Source: an uncultured Christensenella sp.
GTDB lineage: Bacteria; Bacillota; Clostridia; Christensenellales; UBA3700
Length of the DNA stretch: 64,000 nucleotides
Assembly (NCBI GenBank): GCA_910577845.1
Contig: CAJTNA010000006.1
Location: 6,625-70,624, forward strand
Direction: 5' to 3'
A program made the position numbers and the translations under genes. The notes under the pieces are model-generated. The model was not told the DNA's origin and ran no database searches. It saw nothing but the letters and a program-made list of their open reading frames with translations. Numbering within the stretch: position 1 is the first letter of the stretch; each line of letters begins with the position of its first letter. Shown here piece by piece: positions 1-64,000 of this stretch.

Positions 1-98
1 TTCACCTCCTAATATTGGTATTTAATTCGTATTTTGGTTTAAATTATTGACATATAATAAAAATAATGTTAAAATTATAATGTAGTTAGGAGGGGTTT

Positions 99-635
99 AT
101 GAAAAAAGTCAATAATGATAAAGACGATTTATTTGCTTCTTTTTTACCAGACCGTGTGAAAGATGAACCCAACGAAAATCTTAAAAAAGATAAAAAGTTA
201 TTTACTATAATTTTTATTGTAATTTGCACTTTATTATTAGTTGGCAATTTGATTGCAATGATAATCAACTTTGCCACTTTGGATATTAGGAATGGACTTT
301 TATCTTTATTTGTAGGTTTTATTAATTGTGCTATAAGTATATTTTTACTTGGTTTGCTAATTGTTATGTCACACAATATTTCAAAAATGACAAGAGCAAC
401 AATGTTTATTTGTAGCAAATTAATGAGGGACGAAAAAAGATTTTTAGAAGCAGAGCAAAAGAAAAAGAAAGCTGAACAAGAAGAAAATTCTGAAGAAGAG
501 ATTGAAAAAGAAACTGAAGAGGGTAGTAAAATCGAAAGACAAATAGACGAACACGAAGGGAGTGAAGAACTTGCGATTGAAGGTGTAGTTTTTAGGTCTG
601 AGGGTGATACTGAATTAGACACAGAGGGAATTTAA
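99..635 (+). CDS. hypothetical membrane protein with an acidic/lysine-rich C-terminal tail
   Basis: ORF preceded by a GGAGGGG Shine-Dalgarno. Two hydrophobic segments (LFTIIFIVICTLLLVGNLIAMII, LLSLFVGFINCAISIFLLGLLIV). No family recognised. Confidence 0.5.
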   Translation: MKKVNNDKDDLFASFLPDRVKDEPNENLKKDKKLFTIIFIVICTLLLVGNLIAMIINFATLDIRNGLLSLFVGFINCAISIFLLGLLIVMSHNISKMTRATMFICSKLMRDEKRFLEAEQKKKKAEQEENSEEEIEKETEEGSKIERQIDEHEGSEELAIEGVVFRSEGDTELDTEGI

Positions 636-747
636 AATATTGTAATAGACTAAACAATGAGTTTTTAGATTGTTGAGGAAATTTATTGCATTTTTTTAAA
701 TTTAGAAAATTAAAGATAAAGTACAATAGAAATTGAATTGAACAGCC

Positions 748-790
748 ACCCCCGCAAGCCGAAAGGTTTTGTGGGGGTAGTTTTAATTTT
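748..790 (+). terminator. rho-independent terminator
   Basis: Stem ACCCCCGCAA / TTGTGGGGGT (one G-U pair) with an 11-nt loop, followed by a T-rich tract AGTTTTAATTTT. Confidence 0.6.
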
Positions 791-1403
791 GTAAATTTTG
801 GGTATAATTATTTAAAATGCTTTGCTTGTAATTTAAGTTAAATATGGTAAGATAAAATTTAGATATCATATAACCTATCTGTAAGTTGCTCAATAATGAT
901 TTTTAATAATAAGTTATAAGCAACTAATTAAATCAATAAAAGTAATAAAGCATCTTTAATTAACATTTTAGCAAAAAAAACATTGATAGAATTTTAATTG
1001 GAGTTTTATATTAGTATTTAAAAAGAGTTGTATTATTTTCAAAGCTAATAAATAAAATGTGATTTACGAGGATAATTCGTTTATCTTTGTTTAATATAAA
1101 ATTGATTTCCATTAAGTTGATTCTATTAGGGTAAACTTAATAGATTTAAATTTATAGCTTATTAATTTACTAATGATTAATTTATATTGCTAATCAAGTT
1201 AAAAATTTAAATATTAGATTATAAACCAATTTAGAAATACAATTATTTAATTAACAAGTGGATTATATAGTAATATATTGGCTAAAAATGCAATATTTTT
1301 TATAGTTTTAAAAATATTTTTTATAAATAATTCAGCTATAAAGTTTTTTTGCTTAAAGGTCCAGAATGTTAGAAAATTACATAAAAATTTGTGAGGTGAA
1401 ATA

Positions 1404-1670
1404 ATGAATAAGATGGATTTTGCAAAGAAAAGAGCAGAACTTTTGCAAGGAACGCCAGTAAGACTGCAAGTTAATGAAGGACGTAACAGATATGTGTACT
1501 ATGATGGTGTAATTAAAGATTTATATCCTTATGTATTTACTTTTATTGCAGTTTTGTATGGAAAAGAAAGGCTTTTATCTTTTAGTTATGTTGATTTAAT
1601 GACAAAAAGAATAAAAATTTTTCCGCCGGCTACAGATAAACAAGAAGAAAATCAAAATCTTTTGTCATAA
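1404..1670 (+). CDS. veg: Veg family protein (DUF1021)
   Basis: 88 aa. GAGGTGA RBS upstream. Resembles B. subtilis Veg across the core (LQVNEGRNRYVYYDGVIKDLYPYVF...SFSYVDL). Confidence 0.75.
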   Translation: MNKMDFAKKRAELLQGTPVRLQVNEGRNRYVYYDGVIKDLYPYVFTFIAVLYGKERLLSFSYVDLMTKRIKIFPPATDKQEENQNLLS

Positions 1671-1736
1671 TTTATAGCTCCATATAATAAATTAGTATAG
1701 GTAAAAGGTGCCGTCAATTTATATTATGGAGGATTT

Positions 1737-3248
1737 ATGGATAATATTGATATTTTAATGAATGATTATGCACGTGAGTTTGGTAGTGGTACTGCAACTG
1801 TTGAGTGCAATATTGAAAGTGCTACAAAAGGTGGGGTAGGAAAACTTTTGTCTGTTTCTGCAAATGTGAAAAGTGCTCAAGTGGACAAGAGTGGCGACAC
1901 CGCAAAAATTATGGCTACATTAAATTGCAAAGTAATGTTTTTAAACAAAGCAGGTGAGTTTGACAGCTTTGATTACTTATGCGACTTTACAGGAGCTATC
2001 AATGGTAATGATAATTTAAGTTTGCAAGACTTTAATCACTTATGGGCAGTATGTGGTGTTGCTGATATTGATAGCGGTGTTGCGGGCGAAATGATAAAAA
2101 TTCAAAGCGTTGTTAATATCAAAATATTTGGTATTTACACTGCTAAATGTGAGATTTTGACTGATATGCCAGAAAATGTTGTAAGCAAAAAGTGCGATGT
2201 TGTGACTCAAACTTTGATTAATATTACAGAGCAAAATATTGAGCTTGAGGAGAGTTTTGATACAGGGTGTACTGTTGAAAAAATATTATATTCTGATGTT
2301 ACTGCAATGGTAAATAACGCTAAAACTATGGACGGCAAATGTTTGGTAAGTGGTAATATATGCGGTAATATTAGCTATTTGAGCGAGGGCGTTGTTACTT
2401 GTAAAAACTTCAATACACCTTTTTCAGAGGAAATTGAAACAAGTGGTATGCTTGAGGACGATAAGGCAAATGTTTTTGTAAAAGCAACTGATTGTAAGAT
2501 TGTTTTGACAGGTATGGAGGGGGACAATGTTATCTTATTGCAAGTTGCAGTAAGTGTTAGAATTGACAACTTCCGCTTAGAGGAAAAACAAGTTGTTAGT
2601 GATGTATTCCTTGCGGATTATGAGATTGAAACAGAACAAGATTGTTGCAAATACAATGTAATGGATAAGACATATAACTTATTTGATAAGATAGTTGGTA
2701 ATGCTACTGTTGGTGATGATATGGTTGCAGTGTCTAAAGTTATTTGTACAAGTTTAAGCAGAAATATTATTGTTAATACATACTACGATGAGGGTAAAAT
2801 TGTAGTTGAGGGTGTGCTTGCAGTTAATTTAGTTTACTTGAATATTGAGGGTAATACTCAAAGTATTCTTATTGAATTGCCATATAGCTTACAATTTGAC
2901 GAAGTTATGGAATGTACAAACAAATTGTTGTGTGCTGAGGCTATTGTTGATAATCTATACGCTAAAGTAAAACGTGATAGAGAGTTTGAGGTTACTGCAA
3001 ACATTAGCATTACAGTAACTGCAGATAGTCCTATTGAGTGCAAGACAATTAAAGCTGTAACAGTGACAGATATTAAAAAATGCAATAGCTACAGCATTGT
3101 AATTTATAACTGTAAAGAGGGTGATGAGCTTTGGGATGTTGCAAAAGCAATTGGTGCATCGATGGAACAAATTGTAGCACAAAATAATGATTTACAAGGT
3201 GACCTTGCTGGCAGAAAAATTGTATATTACAGACAAATAAACTGCTGA
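1737..3248 (+). CDS. DUF3794-repeat protein with a C-terminal LysM domain; SipL/SpoVID-like spore morphogenetic protein candidate
   Basis: 503 aa. C-terminal LysM-like segment YSIVIYNCKEGDELWDVAKAIGASMEQIVAQNNDL. The veg / this gene / ispE neighbourhood matches what I recall for clostridial sipL. Family assignment is from memory, not from a search. Confidence 0.6.
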   Translation: MDNIDILMNDYAREFGSGTATVECNIESATKGGVGKLLSVSANVKSAQVDKSGDTAKIMATLNCKVMFLNKAGEFDSFDYLCDFTGAINGNDNLSLQDFNHLWAVCGVADIDSGVAGEMIKIQSVVNIKIFGIYTAKCEILTDMPENVVSKKCDVVTQTLINITEQNIELEESFDTGCTVEKILYSDVTAMVNNAKTMDGKCLVSGNICGNISYLSEGVVTCKNFNTPFSEEIETSGMLEDDKANVFVKATDCKIVLTGMEGDNVILLQVAVSVRIDNFRLEEKQVVSDVFLADYEIETEQDCCKYNVMDKTYNLFDKIVGNATVGDDMVAVSKVICTSLSRNIIVNTYYDEGKIVVEGVLAVNLVYLNIEGNTQSILIELPYSLQFDEVMECTNKLLCAEAIVDNLYAKVKRDREFEVTANISITVTADSPIECKTIKAVTVTDIKKCNSYSIVIYNCKEGDELWDVAKAIGASMEQIVAQNNDLQGDLAGRKIVYYRQINC

Positions 3249-3263
3249 AAATCGGTACTAAAT
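3247..3263 (+). repeat. partial copy of the recurrent AAAATCGGTACTAAA motif
   Basis: GAAAATCGGTACTAAAT overlaps the stop codon of the preceding CDS. Matches the 3' two-thirds of the consensus. Confidence 0.4.
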
Positions 3264-3302
3264 AGTTGAAAATATTGATTTTAGCTTAAAAATGATATAA
3301 TA

Positions 3303-3345
3303 CAAAAACTAATAGGGGTAAGTCCTTGTTAGTTTTGTTTGTTTT
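3303..3345 (+). terminator. probable rho-independent terminator
   Basis: Imperfect stem CAAAAACTAATAGG / CCTTGTTAGTTTTG followed by TTTGTTTT. Confidence 0.45.
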
Positions 3346-3417
3346 CTGTAGAGCTAAATATTAAAATATTTTGCAATAATTGTTGCCAAGGTGCTATCAA
3401 AGTGATAAAATAAATAT

Positions 3418-4254
3418 ATGGATAAATTAAAGGTAAGAGTTAATGCAAAACTTAATATGACTTTAGATGTTGTAGGTAACTTTGGCAGAGGTTATCACAA
3501 TTTGGATATGACAATGATATCAATTGGCGTTTTTGATATAGTGGAGGTCTGCAAGGCAGATACAATATCTGTTTTTATGGATTATAAAGAATGTGACGAA
3601 AGTAATACTGCGTACAAAGTAGCCAAAATTTGTAATGAGGAATATGGTTTGCCACCCGTTAAAATTGAGATTGTAAAAGGAATACCTTTTGGTGGTGGGT
3701 TAGGTGGGTCATCCGCAGATGCGAGTGCAACACTTTATTGTATGCAAAAGTTGTTTGGCTTAAGCGATAGTAATGCTAAGCTAATTGCTACAAGAGTTGG
3801 TTCTGATGTCAATTTTATGTTAAAAGGTGGTTTTTGCAGAGTGACTGGTAAAGGTGATGATTTATCACCTTTGCCTTTTAAAGAATATTCTCTTGTAGTG
3901 GCTAAGAGTAAAACATCTGCTGTTACTAAAGAGGTGTTTGATAATTTTGATAAAATCGGTGTAGTAACAGACTTCACTAAGAAGTTTGTAAATGCTTTAG
4001 GTAATGGTAGTGAATTGCAATTTATTGGCAATGGATTGCAGAGTGTGACGCAATCACTTTGTGAGGATATGACGAAAGTTATTGAGGTGTTAAGTAAGTA
4101 TAGTCATTATGTTTGTATGAGTGGTAGTGGTACTTGTGTTTTTGCCATTATGGAAAATATGAATGATGCAAACTTGCTTGCAGATAGGTTAAAGGTTAAA
4201 ATGAATTATATAAAGGCTTGTACAACTTTACCTTATGGTATAAAAGAGTGTTGA
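3418..4254 (+). CDS. ispE: 4-diphosphocytidyl-2-C-methyl-D-erythritol kinase
   Basis: 278 aa. GHMP-kinase ATP-binding motif PFGGGLGGSSADASA. Typical IspE length and N-terminus (VNAKLNMTLDV). Confidence 0.85.
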   Translation: MDKLKVRVNAKLNMTLDVVGNFGRGYHNLDMTMISIGVFDIVEVCKADTISVFMDYKECDESNTAYKVAKICNEEYGLPPVKIEIVKGIPFGGGLGGSSADASATLYCMQKLFGLSDSNAKLIATRVGSDVNFMLKGGFCRVTGKGDDLSPLPFKEYSLVVAKSKTSAVTKEVFDNFDKIGVVTDFTKKFVNALGNGSELQFIGNGLQSVTQSLCEDMTKVIEVLSKYSHYVCMSGSGTCVFAIMENMNDANLLADRLKVKMNYIKACTTLPYGIKEC

Positions 4255-4363
4255 TAAAGGGCTTAAATTTGACGAAAAATGCAAATTATTACTTAAAATG
4301 CAAAAAAAATCACTTTGTTGCAGTATTTTTATAGATATTGCAACTATTTTTTTATTAAAACAC

Positions 4364-4392
4364 TTGATTTATATTTATTTTTATATTATAAT
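4364..4392 (+). promoter_or_regulatory. sigma-A type promoter for the SCIFF operon
   Basis: TTGATT (4364-4369), 17-nt spacer, TATAAT (4387-4392), ~35 nt upstream of the scfA start. Confidence 0.5.
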
Positions 4393-4428
4393 GCTAGTAT
4401 GTCAAATTAAAATCGGAGGAGTATGTTT

Positions 4429-4602
4429 ATGAAACATATCAATACTATTGTAAATAAGGGTATGAAAAAAAGTGGAAATATCGGTTGTGGAGAGTGCCAA
4501 TCAAGCTGTCAATCTGCTTGCAAAACAAGCTGTACAGTTGGTAATCAATCTTGCAGACACCAAGACGAAAGAATTAATACAGCTAAAAAACCTTTAATCT
4601 AA
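4429..4602 (+). CDS. scfA: SCIFF (six-cysteines-in-forty-five) ribosomal peptide precursor
   Basis: Not in the ORF track (57 aa). My translation is MKHINTIVNKGMKKSGNIGCGECQSSCQSACKTSCTVGNQSCRHQDERINTAKKPLI. It contains the hallmark GCGECQSSCQSACKTSCTVGNQ core with 6 Cys. GGAGGA RBS lies 8 nt upstream. The gene sits directly upstream of the radical-SAM maturase. Confidence 0.85.
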   Translation: MKHINTIVNKGMKKSGNIGCGECQSSCQSACKTSCTVGNQSCRHQDERINTAKKPLI

Positions 4603-4608
4603 TTAATA

Positions 4609-5973
4609 ATGGTACATTGCTTTAAATATAATCACAAGGGAAGAGAGTATCATTTTCTTTGGGATGTGGAAAGCGGAAGTTTGCATAATGTTGATAAGTC
4701 TGCTTATCTAGTAGCAAAAGATAGATATAGTGAACTTGAGGGTGATGAGGTGCAAGCGTTTGCGGATATTCCAAGCAGGTTAACTGAAGAGATACAAGCA
4801 GAGTTTTTAGAACTTGAGAATAGTGGCGGTTTAAATTCCCCAGCAGTTGTTTATACAAAAACAAAGCAAATTGGGGAAATTAAAGCATTATGTTTACATA
4901 TATGTCACGACTGTAATTTAAGGTGCAAGTATTGTTTTGCCGATGAGGGTACATATCATTCTGTATGTAAGGAATATATGTCATTTGAGGTTGGCAAAAA
5001 GGCAATTGACTTTTTGATTGAAAATAGTGGTAAAAGACAAAATTTAGAGGTTGACTTTTTTGGTGGTGAGCCACTTATGAACCTTGATGTTGTTAAGCAA
5101 ATTGTAGAATATGCTCGAACTGAAGGGACAAAAAGCGGAAAGACGTTTAATTTTACTTTAACAACTAATTGCTTGCTTTTAAATGATGATACAATTAAAT
5201 GGCTAAATGAGGAAATGTACAATGTAGTGCTTTCCATTGATGGTAGAGAAATCGTTCACGACAGATTGAGGCGTACCGCTAATGACAAAGGCTCTCACAG
5301 CATAGTGTTGGAAAAGGCTAAGCAGTTTGCAAGCGTTCGTGGTGATAAGTCCTATTATGTAAGAGGTACATTCACAGCTTATAATTTAGATTTTGCAAAA
5401 GATATATTATATTTGCGTGACCAAGGCTTTGAGCAAATTAGTATTGAACCAGTTGTTTTACCAGAGGATAGTCCTATGGCAATAAAAAAAGAAGATTTGC
5501 CTACTATTTTGCGTGAATATGAAAGACTTGCAGAGGAATATTTAAATTCAAGAGCAAATGGTAAATGGTTTAATTTTTTCCATTTTATGCTTGATTTAGA
5601 GGGTGGTCCTTGTATTAAAAAGAGGTTGACTGGTTGTGGTGCTGGCTGTGAATATTTGGCAATCACGCCTTATGGTGATATTTATCCTTGTCATCAGTTT
5701 GCGGGAGATGTTAAATACAAACTAGGCAATGTTATGCAAAATGAATTTTGTTTGGATATAAGCAAAGTCTTTGCGAAAAACTTGGTTACAAACAAACCTC
5801 AATGCGATAAATGTCCTGCTAAGTATTATTGTAGTGGCGGTTGTGTTGCAAATAATATTCATTTTGGTGGGGATATTAGCAATCCTTATTCAATCAGTTG
5901 CGAGATGATGAAAAAAAGATTTGAGTTATCTCTTGCGATTAGTGCAATTGAAGATGCTGGAGTAAATGAATAA
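4609..5973 (+). CDS. scfB: SCIFF radical SAM/SPASM thioether-forming maturase
   Basis: 454 aa. CX3CX2C radical-SAM motif (CHDCNLRCKYCF). C-terminal SPASM Cys cluster (CDKCPAKYYCSGGCVANN). Adjacent to the SCIFF peptide. Confidence 0.85.
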   Translation: MVHCFKYNHKGREYHFLWDVESGSLHNVDKSAYLVAKDRYSELEGDEVQAFADIPSRLTEEIQAEFLELENSGGLNSPAVVYTKTKQIGEIKALCLHICHDCNLRCKYCFADEGTYHSVCKEYMSFEVGKKAIDFLIENSGKRQNLEVDFFGGEPLMNLDVVKQIVEYARTEGTKSGKTFNFTLTTNCLLLNDDTIKWLNEEMYNVVLSIDGREIVHDRLRRTANDKGSHSIVLEKAKQFASVRGDKSYYVRGTFTAYNLDFAKDILYLRDQGFEQISIEPVVLPEDSPMAIKKEDLPTILREYERLAEEYLNSRANGKWFNFFHFMLDLEGGPCIKKRLTGCGAGCEYLAITPYGDIYPCHQFAGDVKYKLGNVMQNEFCLDISKVFAKNLVTNKPQCDKCPAKYYCSGGCVANNIHFGGDISNPYSISCEMMKKRFELSLAISAIEDAGVNE

Positions 5974-6142
5974 TGCATTTATTTGATTAAAGCAATTGAT
6001 TATAGTAAAAAATAAATATATAGTTAAAGAGATTTAACAAAAAAATTGAAATAAAACTTCCAAGCCTAACAAATAATCAATTGTAATTGCAATTGAGGAT
6101 AATAAATTTACATAATAAAATGTATTATAAATTTAATAGATA

Positions 6143-6172
6143 TTGACATTTTTAGATAAATTCGTGTATAAT
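6143..6172 (+). promoter_or_regulatory. sigma-A type promoter for secDF
   Basis: TTGACA (6143-6148), 18-nt spacer ending in TG, TATAAT (6167-6172). Confidence 0.5.
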
Positions 6173-6203
6173 TATCGGGTAGGTTGACGATAGGAGGCAT
6201 ATA

Positions 6204-7712
6204 GTGAAAAACAATAATAGCAAATTAAAATCTAAAGGACTTTCACAAACTTGGGCTATAGTTATCCTAGTTATTTTTGCAGTTCTTATGATTTTAGGTA
6301 CTGTCTTTGCTTTTGTACCACTACAAGATGGTCAGCTGGGCATTGTGGACTATAATAACTTTGCTAGTAACATTAAGCTAGGTCTTGATGTTAAGGGTGG
6401 TGTATACGCAGTATTTGCTGTGGATAGAGATGATTTTGTTAACAATAGGTATTCAGGCGATAAAGCGGATTCTGAAGCGATTAATCGTGCTTTTGATGAT
6501 GCTGTTCAAGGTACAGTATCTCGTTTGACTAAGCTTTTGGTTAACCAAGGTTATTCTGAGGCACAAGTTGCCGTAACTGGTAGTGGTGATAATCAAAAGA
6601 TTCGTGTTGAAGTTCCTGACGTTGACGAACCTGAGGAAATCTTTGATTTGATTGCAAAACCTGCAACATTGACAATGTATGAGGCTAATGTGGATAGTAA
6701 TGGTAACATTACCAAAGCAAATCCAGACGATAAAACTCCACTTATTAGTGGTGCGGATATTCAACAAGCATCCGTTGGTATGCAAGATGGTCAATATTGT
6801 ATTCAATTAAAATTTAACAGAAATGGTACTAAAAAGTTCGCTGAGGCTACTGCCAACCTAAGTGGTAAAAAATTAGGTATTTTCCTAGATGGTAAACCAT
6901 TAATGGCACCTAATGTTAATGAGTCTATTACTACAGGACAAGCGGTAATCACTGGTTCATATACTTATGAGCAAGCTTATGAATATGCGGTACAAATTCA
7001 ATCTGGTGCATTGGGCGTAAACTTATCTTTGGATAGTTCAAGTGTTATCTCTGCTACTTTGGGACAAAATGCTATTAATCACGGCTTAATTGCCGGTGGT
7101 GTAGGTTTGTTGATTATCTTTGTCATAATGATTGCAAGATATAGACTACTAGGTGTTGCTGCATCTTTATCATTGCTATTCTTTGCTTTAACATATGTAT
7201 TTATTTTGTCTATATTCCCTTGGGTACAATTAACTTTACCAGGTATTGCAGGTATCTTGTTATCAATAGGTATGGCGGTAGATGCTAATGTAATTATATT
7301 TGAGAGAATTAGGGAATTAATGGGTGGCAATAACCAAAGAGATATACGTGCAAGCGTAAGCCAAGGTTTCAAAAACTCATTGTCAGCTATTATTGATGGT
7401 AACGTAACAACTTTAATTGGTGCAATAGTACTTGCAATCGTTGCAATAAGCACAATTAAAGGTTTTGCAATGACATTGCTTATTGGTATTGTAATTTCAC
7501 TAATCAGTTCTTTGCTAGTATGTCGATTAATAATTAAATGTTTCCTTGCATTCAATGATAGTTCAGTTGTACTATATGGCTTGAATGTTAAAGAGCAAAA
7601 TTATTCAATTGATTATAAAATAAATAAATTGCCTACTCCTGTTATGGATAGTGAGGATAATTCAAAGGATGATAATAATAAAAAGAATGATACAGCGGAG
7701 GTAAATGCATAA
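6204..7712 (+). CDS. secD: protein translocase subunit SecD
   Basis: 502 aa. GTG start after an AGGAGG RBS. N-terminal TM helix, a large periplasmic-type domain and a C-terminal 5-TM bundle with the motif AVDANVIIFERIRE. Followed by secF. Confidence 0.85.
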   Translation: MKNNNSKLKSKGLSQTWAIVILVIFAVLMILGTVFAFVPLQDGQLGIVDYNNFASNIKLGLDVKGGVYAVFAVDRDDFVNNRYSGDKADSEAINRAFDDAVQGTVSRLTKLLVNQGYSEAQVAVTGSGDNQKIRVEVPDVDEPEEIFDLIAKPATLTMYEANVDSNGNITKANPDDKTPLISGADIQQASVGMQDGQYCIQLKFNRNGTKKFAEATANLSGKKLGIFLDGKPLMAPNVNESITTGQAVITGSYTYEQAYEYAVQIQSGALGVNLSLDSSSVISATLGQNAINHGLIAGGVGLLIIFVIMIARYRLLGVAASLSLLFFALTYVFILSIFPWVQLTLPGIAGILLSIGMAVDANVIIFERIRELMGGNNQRDIRASVSQGFKNSLSAIIDGNVTTLIGAIVLAIVAISTIKGFAMTLLIGIVISLISSLLVCRLIIKCFLAFNDSSVVLYGLNVKEQNYSIDYKINKLPTPVMDSEDNSKDDNNKKNDTAEVNA

Positions 7713-8782
7713 TGAAAAAGATTAATTTTACTTTGGCTGGAAAAAGAGTTGTTGAAAAATGGAAATACTGGGTATCAGTTCCACTTGCTATATTATTGAT
7801 TGCTTTGATAGCTTTTGGTATTTATGCAGGCGTATATAAAGATGCCTCTCAAGGTGTTAATGTAGGTATTGATTTTACTGGTGGTAACATTATTACTATT
7901 GAAACAAAGTTTGATAGAGATAATAGTATTAATGATACATTAAACTTTAACCAAACTATAGATGTTGTTGAAGATGTGCTTGCAGAGAAAAATGCTCATA
8001 TAAGTTATGACCAAATGGGTGGTAGCGATAAATTGAGCGTAATTGTAAGATTTAACTTGTTATCTAAAGATAATGTGGAAAATGAAACCTTAAATAACGA
8101 AATTGTTGCATCTTTGCAAGAAAAATTGTCTGAGTCAATTGTTGATGGTAATGATATACGATTAGAGTATATTGGACCAAGTGCAAGTTCGGAATTAATT
8201 TTAACAGCATTTTTATCTGTATTGATTTCAACCTTATTGATATTGGTTTATATTGTAATTAGGTTTAGAAATGTATTTACTGGTCTTGCTGCAATAATTG
8301 CTTTGTTGCACGATGTTATAATGGTATTTGCACTTACAGTGTTATTCCATATCCAAATTAACTCTTCATTCATTGCTGCTATTATTACAATCATTGCGTA
8401 CTCAATCAACAACACAATCGTATTGTTTGATAGAGTAAGAGAGAACTATAAGTCTATTCAAGTAGGTGAGAGCGTAAACAACAATATGGTTGTTAATAAA
8501 TCAATCGCTCAAACATTGTCAAGAAGTATTTTGACAACTATTACAACAATGGCTTCAATAGTAATACTAGCAATTATTGGTGTATCTTCTATTAGAGAGT
8601 TTGCTCTGCCAGTATTGTTTGGTTTGATTGCTGGTACATTCTCATCAATCTTTATTGCTCCATCATTATATTGCTTAATGAAAAATGCTAGCGATGCATC
8701 ATCTAAGAGAAACATTGGTAAACCTCGTAAGATTAAAAAAGCAAAAGTTAAGAAGGAAATTAAAGACACAGCTGTTGTTTGA
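7712..8782 (+). CDS. secF: protein translocase subunit SecF
   Basis: 356 aa. Start overlaps the secD stop (ATAATG). Motifs GIDFTGG and YSINNTIVLFDRVREN are typical of SecF. Confidence 0.85.
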   Translation: MKKINFTLAGKRVVEKWKYWVSVPLAILLIALIAFGIYAGVYKDASQGVNVGIDFTGGNIITIETKFDRDNSINDTLNFNQTIDVVEDVLAEKNAHISYDQMGGSDKLSVIVRFNLLSKDNVENETLNNEIVASLQEKLSESIVDGNDIRLEYIGPSASSELILTAFLSVLISTLLILVYIVIRFRNVFTGLAAIIALLHDVIMVFALTVLFHIQINSSFIAAIITIIAYSINNTIVLFDRVRENYKSIQVGESVNNNMVVNKSIAQTLSRSILTTITTMASIVILAIIGVSSIREFALPVLFGLIAGTFSSIFIAPSLYCLMKNASDASSKRNIGKPRKIKKAKVKKEIKDTAVV

Positions 8783-8944
8783 TAATTATCATTGTAAAGT
8801 TAATTTGTGGTTATATTTTAATGCTCTACTTTATTTAGCTGTAAAATAAAAAATGTTAGATATGTCATAGGCTTTTCAATGTATTAAAGAATTTATTAAC
8901 TTTTAACAATATATTTACAAATAAAATTAAAAATGTAGTTATAC

Positions 8945-8977
8945 AAAAAAGTGCTTTATTTAAGCACTTTTTGTTTT
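8945..8977 (+). terminator. rho-independent terminator after secF
   Basis: Stem AAAAAGTGCTT / AAGCACTTTTT, loop TATTT, then TGTTTT. Confidence 0.7.
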
Positions 8978-9317
8978 ATAAAGTTGTTTGAAAACATTTT
9001 TAGTTAAAATTACAAATAATTGAAACATAATGCTATAATAATAAATTATTGGGTAGATATTAAAATATTTTTCATATGGTGATTGAGTCACTTGGTGTAA
9101 TATTGTTTTTTATTTGAATTGTACTATTTTGAGAGTATTTTTTATATGCAAATTAACTGCTAAGGATAATATTTTTAAAAACTTAAATTTAAAAATGTCT
9201 TGAAATAGTGTGTTTAATATGGTAAAATAATAGCAAGGTTAAGTTTAAACTTTTTCAATTTTAAAAGTGATTTTATTGTTAGCGAAAGGTAAAATAGTTA
9301 AACAATAAGGAGGAAAT

Positions 9318-11000
9318 ATGAAAAGACCAAATATTTTGCTTATTACATCAGACCAACAGCATTTTTCAATGCTAGGTAAAGTTAATAATAAATTACATAC
9401 ACCTAATTTGGATAAACTTGCGGATGAAGGTATGTTATTTGACAGAGCATATTGTCCTAATCCGACTTGTTCACCGTCAAGGTCAAGCATATTAACAGGT
9501 ATGTATCCGTCAGAACACGGTTGTTGGTCGCTGGGAACAAAGTTGCCAGAGAGTTGTGAAACAATGTCAAATTATCTAGCAAACAATGGATATAATACTG
9601 CATTGATTGGTAAAGCACATTTTCAACCAACTAAATCGACAGAGGAGTTTACTTCTTTGGAAACTCCAGAATATATGTGGGACTTAGATTTTTGGCGTAA
9701 CTTTGACCAAGATTTTTATGGCTTTAAGCATATAGAGTTGCTTAGGAATCATACTGCAGAGCATTGGGTAGGACAGCATTATCTTGCTTGGCTTGAAGAT
9801 AATGGTTGTAAAAACTGGAAAAAATATTTTTTTGCACCACGTGGCAGAATGTTTAACAAGGAAATGGGAAAATGGAAGATACCCGAAAAATTTCATTATA
9901 ATACGTGGATAGCAGAGCGAACTAATAGTTTGCTTGAGGAGTATAAAAAAGAAGATAAACCATTCTTTTTGTGGGCAAGCTTTCCTGACCCGCATTATCC
10001 ACAACTTGTGCCAAGTCCGTGGGATAAAATATATAGGGCAGATGATATGGAAATCTCCGAGTTTTCATATGACGAGCATAAAAACAATCCACCTTATTTT
10101 GCGGAAGTATTTAAAAAGTCACCTAAGCTTTCTGAATATAAAGAAAGTGGTTTTGGCGTTCACGGCTTGCATAGACATTTATACAATAAAAAACATCAAA
10201 AGAAAAAACTAGCTTATGCTTATGGAATGGTTAGTTTTATGGATAAATATATTGGAAAAATCTTAGACAAATTGACTGAATTAGAGCTTGAGGATAACAC
10301 TATAATAGTATTTACAACTGACCATGGTGATTTGTTTGGTCAACACGGCTTTATACATAAATGCATTTTTCATTATGAGGACTTGCTTAGAGTGCCAATG
10401 ATTGTTAAGTACAAAAACCATATTCCGCAAGGGGTGAGGTCAGATAGTTTACAATCACTTTGCGATATAGCACCAACATTAGTTGATGCTTGTGGTTTAA
10501 ATATACCTTCTAATATGTCGGGTGTAAATCAATATGAGGTTTGGAAAGGTCAAAAGGATAAGGAAAGAGATTATATAATTTGTGAAAATCGTCACGAGCC
10601 ACATTTAATACATATGGTGAGTTTTGTAGAAGAAAGGTATAAAATCACGGTTCACGAGGGTAGAGATTATGGTGAGTTATATGATTTATATCAAGATAAT
10701 GGAGAACATAATAATCTTTGGAATGACCAAAGTTGCAAAAATTTAAAAGCGGAAATGTTGTTTAAATATCTATCTTCAGAGATTAAAAAAGATAGAAAGA
10801 ATAGCTTTGAATATATTCTTAATGATTACACATTAAATGTCAATATCCCGTCAAAAATCGGTACTATTTTGGATATGTCAAACAAAAATGTATGGAATAA
10901 TAGCGAGTTTATTGATGTGAAAATTGATATTTTGCTAAAAGCAATAAGCAGTATAATTGGTGGTAGACCAATGTGGATGCCACGAATTGCTGGGGCGTAA
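9318..11000 (+). CDS. Cys-type sulfatase (arylsulfatase family), no signal peptide
   Basis: 560 aa. AGGAGG RBS. N-terminal sulfatase signature LITSDQQH ... CSPSRSSILTG (C-x-P-x-R formylglycine motif). Metal and catalytic region TTDHGD. Confidence 0.8.
   Translation: MKRPNILLITSDQQHFSMLGKVNNKLHTPNLDKLADEGMLFDRAYCPNPTCSPSRSSILTGMYPSEHGCWSLGTKLPESCETMSNYLANNGYNTALIGKAHFQPTKSTEEFTSLETPEYMWDLDFWRNFDQDFYGFKHIELLRNHTAEHWVGQHYLAWLEDNGCKNWKKYFFAPRGRMFNKEMGKWKIPEKFHYNTWIAERTNSLLEEYKKEDKPFFLWASFPDPHYPQLVPSPWDKIYRADDMEISEFSYDEHKNNPPYFAEVFKKSPKLSEYKESGFGVHGLHRHLYNKKHQKKKLAYAYGMVSFMDKYIGKILDKLTELELEDNTIIVFTTDHGDLFGQHGFIHKCIFHYEDLLRVPMIVKYKNHIPQGVRSDSLQSLCDIAPTLVDACGLNIPSNMSGVNQYEVWKGQKDKERDYIICENRHEPHLIHMVSFVEERYKITVHEGRDYGELYDLYQDNGEHNNLWNDQSCKNLKAEMLFKYLSSEIKKDRKNSFEYILNDYTLNVNIPSKIGTILDMSNKNVWNNSEFIDVKIDILLKAISSIIGGRPMWMPRIAGA
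10850..10868 (+). repeat. copy of the recurrent motif inside the sulfatase CDS
   Basis: GTCAAAAATCGGTACTATT is identical over 19 nt to the intergenic copy at 26407-26425. It is translated as (P)SKIGTI. Confidence 0.7.
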
Positions 11001-11464
11001 AAGTGTTGCCATATTAGGTTTTTAAACTACTAACTTTTATTAGTGTGAAAATTTGCTAGTGAAAATAGATTATCTTTTGCAAAATTGAGTGTTTAATAAT
11101 TTGCTGAGTGTAAATTAGCGTTAAAAATATTAATTGTATAAAATTTAAATTTAGTAAAAATATTGTTTATGATAAAATTTGTTTGTGTGCAAATATTTTT
11201 GGTATAACATTTATTTGGTGCAAAGTTGAGTTTGTATAAATTATAGCAAATGACTTTTTTCAATTATATTGCGTATAATATTAATTTTTTTATAAATATT
11301 TTAAAACATTTATAAAAATTTATAAAATCTCAAAAAAAATATACACTATATATAATATTTAAATAATAAATTATTGCATTTAAATTAAAATTGTGCTAGA
11401 ATAATAGCAATAAAATTTAATTTAATGAACTAACTGCTTTTTTTTAAGCAAAAGGAGATATGTT

Positions 11465-11677
11465 ATGATTAACAAAAATATGAAGATTGCAGAGCTTTTA
11501 GAGCTTAATGTATCAGAGGAAAAAATCAATAAAATTGCTGAAACTTTATTTAGCTTTGGTATGCACTGCTTAGGTTGTGCTATGGCTAGCGGTGAAACTT
11601 TGGAAGAAGCTGCAATGGTTCACGGCATTGACATTGACGAAATGGTTGAGGCATTAAACAAAGTAGTAAATGAATAA
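11465..11677 (+). CDS. DUF1858 / hybrid-cluster-protein-associated redox disulfide domain protein
   Basis: 70 aa. GGAG RBS. Motif FGMHCLGCAMASGETLEEAAMVHGID is typical of this small family. Confidence 0.6.
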   Translation: MINKNMKIAELLELNVSEEKINKIAETLFSFGMHCLGCAMASGETLEEAAMVHGIDIDEMVEALNKVVNE

Positions 11678-11747
11678 TTTGAGATTACCATTCCAAAAGG
11701 GGTGGTATCTTGATTTTTAAATTTAAAAAAGTACACAGGAGATAGAT

Positions 11748-13400
11748 ATGACAGATATAGAGATTGCAAATGCGACCCAAATGTTAGAGATAAGCGAAGT
11801 GGCTAAAAAACTTGGTTTGAGTGATAAGGATATTGACCCTTATGGACATTACAAAGCAAAAATCAATGTGAAGCCAAGTAAGAAAAAAGGCAAAATGATT
11901 TTGGTTACAGCTATCAATCCAACCAGTCTTGGTGAGGGTAAAACTACAACTTCTATTGGTCTTGCGGATGGTATGGCTAAAATCGGCAAAAAAGTTTGTC
12001 TTGCTTTGCGTGAACCATCTTTAGGTCCAGTATTTGGTATCAAAGGTGGGGCGACTGGTGGAGGACACGCTCAAGTTTTGCCAATGGAAGATATAAATCT
12101 AAACTTTACTGGTGACTTGCACGCAGTTACTACTGCTAATAACTTGATTGCTACTATTTTAGATAACCATATTCAACAGGGCAATAGTTTGGGTATTGAC
12201 GTTCGTAGAATCACTTGGAATAGATGTGTAGATTTGAATGATAGAGCTTTAAGGAATGTTATTGTTGGACTTGGTGGCAAGTTGAATGGTGTGCCTCGTG
12301 AGGACCATTTCAATATAACTGCTGCATCTGAAATTATGGCTGTATTTTGTTTGTCTAGTGACCTAATGGACTTTAAAAAGCGTGTTGGTGATATTATTGT
12401 TGCATATAACTATGAGGGTAAACCAGTAACTTGTCACGATTTAAAAATTGAGGACGCTGTAGCAATTGTTATGAAAGAGGCTATCAAGCCAAATTTAGTA
12501 CAAACTTTGGAAGGTACACCAGCTATTATTCACGGCGGACCTTTTGCTAATATTGCTCACGGCTGTAATACCATAATTGCGACAAAACTAGCAATGTCAC
12601 TAAGTGATTACACTATTACAGAGGCTGGATTTGGTGCTGACTTGGGTGCGGAAAAATTCCTTGACATTAAATGCAGAGTTGCAGGTATTGAGCCAGATTG
12701 TGTATGCTTAGTGGCTACTATTAGGGCTTTAAAATATAATGGTGGTAAAAAGTCAGAGTTTGATAAAGAGGATATGTCAGCTTTGGATGGCGGTATTTGC
12801 AACTTACTTGGACATATTGATAATCTTACAAATGTATTTGGTTGCAATGTGGTTGTAGCTATTAACAAGTTTATTACTGATACAGACAAGGAAATTGAGT
12901 TTGTTCGTAATAAGTGTAAGCAATATGGTGCTAATGTTGTGCTTTGCGAAAGTTGGGCAAAAGGCTCTGCAGGTAGCGTTGAACTTGCAAAAGCGGTAGT
13001 TGATATTGCTGATAACAATAGCAAAAAGTTGCAATATGCTTATGATTTGAAAGACGATATTAAAACAAAGATAGAAAAAATTGCTACTAAAGTTTATGGT
13101 GCAAGCAGAGTTGATTTTACAAAGCAAGCTTTAAATAATATTGCACTATGTAGAGAACTTGGGCTAGAGGATTATCCAGTTTGTATTGCTAAAACACAAT
13201 ACTCTTTCTCAGATGACCAGACTATGCTTGGTAGACCTAAAGATTTTGTCTTCCACATCCAAGACATTCAAATTAGAACGGGTGCAAAGTTTATTGTGGC
13301 AATTGCGGGTAGTATAATGTTAATGCCAGGGCTAGGTAAATCACCAGCTGGTTGCAATATGGAAATAGATGAAAACAATGTTATAAAAGGATTATTTTAA
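11748..13400 (+). CDS. fhs: formate--tetrahydrofolate ligase
   Basis: 550 aa. P-loop segment INPTSLGEGKTTTSIGL. Family-typical C-terminus (YSFSDD, LMPGL). Confidence 0.9.
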   Translation: MTDIEIANATQMLEISEVAKKLGLSDKDIDPYGHYKAKINVKPSKKKGKMILVTAINPTSLGEGKTTTSIGLADGMAKIGKKVCLALREPSLGPVFGIKGGATGGGHAQVLPMEDINLNFTGDLHAVTTANNLIATILDNHIQQGNSLGIDVRRITWNRCVDLNDRALRNVIVGLGGKLNGVPREDHFNITAASEIMAVFCLSSDLMDFKKRVGDIIVAYNYEGKPVTCHDLKIEDAVAIVMKEAIKPNLVQTLEGTPAIIHGGPFANIAHGCNTIIATKLAMSLSDYTITEAGFGADLGAEKFLDIKCRVAGIEPDCVCLVATIRALKYNGGKKSEFDKEDMSALDGGICNLLGHIDNLTNVFGCNVVVAINKFITDTDKEIEFVRNKCKQYGANVVLCESWAKGSAGSVELAKAVVDIADNNSKKLQYAYDLKDDIKTKIEKIATKVYGASRVDFTKQALNNIALCRELGLEDYPVCIAKTQYSFSDDQTMLGRPKDFVFHIQDIQIRTGAKFIVAIAGSIMLMPGLGKSPAGCNMEIDENNVIKGLF

Positions 13401-13402
13401 TA

Positions 13403-15040
13403 ATGGAAAAGTCAACAAATTTTATTGAGGAAATTATAAATAATGATTTGGAAAGTGGGAAGCATAGCGAAATTATAACTAGATTTCCACCAGAACCAAA
13501 CGGCTACTTACATATAGGACACGCAAAAAGCTTGTGTATCAACTTTGGTATGAAAGAAAAATATCACGGCAAGTGCAACCTACGATATGACGATACAAAT
13601 CCAACAAAAGAAGATGTTGAGTATGTAGATAGCATTAAAAAAGATATTGAATGGCTAGGTTTTAAGTGGGATAAAGAGCTTTATGCATCTGACTACTTTG
13701 ACAGAATGTATGAGTGTGCTGTATTGCTAATCAAAAAAGGTTTGGCATTTGTGTGCGAAATGAGCGGTGAGGAAATAAGGGAAAATAGAGGAACTTTGAC
13801 ATCACCTGGTAAAAATTCACCTTACAGGGATAGGAGTGTTGAGGAAAACCTTGATTTATTCCGCCGTATGAAAGAGGGAGAGTTCCCAGATGGAAGTAAA
13901 GTTTTGCGTGCTAAAATAGATATGGCAAGTCCTAATATCAATATGCGTGACCCTATTATCTATCGTATATTGCGTGAAACACATCACAGAACAGGTGATA
14001 AATGGTGCATTTATCCTATGTATGACTTTGCACATCCACTGGAGGATGCTTTTGAGGGCATTACACATAGTATTTGCACTTTAGAGTTTGAGGACCACAG
14101 GCCTCTATATGACTGGGTAAAGATTAATTGTGGTTTTGAGGTAGGCGGACCTAGACAAATTGAGTTTGCAAGACTTAATATGAATAGAACTATTATGTCA
14201 AAAAGATACCTTAAAAAGTTGGTGGATGAGGGCTTTGTGGATGGCTGGTCTGACCCACGTATGCCAACTCTAAGCGGTATGAGAGAGAGGGGATATCCAG
14301 CAGAGGCTATTAGAGATTTTTGTGAGAGAGTTGGTGTTGCCAAAGCAAATAGTGAGGTTAATACTGCTATGCTTGAGTATTGTGTTAGGGAAAACCTTAA
14401 TGCAAATGCTGACAGAGCAATGGTGGTAAAAGACCCTATAAAAATGATTATTCTTGGTGTTAATGATGAGGTGTATGAGGTTGAAAACAATCCTAACACT
14501 GAAGTTAAGCAATATCATAAAGTGACTTTTAGTAATGAGATATTTATTGAACGTGACGACTTTATGATTGACCCGCCAGCAAAATATAAAAGACTTGTGA
14601 TTGGCGGTACTGTAAGATTGAGAAATTCATATATAGTACAATATAAGAGTCACGAGTGTGATAGTGAGGGGAATGTTGTAAGTGTTACAGTTGAGATTAT
14701 CCCTGATAGCAAGAGTGGCGGTAGTAATGCTGGTATGAAAGTTAAGGGCGTTATACAATGGGTTAATGCAAAGGATTATCTACCTTGCGTGTTACACGAT
14801 TATGATTACTTGTTAATGGATGGTACCGGTGACTTTAATGATAGACTAAATCCAAACTCGCACATTGTTTATGACAAGGCTGTAGCTGAAAGTAGTCTTA
14901 AGAATGCAAAGGCATATGATAGATTCCAATTTATGAGAATAGGTTATTATAGTGCAACTCAAAACTATGGAAAAGACGGCAAGTACGAATTTAATCGTAT
15001 TGTATCATTAAAGGATAGTTTTAATATTAATAATAAATAA
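13403..15040 (+). CDS. glnS: glutamine--tRNA ligase
   Basis: 545 aa. N-terminus NFIEEIINNDLESGKH..TRFPPEPNGYLHIGHAKS closely parallels E. coli GlnRS. Has HIGH and an MSKR (KMSKS-like) motif. Confidence 0.9.
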   Translation: MEKSTNFIEEIINNDLESGKHSEIITRFPPEPNGYLHIGHAKSLCINFGMKEKYHGKCNLRYDDTNPTKEDVEYVDSIKKDIEWLGFKWDKELYASDYFDRMYECAVLLIKKGLAFVCEMSGEEIRENRGTLTSPGKNSPYRDRSVEENLDLFRRMKEGEFPDGSKVLRAKIDMASPNINMRDPIIYRILRETHHRTGDKWCIYPMYDFAHPLEDAFEGITHSICTLEFEDHRPLYDWVKINCGFEVGGPRQIEFARLNMNRTIMSKRYLKKLVDEGFVDGWSDPRMPTLSGMRERGYPAEAIRDFCERVGVAKANSEVNTAMLEYCVRENLNANADRAMVVKDPIKMIILGVNDEVYEVENNPNTEVKQYHKVTFSNEIFIERDDFMIDPPAKYKRLVIGGTVRLRNSYIVQYKSHECDSEGNVVSVTVEIIPDSKSGGSNAGMKVKGVIQWVNAKDYLPCVLHDYDYLLMDGTGDFNDRLNPNSHIVYDKAVAESSLKNAKAYDRFQFMRIGYYSATQNYGKDGKYEFNRIVSLKDSFNINNK

Positions 15041-15313
15041 TATTTATATGAATACATATTACTTTATATAAATATTTATTATCTACTTTATTGATTGCCT
15101 ATATAACTATTAGTATTTATGTAAGGACATTTATAGATTTCACTCAAGGTGCTAATGCACCTATCAATATAATATGAAATTATTAAAAAAATTATATAGA
15201 GAATTGTAATTTTTATTAATATTATATCTGCTAATGATTTTGTGGCATTGTAAAATTAAACGTAAAAATTGGCAATTGTAATTAAGTATGCAATTATTTA
15301 ATTTAAGGAAAGT

Positions 15314-16186
15314 ATGAAAAAATCAGAAAAGATACTTACAATAACAGCAATGGTTTTGCCTTGCATTATCTTTACAATAGTTTTGCTTTCTATGTGCTTT
15401 ATGCACAAGGAAATTGCAATACATTTTAATTCGCAAGGTGAGGTTACAAGATATGGTTCAAGGTATGAGTTGTTTATAATGGCGTTTTTACTTTACTTAC
15501 TTCCGCTTATTATGACAATAGTTTTTCATAAAGTTGAGATGGGTAAAGTAACTAGAACTTGCGGTTTGTGCGGTTCGATTTTTATGTCACTTGCTTTTAT
15601 TGGTGTTGCAATTTATTTGATTGTTATCATTGCAAATAAAAGCATTATGAATCCCTTTGTCTTGGAACAAAGAATTTCAATGATATTGACACTGCTAGGT
15701 TGTGCATTACTGACTTATGCACATATACTACCTTTTACAAATAAGAAAAAAATTAATCTTAAGCTTAAGTCGGATATGATATTTGAATTAATTCCATTAA
15801 TGTTATTGTATTTGTGCGGTATGGGTATAGCAGTTGGTTGTGTTATGCTTAATAACTTTTATTCATTTATAGTTTTCTTTGCATTACTTATAATTTTGCT
15901 TAGTGTATGCCTAGGTTTAAGATATTTGCAAAAAAAATCTTTAAAAAGTGCAGTTGTTAGTGATGAAAATAAAGTTTTAAGCAAACAATCGGCGGATATT
16001 GTGCAAGATAGTATTGGCAATAATGAATTAGAGAGTAATAGCAAAAATGAATTAGATGGTAATATTTTTAATGAGCTAGAGAATAAAACCGATAACAAAA
16101 AAGATAGCAAAAGTGATAAGAAACTAGAAAGTAACAATTACAAAGAACTAGAAAGTAAAAGTTATAGCAAAAATGACAATGCATAA
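15314..16186 (+). CDS. multi-pass membrane protein (DUF1648/SdpI-like N-terminus) with a low-complexity N/E/K/S-rich tail
   Basis: 290 aa. About 6 hydrophobic helices. HFNSQGEVTRYGS motif after the first TM. Tail has reiterated NELE/KELES units. Confidence 0.5.
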   Translation: MKKSEKILTITAMVLPCIIFTIVLLSMCFMHKEIAIHFNSQGEVTRYGSRYELFIMAFLLYLLPLIMTIVFHKVEMGKVTRTCGLCGSIFMSLAFIGVAIYLIVIIANKSIMNPFVLEQRISMILTLLGCALLTYAHILPFTNKKKINLKLKSDMIFELIPLMLLYLCGMGIAVGCVMLNNFYSFIVFFALLIILLSVCLGLRYLQKKSLKSAVVSDENKVLSKQSADIVQDSIGNNELESNSKNELDGNIFNELENKTDNKKDSKSDKKLESNNYKELESKSYSKNDNA

Positions 16187-16350
16187 ATAAAAAATTATTG
16201 TTGATTTTTGACTTTTGAGGGTGAATTTTAAGAAAAATTTAAAAACTTATAGAGCAATTTTCTAAATAAATTATTTGAATTGTAGAATAAATAGTCAAAA
16301 AATAAAAGTATTTTAAATAAATTTTATAGTAAAAATTTAATTAATTATTA

Positions 16351-16386
16351 AAACAAACATTGAGATTTTTTCAGTGTTTGTTTTTC
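16351..16386 (+). terminator. rho-independent terminator
   Basis: Stem AAACAAACATTGA / TCAGTGTTTGTTT (one G-U pair) followed by TTTTT. Confidence 0.6.
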
Positions 16387-16486
16387 TCTTACTACTAAGT
16401 CTAAAAGTTAATAAAAAGTTTGAGTTTTAACAACAACGCTTGTTGATTTGTGAGACTAACGCTTACATTAAAAATATATGTTATCC

Positions 16487-16535
16487 ACAATTTTAATAGA
16501 GCATTATATGTAAGTGCAAGTTACTAGTTTACTAA
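16487..16535 (+). repeat. direct repeat copy 1 (upstream of rpoB)
   Basis: ACAATTTT..CATTATATGTAAGTGCAAGTTACTAG..CTAA. Roughly 85 percent identical by eye to 16626-16671. Confidence 0.5.
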
Positions 16536-16625
16536 AGTTATTGATAGGTGAATGTTGCTACATTTTTAAACAATATATATAATTGCAATGCACTGCAACT
16601 ACTGTTATTCGTTTATGAAGTCATT

Positions 16626-16671
16626 ACAATTTTTTAAACATTATGTGTAAGTGCAAGTTCTAGCTAGCTAA
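16626..16671 (+). repeat. direct repeat copy 2 (upstream of rpoB)
   Basis: ACAATTTTTTAAACATTATGTGTAAGTGCAAGTTCTAGCTAGCTAA. Pairs with 16487-16535. Confidence 0.5.
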
Positions 16672-16709
16672 TTTTTTGACATATATTTTTGCTAAGAAAA
16701 TTTAAATAG

Positions 16710-16740
16710 CACTCTACTTTATGTAGAGTGTTTTGGTTTT
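16710..16740 (+). terminator. orphan rho-independent terminator in a gene-less spacer
   Basis: Perfect 8-bp stem CACTCTAC / GTAGAGTG, loop TTTAT, then TTTTGGTTTT. No ORF lies upstream of it. Confidence 0.55.
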
Positions 16741-16945
16741 AAATAACCAATAGATATTAATTAGGCGTCATACCTATAGACGAGTGCTGGCTAAAATAAT
16801 GTTACTAAAATTTTACATTGAAAAATTTGAGTAAATTTATTTGACTATTTTAAAGGGATTTTTTGTTAAAAAGTGGCAGAATTTGACTTAATATTATATA
16901 CGTGATTTATTTTGTGTTAAATATATAATTATTTAAATAAAATGT

Positions 16946-16975
16946 TTGACTTATATGCGTGTATTGTTGTATAAT
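16946..16975 (+). promoter_or_regulatory. sigma-A type extended -10 promoter for rpoBC
   Basis: TTGACT (16946-16951), 18-nt spacer ending in TG, TATAAT (16970-16975), ~60 nt before the rpoB ATG. Confidence 0.5.
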
Positions 16976-17036
16976 GCTAAAGTATTATAATGTCGTTATA
17001 TGCGGTGTTAAACTTTTTTATTAAGGAGAGTGAAAT

Positions 17037-20000
17037 ATGTCAAATTTTCACAAAGTTAAGTATGGCAAGACTGAGAGGGTATCTTTTAGTAGCATAAAAG
17101 AGACTATCGATATACCATATTTTATTGCTTTGCAAAAAGACTCTTACAAAAATTTCTTGGAAAAGGGAATTGGTGAGGTTTTACGTGATTTTTCACCAGT
17201 AAGAGACCACGCAGGCAGAATGGAACTACATTTTTTGGATTACTATTTGGATATGAATCCAAAGTACTCTGTTAAAGAGTGTAAGGACAGAGATGCTACA
17301 TATGCAGTACCATTGAGGGTTAAAGTGCGATTAATTAAGAAAAATGCGGACGAAGTACCTTATATGATAGATACTGACGTATTTATGGGTGAGTTTCCAT
17401 TGATGACAGACAGTGGTTCATTCATTATAAATGGTGCGGAGCGTGTTATTGTATCACAATTGGTTAGAAGCCCAGGTGTATATACTACATCTCAAAAGGA
17501 TAGAAATGGTGTTGACCGTTTTGATACTACTGTTATACCTAATAGAGGTGCTTGGCTTGAGTTTAAACAAGATTCAAACAATATTTTGAATGTTGTAGTA
17601 GATAGAAAGAGAAAGTTACCCGCAACTACATTCATTAGAGCGTTAGGTTTTGGTACTGACGAGGATATTTTTGAGTTGTTTGGTGATAACCAAATGCTTA
17701 GAGATACTATGGAAAAGGATATTGCACGCAATGTTGACGATGCAAAGATAGAACTATTCAAAAAATTAAAGAATGGTGAAGTTCCTACTCCAGAGGGTGT
17801 TACTGAACTTATCAATAATATGTTCTTTGACAGCAAGAGATATGACACTCAAAGAGTTGGTAGATATAAATTCAATAAAAAGCTTTCTTTAGCAACTCGT
17901 ATAACTGGCTATGTTTCTGCAAGTGATGTTGTAAGCGAAGACGGCGAAATCTTTGTTAAGAAAGGTGATACTATTAGTGAAGATGTTGCTTTGAATATCC
18001 AAAACGCAGGTATTAATGAGGTATTGCTTGTTAATGCTAATGGTGATGGTGGCGTATTCAAAATGATAGGTAACAACACTGTGGACCTAACTGCTTTTGT
18101 TGATTGCAATCCAGAGGAACTTGGTATTAATGAAAGAGTTTATTATCCTACTTTAAAGCAAATTATGGCTGATAAATCTGGCGATGAATTGTTGCAAGAG
18201 ATTAAAGATAATGCTAAAGAGTTGGTAATTAAGCATATAACAATGGATGATATTATTGCTACAATGAATATCAACCTTGCTCACGCATCAGGCTTTGGTG
18301 TAACAGATAACATTGACCACTTGGCTAACAGAAGAGTTAGAGCGGTTGGTGAACTTTTGCAAAACCAAATGCGTGTAGGTCTTGTAAGATTGGAAAAAGT
18401 TATCAAAGAGCGTATGAGTGTTACTCAAGACGATAATGAGCAAAACGCACAATCTTATATCAATATCAAACCTGTAACAAGTGTAATTAAAGAGTTTTTC
18501 TGCTCTTCACAATTATCACAATTTATGGACCACCACAATCCAATTGCTGAGCTTACTCATAAGAGAAAGTTATCTGCATTAGGACCTGGCGGTTTGAATA
18601 GAGAATGTGCAAGCTTTGAGGTTCGTGACGTACACCACTCTCACTATGGTAGAATGTGTCCTATTGAAACTCCAGAAGGTCAAAACATTGGTTTGATTTC
18701 TTCACTTGCAACATATGCAAAAGTAAATAAGTATGGTTTTATTGAGGCACCATACCGCAAAGTTGATAAGGAAAAAGGTATTGTTACTGACGAGGTTGAG
18801 TACTTACAAGCAGACGAAGAGGATAAATACATAGTAGCACAAGCTAACGTTGAGTTAAATGAGGATGGTAGCTTTAAGAATAAGCGTGTAACTTGCCGTA
18901 TCCGTGAGGATATTCGTGAGGTAGATGCTAATTTGGTTGACTATATGGACGTTAGCCCTAAACAATTGGTGTCTGTAGCTGCAGCATTGATTCCGTTCCT
19001 AGAGAATGACGATACATCTCGTGCATTGATGGGTTCTAATATGCAACGACAAGCTGTGCCACTAATTAAAACCGAAGCACCTATTATTGCAACAGGTATT
19101 GAGCATAGAATCGCATACGATAGCGGTGTTTGCGTATTGTCTGAAGTAGATGGTGTTGTTAGCTATGTTGACGGCGAAAAAGTTGTTGTCACTGCTGACG
19201 ATGGTTCTAAGAAAGAGTATATTATGCGTAAGTTTGAGAGGTCTAACCAAGGTACTTGCGTAAACCAAAGACCTATCGTAACTTTAGGACAAAGAGTTAA
19301 TAAGGGAGAAATTATTGCTGATGGCCCAGCAACATCACAAGGTGAGTTGGCACTTGGTAAAAATATTCTTATTGGCTTTATGTCTTGGGAAGGTTACAAC
19401 TATGAGGACGCTATTCTTATCAGTGAAGATTTGGTTAAAGACGATGTGTTTACATCTGTACATATTGAAGAGTATGAGATTGAATCTCGTGATAGTAAGC
19501 TAGGTGCAGAACAAATCACTCGTGATATTCCAAACCTAAGTGATGATATGATTAAAAACTTGGATGAAGATGGTATTATTCAAGTGGGTAGTACCGTAAA
19601 CAGCGAGGATATTTTGGTTGGTAAAGTTACTCCTAAGGGAGAAACTGACCTAACTCCAGAGGACAGATTGTTAAGAGCAATGTTTGGTGAAAAGGTAAGA
19701 GATGTTAGAGATACTTCTTTGAGACTACCTCACGGACAAAAAGGTATTGTTGTTGACGTTAAAGTGTTCACAAGAGCTAATAAGGATGAGCTATCACCAG
19801 GCGTTAATATGAAAGTTGTTGTTTATGTTGCTCAAAAACGTAAGCTTGGTGTTGGTGATAAGATGGCTGGTCGTCACGGAAACAAGGGTGTAGTATCAAG
19901 AGTATTACCAAAAGAGGATATGCCATTTATGGAAGATGGTACACCATTGCAAATCGTGCTTAATCCATTGGGCGTGCCTTCACGTATGAATATTGGACAG

Positions 20001-20864
20001 GTATTAGAGGTTCACTTGGGCTACGTTGCTAAAATGCTTAACTGGAAAGTTGAAACTCCAGTATTTGACGGAGCATCAGAGGACGATATTAAGAAATTGT
20101 TCATTGAAAATAATCTTAGCCCATCTGGTAAGATTAAGTTGTATGATGGTAGAACTGGTGAGGCGTTTGAAAATCCAGTTACCGTTGGATATATGTATAT
20201 GTTGAAACTTATTCACTTGGTTGATGATAAGATTCACGCAAGAGCTACTGGTTCTTACTCACTTGTTACTCAACAACCACTTGGCGGTAAAGCTCAATTT
20301 GGTGGTCAAAGATTTGGTGAGATGGAAATTTGGGCATTAGAGGCATATGGTGCATCACATATCTTGCAAGAAATTTTGACTGTTAAATCAGATGATATTG
20401 AGGGACGTACAAATATTTACAACTCTATCGTTAAAGGTAATGCAATTTGTGAGCCAGGTATACCAGAGGCATTTAAGGTATTGGTAAGAGAATTTAGGTC
20501 ACTATGTTTGGATGTTCGTACTTTGAATGACAATGGTGACGAAATCAGTATTGACACATACAGCTCTAAAGGTACATCAGTACCATACAGCGAGCCTAAG
20601 GAACTTCAAGAAGTTGATGTTATTGGTGGCGGAAGTGATGATTTGGATATATTTGGACTTGATAGTGATAATTCTTACAATATTGATGACTTCCAATTCG
20701 GTGATGATGACGATTTGTTTGGTTTTAGTAGCAGTGAAAGCAATGATACCAATAATGATGGTATGAATGCTGGGGACTTGTTTGATATCGGTAGTGAAAC
20801 TCACAACGATATTAACGCAGCAGAATTGTTTGATATCGGCACTGGTAGTGACGATAAAGAGTAA
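17037..20864 (+). CDS. rpoB: DNA-directed RNA polymerase subunit beta, with an extended acidic C-terminal tail
   Basis: 1275 aa. Many invariant RpoB segments ([31 protein letters not shown]). GGAG RBS. Confidence 0.97.
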
Positions 20865-20876
20865 TGGAGGTAAATA

Positions 20877-23800
20877 ATGTTTGAATTAAATAATTTTAGT
20901 TCTATCCAAATAGGAGTTGCATCTCCAGATAAGATTAGAAGTTGGTCTAAAGGTGAAGTAGTTAATGCGGAAACTATTAACTACAGAACGCAAAAGCCAG
21001 AAAAAGGCGGACTTTTCTGCGAGGTTATTTTTGGACCATCACGCAGTTGGGAGTGTGCTTGCGGTAAATATAAAAAGAAAAATGAGGGTACTGTTTGTGA
21101 CAGATGCGGTGTTTTGGTAACAGATAGTAAAGTTCGCCGTGAAAGAATGGGTCACATTGAACTTGCAGCACCAGTATCACACATATGGTATTACAAAGGA
21201 ACACCTAGCTCAATCGGTTTGTGCTTGGATATTCCAATTAAGGACTTGGATAGTGTATTATACTTCTCAAGATTTATAGTTATTGACCCGGGTACAACTG
21301 ACTTTGTATACAAACAAACTATCAATGACCAAGAGTATCGTGACGCTCAAGAAAAATATGGTAGAGATAGCTTTAAAGCAATGATGGGTGCTGAGGCAGT
21401 TAAGGAATTGTTAAAGCAACTTGATTTGGAAAAAGAGGCTGAAAAGTTAAAACAAGAGGTAGCAAAAAGCGAAGGTGCTAAAAAAATCAAAGCATCTAAG
21501 AGATTGGATATCATTGAATCATTTAGAATTAGTGGTAACCGCCCAGAATGGATGATTTTGGACGTTATTCCAGTGCTTCCACCAGAGCTAAGGCCAATGG
21601 TTCCACTTGATGGTGGTAGGTATGCTACATCTGACTTGAATGATTTGTACAGAAGAGTTATCACTCGTAATAAGCGTTTGAAAAAGCTTATTGAATATGG
21701 CTCACCTGACATTATCGTTAGAAATGAAAAGAGAATGTTGCAAGAGGCTGTTGACGCTTTGTTTGACAACGGCAGAAGAGGTAAGGCTGTAACTGGTCCA
21801 GGTGGACGTGAACTTAAGTCTTTAACTGGTATGCTAAAAGGTAAACAAGGTCGTTTCCGTCAAAACTTGCTAGGTAAGCGTGTTGACTATTCTGGACGTT
21901 CAGTTATTGTAGTAGGACCAGAATTGAAAATGTATCAATGCGGTTTGCCAAAGGAAATGGCTTTGGAATTATTCAAACCATTTGTAATCAAAAAGCTTGT
22001 TGAGTTAAACTATTGTTTGAATATAAGAATTGCAAGAAAGTACATAATGAAAGGTACTGATGAGGTTTGGAATATCTTAGAGGATGTTATTAAAGACCAC
22101 CCAGTACTACTAAATCGTGCTCCAACATTGCACAGACTTGGTATTCAAGCTTTCGAGCCAGTTTTGGTTGAGGGTAGAGCTATTAAGTTGCACCCACTTG
22201 CTTGCGGTGCGTTCAATGCGGACTTCGATGGTGACCAAATGGCGGTGCACGTACCACTAAGTTTGGAAGCTCAAGCTGAAGCTAGATTCCTAATGCTTGC
22301 AACTAATAACATTTTGAAATTGTCAGATGGTAACCCAATCGTGTCACCTTCTCAAGATATGGTTATCGGTTCATATTATTTGACAATTCAAAAAGATGCT
22401 ATTACTATTGATGAGAATAATAACGAAGTTAGAATTGATTCTGATGAATATTGGAAAAACCCAGAAAAGTATCATTTAAAGAGCTACCATAGCTTTAATG
22501 AGGCTTTAATGGCTTACCAATTGAAAGAAATTGGTTTGCAAGATGTAGTAAGTATTCGTGTTTCTTGCCAAAAAGAACTTGAGATAAATGGTCATAAATA
22601 TACTAACACTTATCAAAAGAATATTCATACATCTGTTGGTAGATTTATCTTTAACGAGGCAATTCCTCAAGATTTGAACTTCGTTAAACGTTATGACCCA
22701 ACTTTGCCTATTAGCAATGACAATCGTCCAGAATTGGATTTGGATTTGGAGATTGACTTCTTAGTTGGAAAGAGCCAATTATCTAAAATCGTTGATGCTT
22801 GCTTTAAATACAAAGGTGCAACTGAAACATCTGTTGTATTGGATAAAATTAAGGCTCAAGGTTACAAATATTCTACTATTGGTGCAATCACAACATCTGT
22901 ATTTGATATGCATATTCCAAAAGAGAAATATGACATCGTTAAGGATACAGAGCAAATCGTTTTGGATATTGAAAAGAAATTCCGTCGTGGTTTGCTTACT
23001 GAGGACGATAGATATAATCAAGTTATTCAAGCTTGGACAGACGCTAAGAAAAAGGTTGACAAAATTTTGGAAGCAGGACTTGGTAAGTTCAATCCAATTT
23101 ATATGATGGCTCACTCTGGTGCCCGTGGTAGTATGAGACAGATTTCTCAGCTTTGCGGTATGCGTGGTTTGGTTGCTGACCCATCTGGTAAAACAGTTGA
23201 GTTGCCAGTTAAGGCAAACTATCGTGAAGGCTTGTCAGTACTAGAGTACTTCATATCTTCTCACGGTGGACGTAAAGGTCTTGCAGATACAGCACTTAAG
23301 ACAGCCGACTCTGGTTATTTGACCCGTCGTTTGGTTGACGTTGCACAAGATTGCATAGTTAATGAGGACGATTGTGGTGATACTAAGGGCTTCGTAGTAA
23401 CTGCAATTCTTGGTGCAGATAGTGATAAACCACTAGAGGGCATTGGGGACAGAATTAAAGGTCGTTATTGTATGGATGATATCATTCACCCAGAAACCGG
23501 TGAGATTTTGGTTAAAGCAGATACTTTACTTAATGCAGAGCAAGCTAAAATGGTTGAGGTTGCAGGCGTTAAAGCTGTTCGTATTAGAAGTGCTTTGTCT
23601 TGTAAGTCAAAACAAGGTGTTTGTGCAAAATGCTATGGTGCAAATATGGCATCTGGTAATATTGTAAAACTTGGTGAAGCTGTTGGCGTTATCGCTGCTC
23701 AATCAATTGGTGAGCCAGGTACACAGCTTACAATGAGAACATTCCACACTGGTGGTGTTGCTACAGCCGATGATATTACACAAGGTTTGCCACGTGTAGA

Positions 23801-24587
23801 AGAGTTATTCGAAGTTAGAAGACCAAAAGGTGAGGCTATCCTTTCAGACATTCAAGGTACTGTAAACCACGATAAAGATAACAGAATCATTACTATTACT
23901 TCTGATACTAATGATGTTAAAGAGTATAAGTATAACTATGGTCAAACTGTTATTGTTAAGAGTGGTGAAAAAGTTGAGGCTGGTACATCACTTACAAAAG
24001 GTTCAGTATATCCACAAGATATGTTAAGAACACGTGGTGTAAAAGGCGTTCAAGAGTACTTGATTAAAGAGGTTCAATCAGCTTACTGCTCATCTGGTGT
24101 TCACATCAATGATAAACATACTGAAATTATCATTAGACAAATGCTAAGAAAAGTTAAGATTGAAACACAAGGCGATACTAATATGCTACCAGGTGATATG
24201 TATGATATCTTTACTTATGAGGAAAATAATGAAAAGACTTTGCAAGCAGGTGGAAGACCAGCAACTGCAAAACGTACTTTGCTAGGTATCACTAAAGCAA
24301 GTTTGGCAGCTGAATCATTCTTGTCAGCAGCATCATTCCAAGAAACATCAAGGGTATTGACTTCTGCTGCAATTAAGAACAAAGTTGACAACTTAGTTGG
24401 CTTGAAAGAAAATGTTATTTTAGGTAAATTAATTCCAGCAGGTACTGGTATGAAATGTTATCAAAATATTGATGCAAACTTATATCAAAACCAAGAAATG
24501 GAAATTTACGAAACTGGTGAACACGTAGACAAATTCAACTTTGATAGTGATGATGATATGTTTTCACTTGGCATAGACGAAGACTAA
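20877..24587 (+). CDS. rpoC: DNA-directed RNA polymerase subunit beta'
   Basis: 1236 aa. NADFDGDQM catalytic motif. Zn-binding CxC..CxxC near the N-terminus. Sits 12 nt after rpoB. Confidence 0.97.
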
Positions 24588-24600
24588 AAAATTGAATACT

Positions 24601-24737
24601 TTCTATTATGAGTTGTAGGAGGGAACGGACCCGTAGATTGCACAGCAACCTAATATTAAGGTGCTAAATTCCGCAAGACAAATGTCTTGACAGATAGAAT
24701 CTCAAAAAGGCTACTCTGTCAACGGGGTAGCCTTTTT
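24601..24737 (+). promoter_or_regulatory. SAM-I (S-box) riboswitch with an intrinsic terminator expression platform
   Basis: Aptamer 24601-24699 has the S-box conserved blocks: P1 TTCTAT../..ATAGAA, GGAGGGA, GGACCC, GCAACC, GGTGCTAAATTCC. Terminator stem GGCTAC / GTAGCC (24709-24732) plus TTTTT. Confidence 0.85.
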
Positions 24738-25156
24738 AAAATATTCCTCGCAATTTAATAAATGCAATTTAAAAATTGTTAATTGATATATTAAATACTA
24801 ATTTGAAAACATTGATTGTAATAAACAATATTGCTATTATTGTAAATGTTGTTCAAAGGCATTAATGCGTGCAATAAGTATTGACAAAATATTGAAGTTT
24901 AATTAAATTATAAATTTGTAATGATATTGCATATACCTGCATTACTACCAGTATTAATTTTAACTTACTATACCACAAATTTAGCTTTGCCTAGTTTGTT
25001 TTGCAATGTTCAATTGTATTTTATGGTTTAAATGGAAAGTTTTTATATTATAAAACATATGCAAAAATTAATTGAGTGATAGATTACTACATTGTTTTGT
25101 TTTCTATTTAACACAATACTTTATTATAAGTGGATAATAAAATAAAGTAAATATCT

Positions 25157-25175
25157 ATCAAAAATCGATACTAAA
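25157..25175 (+). repeat. copy of the recurrent motif upstream of metK
   Basis: ATCAAAAATCGATACTAAA, ending 23 nt before the metK ATG. Confidence 0.7.
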
Positions 25176-25198
25176 TAAAAAATTAAGGAGAAATACTT

Positions 25199-26383
25199 AT
25201 GAATAAGAGATTATTTACCAGTGAAAGTGTAACAGAGGGACACCCAGATAAAGTATGTGATAAAATATCAGACAGCGTGTTAGATGCAATACTTGCCCAA
25301 GACAAAATGGCGAGAGTAGCTTGCGAAACTTGTTGTAATACTGGTTTTGTTATGGTAATGGGCGAGATAACTACAACGGCGGTTGTGGATATTCCAGCTA
25401 TTGTAAGAAAGGCAGTTTGCGATATTGGATATACAAGCAGTGAAATTGGTTTTGACGGCAATACATGTGCTGTTATGACAAGTATTGATAAACAATCTGC
25501 AGATATTGCCCTTGGTGTAGATAATAGCTTGGAGAAAAAGGCTGGTGGAGATGATTATGATAAAAATGGTGCAGGAGACCAAGGTATGATGTTTGGTTAT
25601 GCAACCAATGAAACAGATAGCTTTATGCCTATGCCAATTCATTTAGCACACAAGTTGACTGCAAGATTAACTGAGGTCAGAAAGAATGGCACTTTAAAAT
25701 ATTTAAGACCAGACGGAAAAGCTCAAGTTACTATTGAGTATGTTGACGATAAGCCAAGCAGAGTAGATGCGATTGTGCTATCAACACAACATTCGGCTGA
25801 TATTGATATGGAAAAATTGCGTGCTGATGTTAAAAAACAAATTATTGATGTTGTTATTCCTAAAAGTCTAGTAGATAAGGACACTAAATACTTTATTAAC
25901 CCTACTGGCAGATTTGTTATTGGCGGACCACAAGGTGATAGTGGACTTACTGGTAGAAAGATTATTGTTGATACATATGGCGGATATTGTCCTCACGGTG
26001 GTGGAGCTTTCAGTGGTAAAGACCCTACAAAAGTGGATAGGTCAGCTTGCTATATGGCAAGACATATTTGTAAAAATATTGTTGCAAGTGGAATTGCGGA
26101 CAAATGTCAGTTAGATGTTGCATATGCAATTGGTGTTGCAAAACCAGTATCTGTACAAGTAAACACTTTTGGCTCAAGTAAATATTCTAATGAGCAAATT
26201 TTACAAATAATAAATCAAGTGTTTGACTTAAGACCAAGTGCGTTAATTGATTATTTGGAATTAAGAAATCCTATATATGCTAATTCATCTAACTATGGAC
26301 ACTTTGGACGTGATGGCTTTAGTTGGGAAAAGACAAATAAAGCGTTAACAATTAAAGAACTTGCTAATAAATTGTTTGATTAA
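25199..26383 (+). CDS. metK: S-adenosylmethionine synthase
   Basis: 394 aa. N-terminus [16 protein letters not shown]. Motifs [12 protein letters not shown] and [25 protein letters not shown]. Confidence 0.95.
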
Positions 26384-26406
26384 TTTGTTTAATTTTTTAA
26401 AAATCT

Positions 26407-26425
26407 GTCAAAAATCGGTACTATT
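26407..26425 (+). repeat. copy of the recurrent motif upstream of recD2
   Basis: GTCAAAAATCGGTACTATT, ending 9 nt before the ATG at 26435. Confidence 0.7.
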
Positions 26426-26434
26426 TGGTGAAAA

Positions 26435-28654
26435 ATGATTGTAAAAGGAACGGTAGAAAGAATTATATATCGCAATAACGACAATGGATATTGCGTGTTT
26501 AACATCAGTGATTCTGTAATCAGTCTCACTGCTGTTGGTATTGTTCCGCCGATTAGCGAAGGTGAAGTTGTGGAACTTGATGGTGAAATGATTGCTAACT
26601 CAAAATATGGTGAGCAATTGAAAATCAACTATATCAAAGTTTGTTTGCCGGATAGCGAGGATAGTATTATTAAATATCTGGGCAGTGGTTTGTTTAAGGG
26701 AATAGGTGAGGTTACAGCAAGTAACATAGTCAAAATGTTTGGCACACAATCTTTTGATATAATTGAAAAAGCACCTGCAAAACTAACAAAGGTTAAGGGG
26801 ATTAGCTTAAACAAGGCTATGCAGTTAAATCAAGGTTTTATTGAACTTAAAGATATGCAAAATATTATTGTTGGTATGCAAAAGTTGGATATATCTCTTA
26901 ACCTAGCTCTTAAAATTTATAAAGTGTATGGTGCAAATACTCTAAATGTTTTAAATGAGAACCCTTATAAACTTGTTGAAGATGTGGACGGAGTCGGATT
27001 TATTACGGCGGATAGAATTGCAAGCGAAACTGGCATTAAGCCAGATAGTGAATATAGAGTTCGAGCGGGTATAATTTACACGTTAAAACAAGCGTCTAGC
27101 AATAATGGACACACTTATTTGCCTAAGGAAAATTTATCTGTCGCAGTGTTTAAACTACTAAATTTAGATAATGGATATTATATTGACTTGTTTGAAAGTG
27201 TAATTGAAACTTTGGAGCTTTGTGGTAGTATTGTAGTTTTAGAAAACTATAATTGTACAATAATTATGTTCAATAAATATTATTTGCTAGAACGTAAGAT
27301 TGCACAGCGATTGATTGCTTTAAATAATCAACAGACAGTACTTGATACAGATGTTAGGGCGGATATTAGTGAGTTTGAGGCAATTAATGGCTTAAAGATG
27401 CACGAAAACCAAATAAAGGCAATAGAAAATGCTATTCGTTATGGTGTAAACATTATAACTGGTGGACCAGGAACAGGAAAAACGACAATAATTAAATGTA
27501 TATTGCATATTTTTAAAAAATTGCATTTAAATGTACAACTTTGTGCACCTACGGGCAGAGCTTCAAAAAGACTTGGTGAAGCTTGTGGTGAGCCTGCAAA
27601 AACCATACATCGTTTGCTTGACTTGGATTTTAAAAATGGCAGAGGGTATTTTACTTATTCAGACGATACACAACTTGAGGCTGATGTTATTATTGTAGAT
27701 GAGGTCAGTATGTGTGACGAATATGTCTTTAGTGCGTTGCTAAGTGCTATTAAGTATGGTGGCAGATTGATTGTGGTCGGTGATAAAGACCAGTTGCCGT
27801 CAGTCGGTGCTGGTAATATTTTGGGTGACATTATTGCTTTTAGAAAATTGCCAATAAGTTACCTAACATATATCTATCGTCAAGACAACCAAAGTATGAT
27901 TGTTGAAAATGCACATAGGATAAATAATGGAGAAATGCCAGTTATCCAAAATGCGGATAGTGACTTTTTATATTCAAATATCAAAGGGCAAGAGAATATT
28001 GCAAACGCAGTAGTTGATATGGTAAGTAGAAGAATACCTAATTATATGAAAGTTGAACCAAAGGATATACAAGTGCTTTGTCCATTAAAAAAAGGTGCTA
28101 GTGGTGTAAATAATCTTAATGTGGTTTTACAACAATCTATCAATCCACCAGCTACTCATAAAAAAGAAATTAAGGTTGGCGAACATATTTATAGGCAGTT
28201 TGATAAAGTAATTCACGTTGTCAATAACTATGACTTAGAGTGGACTCGTGGTGACGAAACTGGTATTGGTGTTTTTAATGGTGATATAGGCATTATAGTA
28301 GATGTTGATGTGGTTAATGGTAAACTTAAGGTTGAATTTGAGGATGAGAGAGTTGCCACATATACACGTGATGTTTTTGACCAACTCTTACTTGCGTATA
28401 GTATAAGCGTTCACAAATCTCAAGGTAGTGAATTTGGTATTGTAGTTATAGTTTTAATGGGGGGCAGTTATACTTTAATGACAAGAAACTTATTGTACAC
28501 TGCTGTGACAAGAGCTAAAAAAATGAGTGTAATAGTTGGTGACGATAAACATTTATATGCAATGGTGCATAACAATTATACAGCAAAAAGATATACCCTT
28601 TTAACTCAAATGTTAGAGGAAGAAAACGAAAGACAAAATTTGAAAAACATATAA
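26435..28654 (+). CDS. recD2: SF1B ATP-dependent RecD-like DNA helicase (RecD2)
   Basis: 739 aa. N-terminal GTVERIIYRNNDNGYCVF fold typical of RecD2. Walker A GGPGTGKTT. Also DEVSM and helicase C-terminal motifs (VHKSQGSEF, LLYTAVTRAKK). Confidence 0.85.
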   Translation: MIVKGTVERIIYRNNDNGYCVFNISDSVISLTAVGIVPPISEGEVVELDGEMIANSKYGEQLKINYIKVCLPDSEDSIIKYLGSGLFKGIGEVTASNIVKMFGTQSFDIIEKAPAKLTKVKGISLNKAMQLNQGFIELKDMQNIIVGMQKLDISLNLALKIYKVYGANTLNVLNENPYKLVEDVDGVGFITADRIASETGIKPDSEYRVRAGIIYTLKQASSNNGHTYLPKENLSVAVFKLLNLDNGYYIDLFESVIETLELCGSIVVLENYNCTIIMFNKYYLLERKIAQRLIALNNQQTVLDTDVRADISEFEAINGLKMHENQIKAIENAIRYGVNIITGGPGTGKTTIIKCILHIFKKLHLNVQLCAPTGRASKRLGEACGEPAKTIHRLLDLDFKNGRGYFTYSDDTQLEADVIIVDEVSMCDEYVFSALLSAIKYGGRLIVVGDKDQLPSVGAGNILGDIIAFRKLPISYLTYIYRQDNQSMIVENAHRINNGEMPVIQNADSDFLYSNIKGQENIANAVVDMVSRRIPNYMKVEPKDIQVLCPLKKGASGVNNLNVVLQQSINPPATHKKEIKVGEHIYRQFDKVIHVVNNYDLEWTRGDETGIGVFNGDIGIIVDVDVVNGKLKVEFEDERVATYTRDVFDQLLLAYSISVHKSQGSEFGIVVIVLMGGSYTLMTRNLLYTAVTRAKKMSVIVGDDKHLYAMVHNNYTAKRYTLLTQMLEEENERQNLKNI

Positions 28655-28660
28655 AAAATT

Positions 28661-29557
28661 ATGAAAACACGTCAAAAATCGTTATTAAAACGCAAAAAAG
28701 ATAATAAAATACCTAATTTAAAAGATAAGTTTAAGGATAAAATTAAATTGCTATATGACAAGATTAAAATTGTGTTTGCAAATAGCATATATCCCGATGA
28801 TTGCAATTGTATTATTTGCGATAAAGAGATTGTGCGTGGTGCAAAATATGGTTTGTGTGAGGATTGTTACAATAAGTTGCCTAAGTTTGAAAGGCATTGT
28901 ATTACTTGTGGCATTCCAATGGATAATGAAGCAATGCTATGCTTGAGATGTCAAAACAATAAAAGATATTTTGATTTTGCCCGTAGTTGTTTTGTGTATG
29001 AAAACGATTTAAAAAAGCTAGTACTTAAATTAAAGTTTTACAATGGTAAATGGGTAGCAAAATATCTTGCTCAAATGATGTATGATAAACTTGATGAAAA
29101 CGATTTGTGTGTTGATGTAGTTGTACCTGTACCTATTTCAGATAAGAGATTAAAGGAAAGGGGGTACAATCAATCTGCACTGCTTGCAAGACCAATTGCC
29201 GAAAAGCTAGGTGTTCCATTAGTTGAGGACGCAGTAATTAAATTTAAAGATATAACTCAACAGACAAAACTTACTGGTAAGCAAAGGTGCGATAATGTTG
29301 TTGGAGCGTACAAGGTTCAAAACAGAAGAGGTGTAAGTGGAAAGATGGTTTTGCTTATTGATGATATTTTAACTACTGGTAGCACAATGAATGAGGTTGC
29401 AAGGCAATTAAAGATTGCCGGTGCAAGTGTGGTTTATGGTTTGGTTGTGGCAAGTCCACGTTATATGGTGTTTGGTGAAAGCCTTGATAAACAAGACCAA
29501 AATGTAAATACGATTTTTAGCATTGACGAGAGTATAAAAATACCTGAATTAAATTAA
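28661..29557 (+). CDS. comF: ComF family protein (ComFC-like phosphoribosyltransferase-domain protein)
   Basis: 298 aa as tracked. Double CxxC zinc motifs. RGYNQSALLA and the PRT motif VLLIDDILTTGST. The Lys-rich first ~30 codons contain a motif copy, so the true start may be the in-frame TTG at 28748 (AAGGA 10 nt upstream). Confidence 0.75.
   Translation: MKTRQKSLLKRKKDNKIPNLKDKFKDKIKLLYDKIKIVFANSIYPDDCNCIICDKEIVRGAKYGLCEDCYNKLPKFERHCITCGIPMDNEAMLCLRCQNNKRYFDFARSCFVYENDLKKLVLKLKFYNGKWVAKYLAQMMYDKLDENDLCVDVVVPVPISDKRLKERGYNQSALLARPIAEKLGVPLVEDAVIKFKDITQQTKLTGKQRCDNVVGAYKVQNRRGVSGKMVLLIDDILTTGSTMNEVARQLKIAGASVVYGLVVASPRYMVFGESLDKQDQNVNTIFSIDESIKIPELN
28671..28689 (+). repeat. degenerate copy of the recurrent motif at the comF 5' end
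   Basis: GTCAAAAATCGTTATTAAA, preceded by ATGAAA 17 nt upstream of TATTAA. Confidence 0.5.
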
Positions 29558-29746
29558 ATTTAATAATTGTATGTGTATTGGGGTTAAAATGAAGGAAAAA
29601 TTTATAAATAAATTAACTGGTGATAAATAGTATTTATTAATTGCAATGACATAAAGAATTATAATGTTTATATGTCGAATATTGTCAAACATTTTTAATA
29701 AACACTATAAATATATATAATTTTAATTATACAATTTATACGATTA

Positions 29747-29775
29747 TTGACATATGGTAAAATTTGGTGTAAAAT
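29747..29775 (+). promoter_or_regulatory. sigma-A type promoter for secA
   Basis: TTGACA (29747-29752), 17-nt spacer ending in TG, TAAAAT (29770-29775). Confidence 0.5.
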
Positions 29776-29865
29776 AAAAGTGTTTGCAATGATATGTATT
29801 TTGCAAAAATTATTTTAATGTTGCTAGCAATTGCTAAATTTAACAACATTAAAAAAGAGAAGAAT

Positions 29866-32532
29866 ATGGGACTTTTTTCTAAACTATTCCCTAGTGCTAA
29901 TGATAGGGAAATTGCTAAATTGAATAAAAAGGCAGACGAAATCGATGCTTTGGAAGAAGAATATAAGGCTTTAAGTGAAGAAGCACTTAAGGCAAAAACT
30001 GCAATATTTAAACAAAGGCTTGCAGATGGCGAAAGCTTAGAGGATATATTGGTAGAGGCATATGCCACTGTGCGTGAAGCAAGTGATAGAGTGCTTGGTT
30101 TGAGACATTTTCACGTTCAATTAATGGGTGGTATAGCTCTGCACCAAGGACGTATTGCACAAATGGCTACTGGTGAGGGTAAAACTTTAGTTGCAACATT
30201 GCCAGCCTATTTGAATGCTTTATCTGGTGAGGGTATGCATATTGTAACGGTAAATGACTACTTGGCAAAGCGTGATGCGGAGTGGATGGGTAAAGTTTAC
30301 AAATATTTGGGTTTGACAGTTGGTGTTGTCGTACCTCAAATGAGTAATGAGGATAAACAAGTTGCATATGCTCAAGATATAGTTTATGCTACAAATAACG
30401 AGTTAGGCTTTGACTACTTAAGAGATAATATGATTGTTCAAATTGGCCAAAAGATGCAAAGGAAACTTAACTTTGCAATTGTGGATGAGGTTGATAGTAT
30501 TTTGATAGACGAGGCAAGAACTCCACTTATTATCAGCGGTATGGGTGAAAAATCTAGTGATACTTATACTAGAGCAAATGCTTTTGCAAAGAGCTTGACT
30601 GAGGATGATTATATTGTTGAAGAAAAAGAGAAAACAGTTAGATTATCTGATGATGGTGTTGCTAAAGCGGAAAGATTTTTTGGTTTGGAAAACTATGCGG
30701 ATATTGAAAACCAAGACTTGGCACATCACGTTAACAATGCTTTGCGTGCAAATATAATAATGAAAAGAGATGTTGACTATGTTGTAAAAGACGGTGAGGT
30801 TATCATTGTTGATGAGTTTACTGGTAGATTGATGGAGGGTAGACGTTATAGCGAGGGGTTACATCAAGCAATTGAGGCAAAGGAAAAAGTTGCTATTAAG
30901 GCAGAGTCAAAAACTTTGGCTACTATTACTTTTCAAAATTTCTTTAGATTGTACAAGAAACTTTCTGGTATGACTGGTACAGCTAAAACTGAAGAAAAAG
31001 AGTTTAATGATATTTATAATCTTGATGTAGTTGTTTTGCCTACAAATAGACCAATTCAAAGAGTGGATGAAAATGATAAACTATACACTACAAAAAGAGG
31101 CAAAATAAGGGCTTTGGTTTCTGACATTGCAGAACACCACAAGACAGGTCAGCCTATTTTGGTTGGCACATCTAATGTAGAGGATTCTGAGGAGTTGTCA
31201 AAAATATTAAAAGCAAATAAAATTGCTCACAACGTACTTAATGCCAAAAATCATAAGAGTGAGGCGGAAATTATTGCTCAAGCTGGTAAAATTGGTGCAG
31301 TGACAATTGCAACAAATATGGCTGGACGTGGTACAGATATTATGCTTGGCGGTAATGCTGAATATCTTGCAAAAGAGAGAATGGAAAAGAACGGCTATAG
31401 TGATGAAATTATTGCTGAGGCTACCTCTTATGCAATACTTACTGACCCAGAGATAATTAAGGCTAGGGAAGATTATCTAAGGTATTATGAGCAATTTAAA
31501 CAAGTAACTGATAAGGAAAAAGAGGAAGTAAAAGCTTTGGGCGGTTTGAGGATTGTTGGCACTTGTCGTAATGATAGCAGACGTATTGATGACCAATTGC
31601 GTGGTAGAAGTGGTAGACAAGGTGACCCTGGTTCAAGCGTATTCTATTTGAGTATGGAAGATGATATGCTTAGGGTATTTGGTGGCGAAACAATGCAGAA
31701 TATTGCTAACAAATTCAGCTTTGACGAAGACCAAGTTATTGAGCTTAACTTGCTTACAAAACAAATTGAATATGCTCAATCAAGGATAGAGAGCAGAGAT
31801 TTCAGTATTCGTAAAAGCGTGCTAGCTTATGATGATGTTATGAATGTACAACGTAACTTGATTTATGAGCAACGTAATAAGGTACTTGATGGTCTTGATA
31901 TGACTAATCAAATAGAAAAAATGATAATTGAGCAAGTAGAAATTGTGTGCAATAATTATATTGATATGACAGTTGGATATATGTCTTGGGACTATGAGGG
32001 CTTTAACAACGCCTTAGAGCAAAGAGTACTTGCTGACGGCACAAATATTATCACTGCCGAGGTATGTTCAGTATATAATGCAGTTAAAATAAGAGATGCA
32101 ATTCTTGATGAAGTATTCCGTCAATATGATGCAAAAGTTGCAGAGGCAAAAGAAAATGGCTTTGACTTTACTGAGGTAGAAAGAGTTGTATTGCTTAGAA
32201 ATGTTGATTCAAAATGGATGGACCACATTGATAGCTTGCATAGATTGAGAAAAGGTATTGGACTTATGGCATATGGTCAAAAAGACCCAGTTATCGCATA
32301 CAAGAATAACGCAATCGATATGTTTGATGAAATGATTGATGCTATTAATCGTGATACTGTAACCACACTTTGTAAAGGTGTTTTACGTGCTAATGTGGAA
32401 CGTAAAAAAGTAGCAGAGGAATCTAGTACAAACCAAAATTCTACAATTGTAAACAAAGAAAAAAAAGTTGGTAGAAATGACCCTTGCCCTTGTGGGTCTG
32501 GAAGAAAATACAAAAATTGTTGCGGTAAATAA
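29866..32532 (+). CDS. secA: preprotein translocase ATPase SecA
   Basis: I prefer the internal ATG at 29866 (MGLFSKLFPS..., the canonical SecA N-terminus). The tracked start at 29794 adds 24 hydrophobic residues. Has DEAD-like DEVDSILIDEARTPLII and a C-terminal zinc finger CPCGSGRKYKNCCG. Confidence 0.93.
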   Translation: MGLFSKLFPSANDREIAKLNKKADEIDALEEEYKALSEEALKAKTAIFKQRLADGESLEDILVEAYATVREASDRVLGLRHFHVQLMGGIALHQGRIAQMATGEGKTLVATLPAYLNALSGEGMHIVTVNDYLAKRDAEWMGKVYKYLGLTVGVVVPQMSNEDKQVAYAQDIVYATNNELGFDYLRDNMIVQIGQKMQRKLNFAIVDEVDSILIDEARTPLIISGMGEKSSDTYTRANAFAKSLTEDDYIVEEKEKTVRLSDDGVAKAERFFGLENYADIENQDLAHHVNNALRANIIMKRDVDYVVKDGEVIIVDEFTGRLMEGRRYSEGLHQAIEAKEKVAIKAESKTLATITFQNFFRLYKKLSGMTGTAKTEEKEFNDIYNLDVVVLPTNRPIQRVDENDKLYTTKRGKIRALVSDIAEHHKTGQPILVGTSNVEDSEELSKILKANKIAHNVLNAKNHKSEAEIIAQAGKIGAVTIATNMAGRGTDIMLGGNAEYLAKERMEKNGYSDEIIAEATSYAILTDPEIIKAREDYLRYYEQFKQVTDKEKEEVKALGGLRIVGTCRNDSRRIDDQLRGRSGRQGDPGSSVFYLSMEDDMLRVFGGETMQNIANKFSFDEDQVIELNLLTKQIEYAQSRIESRDFSIRKSVLAYDDVMNVQRNLIYEQRNKVLDGLDMTNQIEKMIIEQVEIVCNNYIDMTVGYMSWDYEGFNNALEQRVLADGTNIITAEVCSVYNAVKIRDAILDEVFRQYDAKVAEAKENGFDFTEVERVVLLRNVDSKWMDHIDSLHRLRKGIGLMAYGQKDPVIAYKNNAIDMFDEMIDAINRDTVTTLCKGVLRANVERKKVAEESSTNQNSTIVNKEKKVGRNDPCPCGSGRKYKNCCGK

Positions 32533-32797
32533 TAAATTGATTTGTAGTTAGTTGTAGTTGTGAAAGATAGGCTAATCGCAAAAAGTAATGTTGTGACTTA
32601 AAGATATCATTGGATTATAAAATGTTATCTAATAAAGTTTAGCATAAAAAATGTAGGGGAAATTGTATAAATTTAATTGATTACCCAGTGATATAGTTTT
32701 GAAAGTCTTTTGAAAAGGCTTATATTGCAGAATATAAAATTATGTAAAGATTTTATTAACTTGCAAAAAATATATTGACAAAAACAAATAAAAAACC

Positions 32798-32816
32798 ATC
32801 AAAAATCGGGACTAAA
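32798..32816 (+). repeat. copy of the recurrent motif upstream of prfB
   Basis: ATCAAAAATCGGGACTAAA, ending 46 nt before the prfB ATG and preceded by AATAAAAAACC. Confidence 0.7.
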
Positions 32817-32862
32817 GTTGATTTGTTGATTAAATAATCAAATCTAAACAAGGAATAAAAAT

Positions 32863-33960
32863 ATGATTATATTGGAAGAAACTAAACAAGAGCTTCAAAA
32901 AGTTAAGGAAATGCTTATAGGTGTAGGCAATGCACTTGATTTGGAAAAGTTGAATAACAGAAAGGCAGAACTTGAGCAAATGCAAAATGAGCCAGACTTT
33001 TGGAATGATATGCAAAAGGCACAAGTTGTAAATAAGGAATGTAAGAGCATTGAAAATAAACTTAACAAATACAATAGTTTAATGTCAGGATTAGAGGACA
33101 CTGACTTGCTTATTGATATGTGCTTGGAAATAGGTGATGATAGCGAGAGTGAAGATATCCTTAGTGAAATGAAAAGACTTTCTCACGAGATAGAACAATT
33201 AAGATTGCAAACATTGCTTAAAGGTAAGTATGATGCAAATAATGCGATATTGACTTTGCACGCTGGTGCGGGTGGTACTGAGGCTCAAGACTGGGCGAGT
33301 ATGCTTTATAGAATGTACTTGAGATATGCTGAACGTGAGGGGTTTGCGGTAAAGGAATTGGATAGACTTGATGGTGATGAGGCTGGCATAAAAACAGTAA
33401 CTTTTATGGTTTCGGGTGAAAATGCTTATGGCTATCTTAAAGCTGAAAAAGGCGTACATCGTCTTGTTAGAATATCACCATTTGACTCTCAAAGCAGAAG
33501 ACATACAAGCTTTTCTTCACTTGAGGTTATGCCAGAAATTGAAAATGACAATTCCATTACTATTAATATGGATGAGGTTAGAGTTGATACTTATCGTAGT
33601 GGTGGTGCGGGTGGTCAGCACGTTAACAAAACAGATTCTGCTGTGCGTATGACGCATATTCCAACTGGTATTGTAGTACAATGCCAAAATGAGCGTAGCC
33701 AAATACAAAACAGAGAACAAGCTTTGAAAATGCTAAAGAGTAAACTAATTGAGCGTCAAGAGCAAGAAAGAATGGAAAAAGATTTGGAACTTAAGGGAGA
33801 TTTGAAAAAGATTGAATGGGGTTCACAAATTAGGTCATATGTTTTCTGCCCTTATACAATGGTAAAAGACCATAGAACAAATTACGAAACTGGCAATATT
33901 TCAGCCGTTATGGATGGTGAGATTGAGGAGTTTATTGAGGAATATCTTAAAAAGATGTAA
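32863..33960 (+). CDS. prfB: peptide chain release factor 2, contiguous ORF without a programmed +1 frameshift
   Basis: 365 aa. SPF tripeptide (ISPFDSQ) and the GGQ motif (RSGGAGGQHVNKTDSAVR). The N-terminal region is continuous through the position where frameshifting prfB genes carry an in-frame TGA. Confidence 0.9.
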   Translation: MIILEETKQELQKVKEMLIGVGNALDLEKLNNRKAELEQMQNEPDFWNDMQKAQVVNKECKSIENKLNKYNSLMSGLEDTDLLIDMCLEIGDDSESEDILSEMKRLSHEIEQLRLQTLLKGKYDANNAILTLHAGAGGTEAQDWASMLYRMYLRYAEREGFAVKELDRLDGDEAGIKTVTFMVSGENAYGYLKAEKGVHRLVRISPFDSQSRRHTSFSSLEVMPEIENDNSITINMDEVRVDTYRSGGAGGQHVNKTDSAVRMTHIPTGIVVQCQNERSQIQNREQALKMLKSKLIERQEQERMEKDLELKGDLKKIEWGSQIRSYVFCPYTMVKDHRTNYETGNISAVMDGEIEEFIEEYLKKM

Positions 33961-34457
33961 TTTGTAAACATTAAACTAACTATTTTTTTAGCATTAATAG
34001 AATGTCAATTATGGTAAAATAATGCTACTAAAATTGTAATTAGTAAAAATAACAATAATAGTAAGGTGTATTTTGATATTGGGAAATTTTATGTGACCAG
34101 TAGTGCCAATATATTGTTCAATTCATGATTGTTATGCTCTAGTTTAAATATCCAAAACATTTATCACATACAAGTATAGATATGTAAATCTATTTATATT
34201 ATACAAATTCAGCTTTATTAAAATTTTATGAGTTTTAATAAAAAGCATATTAAAACTATATTAGTATGCAAAGTGGTTTTAAAAGATTGATAGTTATAAT
34301 TGTATCTAATAAATATCAAACTGCTTAATTATGTTTAAATTGGGTCTGTTTTAAAAATTATTTATTTGAGATTTTACTATATTTTGAATAATGAAAGAAT
34401 AAAACAATAAGTAGTTATTAAGTTTGGAATATTAATAGAGTTTTTTAATAAAAAACT

Positions 34458-34476
34458 ATCAAAAATCGGTACTAAA
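34458..34476 (+). repeat. consensus copy of the recurrent motif upstream of tsaD
   Basis: ATCAAAAATCGGTACTAAA, ending 32 nt before the tsaD ATG and preceded by AATAAAAAACT. Confidence 0.7.
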
Positions 34477-34508
34477 AATAATAAATGCAGATAAATTAAG
34501 GAAAAAAT

Positions 34509-35570
34509 ATGTCATATTTAGAATCAGCAAATGAAAAATTGGAAGAACTTAGGAAGCGTGGTGACATTGTCATTTTGGCGATAGAATCTTCTTGTGATGA
34601 AACTGCTTGTGCGATAATGCGTGGTAAGCAATTGCTTGCAAATGTTGTTGCAACCCAAATTGAAATACATAGGCGATTTGGTGGTGTTGTGCCAGAGATT
34701 GCGTCAAGGAATCATACTTTAGCGGTGGAAAATGTTGTTAAAGAGGCATTGGCTCAAGCTAATATGACTATGGAGGATATTGAGGTCATAGGCGTTACTT
34801 ATGGTGCTGGACTTTTGGGTGCTTTGCTTGTTGGCGTAAGTTATGCAAAAAGTTTAGCGTACTGCCTTGGTAAACCTCTTATTGCGGTAAATCATATTAA
34901 GGGGCATATTGCTGCAAATTATATTGCATATCCAGATTTAAAACCACCTTATTTGTGTTTAATAGCAAGCGGTGGTCATACTGCTATCTGTAATGTTGAG
35001 GATATAAATTCTGTGGAGATAATTGGTAGCACTGTTGATGATGCTTGCGGTGAGGCGTTTGATAAAGTAGCAAGATGTTTAGGGCTTCCGTATCCTGGTG
35101 GAGTGGAGATAGAAAAATTGGCTACTAGTGGTGAGTGCAATATTGAAATGCCATTGCCATTTAAAGGTGAGGAACATTTTAATTTTAGCTATAGTGGACT
35201 TAAAACTGCAGTTATAAACTATATACATAATAAAGAGCAAAAAGGTGAAGAATATAATAAGGCAGATGTTGCCACAAGTTTTCAAAACAGAGCTGTTGGT
35301 ATGCTTGTGGATAATACTATTAGAGCTTGTCGTAAGTATGGATATAAGACTATAGTTATAGCTGGTGGTGTAGGTGCAAATAAATTGTTGCGTAGCAAAA
35401 TGAGTGAACAAGGCAAAAAATATAATATTCAAGTAATTTATCCGCCACTTAATTTGTGTACAGATAATGCGGCAATGATAGCAAGCGAAGCAAGAATATT
35501 GATTGAGAGTGGTGCTACTTGTGCAGACATCGACCTTGATGGCAGTGCCAATGTTAGGATAATTGATTAG
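34509..35570 (+). CDS. tsaD: tRNA N6-adenosine threonylcarbamoyltransferase
   Basis: 353 aa. ILAIESSCDETACAI N-terminus. HIKGH metal-binding motif. Kae1/TsaD family length. Confidence 0.9.
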   Translation: MSYLESANEKLEELRKRGDIVILAIESSCDETACAIMRGKQLLANVVATQIEIHRRFGGVVPEIASRNHTLAVENVVKEALAQANMTMEDIEVIGVTYGAGLLGALLVGVSYAKSLAYCLGKPLIAVNHIKGHIAANYIAYPDLKPPYLCLIASGGHTAICNVEDINSVEIIGSTVDDACGEAFDKVARCLGLPYPGGVEIEKLATSGECNIEMPLPFKGEEHFNFSYSGLKTAVINYIHNKEQKGEEYNKADVATSFQNRAVGMLVDNTIRACRKYGYKTIVIAGGVGANKLLRSKMSEQGKKYNIQVIYPPLNLCTDNAAMIASEARILIESGATCADIDLDGSANVRIID

Positions 35571-35662
35571 TGTTAATTTTGGCAAGAATACAAAAAAATT
35601 AATTAACAATATGATAGTTTAACAAAAAGTCTAAAAGTAAAATAAGTTGAGGTGTTGTAATT

Positions 35663-36724
35663 ATGTCGCAAACAGAAAAAACGACTGAAAATAAAATAAA
35701 ACCGCCTTATAAACTTATCGCAATGCTAGCAGTTTCTACATTATTGTTTGCTGTGTTTTTTGGATTATCAATTTATTCAATTGCAAAAAGCATAATAACA
35801 TCAAAGGCAAATTATGTTGTAGAGCAAGCAACTTTGGTGCGTTATGAAAAAATGGGAAATGACGCAACACTGACAGATGAGCCTAATTATCAATTGATAT
35901 ATAAATTTGTTTCAAGTGATAATGTAGTTTATGAGGGCGTTTGGAAAAATTATATAGCAAGTGAAGAATATGCTAAAAGCAAGGTTGGGGCAAAAGTCGC
36001 AATTTATGTTGAGCATAACTTGAAAGAGCATAGTGTGTATGAGGTTACTTATAAAAATTATTTGATATTTTTTGGAGTGCCAACAATCGGCTTTTTAATT
36101 TTTGCTATTGATATGATTATTAAAATTGTATTATATTATAAGTATTCTGGTTATTCAATCAATAAAGCAGATGTTAAAGAGCCAAAGAGATTGATTATTG
36201 CACATTGTATAGTGTTAGCCTTTTTTGGTATGTTTTTTACATTGTTTGCAAGTAATTTAGGTGTAACTTTAGATAGCTATAAAAGTAGAACAAATGCGAA
36301 TTTTGTTGAGGAAAAAGTTGAAATAGCATTTTATACAAGAGTTATTCAATCTCGTACTTATAAAAGAGGAGGAACTTCAACAATTGATTCTCATCAAACT
36401 TATTCAACCTATTTTGAGTATGAGTTAAATGGTAATTTATATGTCTTTAATTATGATAATGCAATCGCAAATGAAAATACTGCAAAAGAAGAAATTGGTA
36501 AACAAGTAACTATCTATGTAGATAAAGAAAGTGGTTTGATTGAAACTGATTTAAACTTTAGCAGTGAACTTTCTGGCTTTTGGATTTGTTTGGTTGCAAC
36601 ACTTGTGCTTGGTGGAATAACATTAAATTCTGTTGTGAGAATTGTGTTGTATTTTATTGAACTTAGAAAAATGGTTTTGCAAATAAAAGAACTTTCAAAT
36701 AGTGAGATAAGCAATAAAAAGTAA
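35663..36724 (+). CDS. membrane protein with two tandem TM / beta-rich domain / TM modules (DUF3592-like), paralog 1
   Basis: 353 aa. GAGGTG RBS. Two modules, each with the pattern ..A.[IL]V.YE...Y..[FY]EY...G..Y.G......E.A...IG..V.IYV.., each flanked by hydrophobic helices. Confidence 0.6.
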   Translation: MSQTEKTTENKIKPPYKLIAMLAVSTLLFAVFFGLSIYSIAKSIITSKANYVVEQATLVRYEKMGNDATLTDEPNYQLIYKFVSSDNVVYEGVWKNYIASEEYAKSKVGAKVAIYVEHNLKEHSVYEVTYKNYLIFFGVPTIGFLIFAIDMIIKIVLYYKYSGYSINKADVKEPKRLIIAHCIVLAFFGMFFTLFASNLGVTLDSYKSRTNANFVEEKVEIAFYTRVIQSRTYKRGGTSTIDSHQTYSTYFEYELNGNLYVFNYDNAIANENTAKEEIGKQVTIYVDKESGLIETDLNFSSELSGFWICLVATLVLGGITLNSVVRIVLYFIELRKMVLQIKELSNSEISNKK

Positions 36725-36884
36725 AGATATAGAGTAGATTATTTGTTGGTTAAATTTTAAAAAGTTAAATTCAAACCAAAAGTTTGCTTTAATGTAATAA
36801 AAAATGTGATATGGAAAAATTAATTAAGTAAGAGAGTGCATATTTGTTTATATGTTATTAAAAAAGCTATTTAATGAGGTAAGT

Positions 36885-37403
36885 ATGGCTGAAAAAGTGA
36901 ATGCCAAGAAAAAAATTGATACAATAATTTTATGTGTAGCCCTTGCCGTTTTTGTAATTAGTACAATTCTTGGTGGGGTATGTTGTGCAAATTACCTTAA
37001 AGAAGCTAATGCAGGATATGTGGAAGTAAAAGCTCCTATTGTAAGATATGAGGTTCAAGATGTGTTGAATAGTCATATTAAGTATGTGCTATTTTATGAG
37101 TATGTGGCAGAAGATGGCTACAAGTATACTGGTAAATTAGATGATTTTATATCCAATAAGGAGTATGCGGAAAATCAAATTGGCAGAAGCGTTACAATTT
37201 ATGTGTCAGATAAATTGCATAAGCAAAGAAGAGATTTGGATTTTAGCCCAACTACTACAATTGTATTTTTTGTTATAAGTGGCATTAGTTTAATAGTTAG
37301 TATATTTTTTATTGTGCAACTTAAGACTAATAGTCAAAACAAAAACAATAAGGAAAACTCTAGACAAAGATATAATAAAAATGCAAAGTTTAAGTATAGG
37401 TGA
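36885..37403 (+). CDS. single-module TM / beta-domain / TM membrane protein (DUF3592-like), paralog 2
   Basis: I prefer ATG 36885 (MAEKVN, GAGGT RBS) over the tracked 36852. Module: APIVRYEV..YVLFYEYVAEDGYKYTGK..EYAENQIGRSVTIYVSD. Confidence 0.55.
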   Translation: MAEKVNAKKKIDTIILCVALAVFVISTILGGVCCANYLKEANAGYVEVKAPIVRYEVQDVLNSHIKYVLFYEYVAEDGYKYTGKLDDFISNKEYAENQIGRSVTIYVSDKLHKQRRDLDFSPTTTIVFFVISGISLIVSIFFIVQLKTNSQNKNNKENSRQRYNKNAKFKYR

Positions 37404-37408
37404 TTGCA

Positions 37409-37909
37409 ATGAAAAGTAAAGTGTTACCCAAAAATTTGGTGATTATTCATTTGATACTTTTGATAATTTTTATTGTTTTTTCAATAGTGTTTTTGACTAA
37501 TTTTGTAAAGGCAGTACAATTTTATGTTTATGATAAAAATTGTGATTGGAAAGAAGAAACCGCTACAATAGTGAAATATTCAATTAATACACAAAATGGC
37601 CACGGGTATTTTTATGATTTTTCCACATTTTACGAATATATTGATGACAATGGCAAAATTTATTCTGGAATATGGGAACGTTTTGATACAGAGGCTGATG
37701 CAAAAGCGGAAATAGGTAAACAAATTACAATTTATGTTGACCACGAGCGAGGTATTCATAAAAGCTCAGCTGGTACAAATATAGGAGCTGTTTGTTTTAA
37801 TGGTATAATTGGTTTTGTCACATTGCCGTTGTTTTTATATTGTTTAATAAGATTATTGTTACATTTACTGGCTTGGTATAAAGAAAAAACTACAAGTCAA
37901 GAAGAGTAA
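37409..37909 (+). CDS. single-module TM / beta-domain / TM membrane protein (DUF3592-like), paralog 3
   Basis: I prefer ATG 37409 (MKSKVL, AGGTGA RBS 8 nt upstream) over the tracked GTG at 37400. Module: ATIVKYS..FYEYIDDNGKIYSG..AKAEIGKQITIYVDH. Confidence 0.55.
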   Translation: MKSKVLPKNLVIIHLILLIIFIVFSIVFLTNFVKAVQFYVYDKNCDWKEETATIVKYSINTQNGHGYFYDFSTFYEYIDDNGKIYSGIWERFDTEADAKAEIGKQITIYVDHERGIHKSSAGTNIGAVCFNGIIGFVTLPLFLYCLIRLLLHLLAWYKEKTTSQEE

Positions 37910-37918
37910 AGGTTATAT

Positions 37919-39064
37919 ATGAAAGATACATTATTTATAAAAGTTTTTATGGGTGCTTTCCTTGTAGCGTGTATTCTTTTAGCAGTAGGCTTTATGTATA
38001 CTGCATACCAAAATGGAAAGACAGATAGTGAAAAGAATAAAAAGAAAAAAATAATTGACTTGGATAACAGACTCACAAAAGTAATTTTAAATGGGGCTGG
38101 AGTTTTAGTGACTTTTGCATTTTGCATAGCAAGTATAGTGTTGTTTGCAATTGATTTGAATACGTATGTTGCTAATATTAATACCGATTTTCGTAAGGAA
38201 AAAGCAACTTTTGTTAGTTATCAACAAGTAGAAACGAACAATGTTTGTTACAACTTATTGTATGAATTTGTGGCGGATGATGGTACTATTTATAAAGGAC
38301 AATATCCAATTGATATAGCAAATTTTGATTATGTGGAAAGTAAGATTGGTAAAGACATAACAATATATGTTGATTATGACTCAAAAACACATTTGCTTGA
38401 TACAAATTTCACTTGCACTTATTCCTATGTCTTTGGCGGTTGTGCTGTATTGTCCTTAACATTGTTTTGCTATTTGTTATTTTGTTTTGTAAAGCTATTT
38501 AAAAAATATAGCGAAGTACCAGAAAAAGATGTTGACATTGTTTATATGGCAAGGAGTAAACGACCTGCAAATTATCTGCCTTTGCATTTGATAGTTATAA
38601 TAGTTGCTTTAATAGTGGCTATATATTGCTTAGCTTATTTTGTAAATACTAATAAAGATTTAGAGATAAATAGAAGTGGTAACTTTGTACAAGAGGAAGC
38701 TACAATAGCCTTTTATGAGAGAAAAATGGACGGCGATTTAGCGATTTTTCCAGTCTATTACGAATATGTTTCAGATGATATGACTTATATTGGTTGTTTA
38801 ATTACAAGACCAACTAACGAAGATGAGGTTCGTGCAATGCTTGGCAATAAAGTGCCAATATATATTGAACATAATTTGCAACGGCAATCTATGACTTTAG
38901 ATTTTGACACCACAAATAGTATGATATGGGCTATTTTCGGGGCAGGAGTATTAATTGCTTTAAGCGTGCTATCTTTAACAAAAATAATAATATATTGTAA
39001 AAAGTATATAAAATATTATAAACAATATAATAATATTTTGAAAAAGTATGGTTTGGGCAATTAA
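37919..39064 (+). CDS. membrane protein with two tandem TM / beta-rich domain / TM modules (DUF3592-like), paralog 4
   Basis: 381 aa. Modules: ATFVSYQ..LLYEFVADDGTIYKG..SKIGKDITIYVDY and ATIAFYE..VYYEYVSDDMTYIG..AMLGNKVPIYIEH. Confidence 0.6.
   Translation: MKDTLFIKVFMGAFLVACILLAVGFMYTAYQNGKTDSEKNKKKKIIDLDNRLTKVILNGAGVLVTFAFCIASIVLFAIDLNTYVANINTDFRKEKATFVSYQQVETNNVCYNLLYEFVADDGTIYKGQYPIDIANFDYVESKIGKDITIYVDYDSKTHLLDTNFTCTYSYVFGGCAVLSLTLFCYLLFCFVKLFKKYSEVPEKDVDIVYMARSKRPANYLPLHLIVIIVALIVAIYCLAYFVNTNKDLEINRSGNFVQEEATIAFYERKMDGDLAIFPVYYEYVSDDMTYIGCLITRPTNEDEVRAMLGNKVPIYIEHNLQRQSMTLDFDTTNSMIWAIFGAGVLIALSVLSLTKIIIYCKKYIKYYKQYNNILKKYGLGN
38178..38191 (-). repeat. partial copy of the recurrent motif (minus strand) inside paralog 4
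   Basis: The minus strand reads AAAATCGGTATTAA, identical over 14 nt to the copy at 51801-51819. Confidence 0.4.
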
Positions 39065-39130
39065 AGTTAAAGTCTAAGGAGATAGGAAAAACTTATTAAG
39101 GGAATCCACCAGTAAGTAATCAATAGAGAT

Positions 39131-39240
39131 ATTTGCAGAAAACTGATTTTAATGCAACTTTTGCTTAACTGATTAGTTTATAAAAAGCGTTAGCTTTTGG
39201 TTTAACTTGAGTTTTATCAAATTTAAGGACAAATAATTAA
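39131..39240 (+). repeat. ~110-nt intergenic repeat, copy A (upstream of the str operon)
   Basis: ATTTGCAGAAAACTGATTTTAATGCAA...AAAAGCGTTAGCTTTTGGTTTAACTTGAGTTTTATCAAATTTAAGGACAAATAATTAA aligns with 44457-44565. Confidence 0.65.
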
Positions 39241-39315
39241 ACTATTGTAAGTTGACTTGACATAAACTATAAATTATATTTTAAATGTTAATAGTTAAAT
39301 TATAGTAATTACTTG

Positions 39316-39424
39316 GCAAATTGTGAAATTATTGCATTTGTTTAAATATCTGCCACAATGTAATTTAAAGTACAAGTATTGTTTTGCTGATGAGGGGATA
39401 TATCATTCCGTATGTAAGAAATAA
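39316..39424 (+). pseudogene. decayed relic of an scfB-like radical SAM gene (CX3CX2C region only)
   Basis: About 110 nt align, at roughly 80-85 percent by eye with small indels, to scfB nt 4866-4980. Translation ..LPQCNLKYKYCFADEGIYHSVCKK-stop compares with scfB ..CHDCNLRCKYCFADEGTYHSVCKEY. Two of the Cys-motif positions are lost. Confidence 0.7.
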
Positions 39425-39439
39425 AAGTCTTTGTGAATT

Positions 39440-39479
39440 TTGTTATTAGCCATAAATCGACTAATAACAAAAGTTTTTT
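39440..39479 (+). terminator. rho-independent terminator
   Basis: Perfect 10-bp stem TTGTTATTAG / CTAATAACAA, 11-nt loop, then AAGTTTTTT. Confidence 0.7.
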
Positions 39480-39518
39480 CCATTAATTATTATAAATATA
39501 AAAAATTGTTTAAAATGT

Positions 39519-39547
39519 TTGACAATTATAATGATATTTGTTAGAAT
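39519..39547 (+). promoter_or_regulatory. near-consensus extended -10 sigma-A promoter of the str operon
   Basis: TTGACA (39519-39524), 17-nt spacer ending in TGT, TAGAAT (39542-39547). Confidence 0.65.
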
Positions 39548-39554
39548 ATCAAAT

Positions 39555-39886
39555 ATATGGCTCGCCGTAGGCAAATTATGCCAAATTTACGGTGTAACTT
39601 TTTAATTAAATAGCTATAAACTCGCTTGAAATTACTTAGGTTGAAGTAAGCTTAGGCGAGCAGTCTAGGAGTATTTGTAGGTGTGATACATACGCTTAGA
39701 CAGCGGGAATTTTGTGGAAAGTTATCGCAGTTAGAGTGTCAGTTATAAGCTTGTATTTATTAGGCTTAAGATTGGGGCTGTAAGTGAGGTATCTAAGGAA
39801 ATAAAGTGACCGCACGCATATAATGGGTATCCTTCAGGGGTTGCGGGAGCTCATCCGATTTTATAATTTTTAAGGAGGTAGATAGA
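39555..39886 (+). promoter_or_regulatory. long (~330 nt), comparatively GC-rich, structured 5' leader of rpsL
   Basis: Lies between the promoter and the rpsL ATG. Nested helices are visible: GCTCGCC (39561-39567) with GGCGAGC (~39654-39660), enclosing CCGTA-GGCA-loop-TGCC-..-TACGG and TTACTT-AGGTTG-AAGTAA. No ORF. Confidence 0.4.
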
Positions 39887-40258
39887 ATGCCAACTATTAA
39901 CCAATTAATTAGGCAAGGTAGAAAAGATAAGGTATCAAAGAGCAATTCACCAATTATGGATGCAAATCCTCAAAAACGTGGTGTATGTCTTTCTGTTACT
40001 ACAACTTCTCCAAAAAAGCCAAACTCAGCTTTGCGTAAAATTGCAAGGGTACGTCTTGTAAATGGTCAAGAAGGTACAATTTATATTCCAGGTATTGGAC
40101 ACAATTTGCAAGAGCATAGCGTGGTTTTAATTCGTGGTGGTAGGGTTAGAGATTTGCCAGGTGTCAGATATCACATTATCCGTGGTACATTAGATGCTTC
40201 TGGTGTAGCTAATCGTAAACAAGCTAGGTCTAAATATGGTGCAAAACGCCCTAAATAA
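39887..40258 (+). CDS. rpsL: 30S ribosomal protein S12
   Basis: 123 aa. [13 protein letters not shown]... and [10 protein letters not shown] motifs. Confidence 0.97.
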
Positions 40259-40346
40259 GTCTAGTAATCGGATGTTTTAAAGCAACTTTGACTGCTTTGC
40301 TTTTGTGATTTTTAGGCAGTCGTAATATTAATGGAGGTAAAAAATT

Positions 40347-40817
40347 ATGCCAAGAAGAAGTGGTGTTATAAAAAGAGACGTTCTTCCAGACCCAATTTAT
40401 GGTAGCAAGGTTATTACAAAGTTAATCAACCAAGTTATGCTTGATGGTAAAAGAGGAACTGCTCAAAATATAGTATATGGTGCTTTTGAAATCATTAAAA
40501 ACAAAATGAATCAAGACCCAATGGAGGTTTTTGAGCAAGCACTAGAAAATGTAAAGCCTGTTTTGGAAGTTAAAGCACGCCGTGTAGGTGGTTCAACTTA
40601 CCAAGTTCCAATGGAAATTAGGGCTGAAAGAAGACAAACTCTTGCTATTCGTTGGATTGTTCTTTTTGCTAGAAAGAGAAATGAGAAAACTACAGTTGAG
40701 AGACTTGCTGGCGAACTAATGGATGCTTACAACAACTCTGGTAACTCTGTGAAGAAAAAAGATGATATGCACAGAATGGCTGAGGCAAACAAAGCATTCG
40801 CACATTATCGTTGGTAA
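40347..40817 (+). CDS. rpsG: 30S ribosomal protein S7
   Basis: 156 aa. [20 protein letters not shown]... is the canonical S7. Confidence 0.97.
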
Positions 40818-40844
40818 TTGTAATTTGATTTTTAGGAGGGCGTT

Positions 40845-42929
40845 ATGCCAAGAGAATTTTCGTTGGAAAATACAAGAAATATAGGTATTATGGCTCATAT
40901 TGATGCTGGTAAAACTACTACATCAGAGCGTATTTTGTACTATACTGGCCGTGTTCACAAGATTGGTGAAACACACGATGGTTCTGCAACTATGGACTGG
41001 ATGGTACAAGAGCAAGAGCGTGGTATTACTATCACATCTGCAGCTACATCTACTCAATGGCGTGGTACTCGAATCAACCTTATTGATACTCCAGGACACG
41101 TTGACTTTACTGTAGAGGTTGAGAGAAGCTTACGTGTACTTGATGGTGCTGTTGCATTGTTCTGTGCAAAATCTGGTGTTGAGCCACAATCTGAAACTGT
41201 ATGGCGTCAAGCTACTAAATATGGTGTTCCTCGTATTGCTTTTGTTAACAAAATGGACCGTCAAGGTGCTGACTTTGCTAACGTAGTGCAAATGATGAAA
41301 GACCGTTTGAAAGCTAATGCTGTGCCAGTTCAATTACCAATTGGTAAAGAGGATAACTTTATCGGTCAAGTTGACATTATTGAAATGAAAGCTGTCATTT
41401 ATGCAAAAGATGATAAAGATGGTTCTAAATTTGATATTGTTGATATCCCTAGTGATATGCTAGAAGAGGCTAAAACAGCAAGAGAGTTACTTATCGAGTC
41501 AATCTCTGACTATGATGAGGAAATTATGGTGAAATTCCTTGAGGGGGAGGATATCTCAGCTGAGGAAATTAAAGTTGCTTTACGTAAAGCTACAATTGAT
41601 ATGGCAATCACTCCAGTTTTATGCGGTAGTGCTTATCGTAACAAAGGTGTACAAGCTTTAATGGACGCAATCGTTGATTATCTTCCATCACCTCTTGACG
41701 TACCACACATTAAAGGTACTAACCCAGACAATGGTAATGAAGAGGAAAGAATTTCTTCTGATGACGAGCCAATGGCAGGTCTTGCATTCAAAATCGTTGC
41801 TGACCCGTATGGTAAACTTGCATTCTTTAGATTGTATAGTGGTAAGTTAACAAGCGGTTCATATGTATATAATGCTTCTAAAGGTAAAAAAGAGCGTATT
41901 GGTCGTATTGTACGTATGCACTCTAACTCTAGAACTGAGGTTGATGAGGTGTTCGCAGGTGATATCGTTGCTATTGTTGGTCTAAAAGATACTACAACTG
42001 GTGATACTTTGTGTGACCCAGACCACCCAATTCATTTGGAAAGTATGGATTTCCCAGAGCCAGTTATTAAGGTAGCTATTGAGCCTAAGACTAAAGCTGG
42101 TCAAGAGAAAATGGGTATGGCTTTGGTTAAACTTGCAGAGGAAGACCCAACTTTCAAAACTTATACTGACCAAGAAACTGGACAAACAATTATTGCTGGT
42201 ATGGGTGAGTTGCACTTGGAAATTATCGTTGATAGATTGTTGCGTGAGTTTAAAGTTGAGGCTAACGTAGGTCAACCACAAGTTGCTTATCGTGAAACTA
42301 TTCGTAACACTGTTGATGCTGAAGGTAAGTTCATTCGTCAGTCTGGTGGTTCAGGACAATATGGTCACTGCCGTATCACTATGATGCCAGGCGAAGCTGG
42401 TTCAGGTGTAGTTATTGAGGATAAGACTGTTGGTGGTTCAATCCCTAAGGAATATATCCCAGCTGTTGACAAGGGTATCCGTGAGGCTGCTTTGAGTGGT
42501 ATTTTAGCTGGTTATGAGCTAGTTGACTTTAAAGTTACTATCAATGATGGTTCATACCACGATGTAGACTCTTCAGAACTTGCATTTAAGATTGCTGGTA
42601 GTATGGCATTCAAAGATGGTGCTAAAAAGGCTAACCCAGTATTGCTAGAGCCTATTATGGCTGTAGACGTTGTTACTCCAGATGAATATCTAGGTGATGT
42701 AATTGGTACTATCAACGGACGCCGTGGTAGCATTAAGACTATGGAAATGAGAGGTGGCGACCAAGCAATTTCTGCAGAAGTTCCACTAAGCGAAATGTTT
42801 GGTTATGCAACTGTACTTCGTTCAACATCTCAAGGTAGAGCAGGATTCTCAATGCAATTCTCTCATTATGCTGAAGTTCCAAGAAGCGTTGCTGAGAAAA
42901 TTATTGGTGAAAGAAATAAAGATAAATAA
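40845..42929 (+). CDS. fusA: elongation factor G
   Basis: 694 aa. G1 [21 protein letters not shown]. Confidence 0.97.
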
Positions 42930-43181
42930 GATTACCTATTTACAAACTTGAAAAAAGGTGATATAATATCTTTATTAGCTAGTTTAAATTGGAAAAATTT
43001 GCTATGATACAAAAATATAAGTTGCTATAGCAATAAATGTAGTCAATTAACAATGTAAAGACAGCTTGACTTTATTTTGAAAAATTGCATAAGCTGATTT
43101 AAACAAAAATTTAACAATAACAATATATTATTGTACAAAAATAAAACATTATAAATTGAATTTTTTAGGAGGATTACAAAT

Positions 43182-44384
43182 ATGGCTAAAGCTAAATTTG
43201 AAAGAAACAAAACCCACGTTAATATCGGTACAATTGGTCACGTTGACCACGGTAAAACTACTCTTACAGCTGCTATCACTATGTATAGTGCTGCAAAGGG
43301 ATTTGCTGATGCAATGAAATACGATGAAATCGATAAAGCTCCAGAAGAGAGAGAGCGTGGTATTACAATTAACACTGCACACGTTGAGTATCAAACTGCT
43401 ACTCGTCACTATGCACACGTTGACTGCCCAGGACACGCAGACTATGTTAAGAATATGATTACTGGTGCTGCTCAAATGGATGGTGCTATCCTAGTTGTTG
43501 CTTCAACTGATGGTCCAATGCCTCAAACTCGTGAGCATATCTTGCTTGCTCGTCAAGTTGGTGTTCCTTACATCGTTGTATTTATGAACAAGACTGACTT
43601 AGTTGATGATGAAGAGTTGCTAGAGCTAGTTGAGATGGAAATCCGTGACCTACTTTCTGAGTATGGTTTCCCTGGCGATGACACTCCAATCATTAAAGGT
43701 TCTGCTTTCAAGGCTCTTGAGGCTGCTTCTAATGGTAAAGCTGATGACCCAGCTTGTGCTTGTATCGCTGAGCTTCTTGATGCTGTTGATGCTTATATCC
43801 CAGCTCCAGAGCGTGACACTGATAAGCCTTTCTTGATGCCAGTTGAGGACGTATTTACTATTACTGGTCGTGGTACTGTTGCTACTGGTAGAGTAGAGCG
43901 TGGTTGCATCAAAATGCAAGACCAAATCGAAATCGTTGGTATTAAAGACACTGTTAAGACAACTTGTACTGGTATTGAAATGTTTAGAAAGCTTCTTGAT
44001 GAGGCATTCGCTGGTGATAACGTTGGTCTATTGCTACGTGGTATCCAAAGAACAGATATCGAGCGTGGTCAAGTACTTGCTAAGCCAGGTTCAATTAACC
44101 CTCACACTTCTTTCGCATCTCAAGTATACGTATTGACAAAAGAAGAGGGTGGTCGTCATACTCCATTCTTTGATGGTTATCGTCCACAATTCTATTTCAG
44201 AACAACTGACGTTACTGGTTCAATCAAATTGCCAGCTGGTGTAGAAATGGTTATGCCTGGTGATAACATTGATATGAACATTGAGCTTATCACTCCAATC
44301 GCTATCGAAGAAGGTCTACGTTTCGCTATACGTGAAGGTGGTAGAACTGTAGGTTCAGGCGTAGTTGCTAAAATTATTAAATAA
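43182..44384 (+). CDS. tuf: elongation factor Tu
   Basis: 400 aa. [25 protein letters not shown]. Confidence 0.97.
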
Positions 44385-44456
44385 TTTAGACTAGCAAGAA
44401 TTTTTAAATTTTAAAATGATATTATCGGAAGTTGTCGCAAAGCGTGGCGAAGCCAC

Positions 44457-44565
44457 ATTTTGCAGTAACTGATGTTAATTCAAATTGTGTCGAGCTTGAT
44501 TTATCAAGCAAAAGCGTTAGCTTTGTTTAAATTTGAGTCTCTCAAATTTAACGACACGTAATTAA
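44457..44565 (+). repeat. ~110-nt intergenic repeat, copy B (downstream of tuf)
   Basis: ATTTTGCAGTAACTGATGTTAATTCAA...AAAAGCGTTAGCTTTGTTTAAATTTGAGTCTCTCAAATTTAACGACACGTAATTAA. Contains perfect hairpins GCTTGAT-TT-ATCAAGC and TTAAATTTGAG-TCT-CTCAAATTTAA. Confidence 0.65.
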
Positions 44566-44575
44566 TATTAAGCAA

Positions 44576-44612
44576 AAAGATGCTTTAGTTAATCTAAAGC
44601 ATCTTTTGTTTT
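44576..44612 (+). terminator. strong rho-independent terminator of the str operon
   Basis: 13-bp stem AAAGATGCTTTAG / CTAAAGCATCTTT, loop TTAAT, then TGTTTT. Confidence 0.8.
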
Positions 44613-44666
44613 AGAACAAAATAACCATAAGCAATGGTGGCGATAAAAAAAGCTTAAGCATAGGCA

Positions 44667-44695
44667 TTGAAAAACATAAATTTCCTTGATATAAT
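44667..44695 (+). promoter_or_regulatory. near-consensus extended -10 promoter with no obvious downstream gene
   Basis: TTGAAA (44667-44672), 17-nt spacer ending in TGA, TATAAT (44690-44695). It faces a ~850-nt AT-rich stretch without a credible ORF. Confidence 0.4.
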
Positions 44696-45496
44696 AAATG
44701 TTGTTCCGCCACATTTATAAAAACATTGAGTAAGAGTACTATTACTATTTTGCAATTTTAGTGAAAGAAAAAGCAAACAAAAAAGTTCGCCTTTTAACTT
44801 GATTACGTCACTTAGTAAAAGAGATTAATTCTTAAAATGTTTTCTATATTTCTGTTTCTAATCTGTAATTACTACAGAAAAATATTCTAAAAATATGCAA
44901 TTAAAATTATGAATATCTATTTTAGATGTTAAAATTATCCACACTTTATTTCTAGATATGATTATGTATAGTATCATTTTTACAAAAAAAAACGAATGCT
45001 TTGCCAAATTTTTTTTATCTATCCTCACTAAAATCTCTAGATATTTTGTGGTAAAAGAGCTTTGCCGTAAATTAAAAAACAATTTATATATATAGAAAGT
45101 GTGGCTGTACATTAAAGACTAGATATTTAATACAATGAATAAAATAAAAAGTTTTTCTTTTGATATTAGATATATTTAAAAAATAGTAAAAAAGAATTTA
45201 TAATTAATAAATGTATTAAAAAATATTGCGAATATATTATGAAATGTATATTGTTTGGAATTAATAGTTGTTTCAATTTGTTATTGTTAAATTTATTGAT
45301 ATAATAGTTATTAAAACTTTACACTATACAAAAATCTTTGACTTTTATCTTTATCATATTTAACAAAAAAGCAATAAAGAAAATATTACTTATTTAATAG
45401 GAATATTAACAATAATCAAATTGTGATTGTATACTTGATAGCTAATTGTGTTTATAACAAATCCATTTAATTAATTTAAAACAAGTAAAAAATAAA

Positions 45497-45542
45497 GAAA
45501 ATATAAGTTTACAAACCAATAGAATTATCTAGTGGTTTGTAA
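45497..45542 (-). terminator. probable terminator of the minus-strand GT8 operon
   Basis: 10-bp stem TTACAAACCA / TGGTTTGTAA, 18 nt past the GT8 stop. The minus-strand tail is T-rich (TATATTTTCTT). Confidence 0.5.
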
Positions 45543-45559
45543 TTTATCTATCATTTTGC

Positions 45560-46396
45560 TTAGTTTTCAATTATATCTTTGTAATCATTAGATAATTTTG
45601 TGTATTCCTCAAAGATGTCGTCAAAGCAGTAAATTTTTAATTTTTTATGTACTTTGTCAAACTGCCATTGCTTAACGTTATAAATGTGAAAGAATGGTAT
45701 CCATTTGATTCCTTTGTTAAAGTGTTTGATTATAGTATCTTTTTTAGGTAATCTTTGTTCATTAAATTTGCTATCCAAATATAAAATACTAGTTCTGCTA
45801 CGATAAAGGGAGGTTTGGTCTGGCATTTTGAACCATTTAGTGTTTATCAAATTTCTGCATTTTTCAAATAGATTATTTTCAATGCAAAGTTTTCTATTAA
45901 ATAATGCGACACCAGAATTAAAATAATCTTTTGCTATCCAAAATTTGCCCATATAGTCTAAAGCAACAGCAAACTCATAATTTGTCATATCTATATTAAA
46001 TAATTCTGCTATATCTCCACAAGCCATAGTATCACTATCAAGGTAAAGGAATTTGTCTGGCAGTTCCATTAAATCTGCAAGTAACCTCACTTGGGCATAT
46101 GGCGTATAATCGTTTTTTTGATTTTTTTCACTTATTGAACTTTTAAATAAATTGGTGATATCCATTAATTTAACACAGCTCATTTCATTTGTTTGCTTTA
46201 AAATATTTTCAAGCAAGCTTGCTTGTTCTTTTGTTATGCTCTTATAATTTGGTTTAAGCTCAGTAAAATCTAGGGTAGAAAGATAAATGGTTATAGGTTC
46301 CTTGCAGTGTTTTACAATTGACATACAAGAAAGCAGTATACCTTTAAATATGGCACTATTGCCAGAATACATAATATTAATCATTTTTATCCTCAT
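45560..46396 (-). CDS. glycosyltransferase family 8 (retaining, LgtC/RfaJ-like)
   Basis: 278 aa. Rossmann-like N-terminus (NIMYSGNSAIFKG), DxD motif in LYLDSDTMACGDI, and HFNKG..KPW-like C-terminal motif. The start overlaps the upstream gene by 20 nt, and an internal ATG is possible. Confidence 0.75.
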   Translation of the reverse strand: MRIKMINIMYSGNSAIFKGILLSCMSIVKHCKEPITIYLSTLDFTELKPNYKSITKEQASLLENILKQTNEMSCVKLMDITNLFKSSISEKNQKNDYTPYAQVRLLADLMELPDKFLYLDSDTMACGDIAELFNIDMTNYEFAVALDYMGKFWIAKDYFNSGVALFNRKLCIENNLFEKCRNLINTKWFKMPDQTSLYRSRTSILYLDSKFNEQRLPKKDTIIKHFNKGIKWIPFFHIYNVKQWQFDKVHKKLKIYCFDDIFEEYTKLSNDYKDIIEN

Positions 46397-47603
46397 TTAA
46401 TTCATTAGCATTGATATCTATTTTTGTAATTAAATTCACATCATTTTCTACATTTTCTGTTTCAAATTTGTCATTGTTACAGCTATTTGAATTGGTATCA
46501 TTAAAAACTATAGCTGGTGGCTCTAAAGCTAAAACTCTATGAGCTTTTTCAAATTTATTTGTACGTTTTTCCAATATTAAATAATTGATAAAACTTATAA
46601 ACATTAAGCCGTAATAGGTTAGTATTCGCCATAATAGCATACCACTTGCACCAATATCACTTGTTATTCCACTTGCTATAAACACAAAGATTGATGTAAA
46701 AGCAAACTCAATTCCGCCACTACCGCCTGGAGTAGGTACGAATACGCATCCAATTATAACAAATGCAGTGCCACACATTACAAATAAGAAGTCTTTATAT
46801 TGTACATTAATGTTGAATGACCGCAAAATATAAAAAGTTATTGCGTAATAAATCAACATAGTGATTGTCCTAATAAGAAAGCAGATTAATGCAGTAAGTT
46901 TATGTTTCCATAAAGCTTTAAAAGCGGTTTGTGTATCATTGCAATACTTTTGAAAAGCTGGAATTGCTGGTACAATAAATTTGTTTAGTACTTTTATTTT
47001 GCTTAGCAGTGTTAGTAGTTTTACTAAAAACTCAGCAACTCTTTTTGAGCAAGCTAGTAAAACTATCAATAAATAAGCTAAAATATTAACTGCAAAACCA
47101 ACAATTATTAGTGGCAATAAGTTTCCAACCGCTTGCAGTAATTGAGGGAAAATAATTACAGAAATTACAGCAAACAAATTGATAAAAGCCACATTTATTA
47201 GGTAGTTCATAATTAGTATACCAGTTGAGTCTGCTGGAGTAACATTTAATCTAGCGTAAGAGTATACTTGAAACGGTTGTCCACCAGTAGCAAAAGGTGT
47301 AATACCATTAAAAAAGTGTTCTGTATTTGCAATTAAATATGTGTCTAGCATACTAATATTACATTTATTGGTTTTTGTCAATATGCAAGTTGTTATTGGT
47401 GACAAAATAAAATATATAATAGTAAGACTAATTGCAACACATAAATTTGGTATATTTATATGCTTAAAAGCTTGCACTATATTTTTTGTGTCAGTAGTTA
47501 AAAAAATGATTAATAGCAAAATAAATATTGTGATTGCTAGTCCTAAAATTATTTTGCTTAATAAACTTTTAAAACTATATTTATTCTTTTTTTGTTTATC
47601 CAT
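46377..47603 (-). CDS. lysylphosphatidylglycerol-synthase-TM-region / flippase-like membrane protein (UPF0104), paralog A
   Basis: I prefer ATG 47603 (MDKQKKNKYSF), by parallel with paralog B, over the tracked 47633. About 8 TM helices. Motifs TPFATGGQPFQ and PTPGGSGGIEFAF. Confidence 0.7.
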   Translation of the reverse strand: MDKQKKNKYSFKSLLSKIILGLAITIFILLLIIFLTTDTKNIVQAFKHINIPNLCVAISLTIIYFILSPITTCILTKTNKCNISMLDTYLIANTEHFFNGITPFATGGQPFQVYSYARLNVTPADSTGILIMNYLINVAFINLFAVISVIIFPQLLQAVGNLLPLIIVGFAVNILAYLLIVLLACSKRVAEFLVKLLTLLSKIKVLNKFIVPAIPAFQKYCNDTQTAFKALWKHKLTALICFLIRTITMLIYYAITFYILRSFNINVQYKDFLFVMCGTAFVIIGCVFVPTPGGSGGIEFAFTSIFVFIASGITSDIGASGMLLWRILTYYGLMFISFINYLILEKRTNKFEKAHRVLALEPPAIVFNDTNSNSCNNDKFETENVENDVNLITKIDINANELNEDKND

Positions 47604-47664
47604 ATTATACCATATACTATAGTTAAGTGTCAATGTTAAATGTTTACTATATCTTATTATGTTT

Positions 47665-48945
47665 TTAATTAATAATTTTATTTTTTACATAAAGTGCGTT
47701 TTCTGGTATGTCGCAGTTTGCAATACTTTTAGGAGCTACTATAGCATTTTTGCCTATAATTAAATTGCTTTCAACAATTATGTGTTGATATTGAGTATAC
47801 TCATAAAAGCCTTGCTTGATTGACCAGTTCATAATTCGCTCTTTTGAAATAAGACTATGACCAGAAGAGAATAAAATACTATTGTCACCAATTTTGACAT
47901 TGCTCCCTATTTTAATATTACCGCCAATAAATACATTTTCGCCAATAGTAATATTGTCACCTAATTTTATTGTTCCAAGCAAATCAACATAAATGCCATT
48001 GCCAACAATCAAGTTTTTGCCGTGGTCTACAAATAATGTGTCAAGTATTTCTTGTTTTCTAACTATAGATGTAGTATCTAAGTTGTACTCAAAACATAGG
48101 GCTCTTGTTATGTCAATAAGGTATGCAAGCTTTTTATTCATTGAGTTAAACGGAACTCCATTAATAACATCTTTAAAAGCCTTTGGTATTTTTTTACCAC
48201 TAAATTTGCGGATAATATCAAATTGTTTGTCATTGTAATCAATGTTAATTTTTTTACTAAAATCAAATTTGTCTTTGTCTGTTATAGTTCGTATAACTTT
48301 GCAAGGTCTGCCAACTGCAAGCGAGTAGGGAGGAATACTATCTTTAACAATCGCACCTATACCAATAACACAATTTTTGCCAATATCAATATTACCATAA
48401 ATTTTAGTACCAGCACCTATCCAACAATTTTTATCTATTGAAATTTTGCTAAGTTTGGACAGCTTGCCATTATTTTGCAAAGCGTCTTCACCAATAACAA
48501 TATTAAATGCAAATATATTTGACTTTTTTATATCTACAAGTGAATAGGGGGTGAAAGTAATATTTTTATTGATAAAACCATAACCTTTTAAGTCAACCAA
48601 ACCAATTATAGCATTTATCCCTTCCTCAGCATATAGAATAAAGCCGTGGATAGGGAAAATTAGTTTAAGTATTCTAGATTTTTTAAAATAAAAGTTTAAA
48701 AATCTAAACAAGTTTAGTTTAAGATTTTTGCATTTACTTTTTTGTAACATTTCCTCTTTTAACACTAAATTATATTTATTGCATATATTTTTAGAGCATT
48801 GCAAAAGTCTTAAATAAGCAGAATCGTTGCTGTCAAAAAATTCGCCAGAATACATTTTTTTAATTTCAATTAAATCTTGATTTTTAAAGCCGAAATGTTT
48901 AATTAAATTTTTTATCTTTTTGTCAATCTTTCTTTTATCAGTCAA
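47665..48945 (-). CDS. fused tandem sugar O-acetyltransferase (two Mac-like N-domains, each followed by a hexapeptide left-handed beta-helix)
   Basis: 426 aa. TTG start with an AGAGGA RBS. First half ends CWIGAGTKIYGNIDIGKNCVIGIGAIVKDSIPPYSLAVGRPCKVIR. Second half contains LGDNITIGENVFIGGNIKIGSNVKIGDNSILFSSGH and IIGKNAIVAPKS. Confidence 0.7.
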   Translation of the reverse strand: MTDKRKIDKKIKNLIKHFGFKNQDLIEIKKMYSGEFFDSNDSAYLRLLQCSKNICNKYNLVLKEEMLQKSKCKNLKLNLFRFLNFYFKKSRILKLIFPIHGFILYAEEGINAIIGLVDLKGYGFINKNITFTPYSLVDIKKSNIFAFNIVIGEDALQNNGKLSKLSKISIDKNCWIGAGTKIYGNIDIGKNCVIGIGAIVKDSIPPYSLAVGRPCKVIRTITDKDKFDFSKKINIDYNDKQFDIIRKFSGKKIPKAFKDVINGVPFNSMNKKLAYLIDITRALCFEYNLDTTSIVRKQEILDTLFVDHGKNLIVGNGIYVDLLGTIKLGDNITIGENVFIGGNIKIGSNVKIGDNSILFSSGHSLISKERIMNWSIKQGFYEYTQYQHIIVESNLIIGKNAIVAPKSIANCDIPENALYVKNKIIN

Positions 48946-48998
48946 AATATTCCTCTAAGTTTCACATATATTTAATTTTTCATAGTTAAAACACTCTC

Positions 48999-49035
48999 AA
49001 AATGTTCATCAATTATATTAATTGATGAACATTTT
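48999..49035. promoter_or_regulatory. 37-bp perfect palindrome (operator candidate 1)
   Basis: AAAATGTTCATCAATTA-TAT-TAATTGATGAACATTTT, 17-nt arms. Sits ~55-90 nt upstream of the minus-strand acetyltransferase start. Confidence 0.65.
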
Positions 49036-49104
49036 TAAATTAAAAAGTAAATTTATCCAATAATTTTTGAAAAAATGTATAAAATTTATTAAAATACTAT
49101 TCAA

Positions 49105-49133
49105 TTGACAATAATAGGAATAATTGGTATAAT
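49105..49133 (+). promoter_or_regulatory. consensus sigma-A promoter
   Basis: TTGACA (49105-49110), exactly 17 nt, TATAAT (49128-49133). Confidence 0.65.
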
Positions 49134-49147
49134 AATATTGAACAAAA

Positions 49148-49176
49148 TGTTCATCAATTAATATAATTGATGAACA
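49148..49176. promoter_or_regulatory. 29-bp perfect palindrome (operator candidate 2)
   Basis: TGTTCATCAATTA-ATA-TAATTGATGAACA, the same arms as palindrome 1. Starts ~15 nt downstream of the -10, so around or just after the predicted TSS. Confidence 0.65.
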
Positions 49177-49210
49177 AATTTAGGCAGTTTTTGAAGTAAA
49201 ATTGGAAAAA

Positions 49211-50350
49211 ATGGATAAAAAAGAAAAGAACAAATATAGTTTTAAAAGTTTATTAGGTAAAATAATATTGGGACTTGCAATCACCATATTTATTTTGCTA
49301 TTAATAATTTTTTTAACTACTGATACAAAAAATATAATACAAGCTTTTCAGGGGATAAATATATCTTATTTGTTTGTGGCAATTGGTTTAACTCTTTTGT
49401 ATTTTATTCTATCACCAATTACTACTTGTATTTTAACTAGGACAAAAAAGTGTGATATCGGAATGTTAGACACATATTTGATTGCAAATACGGAACACTT
49501 CTTCAACGGAATAACACCCTTTGCTACTGGTGGACAACCTTTTCAAGTGTATTCTTATGCAAGGCTAGGGGTAAAAACTGCACAATCTACTGGAATATTG
49601 ATGATGAATTTTATCATTTTTATGGCAGTTACAAACTTATTTGCCATTTTGTCTATTGCAATTTATCCACAATTAATAGTCGCTACTGGAAACTTGTTAC
49701 CTATGATTATAATAGGTTTTACAATGAATTTCCTAACATTCGGTATTATAATTTTACTAGCTTGTAGTAAGAAAGTGGCTAATTTTTTGGTGAAGTTATT
49801 AAGCTTACTTGGAAAAATTAAATTTTTGTCAAAATTTATATTGCCAGCAATACCAGCATTCCAAAAATATTGTGAGGATACTCAAACTGCTTTTAAAGAT
49901 TTGCTAACTCATAAGGGTAGCACACTAATTTGTTTTGTAATTAAAGCAATTACAATGTTTGTATATTATGCAATAACATTTTATATTTTGAAAGCTTTTA
50001 ATATTGAGTGTAGTTATAAGGATATATTCTTTGTTATATGCGGTACTTCCTTTGCTATTACTACTTGTGTTTTTATACCAACGCCAGGTGGTAGTGGCGG
50101 TATTGAGTTTGCATTTACATCAATTTTTGTATATATCGCAAGCGGAATATCTAGCGATTTTGGGGCAAGTGGTATGCTGTTGTGGCGAATGCTAACATAC
50201 TATGGTTTAATGTTAATAAGCTTTTTTGATTATTTGGTTTTAGAAAAACGTACAAATAAATATGCAAAGACACGTGGGCTTTTTGCATTAGAGCCACCTT
50301 GTTTGCAAGAAGATGAGTGTAGTAAAGATGAAAATTTGAATCAAAATTAA
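49211..50350 (+). CDS. lysylphosphatidylglycerol-synthase-TM-region / flippase-like membrane protein (UPF0104), paralog B
   Basis: The tracked start is TTG 49202; ATG 49211 (MDKKEKNKYSF) is more likely. Collinear with paralog A. The first ~130 nt are roughly 90 percent identical at nucleotide level by eye. Confidence 0.7.
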   Translation: MDKKEKNKYSFKSLLGKIILGLAITIFILLLIIFLTTDTKNIIQAFQGINISYLFVAIGLTLLYFILSPITTCILTRTKKCDIGMLDTYLIANTEHFFNGITPFATGGQPFQVYSYARLGVKTAQSTGILMMNFIIFMAVTNLFAILSIAIYPQLIVATGNLLPMIIIGFTMNFLTFGIIILLACSKKVANFLVKLLSLLGKIKFLSKFILPAIPAFQKYCEDTQTAFKDLLTHKGSTLICFVIKAITMFVYYAITFYILKAFNIECSYKDIFFVICGTSFAITTCVFIPTPGGSGGIEFAFTSIFVYIASGISSDFGASGMLLWRMLTYYGLMLISFFDYLVLEKRTNKYAKTRGLFALEPPCLQEDECSKDENLNQN

Positions 50351-50367
50351 AAATAAATAACTATGAC

Positions 50368-50399
50368 AAAAACTACCACAAATTAAGTGGTAGTTTTTT
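50368..50399. terminator. bidirectional rho-independent terminator between convergent genes
   Basis: Stem AAAAACTACCAC / GTGGTAGTTTTT, loop AAATTAA. An A-run upstream and a T-run downstream would allow function on both strands. Confidence 0.7.
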
Positions 50400-50511
50400 G
50401 GTTTATGATAATTAATTTATTATGGAATACTTAATTATGTTGTTTGATAACTAATTGACTAATGTTTTAAAAACGTATAAATATTGATTTATTAATTTTT
50501 TATTAGTTATT

Positions 50512-51738
50512 TTACTTTTTTTCTCTTGTTCCGTAATGTTCGATTACATAGTCTAAGTCTTTGTCACCTCTACCAGATAAGCAAACTAGCACACTGCTTT
50601 TGTTCATTTGTTTTGCAAGTCTAATTGCGTATGCTACTGCGTGGCTTGATTCTATTGCTGGGATAATTCCCTCTAGTCTTGAAAGTTCAAAGAATGCATC
50701 AATGGCTTCGTCATCACCAACTGTGTCATATTTAATTCTGCCAACGTCTTTTAGAAAAGCGTGTTCTGGGCCACTAGAAGGGTAGTCTAATCCGCTTGCT
50801 ACTGAATAAACTGGAGCTGGCTCACCATTAGCATCTTTTAGCATTATACTGTTAAAGCCGTGCATAATGCCCTCATTACCATAAGTTAGACTAGCTGCGT
50901 GGTCACCAAGTTTTTTGCCTCTGCCAAGTGGCTCAACGCCAATAATGTTTACTGGGTCATTTAAGAATGCTGAAAACATACCTATTGAATTACTACCACC
51001 GCCGACACAAGCTACTACATTGTCGGGTAGTTCGCCAGTCATTTGTAAGAATTGTTCTCTTGCCTCAATGCCAACCACACTTTGGAAATCTCTTACCATA
51101 GTAGGGAATGGGTGTGGGCCAAGTGCTGAACCAATGCAATAAATGCAGTCTTTATATTCCTTACTATACGCTGAAAAAGCTGAGTCAACTGCTTCTTTCA
51201 ATGTTTGTAAGCCGTCAGTAACCTCAACAACTCTTGCACCTAGTATTTTCATTCTTGCAACGTTTGGTGCTTGCTTTTTAATATCAACAGCACCCATATA
51301 AATATCACATTCCAAACCGAAATATGCAGCTGCGGTTGCTAGAGCAACGCCGTGTTGGCCAGCACCAGTTTCTGCAATAATTTTCTTTTTGCCCATATAT
51401 TTTGCAAGTAAAGCTTCACCCATACAATGGTTAAGTTTGTGTGCACCGCTATGGTTTAAGTCTTCACGTTTTACGTAAATTTGAACATTGCCATATTTAT
51501 TTGATAATCTTTCACAATGTGATATTGGGGTAGGTCTACCTTGGAACTCACGGCGAATACGTCTAAGTTCACCTACAAACTTTGACGATTTGCATATTGT
51601 ATAATATGCATCTGTAATTTCGTCCATTGCTTTTTTAAGGTCATCAGGCAAATAAGCACCGCCGTATTTTCCAAAATAACCTGCCTCGTTAGGGTAATTT
51701 CTATGATATGTATCAAAATCTATTCCATTTAATTTCAT
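50512..51738 (-). CDS. trpB: tryptophan synthase beta-chain family PLP enzyme, stand-alone (no trpA nearby)
   Basis: 408 aa. [15 protein letters not shown]-lysine context [24 protein letters not shown] and GGGSNSIG. All parallel E. coli TrpB. Confidence 0.8.
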
Positions 51739-51800
51739 TTTTTATTCCTCTCTTTATATTTATTTTATCTGGTTTGATTTTATAAAAGTTTGAAAAACTT

Positions 51801-51819
51801 ATCAAAAATCGGTATTAAA
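51801..51819 (+). repeat. copy of the recurrent motif, on the + strand next to a minus-strand gene start
   Basis: ATCAAAAATCGGTATTAAA with TTGAAA (51790-51795) exactly 17 nt upstream of TATTAA (51813-51818). Confidence 0.7.
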
Positions 51820-51830
51820 TGCTACATTAA

Positions 51831-51868
51831 AAGAAAAAACGCATACTTCCATTAGAGTTTATGCGTTA
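51831..51868 (-). terminator. rho-independent terminator (minus strand) after the ACT-domain gene
   Basis: The minus strand reads AACGCATA-loop-TATGCGTT followed by TTTTTCTTTT. Confidence 0.6.
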
Positions 51869-52145
51869 ATTAATATGGCGACACCATCGCCTAGATAAAA
51901 TATACATAATTAAAATCTCCTCTAATCTAATCTAAACTATACTATCCATAATGTCCCTTGCATTATGCGATTTTATATTTTTATTATAACCGCTAAAAAT
52001 ACATATGTCAATATATTTTATGCAATTTTTTTTAAAAAGTTTAAAAATCTATAACATTCTTTAAAAACATTGCTATTATTAAAAATACTATTAAGCTCAC
52101 AAATTTATTTCTATTTATGTCACTTTGAGTAAAATAATTTAATAT

Positions 52146-52556
52146 TTATTCAATTACATTGTAACCATTTTCACCTAGAATGTTTAAAGATTTTTGAAAA
52201 TTATTCTCTTTAACAAAAACATAATCTGTATTATAAGTTGATATCGCAAAAATACTTATGTTATTGTTTGCTAAAATATTGCAAATTTTAGACAATATGC
52301 CAATTAAAGAAAAATCTAAACTCCCTTGCACACGGAATGCTTTCCAACCATCCTCACTTTGCGTTGCATTGATAGGCACATCGCTAGTTAGGCATACTAA
52401 GGAATTTTCGTTATCCGTTTTTTCTATAAAACAAAATTGTGAATGCAAATTTACAAGTGAGTAATCTACAACTTTGCAAACGGAAAAATTATAATCTATT
52501 TTTTTTATTTCCACAAATGTACCTCTTAAAAAATTATACAAATTAATTAAAGACAA
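52146..52556 (-). CDS. ACT-domain (ACT_7-like) small-molecule-binding protein
   Basis: 136 aa. The C-terminal half (GSLDFSLIGILSKICNILANNNISIFAISTYNTDYVFV) looks like an ACT fold. Overlaps the ilvN stop by 10 nt. Confidence 0.5.
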   Translation of the reverse strand: MSLINLYNFLRGTFVEIKKIDYNFSVCKVVDYSLVNLHSQFCFIEKTDNENSLVCLTSDVPINATQSEDGWKAFRVQGSLDFSLIGILSKICNILANNNISIFAISTYNTDYVFVKENNFQKSLNILGENGYNVIE

Positions 52557-53053
52557 AAGTCTTTTATTATTGTTTGACCACGATGTAGGGCAGAAGTTCC
52601 AGACCTTGCAAGTTCAATAATATCATATGGACGAAGTACATCTACAAAAGCGTCAATTTTGCGAGGATTGCCAGTAAGTTCAAGCACCATTGCATTTTGA
52701 CTTAAGTCTATAGTTTTTGCTTTGAATATTGAGCAAATCTCTATAATTTCTGAACGCTTTTCCGCAGTAACCTCAAGTTTAATTAACAATAGTTCACGCA
52801 AAACCGAATCGTCTTCTGCTAATTCAGTAACACCAGTTACATCTATTTGCTTTAGTAATTGATTTTTAAGTGCAGTTATTTGTTTTTCATCACCATATAA
52901 TGATATTGTCATTCTTGAAAGATTTTCATCCTCTGTTTTGCAAACGGAAAGACTTTCAATATTATAACCACGTCTAGAAATTAAGCCAGATATACGTGTT
53001 AGTACGCCAGTATTGTTGGAAACCAACATTGAAATATAATGTAGTTTGTTCAT
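52547..53053 (-). CDS. ilvN: acetolactate synthase small (regulatory) subunit
   Basis: 168 aa. ISMLVSNNTGVLTRISGLISRRGYNIESLSV parallels B. subtilis IlvH. No large-subunit gene is adjacent. Confidence 0.8.
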   Translation of the reverse strand: MNKLHYISMLVSNNTGVLTRISGLISRRGYNIESLSVCKTEDENLSRMTISLYGDEKQITALKNQLLKQIDVTGVTELAEDDSVLRELLLIKLEVTAEKRSEIIEICSIFKAKTIDLSQNAMVLELTGNPRKIDAFVDVLRPYDIIELARSGTSALHRGQTIIKDFCL

Positions 53054-53227
53054 ATAAACCTCTTATTTGCAGTAGTCTATGTTAATTAAATTATGTCAAT
53101 TTGTAAACTAAATAGTTAATTTTTATAACAATTGCTTTAATTTGAATTCAATGTAATAAATTAATTTAGTAAAAATAACACATTTAAAATTTAGTTTAAT
53201 TGACTTTGTTTTTATTAATAACTTTAA

Positions 53228-54151
53228 TTATTTGCTAATATGTCTTAAATCGTCACCATCAAGATATAGTAGTTTAGTAGTATCTTTATTTGTTATTCTA
53301 GAAAAAACCCTGTCACCATACTTGTTTTGCATTTCCATTGGTGACAAATTTGTTGCTATTATTGTATGTTTGTTTACTCTTTCGGATAATAACACAGTAA
53401 GATATTCAATTGTAACATTTTTAATAGTAGGTTCAATACCCAAATCGTCAATAATTAAAACTTCTGTCTCAAGTAAGTTTTCAAAAATGTAGTTTCTTTC
53501 ATTAATATTTGTAGTATGATATTTCAAAAAAAGCGAATTTAAATGGAAAGCAGTAAAATATTGTGCATTAATCCCTTTATCTAATAGTTCATTAAGTGTG
53601 CTACTTAAAAGACAACTTTTACCGACACCAGCTTTACCGCAAAGAATTATATTCTTATATTTGTTATTAGGAAATTCATTGCAATATCTATACATTGAAT
53701 TATAAAGAGTTGATAAGTTTTTGGATTGTTTGCAATCTATTGTTGATATTTTGTTATCCTTAAATGTAAATACAGGAAGTCCGTTTATTCCAGATTTATT
53801 CCTAAGTACTTGTTTATATGTTTTTATAAAACAATCGCAATATTTTCCGTTTACCACACCGATATCTTTGCAGGTAGGGCAGTTATATAAATGTGCGTTG
53901 TTAAGATTTTTGCTTTCATAGTCTTGCAATTTTTTATTTAATTGTTTATCTATCTTTTCAAATTCTGAGCAGTCATCATTATTTGCCAAAGCTCTGCTAA
54001 GTGCCAGCGTATTTAATTTTATTTGCTTTACTAAGCTTGCATACTCTTCGTTTTGCATTAAAATTTGCTTTTGTTTTTCGCATCTCTCTAATGCTATTGC
54101 ACGCCTTTTAGCAAATATTTTTTTTGTTTCGTTTAATGATTTAATATCCAT
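53228..54151 (-). CDS. dnaI: DnaI/DnaC-like helicase loader ATPase
   Basis: I prefer ATG 54151 (MDIKSLNE), 1 nt after the upstream stop, over the tracked 54229. Has a Zn-ribbon-like CPTCKDIG..CDC, Walker A GKAGVGKSCL and Walker B LIIDDLG. Confidence 0.7.
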   Translation of the reverse strand: MDIKSLNETKKIFAKRRAIALERCEKQKQILMQNEEYASLVKQIKLNTLALSRALANNDDCSEFEKIDKQLNKKLQDYESKNLNNAHLYNCPTCKDIGVVNGKYCDCFIKTYKQVLRNKSGINGLPVFTFKDNKISTIDCKQSKNLSTLYNSMYRYCNEFPNNKYKNIILCGKAGVGKSCLLSSTLNELLDKGINAQYFTAFHLNSLFLKYHTTNINERNYIFENLLETEVLIIDDLGIEPTIKNVTIEYLTVLLSERVNKHTIIATNLSPMEMQNKYGDRVFSRITNKDTTKLLYLDGDDLRHISK

Positions 54152-54152
54152 T

Positions 54153-55610
54153 TTAAAAGTCAAGTGCCCCCTTATTCTCATCATTAAAAAGATTGTCAAG
54201 TTCTTCTTTAGAGTATATATGTTTGTCACTGATTATTTGAGTATTTGTGCTAATAGTATCGATTTTTGACGGGTTAATTGTGATTTTTTCGCATTCCTCA
54301 ACACTTTTTACTCCCTTTTCTTTAAAAGTTGCAAGCAAACTATTTAAGTATGCAAAACTCAAAGATTTGCCACAAGATTTCTTTGCTGCGTAATCAATGA
54401 TTTCATCATCCATACCCCAAATATTTGACCAAGTGTTGTAGTAATCTCTGTCAGTGTTTGTTATCATACGTGTTGTGCCAATAGTGTGCAAAATGTTTTT
54501 AATTTTGATATCTGTATGTTGTAATTTTTCAAAATAATTTTGCAAGGATTGAGTTGATACAACGCCATTTTCGTATAGTTTATTTAAAAAATGGTGCATT
54601 CCCTCAAGAGTTTTAATATTTCTCTTAAAACAATAAGTCGCTATTAGTTTAAGTCCTTTTGCTTCATAGCCTTTTTCTAGCCAGTCAGTGATGTATTGCT
54701 CTACAACGGTGTCAATATTTTCATAGTATACACCAATTGTTTTGTTTATGTTTATTGCAAGATTTCTTACAAACTCAATATACTCACTTTGCTTTTGAAT
54801 GTCCGCAAGTGTAAATAAGCCAAGCTTGTAAAAGCCGTCAAGCATTGAATCAAGTTTTTTAATGCCACCACGTTTTTTGCAAAGTTTAGCGGTGTATAGC
54901 ACGCTTTCCAAGTCATATCCCCAAGAGGTTGTCCACTTGATAAAATATTGCTTGTCCTCAAAATCAGGGGTAGATTTAAGACCAAGTGCCAAAAATACCA
55001 TACGCATATTTTCTGTTTGTGCTTCCATTTCTTTCAACTTATTATCTACTTGCTCAATCGTTCTTATTCCCTCATTTGCCCAAGCTTTTGCAACCGCCAG
55101 TATGTAGTTAGTATGTATGTTTTGCCCCTTTGAATCAACGCAGTATTTTGCAATTAGCACCATTGCATCTGTGCTGATTTTATAGTCCTCCACTACCTCT
55201 ACATACTTAATTAGCTCGTTAGGAGTAAGTGTACGTGACAAAATCATATTTTCAATTTGACTTATAAATTCTGCATACTTGTCACGATTGTATTTGCGTG
55301 GTTTGCTTGCAATAGTTTTTAATGGTATATATTCAAATTCAAAAGGATTTTCGTTTGTAATTCTTACAGCACCAATTTCTTCCCAATATTTAATTGCAGT
55401 AATAATTTGGTTCCTTTCCACACCTAATGCCAAACTTACACTATCTAAAGTGTTGTTGCTTTGTATTTTATTTGCACATTGAACCAAGCCATATAGATAT
55501 ACTTTTATGGCTACCTCATCTGCATAAGGCATAAAGTCAGTTATGAACATATTGTCTACAATTGTGCTATTATTAATCAAAGCGTCTTTGCTAAGTGCGG
55601 AAAATGGCAT
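54153..55610 (-). CDS. DnaD/DnaB-type replication initiation and membrane attachment protein (DnaB_2 domains)
   Basis: 485 aa. Repeated DnaD-like domain pattern (YWEEIGAV..., AKAWANEGIRT..., WEKGYEAKGL). Operonic with the dnaI-like gene. Confidence 0.6.
   Translation of the reverse strand: MPFSALSKDALINNSTIVDNMFITDFMPYADEVAIKVYLYGLVQCANKIQSNNTLDSVSLALGVERNQIITAIKYWEEIGAVRITNENPFEFEYIPLKTIASKPRKYNRDKYAEFISQIENMILSRTLTPNELIKYVEVVEDYKISTDAMVLIAKYCVDSKGQNIHTNYILAVAKAWANEGIRTIEQVDNKLKEMEAQTENMRMVFLALGLKSTPDFEDKQYFIKWTTSWGYDLESVLYTAKLCKKRGGIKKLDSMLDGFYKLGLFTLADIQKQSEYIEFVRNLAININKTIGVYYENIDTVVEQYITDWLEKGYEAKGLKLIATYCFKRNIKTLEGMHHFLNKLYENGVVSTQSLQNYFEKLQHTDIKIKNILHTIGTTRMITNTDRDYYNTWSNIWGMDDEIIDYAAKKSCGKSLSFAYLNSLLATFKEKGVKSVEECEKITINPSKIDTISTNTQIISDKHIYSKEELDNLFNDENKGALDF
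54252..54270 (-). repeat. copy of the recurrent motif (minus strand) inside the DnaD-like CDS
   Basis: The minus strand reads GTCAAAAATCGATACTATT, preceded by CC as in the sulfatase copy. Translated as (P)SKIDTI, the same frame as the sulfatase copy. Confidence 0.65.
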
Positions 55611-55929
55611 TTTTATCCCTCGTTTTTAAAAAGTGTTGTTTAAAAATTTATTGTATATTCGCCTAATAGTAAAATATTGTCTTGACAACAACACCTTTAT
55701 GTTGTATAATATTTTTGTTTAAATAAAATTAAATTTTAATATATAGCGTATTATGTTATGTTTAATTTGCCAAAAATCGCATAAATTAATTTATGAGGAC
55801 TATATAGATTGCATTTAAACATAAGCTATAATGATTTATTACATTGTAACACAAACAATCAATACTGTCAATTATAGTGTAAGGATATTGATTGTAATTT
55901 TATCAACTTTTGCGTATGGAGGATTTGTT

Positions 55930-56409
55930 ATGAAAAAGAAAATCGCTTTTTTAACAGCTGTATTGCTTGTTGTTTTATTATTTTGCTTAACTGGCTGTAA
56001 TACTGATTTTAAATTTAGCAAATTGGAATTGACTGCAGAAAATGTAACTTCTATAAGCGTATCATATGGTGATGCTGGTTCAAAGTTTACTGCTACATCA
56101 AGTAAGATTGAGAAAATCATTGGTGAACTTAATAATCTTGAAATTGAAAAATACAAGGAAGAGGTTAATGACAATATCTTTACTGATAGTGTTATTGGTA
56201 TAGTTACTATTGAGCAAGAAGGTAAGAGCGGTAGTTTTGTAATGACTTTTGCACAAACTACTCTTGTAGACAACACAAAAGTTGCGTTATTAAAATGTGA
56301 AGCTAAAGACGGCTTTAAAATTAAAAATATGCCTAAGGATATTTATCAAATGTCAAGCGTTGATGATACTAATGCTTTGCTAAGCAAATTGTTTGCAAAT
56401 TATATTTGA
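55930..56409 (+). CDS. small lipoprotein
   Basis: I prefer ATG 55930 (GGAGGA RBS 5 nt upstream). MKKKIAFLTAVLLVVLLFCLTGC is a signal peptide with the lipobox LTGC. Confidence 0.6.
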   Translation: MKKKIAFLTAVLLVVLLFCLTGCNTDFKFSKLELTAENVTSISVSYGDAGSKFTATSSKIEKIIGELNNLEIEKYKEEVNDNIFTDSVIGIVTIEQEGKSGSFVMTFAQTTLVDNTKVALLKCEAKDGFKIKNMPKDIYQMSSVDDTNALLSKLFANYI

Positions 56410-56450
56410 ATATTTAGATAAAATAAGGATACTTAAGGTTAGGAGAAAAT

Positions 56451-59261
56451 ATGAAAAAATTTACTAAAGTATTTTTTGTAATATGCTTAATGTTGGCACT
56501 TGTTGCATCGCTTGTAGCTTGTGCAACATCTGGAACACAAGGCAAGGATGACCAAGGTAGGTTTATACTGGCCACTCCAAAGGTGGAACTTGATGGTGGT
56601 ATAGTTACTTGGAGCAAAGTAAGATATTGCGAAAAATATGGTGTTAAAATAAATGACGAGGAAGAATTTGAAACTACTAGTAGAATGTATTCTATAGGTG
56701 GTGAGAGTAATGCTACAATTAAGGTTCGTGCGATTGGTGATAATGTTAAAACTGTAAGCAGTGATTATTGTGAGCCTATTGGTTATTCAGCAAAAGGTAG
56801 ATTAGATACACCTACAAATCTTGAACTAAAAGTTACAGAAAGCAGTCTGGTGTTGACTTGGGATTCTGTTGATGGTGCTGCAACTTACAAAGTGAAAGAA
56901 ATTCACAACGCAGATAGTGCTAATATTACACATACAACATCTACAAATTCTTTGGAAATTGCAATTACAAGTGTAAATTCACCAAATATCTATAGGTTTA
57001 CAGTAAGAGCGGAAAGCACTAATAGTTTTTACTCTGCATATTCAGAGGAACAAAGATATGAGGTTAAGGAAAAATTAGAAACTCCTAAAGTTGTGCTTAA
57101 AGACACTATTACTTGGAATGAGGTTGCTTCTGCTACCAATTATAGGGTTTACTTGCAAAAAATTGGTGATTCTGTTGTTGGTGAAGATATGTTTTTGGTA
57201 ACTACCTTGTCTAGCGGTTCAAGGTCTTATAATGAGGGCAACTTGAGTAGTGCAATTACTAGTTACAAAAAAGATTGGGAAAAGAGAAATGAGGGCAAAA
57301 CTTTTGATATAAGTGGTGATTACAAATTGTTTATTCAAGCAATTCATCGTGACCACCCAGAAATTTATCTTGATTCTGAACTAGCTGAAGTTAAGAAAGG
57401 TGAAGAGAGTGGAGAGGCTGTAACATTTAAAAAGCCTAGTAAAATTCAAGGTATTAATATAAAAACTGAAACTATTGGTGCAGATGATAATGTTGATATG
57501 TTAATTTGGGACAAATTAGACGATTGTAATAATTATAGAATAACTTTCTATAGTAATGATTCATCTGTGGCAAGTTCCGATAAAACATTAACTACTGAAG
57601 AGGGCGAAACTAAGTTAGATATAACTACTAAATTTAAAGGTGACCCTTCACATATAGGAAAGGTAATGAATATCTCAATTTATGCTATAGCAGATTTTGC
57701 TAATGGTGTACTTGTAGGTGAGGAAACTTTCTATATGGATGTGGATAATCCTGAGGTTAAAGTTGAGTATATTCCTAAAATTGTAACTGGACTTGGTACA
57801 GAAGAGAATAATAATGATTTTAAGGGGTACAAAAAGATAGAAAATCTTGGCGGTTTGCTTTATATGATGGAACACCCAGTAGCTGGTGAAAAGTATTTTT
57901 TGGCTAATGACATTGATGGCGGTAATTGTAATTTCTATGTCAATGTTGGTGCTTTCAATGCCTTGTTTGACGGAAATAATAATATAATAAAAAATATTAA
58001 CTTTATTGTTAAAGATAGTACAGCTGGTGTAAGTCTGTTTACTGAAATAGCTAGTGGTGCAGAATTTAAAAATGTAACATTTAATGATATTAAAATAACT
58101 TGTGACGAAAATAAAAAATACGAATATGTTGCATTGCTTGCAAAAACAAATAATGGCACAATCAAAAATGTTTTCTTAATAAATAGTAATTTTGAGACAA
58201 ATTGTAATACAGCTGGTTTTGTTATTAACAATGCAGGTAGTATATCTGGTGCAGGCTTTTTGGATACTGACATCACTGCAACAGGCTTTGCAGATAGTGA
58301 GACAGAAAGTTCAAGATTAGGTGCTGGTTCAGTTTGCGATGTTGCTGGTATTGCAATCAATAATACTGGTACTATATTCAACGCAAGTGTATACTCATCA
58401 CAAATTATTGCAGAGTCTTTGCTTGTAGATGTAAAAGCTGGTGGCATTGCGGTTAATAATAGTGGAAACATTACTAATAGCTTTTTACGCAAGTGTTTGG
58501 TTAAGGCTGAAACTACTGCATCAACTGAAAGTCAAGTAAGTTCAATAGCAGGTGGCATAGTAGCTATAAATAGTGGTTTGATTTCTGATTGTTATGTAGA
58601 AAATGATGGTACAAGTTCAAGGACTGTAGTTGCTACAACTGGTATTAATGGTCAAGCGGATAGATATGCTATTGCTGGTGGTATTGTTGGTAGGATGATT
58701 GGCGGTGAAATCAAAGCTTGTTATGTATACAGAGTTGCTATCAATGCGACTAGGAGAGTTGGTGGTTTGGTTGCGGAAGTTCCAAGTGCGGAGTTAGGCA
58801 ATGTTAAAATTACAAATTGTTATGTATTAAGGGTTGGTTTTAGCACTGCACAAGAAAGAGCAATGATTTTAGCTGATAAATTAGCCGATGGAAATGTTGA
58901 GAATGTTTATTGTGTATTGCTTGACTATACAAGTATAGATACAAGTAATGCAATAGTGGTAGAATTGTCAAAATTATCTGAACTTAATATTGATGGATTT
59001 ATTTATGACGCTAATTACTCAGAGCGTTTGAGTTTGAAAAATATGCTATACGCAAAGAAATATTCGGTAGATTATTCAAAAGGTGCTAACAGAGATAGAG
59101 ACCTTGTATATGCAGTAGAAAATCTTAACGGAACAAAAGCGTTATTTGAGTGTGATTTAACAAGTTCAGGTAAGAAAGTTGATATTTACTCATATACGAT
59201 AAATAGTGGAACAGATTATGCACAAGAAATTATCTTGCCTATTTATGTAAATGTTAAATAA
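56451..59261 (+). CDS. large surface lipoprotein with Fn3-like repeats and C-terminal GLUG-motif repeats
   Basis: 936 aa. Signal peptide with the lipobox LVAC. Repeated ~90-aa units beginning L.TP.. ...W..V.GA..Y.V. The C-terminal half has reiterated (A/V)GG(I/L)V/A...G.I..C(Y/F) units, which are GLUG-like. Confidence 0.6.
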   Translation: MKKFTKVFFVICLMLALVASLVACATSGTQGKDDQGRFILATPKVELDGGIVTWSKVRYCEKYGVKINDEEEFETTSRMYSIGGESNATIKVRAIGDNVKTVSSDYCEPIGYSAKGRLDTPTNLELKVTESSLVLTWDSVDGAATYKVKEIHNADSANITHTTSTNSLEIAITSVNSPNIYRFTVRAESTNSFYSAYSEEQRYEVKEKLETPKVVLKDTITWNEVASATNYRVYLQKIGDSVVGEDMFLVTTLSSGSRSYNEGNLSSAITSYKKDWEKRNEGKTFDISGDYKLFIQAIHRDHPEIYLDSELAEVKKGEESGEAVTFKKPSKIQGINIKTETIGADDNVDMLIWDKLDDCNNYRITFYSNDSSVASSDKTLTTEEGETKLDITTKFKGDPSHIGKVMNISIYAIADFANGVLVGEETFYMDVDNPEVKVEYIPKIVTGLGTEENNNDFKGYKKIENLGGLLYMMEHPVAGEKYFLANDIDGGNCNFYVNVGAFNALFDGNNNIIKNINFIVKDSTAGVSLFTEIASGAEFKNVTFNDIKITCDENKKYEYVALLAKTNNGTIKNVFLINSNFETNCNTAGFVINNAGSISGAGFLDTDITATGFADSETESSRLGAGSVCDVAGIAINNTGTIFNASVYSSQIIAESLLVDVKAGGIAVNNSGNITNSFLRKCLVKAETTASTESQVSSIAGGIVAINSGLISDCYVENDGTSSRTVVATTGINGQADRYAIAGGIVGRMIGGEIKACYVYRVAINATRRVGGLVAEVPSAELGNVKITNCYVLRVGFSTAQERAMILADKLADGNVENVYCVLLDYTSIDTSNAIVVELSKLSELNIDGFIYDANYSERLSLKNMLYAKKYSVDYSKGANRDRDLVYAVENLNGTKALFECDLTSSGKKVDIYSYTINSGTDYAQEIILPIYVNVK

Positions 59262-59263
59262 CT

Positions 59264-60100
59264 TTGGGGTGTACAATGAGTGAATGTAATGGAAATTGTT
59301 CAAGTTGTGGGCAAAAAGGCAATTGTGATAGCGAGCTTAAAAAGCTTGAACAAAACAAAAATAGTAAAATTAAAAAGGTAATAGGTATTGTTAGTGGAAA
59401 AGGTGGCGTAGGTAAGTCACTTACCACAGCTAGTATGGCTTGTGCGTTTAGGGCAAAAGGTTTTAATACTGCTATAATTGATGGTGACATTACTGGTGCT
59501 TCTATTCCAAATATTTTTGGACTAGAAAGTGGCATTGCCAGTGATGGTGAAAGTATGATTCCAGCTGTTACAAAAACAGGTATAAAAGCTATAAGTATTA
59601 ATTTATTATTAGAAACTCCAGATAGCCCTGTGGTATGGCGTGGTTCAATGTTATCTAATGTGTTAAAGCAGTTTTGGACTGATGTGCATTGGGGTGAAAT
59701 TGATTATATGTTTATTGATATGCCACCAGGAACAGGCGATATTCCATTGACGGCGTTTCAATCATTGCCTATTGATGGTATTGTAATAGTTACATCCCCA
59801 CAAGATTTGGTATCAATGATTGTTAAAAAAGCCTATAATATGGCAAAACTAATGAATATTCCTATACTTGGTATTGTGGAGAATATGAGCTATATTGAGT
59901 GTGGAGATTGTGGCAAAAAAATCTATCCATTTGGTGAGGGCAAAGCTGATAAGGTCGCAGAGGAATTAGGCGTTCCATTGCTTGCAAAAATTCCTATTAA
60001 TCCAGCTATCGCTAAAGCTTGTGATAATGGTAGTATTGAGGATATCGTTAATCCCGATTACCAACAAGCTGTGGATATGATTATTAAGATTTTAAAGTAA
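59264..60100 (+). CDS. mrp: Mrp/NBP35 (ApbC) family Fe-S cluster carrier ATPase
   Basis: 278 aa. Deviant Walker A SGKGGVGKS. Conserved CGxC pair (ECGDCGKK). Cys-rich N-terminus CNGNCSSCGQKGNC. Confidence 0.85.
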   Translation: MGCTMSECNGNCSSCGQKGNCDSELKKLEQNKNSKIKKVIGIVSGKGGVGKSLTTASMACAFRAKGFNTAIIDGDITGASIPNIFGLESGIASDGESMIPAVTKTGIKAISINLLLETPDSPVVWRGSMLSNVLKQFWTDVHWGEIDYMFIDMPPGTGDIPLTAFQSLPIDGIVIVTSPQDLVSMIVKKAYNMAKLMNIPILGIVENMSYIECGDCGKKIYPFGEGKADKVAEELGVPLLAKIPINPAIAKACDNGSIEDIVNPDYQQAVDMIIKILK

Positions 60101-60106
60101 TAAATC

Positions 60107-60146
60107 TTAGCCGAAGACTTAAATTGTCCTCGGCTAATTTTGCTTT
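60107..60146 (+). terminator. rho-independent terminator after mrp
   Basis: Stem TTAGCCGAAGAC / GTCCTCGGCTAA (one mismatch) followed by TTTTGCTTTT. Confidence 0.7.
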
Positions 60147-60372
60147 TATTAAAAAATAGCAAATTTAGCTCTTAATGTATAAAATATTTATATGTAAGTT
60201 TGATTGGGGCACTTATTAAGCTTTTAATGAGTGAATTGCTAGCAACATTTTACTGTTACATAAAAAGTTGTTATAAATTTTAAAATAAATATCAATTTAT
60301 AATTTGTTAAATAGTTTTAGTGAAAAGTGTTTAACAAAATTTTATCAAGTATAATATGTCAAAAGGTGAATT

Positions 60373-62943
60373 ATGAAAAAACAAAAAGAAAGACAGCCTT
60401 TAACTTTAAAAGACGTAGATATAACTACAGGTCTTATTGATGAGCAAATTGCAGAGAGAAAACAAAAGGGTTATGTTAACAATGTTAAAATAGGAAGTTC
60501 TAAATCCTATTTTAGTATTATTGCTGGTAATATTTTTACATTTTTCAACTTGATTTGCTTTTTGGTTTTTATTTGGTTGATTACTGTAATTGAGGATTTT
60601 AACGGGGTTAAAAACCTTACATTTATGTTGATTATAAGTGCAAATATAATAATTGGTATTGCACAAGAAATTAGAGCAAAACTTACGATGGATAAACTAT
60701 CACTTTTATCATCACCAGATGTAAATGCTTTTAGAAATGGCGGTGAGGTTAAAATCAAGCTTAATGAGATTTTACTTGGCGAAATTATCCATTTAAAAAC
60801 TGGGGCTCAAGTTTGTTCTGACAGCATTATTCGTGAGGGCGAAGTTGAGGTTAATGAGGCATTATTGACTGGAGAATCTCAAGCGATTAAAAAGACTGTT
60901 GGAGATACATTATTATCTGGAAGTTTTATAGTAAGTGGCAGTTGTGTTGCAGAAGTTGACCATATCGCAGAGGATAACTATATCCAAAAGCTTGCTATGG
61001 ACGCAAAGAAATTTAAAAAGGTAGATTCAGAGCTGTTACATTCTTTAAAGTTTATATTCAAAGTTATCTCAATTGTAATTTTTCCATTGGCAATTGGTGG
61101 CTTTTTCACTAATTGGAATGATGCGTTAATGGATATTGCAATATCAAAAGGGCTTGCCTTTAAGGATACTTTATTTTATGCTATTGGTCATTTAGGCAGT
61201 TTTAGCGGTGGGGAATTGTATTCTGCATATAGACTAGCCGTAACTCCTACAAGTACAGCTATTATTGGTATGATACCAGCTGGGCTATTCTTGTTGACAT
61301 CTGTTGCTTTAGCAGTAGGAGTGGTAAGACTAGCAAAACAAAAGGCGTTAGTTCAACAGCTATATTCAATTGAAACTTTGGCGAGAGTAGATATGCTTTG
61401 CCTAGATAAAACTGGTACTATCACTGATGGTACAATGAGTGTTAGGAAAATTGAATGTGCAAAAATTCCAGAAGAAGAAATTAATAAAATTATATCCAGT
61501 ATGCAGTTTGCATTGGGTGAAAGTAATCAAACAGCAGATGCTTTGATAAAGTATTTTGGTAAAGAGGAATTTATGCAAGCAACAAGCGTAATTCATTTTT
61601 CATCCGAGCGTAAATGTACTGCCGTAAAGTTTAAAGATGAGGCTTTGTATGTGCTTGGTGCACCAGAATATGCTACCGATATGCTTAACAAAAATATCCA
61701 AGATGTTATTGAGGAAAACTCAAAACTAGGTTTTAGATGTTTATTGTTATGTAAAAATGGTATGGCAACAGATAATATTGAGGTTATTCCTACTAGAAAT
61801 ACACCAATTGCAGTCATTGTTATTGAGGATAATATCAAGGCAGATGCCCCAGAAATTATAGCCTATTTTAAAGAAAATGGTGTTGATGTACGAGTAATAA
61901 GTGGAGACAATCCAGTAACAGTTAGTGAAGTTGCAAGACGTGTAGGAATTAACAATGCTGAGAAATACATCAATTTGCATAATATGACTGATGAGGAAAT
62001 TCGAGAAGTTGCAATGGATTACACTGTTTTTGGTAGAGTTAATCCGGCACAAAAAAAGTTGCTAGTGCAAATTTTTAAAGAGAATAATCATATAGTTGCT
62101 ATGACGGGTGATGGAATTAATGACATTTTAGCACTTAAGGAAGCTAATTGCTCTATTGCTATGGCAAATGGTTCTGAAGCTACTAGAAACGTTGCACAAA
62201 TTGTTTTGCTTGATAGTAACTTTGCAAGTATGCCTAAGGTTGTTGGCGAGGGTAGACGAGTCGTAAATAATATTGAGCGTGCTAGTGCATTATTTTTAAC
62301 AAAAACAGTATTCTCAATGCTTTTCCAAATTATGTTGATATTTATGGGTATTGAAATGCCTCTTGAACCAATTCATTTATCCTTTATCAGCTTTTTCAGT
62401 ATTGGTGTTCCATCATTTATTTTGGCACTTGAGCCAAATAATAGGAAAATTGATGGACGATTTATCGTCAATGTCAGCAAACGAGTTATACCAGCAGGCA
62501 TAGCTGTAGCGGTAAATGTTTTCATTTTAATGATATTGTCACAGGTGACTGGCGTTGTACAAATTCCAATTGAACAATTAAATACTGTTGTTTTGATTAG
62601 TGTTTACTTAACATTCTCAATAATTCTGTTTAATGTATGCAAGCCGTTTAATGCATTACGTATTATAATGTATGGAACAATGTTCACTCTCGCAATGCTT
62701 TGTATTATATTTATGCCTATGCTAAATGGCATAGCAGATGGAAAATATAATTTGTTTATGCTTGCACAAATCACTGATGCAACAGCTATATTTATGATTA
62801 TGTCCTTATTATTAATAACAATTTATACTATTAAAATTGGTAATTTTATAGCTGACCAATTTAAACTTGATAGCAAAGGTAAAGTATACTTTGATACAGA
62901 GATTATTAAGAGGGCAAAAGCACTATTTAAAAAGGAGAAATGA
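60373..62943 (+). CDS. cation-translocating P-type ATPase (HAD-IC family), substrate not assignable
   Basis: 856 aa. Phosphorylation motif CLDKTGTITDG, TGES, hinge MTGDGINDILALKEAN. About 10 TM helices. No heavy-metal-binding N-domain or CPC motif seen. Confidence 0.85.
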   Translation: MKKQKERQPLTLKDVDITTGLIDEQIAERKQKGYVNNVKIGSSKSYFSIIAGNIFTFFNLICFLVFIWLITVIEDFNGVKNLTFMLIISANIIIGIAQEIRAKLTMDKLSLLSSPDVNAFRNGGEVKIKLNEILLGEIIHLKTGAQVCSDSIIREGEVEVNEALLTGESQAIKKTVGDTLLSGSFIVSGSCVAEVDHIAEDNYIQKLAMDAKKFKKVDSELLHSLKFIFKVISIVIFPLAIGGFFTNWNDALMDIAISKGLAFKDTLFYAIGHLGSFSGGELYSAYRLAVTPTSTAIIGMIPAGLFLLTSVALAVGVVRLAKQKALVQQLYSIETLARVDMLCLDKTGTITDGTMSVRKIECAKIPEEEINKIISSMQFALGESNQTADALIKYFGKEEFMQATSVIHFSSERKCTAVKFKDEALYVLGAPEYATDMLNKNIQDVIEENSKLGFRCLLLCKNGMATDNIEVIPTRNTPIAVIVIEDNIKADAPEIIAYFKENGVDVRVISGDNPVTVSEVARRVGINNAEKYINLHNMTDEEIREVAMDYTVFGRVNPAQKKLLVQIFKENNHIVAMTGDGINDILALKEANCSIAMANGSEATRNVAQIVLLDSNFASMPKVVGEGRRVVNNIERASALFLTKTVFSMLFQIMLIFMGIEMPLEPIHLSFISFFSIGVPSFILALEPNNRKIDGRFIVNVSKRVIPAGIAVAVNVFILMILSQVTGVVQIPIEQLNTVVLISVYLTFSIILFNVCKPFNALRIIMYGTMFTLAMLCIIFMPMLNGIADGKYNLFMLAQITDATAIFMIMSLLLITIYTIKIGNFIADQFKLDSKGKVYFDTEIIKRAKALFKKEK

Positions 62944-63659
62944 TGTCTAGCATACTAACTGAGGAAATTGATAATATCTATCAATTTAAAGACAAAGATT
63001 GTTTTTTTAGGTCACATTTTAAAAAACTTTTAGCAAGTAATTATAAATACTATGGCATTAAAACAGCAGTACTGCACAAGGCTGCTGAAAGGATAGCTCA
63101 AAAACTTTCCCTAGAGGAAATGATGAAACTGGAACCGCTAGATTATGAGGAGCTAACTCTTTTAGGACTTGCAATAGTTTATAGTAATAGTCCTTTTGAG
63201 GAAAAATTAAAGGGTGTAGATTACTTTTTGTCAATTAATGACAATTGGGCAGCAAGCGATATTGTTGCAAATTCAATTAAAGTAAAAGACAAAGTCTTTT
63301 TTGACTATTTAGTAGGTTTGTTAGACAAAGATATTTGGCACGTAAAGTTTGCTATAAATGCTTTTATGTTCCATTATTTAAATGAAGAATTTTTAGACGA
63401 TGTTTTAAATGTGCTAGTTAAAGTAGATAGTGAAGATAATTTTGTAGTTAAAGCAGTTGCAAGTTTTTTGGCAGAGGCGTATTTGCAATATCCTCAGCAG
63501 ATTGTGGAATTTATAGATACTGCACCTATAACAATGAAGGCACTTAGGGCAATGCTAGTAAAAGTTAGATTATCTAAAAGAATACCAGAAGAAAATAAAG
63601 AACTTCTTGAAGAGATTTATAAGGATGTAATATGCAGAAGGGCGACATTATTGAAGTAA
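62940..63659 (+). CDS. DNA alkylation repair (AlkD-like HEAT-repeat) protein candidate
   Basis: 239 aa, all-helical. NDNWAASDIV segment resembles the conserved N-W-x-x-x-D of the family. Start overlaps the ATPase stop (ATGA). Confidence 0.5.
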   Translation: MMSSILTEEIDNIYQFKDKDCFFRSHFKKLLASNYKYYGIKTAVLHKAAERIAQKLSLEEMMKLEPLDYEELTLLGLAIVYSNSPFEEKLKGVDYFLSINDNWAASDIVANSIKVKDKVFFDYLVGLLDKDIWHVKFAINAFMFHYLNEEFLDDVLNVLVKVDSEDNFVVKAVASFLAEAYLQYPQQIVEFIDTAPITMKALRAMLVKVRLSKRIPEENKELLEEIYKDVICRRATLLK

Positions 63660-64000
63660 TAATTGAAAGTGTAGGGATGGACGGCGAAGGTGTTGCAAGG
63701 CAAGACGGGATAGTCGTTTTTATCCCTTTTACTTTATTTGGTGAAAAAGTAAAGTGTGAAGTAACATTTGTTAAAAAATCATTTGCAAAGGCAAAAGTTA
63801 TAAAATTACTTGAAGCGTCTATGGATAGAGTTCAACCATTATGCCCTCATTTTAGGCGTTGTGGCGGTTGTGATATGCAACATATTACATACGAAAAACA
63901 ACTGCAGATTAAAAGAGAAAATGTAGCCAATTGTTTACATAAATACGCAAGTTTGGATATAGATGTGTTGCCAGTTGTTCCGTCACCTGAAAATTATTAT
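63632..64000 (+). CDS. rlmD: 23S rRNA (uracil-5-)-methyltransferase RumA/RlmD family, 5' partial (runs off the window)
   Basis: ATG at 63632 overlaps the previous gene. My translation is MQKGDIIEVIIESVGMDGEGVARQDGIVVFIPFTLFGEKVKCEV... (TRAM domain), followed by the Fe-S Cys cluster CPHFRRCGGCDMQH. Confidence 0.75.
   Translation, partial: MQKGDIIEVIIESVGMDGEGVARQDGIVVFIPFTLFGEKVKCEVTFVKKSFAKAKVIKLLEASMDRVQPLCPHFRRCGGCDMQHITYEKQLQIKRENVANCLHKYASLDIDVLPVVPSPENYY

Follow-up and report, generated by a model that had tools for sequence, protein, structure and literature searches.

A conserved asymmetric motif before housekeeping genes of low-GC gut Clostridia, possibly the core of a -35-less promoter

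An asymmetric motif of about 28 bases, set in bent DNA, is conserved before many housekeeping genes in a family of gut Clostridia that is uncultured and low in GC. We describe it in a 64-kb window (the whole stretch of DNA analysed, from an uncultured Christensenella sp.) and in related MAG species. The evidence favours recognition of the motif as duplex DNA, with a directional role in transcription. Its most likely function, proposed here tentatively, is that of the core of a new, -35-less promoter needing a specific factor.

The motif and its copies

The motif is genuine and rich in information. The window holds nine strong copies (Table 1), where about 0.3 would be expected: a search with RTCAAAAATCGGTACTAWW, allowing at most 3 mismatches, gives 9 matches against 0.29 expected, and none of 100 shuffles reached 9, in agreement with the exclusion of chance by an earlier, sequence-only reading of this DNA. 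A position-weight-matrix scan of the window is bimodal, with copies at 29-37 bits, clear of a background of at most 6.3 bits; the top score is that of the sulfatase copy. Motif density is about one per 5-7 kb.

The full unit, AAAAACC-NN-TCAAAAATCG-GTAY-TAAAT, exceeds the ~19 nt first noted. In its prefix, A is conserved at motif positions -8 to -4 and C at -2 (54 of 70 copies); AAAAA-CC-N describes it better than the AAAAAYNT first proposed, and the phasing of A5 tracts noted at the same time is confirmed and reaches far past the motif. Two A5-YC modules lie one helical turn apart within the motif. The copies show neither conservation past ~30 nt nor inverted or terminal repeats. In the recD2 copy, GGTGA occupies motif positions 21-25. 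The motif is not an RNA family, with no match in Rfam, and no known sigma consensus fits it; as far as our tests go, the earlier remark that no known box corresponds to it holds.

Table 1. Motif copies in the window, with one example of an upstream flank
Feature	Position	Strand	Score (bits)	Context
metK copy	25157..25175	+	31.4	23 nt before metK ATG
recD2 copy	26407..26425	+	34.8	9 nt before recD2 ATG
comFC copy	28671..28689	+		upstream of comFC; true start TTG 28748 after AAGGA
prfB copy	32798..32816	+	32.8	46 nt before prfB
tsaD copy	34458..34476	+	35.0	32 nt before tsaD
Variant copy, GCTGAAAATCGGTACTAAA	3244..3262	+	29.8	overlaps stop codon of SipL-domain gene
Sulfatase copy	10850..10868	+	37.0	sense in CDS, 150 nt before stop; PSKIGTI
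dnaB copy	54252..54270	-		sense, 3' end of DnaB_2-domain gene; 100 nt before dnaI ATG (54151)
Reversed copy	51801..51819	+	33.7	between Trp-type leader-peptide attenuator and trpB-like gene
Weak copy, TACGAAAATCGGTATTAAT	38177..38195	-	19.3	antisense in CDS 37919-39064
Example upstream flank	34398..34457	+		~60 bp; phased A-rich patches are an average over copies, not a property of this flank alone

All eight full copies recognised by the sequence-only reading lie where it had placed them, on the same strands, and the two coding copies (sulfatase and dnaB) share one frame, P-S-K-I-(G/D)-T-I, as it had reported. Some gene assignments had to be corrected. The copy thought to lie in the first codons of comF is upstream of that gene, whose true start is an SD-preceded TTG or GTG in five of five species, the long ORF through the copy being spurious; likewise, the supposed DnaD-like CDS is a DnaB_2-domain gene. 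Both partial copies proposed earlier, at 3247-3263 and, on the minus strand, at 38178-38191, have other limits (Table 1). The former is genuine and kept in two other species (orthologous variants at L148:514 and L132:5117). The latter is weak and does recur at the orthologous place in a relative (L173:21192, 20.9 bits); its membership in the motif set is uncertain, and coding constraint may explain its conservation.

As to surroundings, the metK copy sits 3' of a SAM riboswitch and the riboswitch's terminator, and the recD2 copy lies inside the 52-nt metK-recD2 spacer. The variant copy is followed by an extended -10 promoter and a hairpin, both before ispE. The attenuator and trpB-like gene that flank the reversed copy are both on the minus strand.

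Conservation among relatives

Ten or more related MAG species carry the motif at orthologous positions, with diverged intergenic surroundings; the motif sites are under purifying selection and the flanks are saturated. More distant, higher-GC relatives are without the motif. The copy before metK is kept in L170-L173, 21-45 nt from the start and with diverged flanks, and that before tsaD in the same four, at 24-35 nt. Before recD2, L170, L171 and L173 carry it 16-40 nt from the start (9-40 nt overall), and L172 lacks it. Four relatives have the prfB copy, 46-110 nt upstream, even with an extra ORF inserted after secA. The comFC copies (L170-L173 and MGBC121002) are degenerate in their 3' half in a gene-specific way (GGGTG or GTATG). 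In L171-L173, the stop codon of an acetyltransferase gene upstream of tsaD falls inside the motif; in the window this gene is lost and the motif retained. More generally, upstream genes are gained and lost and spacers range from 50 to 600 nt while the distance from copy to downstream start holds: it is to the downstream gene that the copy is tied, not to the upstream one.

Copies outside such spacers are also inherited. The reversed copy has kept its orientation and its place beside the attenuator hairpin in L187, L188 and L189. The dnaB copy has orthologues in L187-L189. Of the motif codons, 5 of 6 agree at the third position, compared with 11 of 30 amino-acid-identical flank codons, and the residue encoded at motif position 12 is not constant (D/A/V). 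This preservation of synonymous sites indicates selection at the nucleotide level.

Within the motif, AAAATCG and T16-A17-A18 persist in relatives, and TAYTAW and the block at positions 12-15 degenerate. A 4-nt gap varies between copies of one species. Gene-specific degenerate variants persist across species and are not homogenised.

Orientation and genomic context

About 34 of 41 independent loci (~83%) are co-oriented with local genes. The reversed loci (~17%) include operon-internal copies, such as those at plsC and dnaJ, and copies in leaders. Mid-CDS copies make up ~22% of independent loci; the strong coding copies are all sense, and those of tatD and dxr encode native protein segments. 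A co-directional start follows within 150 nt at only ~40% of independent loci, and ~20% have an intrinsic terminator 20-60 nt downstream, several with a convergent gene beyond; one copy (L162:4075) is located between two convergent terminators. At least five copies run against both GC skew and flanking genes, on which ground a replication-polarity signal was rejected. No real start codon occurs before motif position 28, and the implied 5'-UTR lengths are normally spread. In the window, the consecutive genes metK, recD2, comFC, prfB and tsaD each have a copy, whereas twelve large spacers have none.

Curved flanks and canonical promoters

Upstream of the motif, A-rich patches recur every 10.5-11 bp over ~60 bp, with peaks at motif positions -16, -26, -37, -48 and -59. 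In the non-conserved flanks, A-richness has a power of 0.090 at 10-11 bp, the mean of the controls being 0.006, and none of 300 resamples reached the observed value. For gene-proximal and CDS copies, helical phasing is pronounced upstream but weak to absent downstream; some P values are inflated because orthologous copies are not independent. Such one-sided phasing points to a directional property of double-stranded DNA.

At the same loci, 172 canonical promoter-like sites have A peaks at -42, -52, -63, -73 and -83. The motif flanks superimpose on this profile when offset by 15 (r = 0.60) or 26 (r = 0.65), which would put a -10 element on RAAAAT (positions 4-9) or on TAAWTN (positions 16-21), the register being ambiguous modulo one helical turn. 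Canonical promoters do coexist with the motif in these genomes: secA, which lacks the motif, has a perfectly conserved TTGACA-17-TGnTAAAAT. Genes with the motif have no canonical promoter nearby; metK does have a conserved canonical promoter and SAM riboswitch upstream. The motif itself is not a canonical TTGACA/TATAAT promoter. Across 74 copies, no -35-like hexamer is conserved at the 17-nt position, and neither strand shows a -10 or -35 partner at a fixed distance. A hexamer reported exactly 17 nt upstream of three copies is indeed so placed at 51801 and 26407; at 28671 the distance is 16 nt.

A possible -35-less promoter

As the leading though far from settled explanation, we propose that the motif forms the core of a transcription-initiation signal, directional and read on duplex DNA: a -35-less promoter on intrinsically curved DNA. 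It would be recognised by RNA polymerase with a clade-specific specificity factor, which could be an alternative sigma or else an activator replacing the -35 contact. The invariant RAAAAT-CG (positions 4-11) would supply a -10-like element and discriminator, in which A5 corresponds to -11 and T9 to -7; positions 12-15 would be a poorly constrained gap, and the invariant T16-A17 a pyrimidine/purine start dinucleotide, with transcripts from near A17. In an alternative register, positions 16-21 would hold the -10, and transcription would start near 27-28. CC at -3/-2 and TC at 2/3 may be contacts of the candidate factor. Initiation at the motif, its start position and the need for a special factor are what we infer from these patterns. 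On this view, ~15% of genes would have an internal or secondary promoter in the motif. Many of these genes have housekeeping roles and lie in operon-like clusters, among them metK, recD2, comFC, prfB, tsaD, dnaI, dxr, polC, prs and nadB.

Several observations argue for this promoter: anchoring to the downstream start, with no start before position 28 and a normal 5'-UTR spread; co-orientation together with upstream phasing in the canonical-promoter register; the lack of canonical promoters near motif genes; and the degeneration of positions 12-15, where a discriminator gap is expected. Against it stand the limited share of loci (~40%) close ahead of a co-directional start and the terminator-adjacent, reversed and mid-CDS loci. 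In addition, the best-conserved bases fall within what in a sigma-70-type promoter would be the unconserved spacer or the -10 region. At ~30 bits per site, information is far above the need of a regulon of a few hundred promoters, and a constitutive second promoter at metK would bypass the SAM riboswitch. Among the three earlier readings, the one with most support, in its general form, is the promoter cassette that relies on a specialised sigma or a bound factor. Its specific anatomy is not supported: no -35 hexamer is conserved, and TAYTAW, proposed as the -10, degenerates in relatives and mostly lacks the critical T at -7.

Alternative explanations

An unlikely but serious alternative is that the motif is no promoter in itself but serves as operator for a global DNA-binding regulator specific to the clade: an asymmetric 28-bp site, possibly bound by a tandem winged-helix or two-HTH protein on AAAAAYC direct repeats 11-12 bp apart, where polymerase arriving or initiating nearby would be repressed or modulated by occlusion or roadblock. 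This fits all contexts (5'-UTR, operon-internal, the metK and trpB-like leaders past attenuators, reversed and coding), as well as the two A5-YC modules and the weaker gene-specific variants, kept as tuned affinities would be; in the window and L189, a plausible sigma-A -35 of the trpB-like gene overlaps the reversed copy. However, the orientation bias and one-sided curvature are unexpected for a simple operator, bimodal window scores are atypical of transcription-factor regulons, and there is no promoter partner at a fixed distance. Many operon-internal sites have no promoter to regulate, which would leave roadblock as the main mode, and copies between stop codon and terminator have nothing to regulate. 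Less probable still is a site for a DNA-bending or wrapping architectural protein, for instance an IHF/HU-like paralogue, that would mark gene boundaries on curved DNA without direct promoter function. About 100 bp of phased A-tracts are centred on a specific asymmetric core, and copies adjoin terminators on either side or lie in non-transcribed gaps such as L162:4075. Yet phasing is strongly one-sided, copies in long spacers are at gene-proximal ends, tied to the downstream start, the metK-tsaD series contrasts with the twelve empty spacers, and no gene for such a protein was found.

Recognition at the RNA level is improbable. Here an unstructured A-rich sequence of 5'-UTRs, intercistronic regions, 3'-UTRs and coding regions would be bound by a protein or would pair with a trans RNA, and translation or mRNA stability would be controlled in this way. 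The sense bias, strictly so for strong coding copies, the copies in 3'-UTRs between stop codons and terminators, the flexible start-codon distance and an information content suited to base pairing would agree with it, but the reversed trpB-like leader copy is kept in four species, the reversed plsC and dnaJ copies are operon-internal, and one copy lies between convergent terminators. Moreover, A periodicity 60 nt into unconserved flanks is a property of the DNA duplex for which RNA offers no rationale, the variable 4-nt gap argues against a single guide RNA, and Rfam has no matching family. A signal for DNA uptake or self-recognition, recombination or segregation polarity, unrelated to transcription, was among the earlier readings and now appears very improbable. 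In Pasteurellaceae, too, uptake sequences (USS) have phased AT-tracts beside a core; motif copies are all-or-none, almost identical and common to several species, synonymous sites are preserved in coding copies, and comFC is present in the window. We know of no sequence-specific uptake in Firmicutes, however, and density is low (~1 per 5-7 kb), orientation is linked to genes with at least five copies opposed to genes and skew, variants are inherited without correction to consensus, and copies cluster at particular genes, with many large spacers empty. Pieces of a mobile or selfish repeat (MITE, REP-like or solo terminal repeat) would explain many near-identical copies, and a similar 19-mer does occur within a longer ~90-nt repeat of an unrelated Desulfobacteraceae MAG. 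This origin is close to refuted: nothing is kept past ~30 nt, terminal repeats are lacking, positions are orthologous across species with 70-80% identical proteins, the tatD and dxr copies are native segments and not insertions, and viral-contig matches are background singletons.

Comparison with known systems

IHF sites combine an A-tract with a WATCAA-type core, like the motif layout, and the TCAA element is common to both; the motif has CGG in place of the IHF TTR element, which counts against this likeness. For the -35-less promoter, the phased A-tracts running ~60 bp upstream into the core would provide UP-element-like, upstream-wrapping contacts. UP subsites at -45 to -37 and -58 to -45 are established (PMC2613000), and Campylobacter promoters have a periodic A/T signal in place of the -35 box (PMC3656092).

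An information-rich element of defined length

The motif is a real, conserved and clade-specific cis element, with a promoter-like architecture and a non-canonical, unusually information-rich core. At up to 3 mismatches, RTCAAAAATCGGTACTAWW has 9 matches in the window where 0.29 are expected, and no shuffle reaches 9. With a 34-nt weight matrix trained on copies from other genomes only, the nine window copies score 29-37 bits, whereas the remainder of the window does not exceed 6.3 bits, apart from a single intermediate site (19.3 bits; see table); block-shuffled sequence seldom scores above 12 bits. The motif is thus all-or-none and rich in information, and does not represent the tail of an A-rich background. 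Hence, the shuffles and the bimodality of the scores rule out chance or low complexity, as the sequence-only reading had held. The eight full copies that it had placed are all at their positions; the limits of its two partial copies had to be shifted slightly.

Alignment of about 70 copies gives a full unit AAAAA-CC-NN-TC-AAAAATCG-GTAY-TAAAT, extending from position -8 to +20, position 1 being the first base of the 19-mer noticed initially. These aligned copies show no sequence conservation outside -8 to +20 and no dyad symmetry, in keeping with the earlier description of the motif as non-palindromic. AAAATCG and T16-A17-A18 are invariant across species, and positions 12-15 are degenerate (for example, GTGGG, GCAGT, GGGTG). 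The information per site is about 30 bits and the density about one copy per 7 kb.

Host and distribution among genomes

The window belongs to a spore-forming member of the Clostridia, uncultured and low in GC (~32%), whose GC skew is very strong. Its identified genes are veg, a SipL-domain gene, ispE, secDF, fhs, rpoB, rpoC, metK, recD2, comFC, secA, prfB, tsaD, rpsL-tuf, a trpB-like gene and dnaB(DnaD-like)-dnaI. The motif pattern was scanned in one genome per GTDB species. Among the matches listed, it is repeated in at least six MAG species (MGBC120187, 121002, 128953, 100798, 162486 and SRR15634022_bin.6), labeled at NCBI as “uncultured Christensenella sp.”, Christensenellaceae or Clostridia, and outside these six only singletons occur. 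Viral contigs (IMG/VR) contain 48 singleton matches, corresponding to background, which rules out a phage or viral origin. No copy is present in relatives at 45-52% identity and 41-55% GC.

Searching for relatives through the TrpB-like protein retrieved unrelated loci, this query being too conserved. Two DnaI homologues (61-62% identity, loci L190 and L191) are prophage-borne. Besides the DnaI homologue, these loci contain genes for an intein-containing (Hint/PT-HINT) DNA methylase, a PAPS-reductase-like protein and SSB. In each, 1-2 antisense sites resemble the motif weakly (17-21 bits); one such site is within the methylase gene. In the Desulfobacteraceae MAG S08.Bin136, a similar 19-mer is part of an unrelated, many-copy repeat of about 90 nt (…GATGAATCGGTAAAAAGTCCAAAT-TTCAAAAATCGCTATTAAT-AAAATCAG…GATTTTCGGACTTTTTACG), possibly a MITE or the unit of a CRISPR-like array.

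Conservation and selection

Loci of relatives were fetched via RecD2 (L170-L174, 79% identity) and DnaI (L187-L189, 71-79% identity). In these loci, the motif occupies orthologous positions upstream of metK, recD2, comFC, prfB and tsaD, inside dnaB at its 3' end and, in reverse orientation, ahead of the trpB-like gene, and the intergenic sequence around the copies is unalignable. In the dnaB copy, 5 of 6 codons have an identical third position, versus 11 of 30 flanking codons specifying the same amino acid, and the residue at motif position 12 varies freely (D/A/V). Because third positions are kept while this amino acid varies, selection acts on the nucleotides.

The comF sites carry GGGTG or GTATG variants in several species, and the tsaD and metK sites retain the full consensus. 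Weak variants are thus gene-specific and inherited, which argues against homogenization by a drive such as biased uptake. Two side observations concern gene content. In two related species, comFC is duplicated in tandem; one has a motif copy before the first paralogue and a degenerate copy before the second (L170), the other a motif before the second only (L173). L171-L173 have a gene for a hexapeptide-repeat acetyltransferase between prfB and tsaD; it is missing in the window and in L170, where a non-coding remnant of 200-550 nt is found.

Position relative to genes

The motif stays with the downstream gene. The distance from motif end to start codon is 21-45 nt for metK, 24-35 nt for tsaD, 46-110 nt for prfB and 9-40 nt for recD2, and on the upstream side the situation ranges from a stop codon inside the motif to a 570-nt spacer, with genes gained or lost. 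No real start codon occurs before motif position 28. The comF copy had been placed within the first codons of the gene. This apparent overlap is an artifact, since in 5/5 species the start is a TTG or GTG located after AAGGA, 3' of the motif; the copy was accordingly dropped as an argument against a promoter. More generally, ORFs extended through the motif, as for comF here, are annotation artifacts.

When orthologous groups are counted once, about 41 independent loci remain. The motif lies upstream of a co-directional gene in 17 of them and within coding regions, always in the sense orientation, in 9; it is followed by a terminator hairpin within 20-60 nt in 8, and is reversed relative to both neighbors in 7. 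Overall, about 83% of copies are co-oriented with genes and about 80% are non-coding. As had been noticed in the window, the downstream genes are functionally unrelated housekeeping genes; dxr, polC, prs, nadB and a GNAT gene are among them. Reversed copies precede plsC, dnaJ, murB, veg and rubrerythrin. Three of the eight terminator-followed loci show a clear stop-motif-terminator-convergent-gene arrangement and one lies between two convergent terminators, beside an SRP RNA gene.

In three independent cases of that arrangement, a bidirectional terminator stem starts at motif positions 21-27, a strikingly constant spacing. A CGAAAATCG loop region closes the stem in several intrinsic terminators; one of these is a perfect hairpin whose 5' arm is formed by the 3' half of a motif copy, probably a coincidental reuse of A-rich sequence. 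A 330-bp repeat of MGBC162486 (two copies, 84% identity) contains a motif copy, preceded by a terminator and followed by two inverted repeats of 26 nt (ACATGGAATAAGTATATCTATGTACA) with a spacing of about 120 nt. One copy is upstream of a gene for a 949-aa repeat-rich surface-type protein, and the repeat may be an invertible (phase-variable) switch.

Coordinates of features in the window and in loci fetched from other genomes (L-numbers; the number after a locus is the coordinate within it)
Feature	Locus	Coordinates	Strand
Intermediate-scoring motif site	window	38177-38195	-
comF start codon	window	28748	
secA promoter, TTGACA-17-TGnTAAAAT	window	29747-29775	+
Extended -10 TGaTATAAT before ispE	window	3292-3300	+
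Long hairpin and T-run before ispE	window	~3305-3345	+
Region with an equivalent promoter and hairpin in MGBC121002 (L148)	window	3292-3340	
metK leader region	window	24585-24740	+
SAM (S-box) riboswitch aptamer	window	24600-24700	+
Intrinsic terminator after riboswitch	window	~24704-24738	+
Region of the Trp-codon ORF	window	51923-51834	-
Trp-codon ORF, MYILSRRWCRHIN then stop	window	51907..51866	-
Terminator hairpin overlapping this ORF	window	51867..51834	-
Stand-alone trpB-like gene	window	51738..50512	-
Region with the Trp-codon ORF, MKILSRRWCRRTL then stop	L187	~11620-11700	
Region with the Trp-codon ORF, MEILSKRWRHRMY then stop	L189	~11660-11730	
Region to compare with the acetyltransferase gene of L171-L173	window	33961-34508	
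comFC tandem duplicate	L170	12342-13945	
comFC tandem duplicate	L173	12338-13950	
Stop-motif-terminator-convergent gene	L070	2433	
Stop-motif-terminator-convergent gene	L167	5708	
Stop-motif-terminator-convergent gene	L123	4759	
Terminator with CGAAAATCG loop region	L133	7093	
Terminator with CGAAAATCG loop region	L088	7484	
Terminator with CGAAAATCG loop region	L152	151	
Terminator with CGAAAATCG loop region	L063	7134	
Same, motif 3' half as 5' arm	L057	5278	
330-bp repeat of MGBC162486, upstream of 949-aa protein	L094	338-662	
330-bp repeat of MGBC162486	L098	~4200-4650	reverse
~90-nt repeat of S08.Bin136	L056, L076, L092, L100, L129, L145		

Helically phased flanks

A periodogram shows that the A content of the motif flanks oscillates at 10.5-11 bp, in register with the core A-tracts, with peaks at positions -16, -26, -37, -48 and -59. 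The upstream power at this period is 0.090. Control sets, size-matched and anchored on other A5 tracts of the same loci, average 0.006, their maximum being 0.025-0.040, and 0/300 reach the observed value. The phasing of A5 tracts by about one helical turn, as originally described, therefore extends over some 60 bp upstream. By class, it reaches P < 0.002 in gene-proximal copies, P = 0.004 in those followed by a terminator and P = 0.008 in coding ones (the last value being inflated by orthologues), and is absent upstream of reversed copies. On the downstream side, the gene-proximal and coding classes show little or none of it. A helical repeat maintained over ~60 bp, even in coding sequence, is a directional property of duplex DNA (curvature or wrapping), which largely removes RNA-level explanations.

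Comparison with the ordinary promoters of the same genomes

The secA gene, which has no motif, carries a consensus-like promoter with an extended -10 (see table) conserved base for base in five species; the clade thus uses canonical sigma-A promoters too. In these loci, 172 canonical promoter-like sites have A-rich peaks at -42, -52, -63, -73 and -83, in agreement with the known UP subsites at -45 to -37 and -58 to -45 (PMC2613000). The profile of the motif flanks superimposes on this canonical profile at an offset of 26 (r = 0.65) or 15 (r = 0.60). At offset 15, the -10 element would be RAAAAT (positions 4-9), with invariant A5 as -11 and T9 as -7; CG would be the discriminator, variable positions 12-15 the gap and invariant T16-A17 the start dinucleotide. 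At offset 26-27, the -10 would be TAAWTN (positions 16-21) and the start would be near 27-28. The offset-15 register is preferred because SD-like GGTGA and GAGG (positions 21-25, two genes) then stay inside the transcript. As the match is ambiguous modulo one helical turn, it is supportive, not conclusive.

In 74 copies, TTGACA-like hexamers show no enrichment anywhere 5' of the motif or of the two candidate -10 elements; the hexamers that the sequence-only reading noted 17 nt upstream in three copies are not a conserved -35. RAAAAT has A at -11 and T at -7, but A/G at -12. T is found at -7 in 17/74 copies for TAYTAW, the -10 of that reading, and in 29/74 for TAAWTN. In neither register is the TG of an extended -10 (TGnTATAAT) at the required position. 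Two other arrangements were rejected: a fixed canonical promoter just 5' of the motif (TATAAT-like hexamer at -19 in only 9/74 copies), and a reverse-strand promoter with TTGAY as -35, for which the 74 copies show no -10 enrichment at the right spacing, although window copy 51801 and L189 do fit on their own.

Some leaders in the same loci deserve mention. Before ispE, a perfect extended -10 is followed by a long hairpin and a T-run, with an equivalent in MGBC121002; the hairpin may be a 5' stabilizer or an attenuator. A SAM (S-box) riboswitch aptamer begins 12 nt after the rpoC stop in 5/5 species and is followed by an intrinsic terminator; a conserved TAAAAT -10 overlaps the rpoC stop (window and L170-L173). 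The spacer from riboswitch to metK is unconserved and measures 75-420 nt, which for leaders of the S-box type is unusually long. The trpB-like gene is preceded by a very short ORF, with an SD and one Trp codon, that overlaps a terminator hairpin and has counterparts in two relatives; it looks like a Trp leader-peptide attenuator, absent from Rfam.

Possible functions of the motif

Whatever its mechanism, the motif is unusual by its ~30 bits per site, its selection at synonymous sites and a helical phasing over ~100 bp even on coding flanks. The favored reading, to which we give somewhat less than an even chance, is a -35-less, factor-specific promoter on curved DNA. Transcription would initiate from the motif itself, at one of the start sites outlined above, and would call for a special sigma factor or an activator replacing the -35 contacts; two A5-YC modules one turn apart would then resemble tandem activator boxes. 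Start codons that never precede position 28 and a phasing register matching that of canonical promoters give indirect support. Against a promoter stand the copies that are reversed, lie within genes or adjoin terminators. The information per site is also very high for a promoter, and metK is already served by a riboswitch-controlled one. It could alternatively be an operator without promoter function, which we regard as unlikely. A comparison by eye, which is a weak test, gives only partial overlaps with the published consensuses of CtsR, CodY, cre, the Spo0A box, PurBox and the IHF-type WATCAANNNNTTR; GTCAAA overlaps the CtsR heptad, GAAAAT a CodY half-site and TCAA the IHF site, but none of these consensuses covers the invariant AAAATCG ... 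TAAA. A site for an architectural bending protein is quite improbable in our view. An RNA element, for which we see a slim chance, is opposed by the helical repeat; at the motif copies, Rfam 15 gives no match above the gathering score, SAM riboswitches and SRP RNAs being found only elsewhere, and the motif has no association with tRNAs or known RNAs.

The DNA-level signals put forward by the sequence-only reading fare poorly. Neisseria DUS and Pasteurellaceae USS are near-identical, clade-specific sequences shared between species, with some copies in coding regions, and phased AT-tracts adjoin the USS core. The motif resembles them in these respects, its copies being near-identical, clade-specific, common to several species and partly coding. 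However, it is about 5-fold sparser, co-oriented with genes and tied to particular ones, and its variants are inherited without being homogenized; uptake, or another genome-wide signal, therefore has a very small probability. Segregation polarity fails as well, since orientation does not track GC skew where genes and skew disagree. Chi and KOPS/SRS are short G-rich words running through coding DNA and oriented with the leading strand or skew, whereas the motif is mostly non-coding, its copy at 54252 follows the gene and not the skew, and at least 5 copies oppose both. Finally, a mobile repeat is barely credible: conservation that stops within ~30 nt, the lack of dyad symmetry and the orthologous positions argue against a MITE/REP-type repeat or fragments of a longer one.

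If the motif defines a promoter class, it would open transcription to direct study in a gut lineage that is widespread but uncultured, and the responsible sigma or activator could be recovered with a 28-nt bait. It would also supply a sequence rule for predicting transcription units in MAGs and an example of a -35 hexamer replaced by sequence-specific contacts on curved DNA. A broader proposal, which we consider doubtful, is that an uncultured low-GC gut Clostridia family runs a second promoter code beside sigma-A. This code would combine ~30 bits, no -35 and phased A-tracts with a new sigma class or a sigma-appropriating activator, and would serve ~15% of genes; promoters inside conserved housekeeping operons, antisense starts and very small RNAs bounded by terminators would all belong to it.

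Relationships with known promoter systems

Literature searches for the motif or a comparable one returned only primers and unrelated papers. The sigma-I promoters of Clostridia and Bacilli follow C-----AAA N13-14 CGWA----TW (PMC4711584, PMC10575876). Likenesses are the occurrence in Clostridia, an upstream A-tract read via the minor groove and a CG in the downstream element; the A-tract of the motif (-8 to -6) lies 13-14 nt before its CG. In contrast, CGWA is replaced by CG-N-T-A (T after CG-N in 53/70 copies), the unconserved spacer region of sigma-I is the best-conserved block of the motif, and the targets are housekeeping genes instead of sigI/rsgI or polysaccharide-degradation genes. In comparisons of consensus sequences, neither sigma-I nor sigma-B/F/G/E/K/H/D, ECF, sigma-54 or T7/T3-like promoters fit; the T3-like and sigma-B-like resemblance is confined to the part of the motif that degenerates in relatives.

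In Campylobacter and Helicobacter, a periodic A/T signal takes the place of the -35 box of sigma-70 promoters (PMC3656092, citing Petersen et al. 2003). These promoters share with the motif the missing hexamer and the helically periodic A/T upstream of a -10-like element, a feature that the motif displays (peak 10.5-11 bp, 0/300 controls); they are used for primary, internal and antisense starts, as the motif would be. Their -10 is a canonical extended one (TGnTATAAT), their information content is low and they serve as the organism's housekeeping promoter, whereas the motif coexists with TTGACA/TATAAT promoters, has RAAAAT-CG as its -10-like element and adds invariant CC, TC, CG and TA, which bring it to about 30 bits.

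In activator-dependent promoters of the pho-box/PhoB type, tandem direct repeats stand in place of the -35. A candidate counterpart in the motif is a pair of direct repeats abutting a weak -10-like element, AAAAACC (-8 to -2) and AAAAATC (4 to 10), identical at 6/7 positions and starting 11 bp apart on a continuous scale, in an orientation-dependent, regulon-like arrangement. The sequence of these repeats is not known to be related to any response-regulator box. Lastly, phased A-tract curved DNA upstream of Firmicute promoters is said to have been described by Helmann in 1995, and reportedly occurs at the C. perfringens plc promoter. As with such UP elements, the motif has upstream A-rich patches one helical turn apart, in the same register as the canonical promoters of these genomes; however, UP elements are degenerate and merely assist a -35/-10 core, whereas the phasing of the motif runs through a sequence-specific core.
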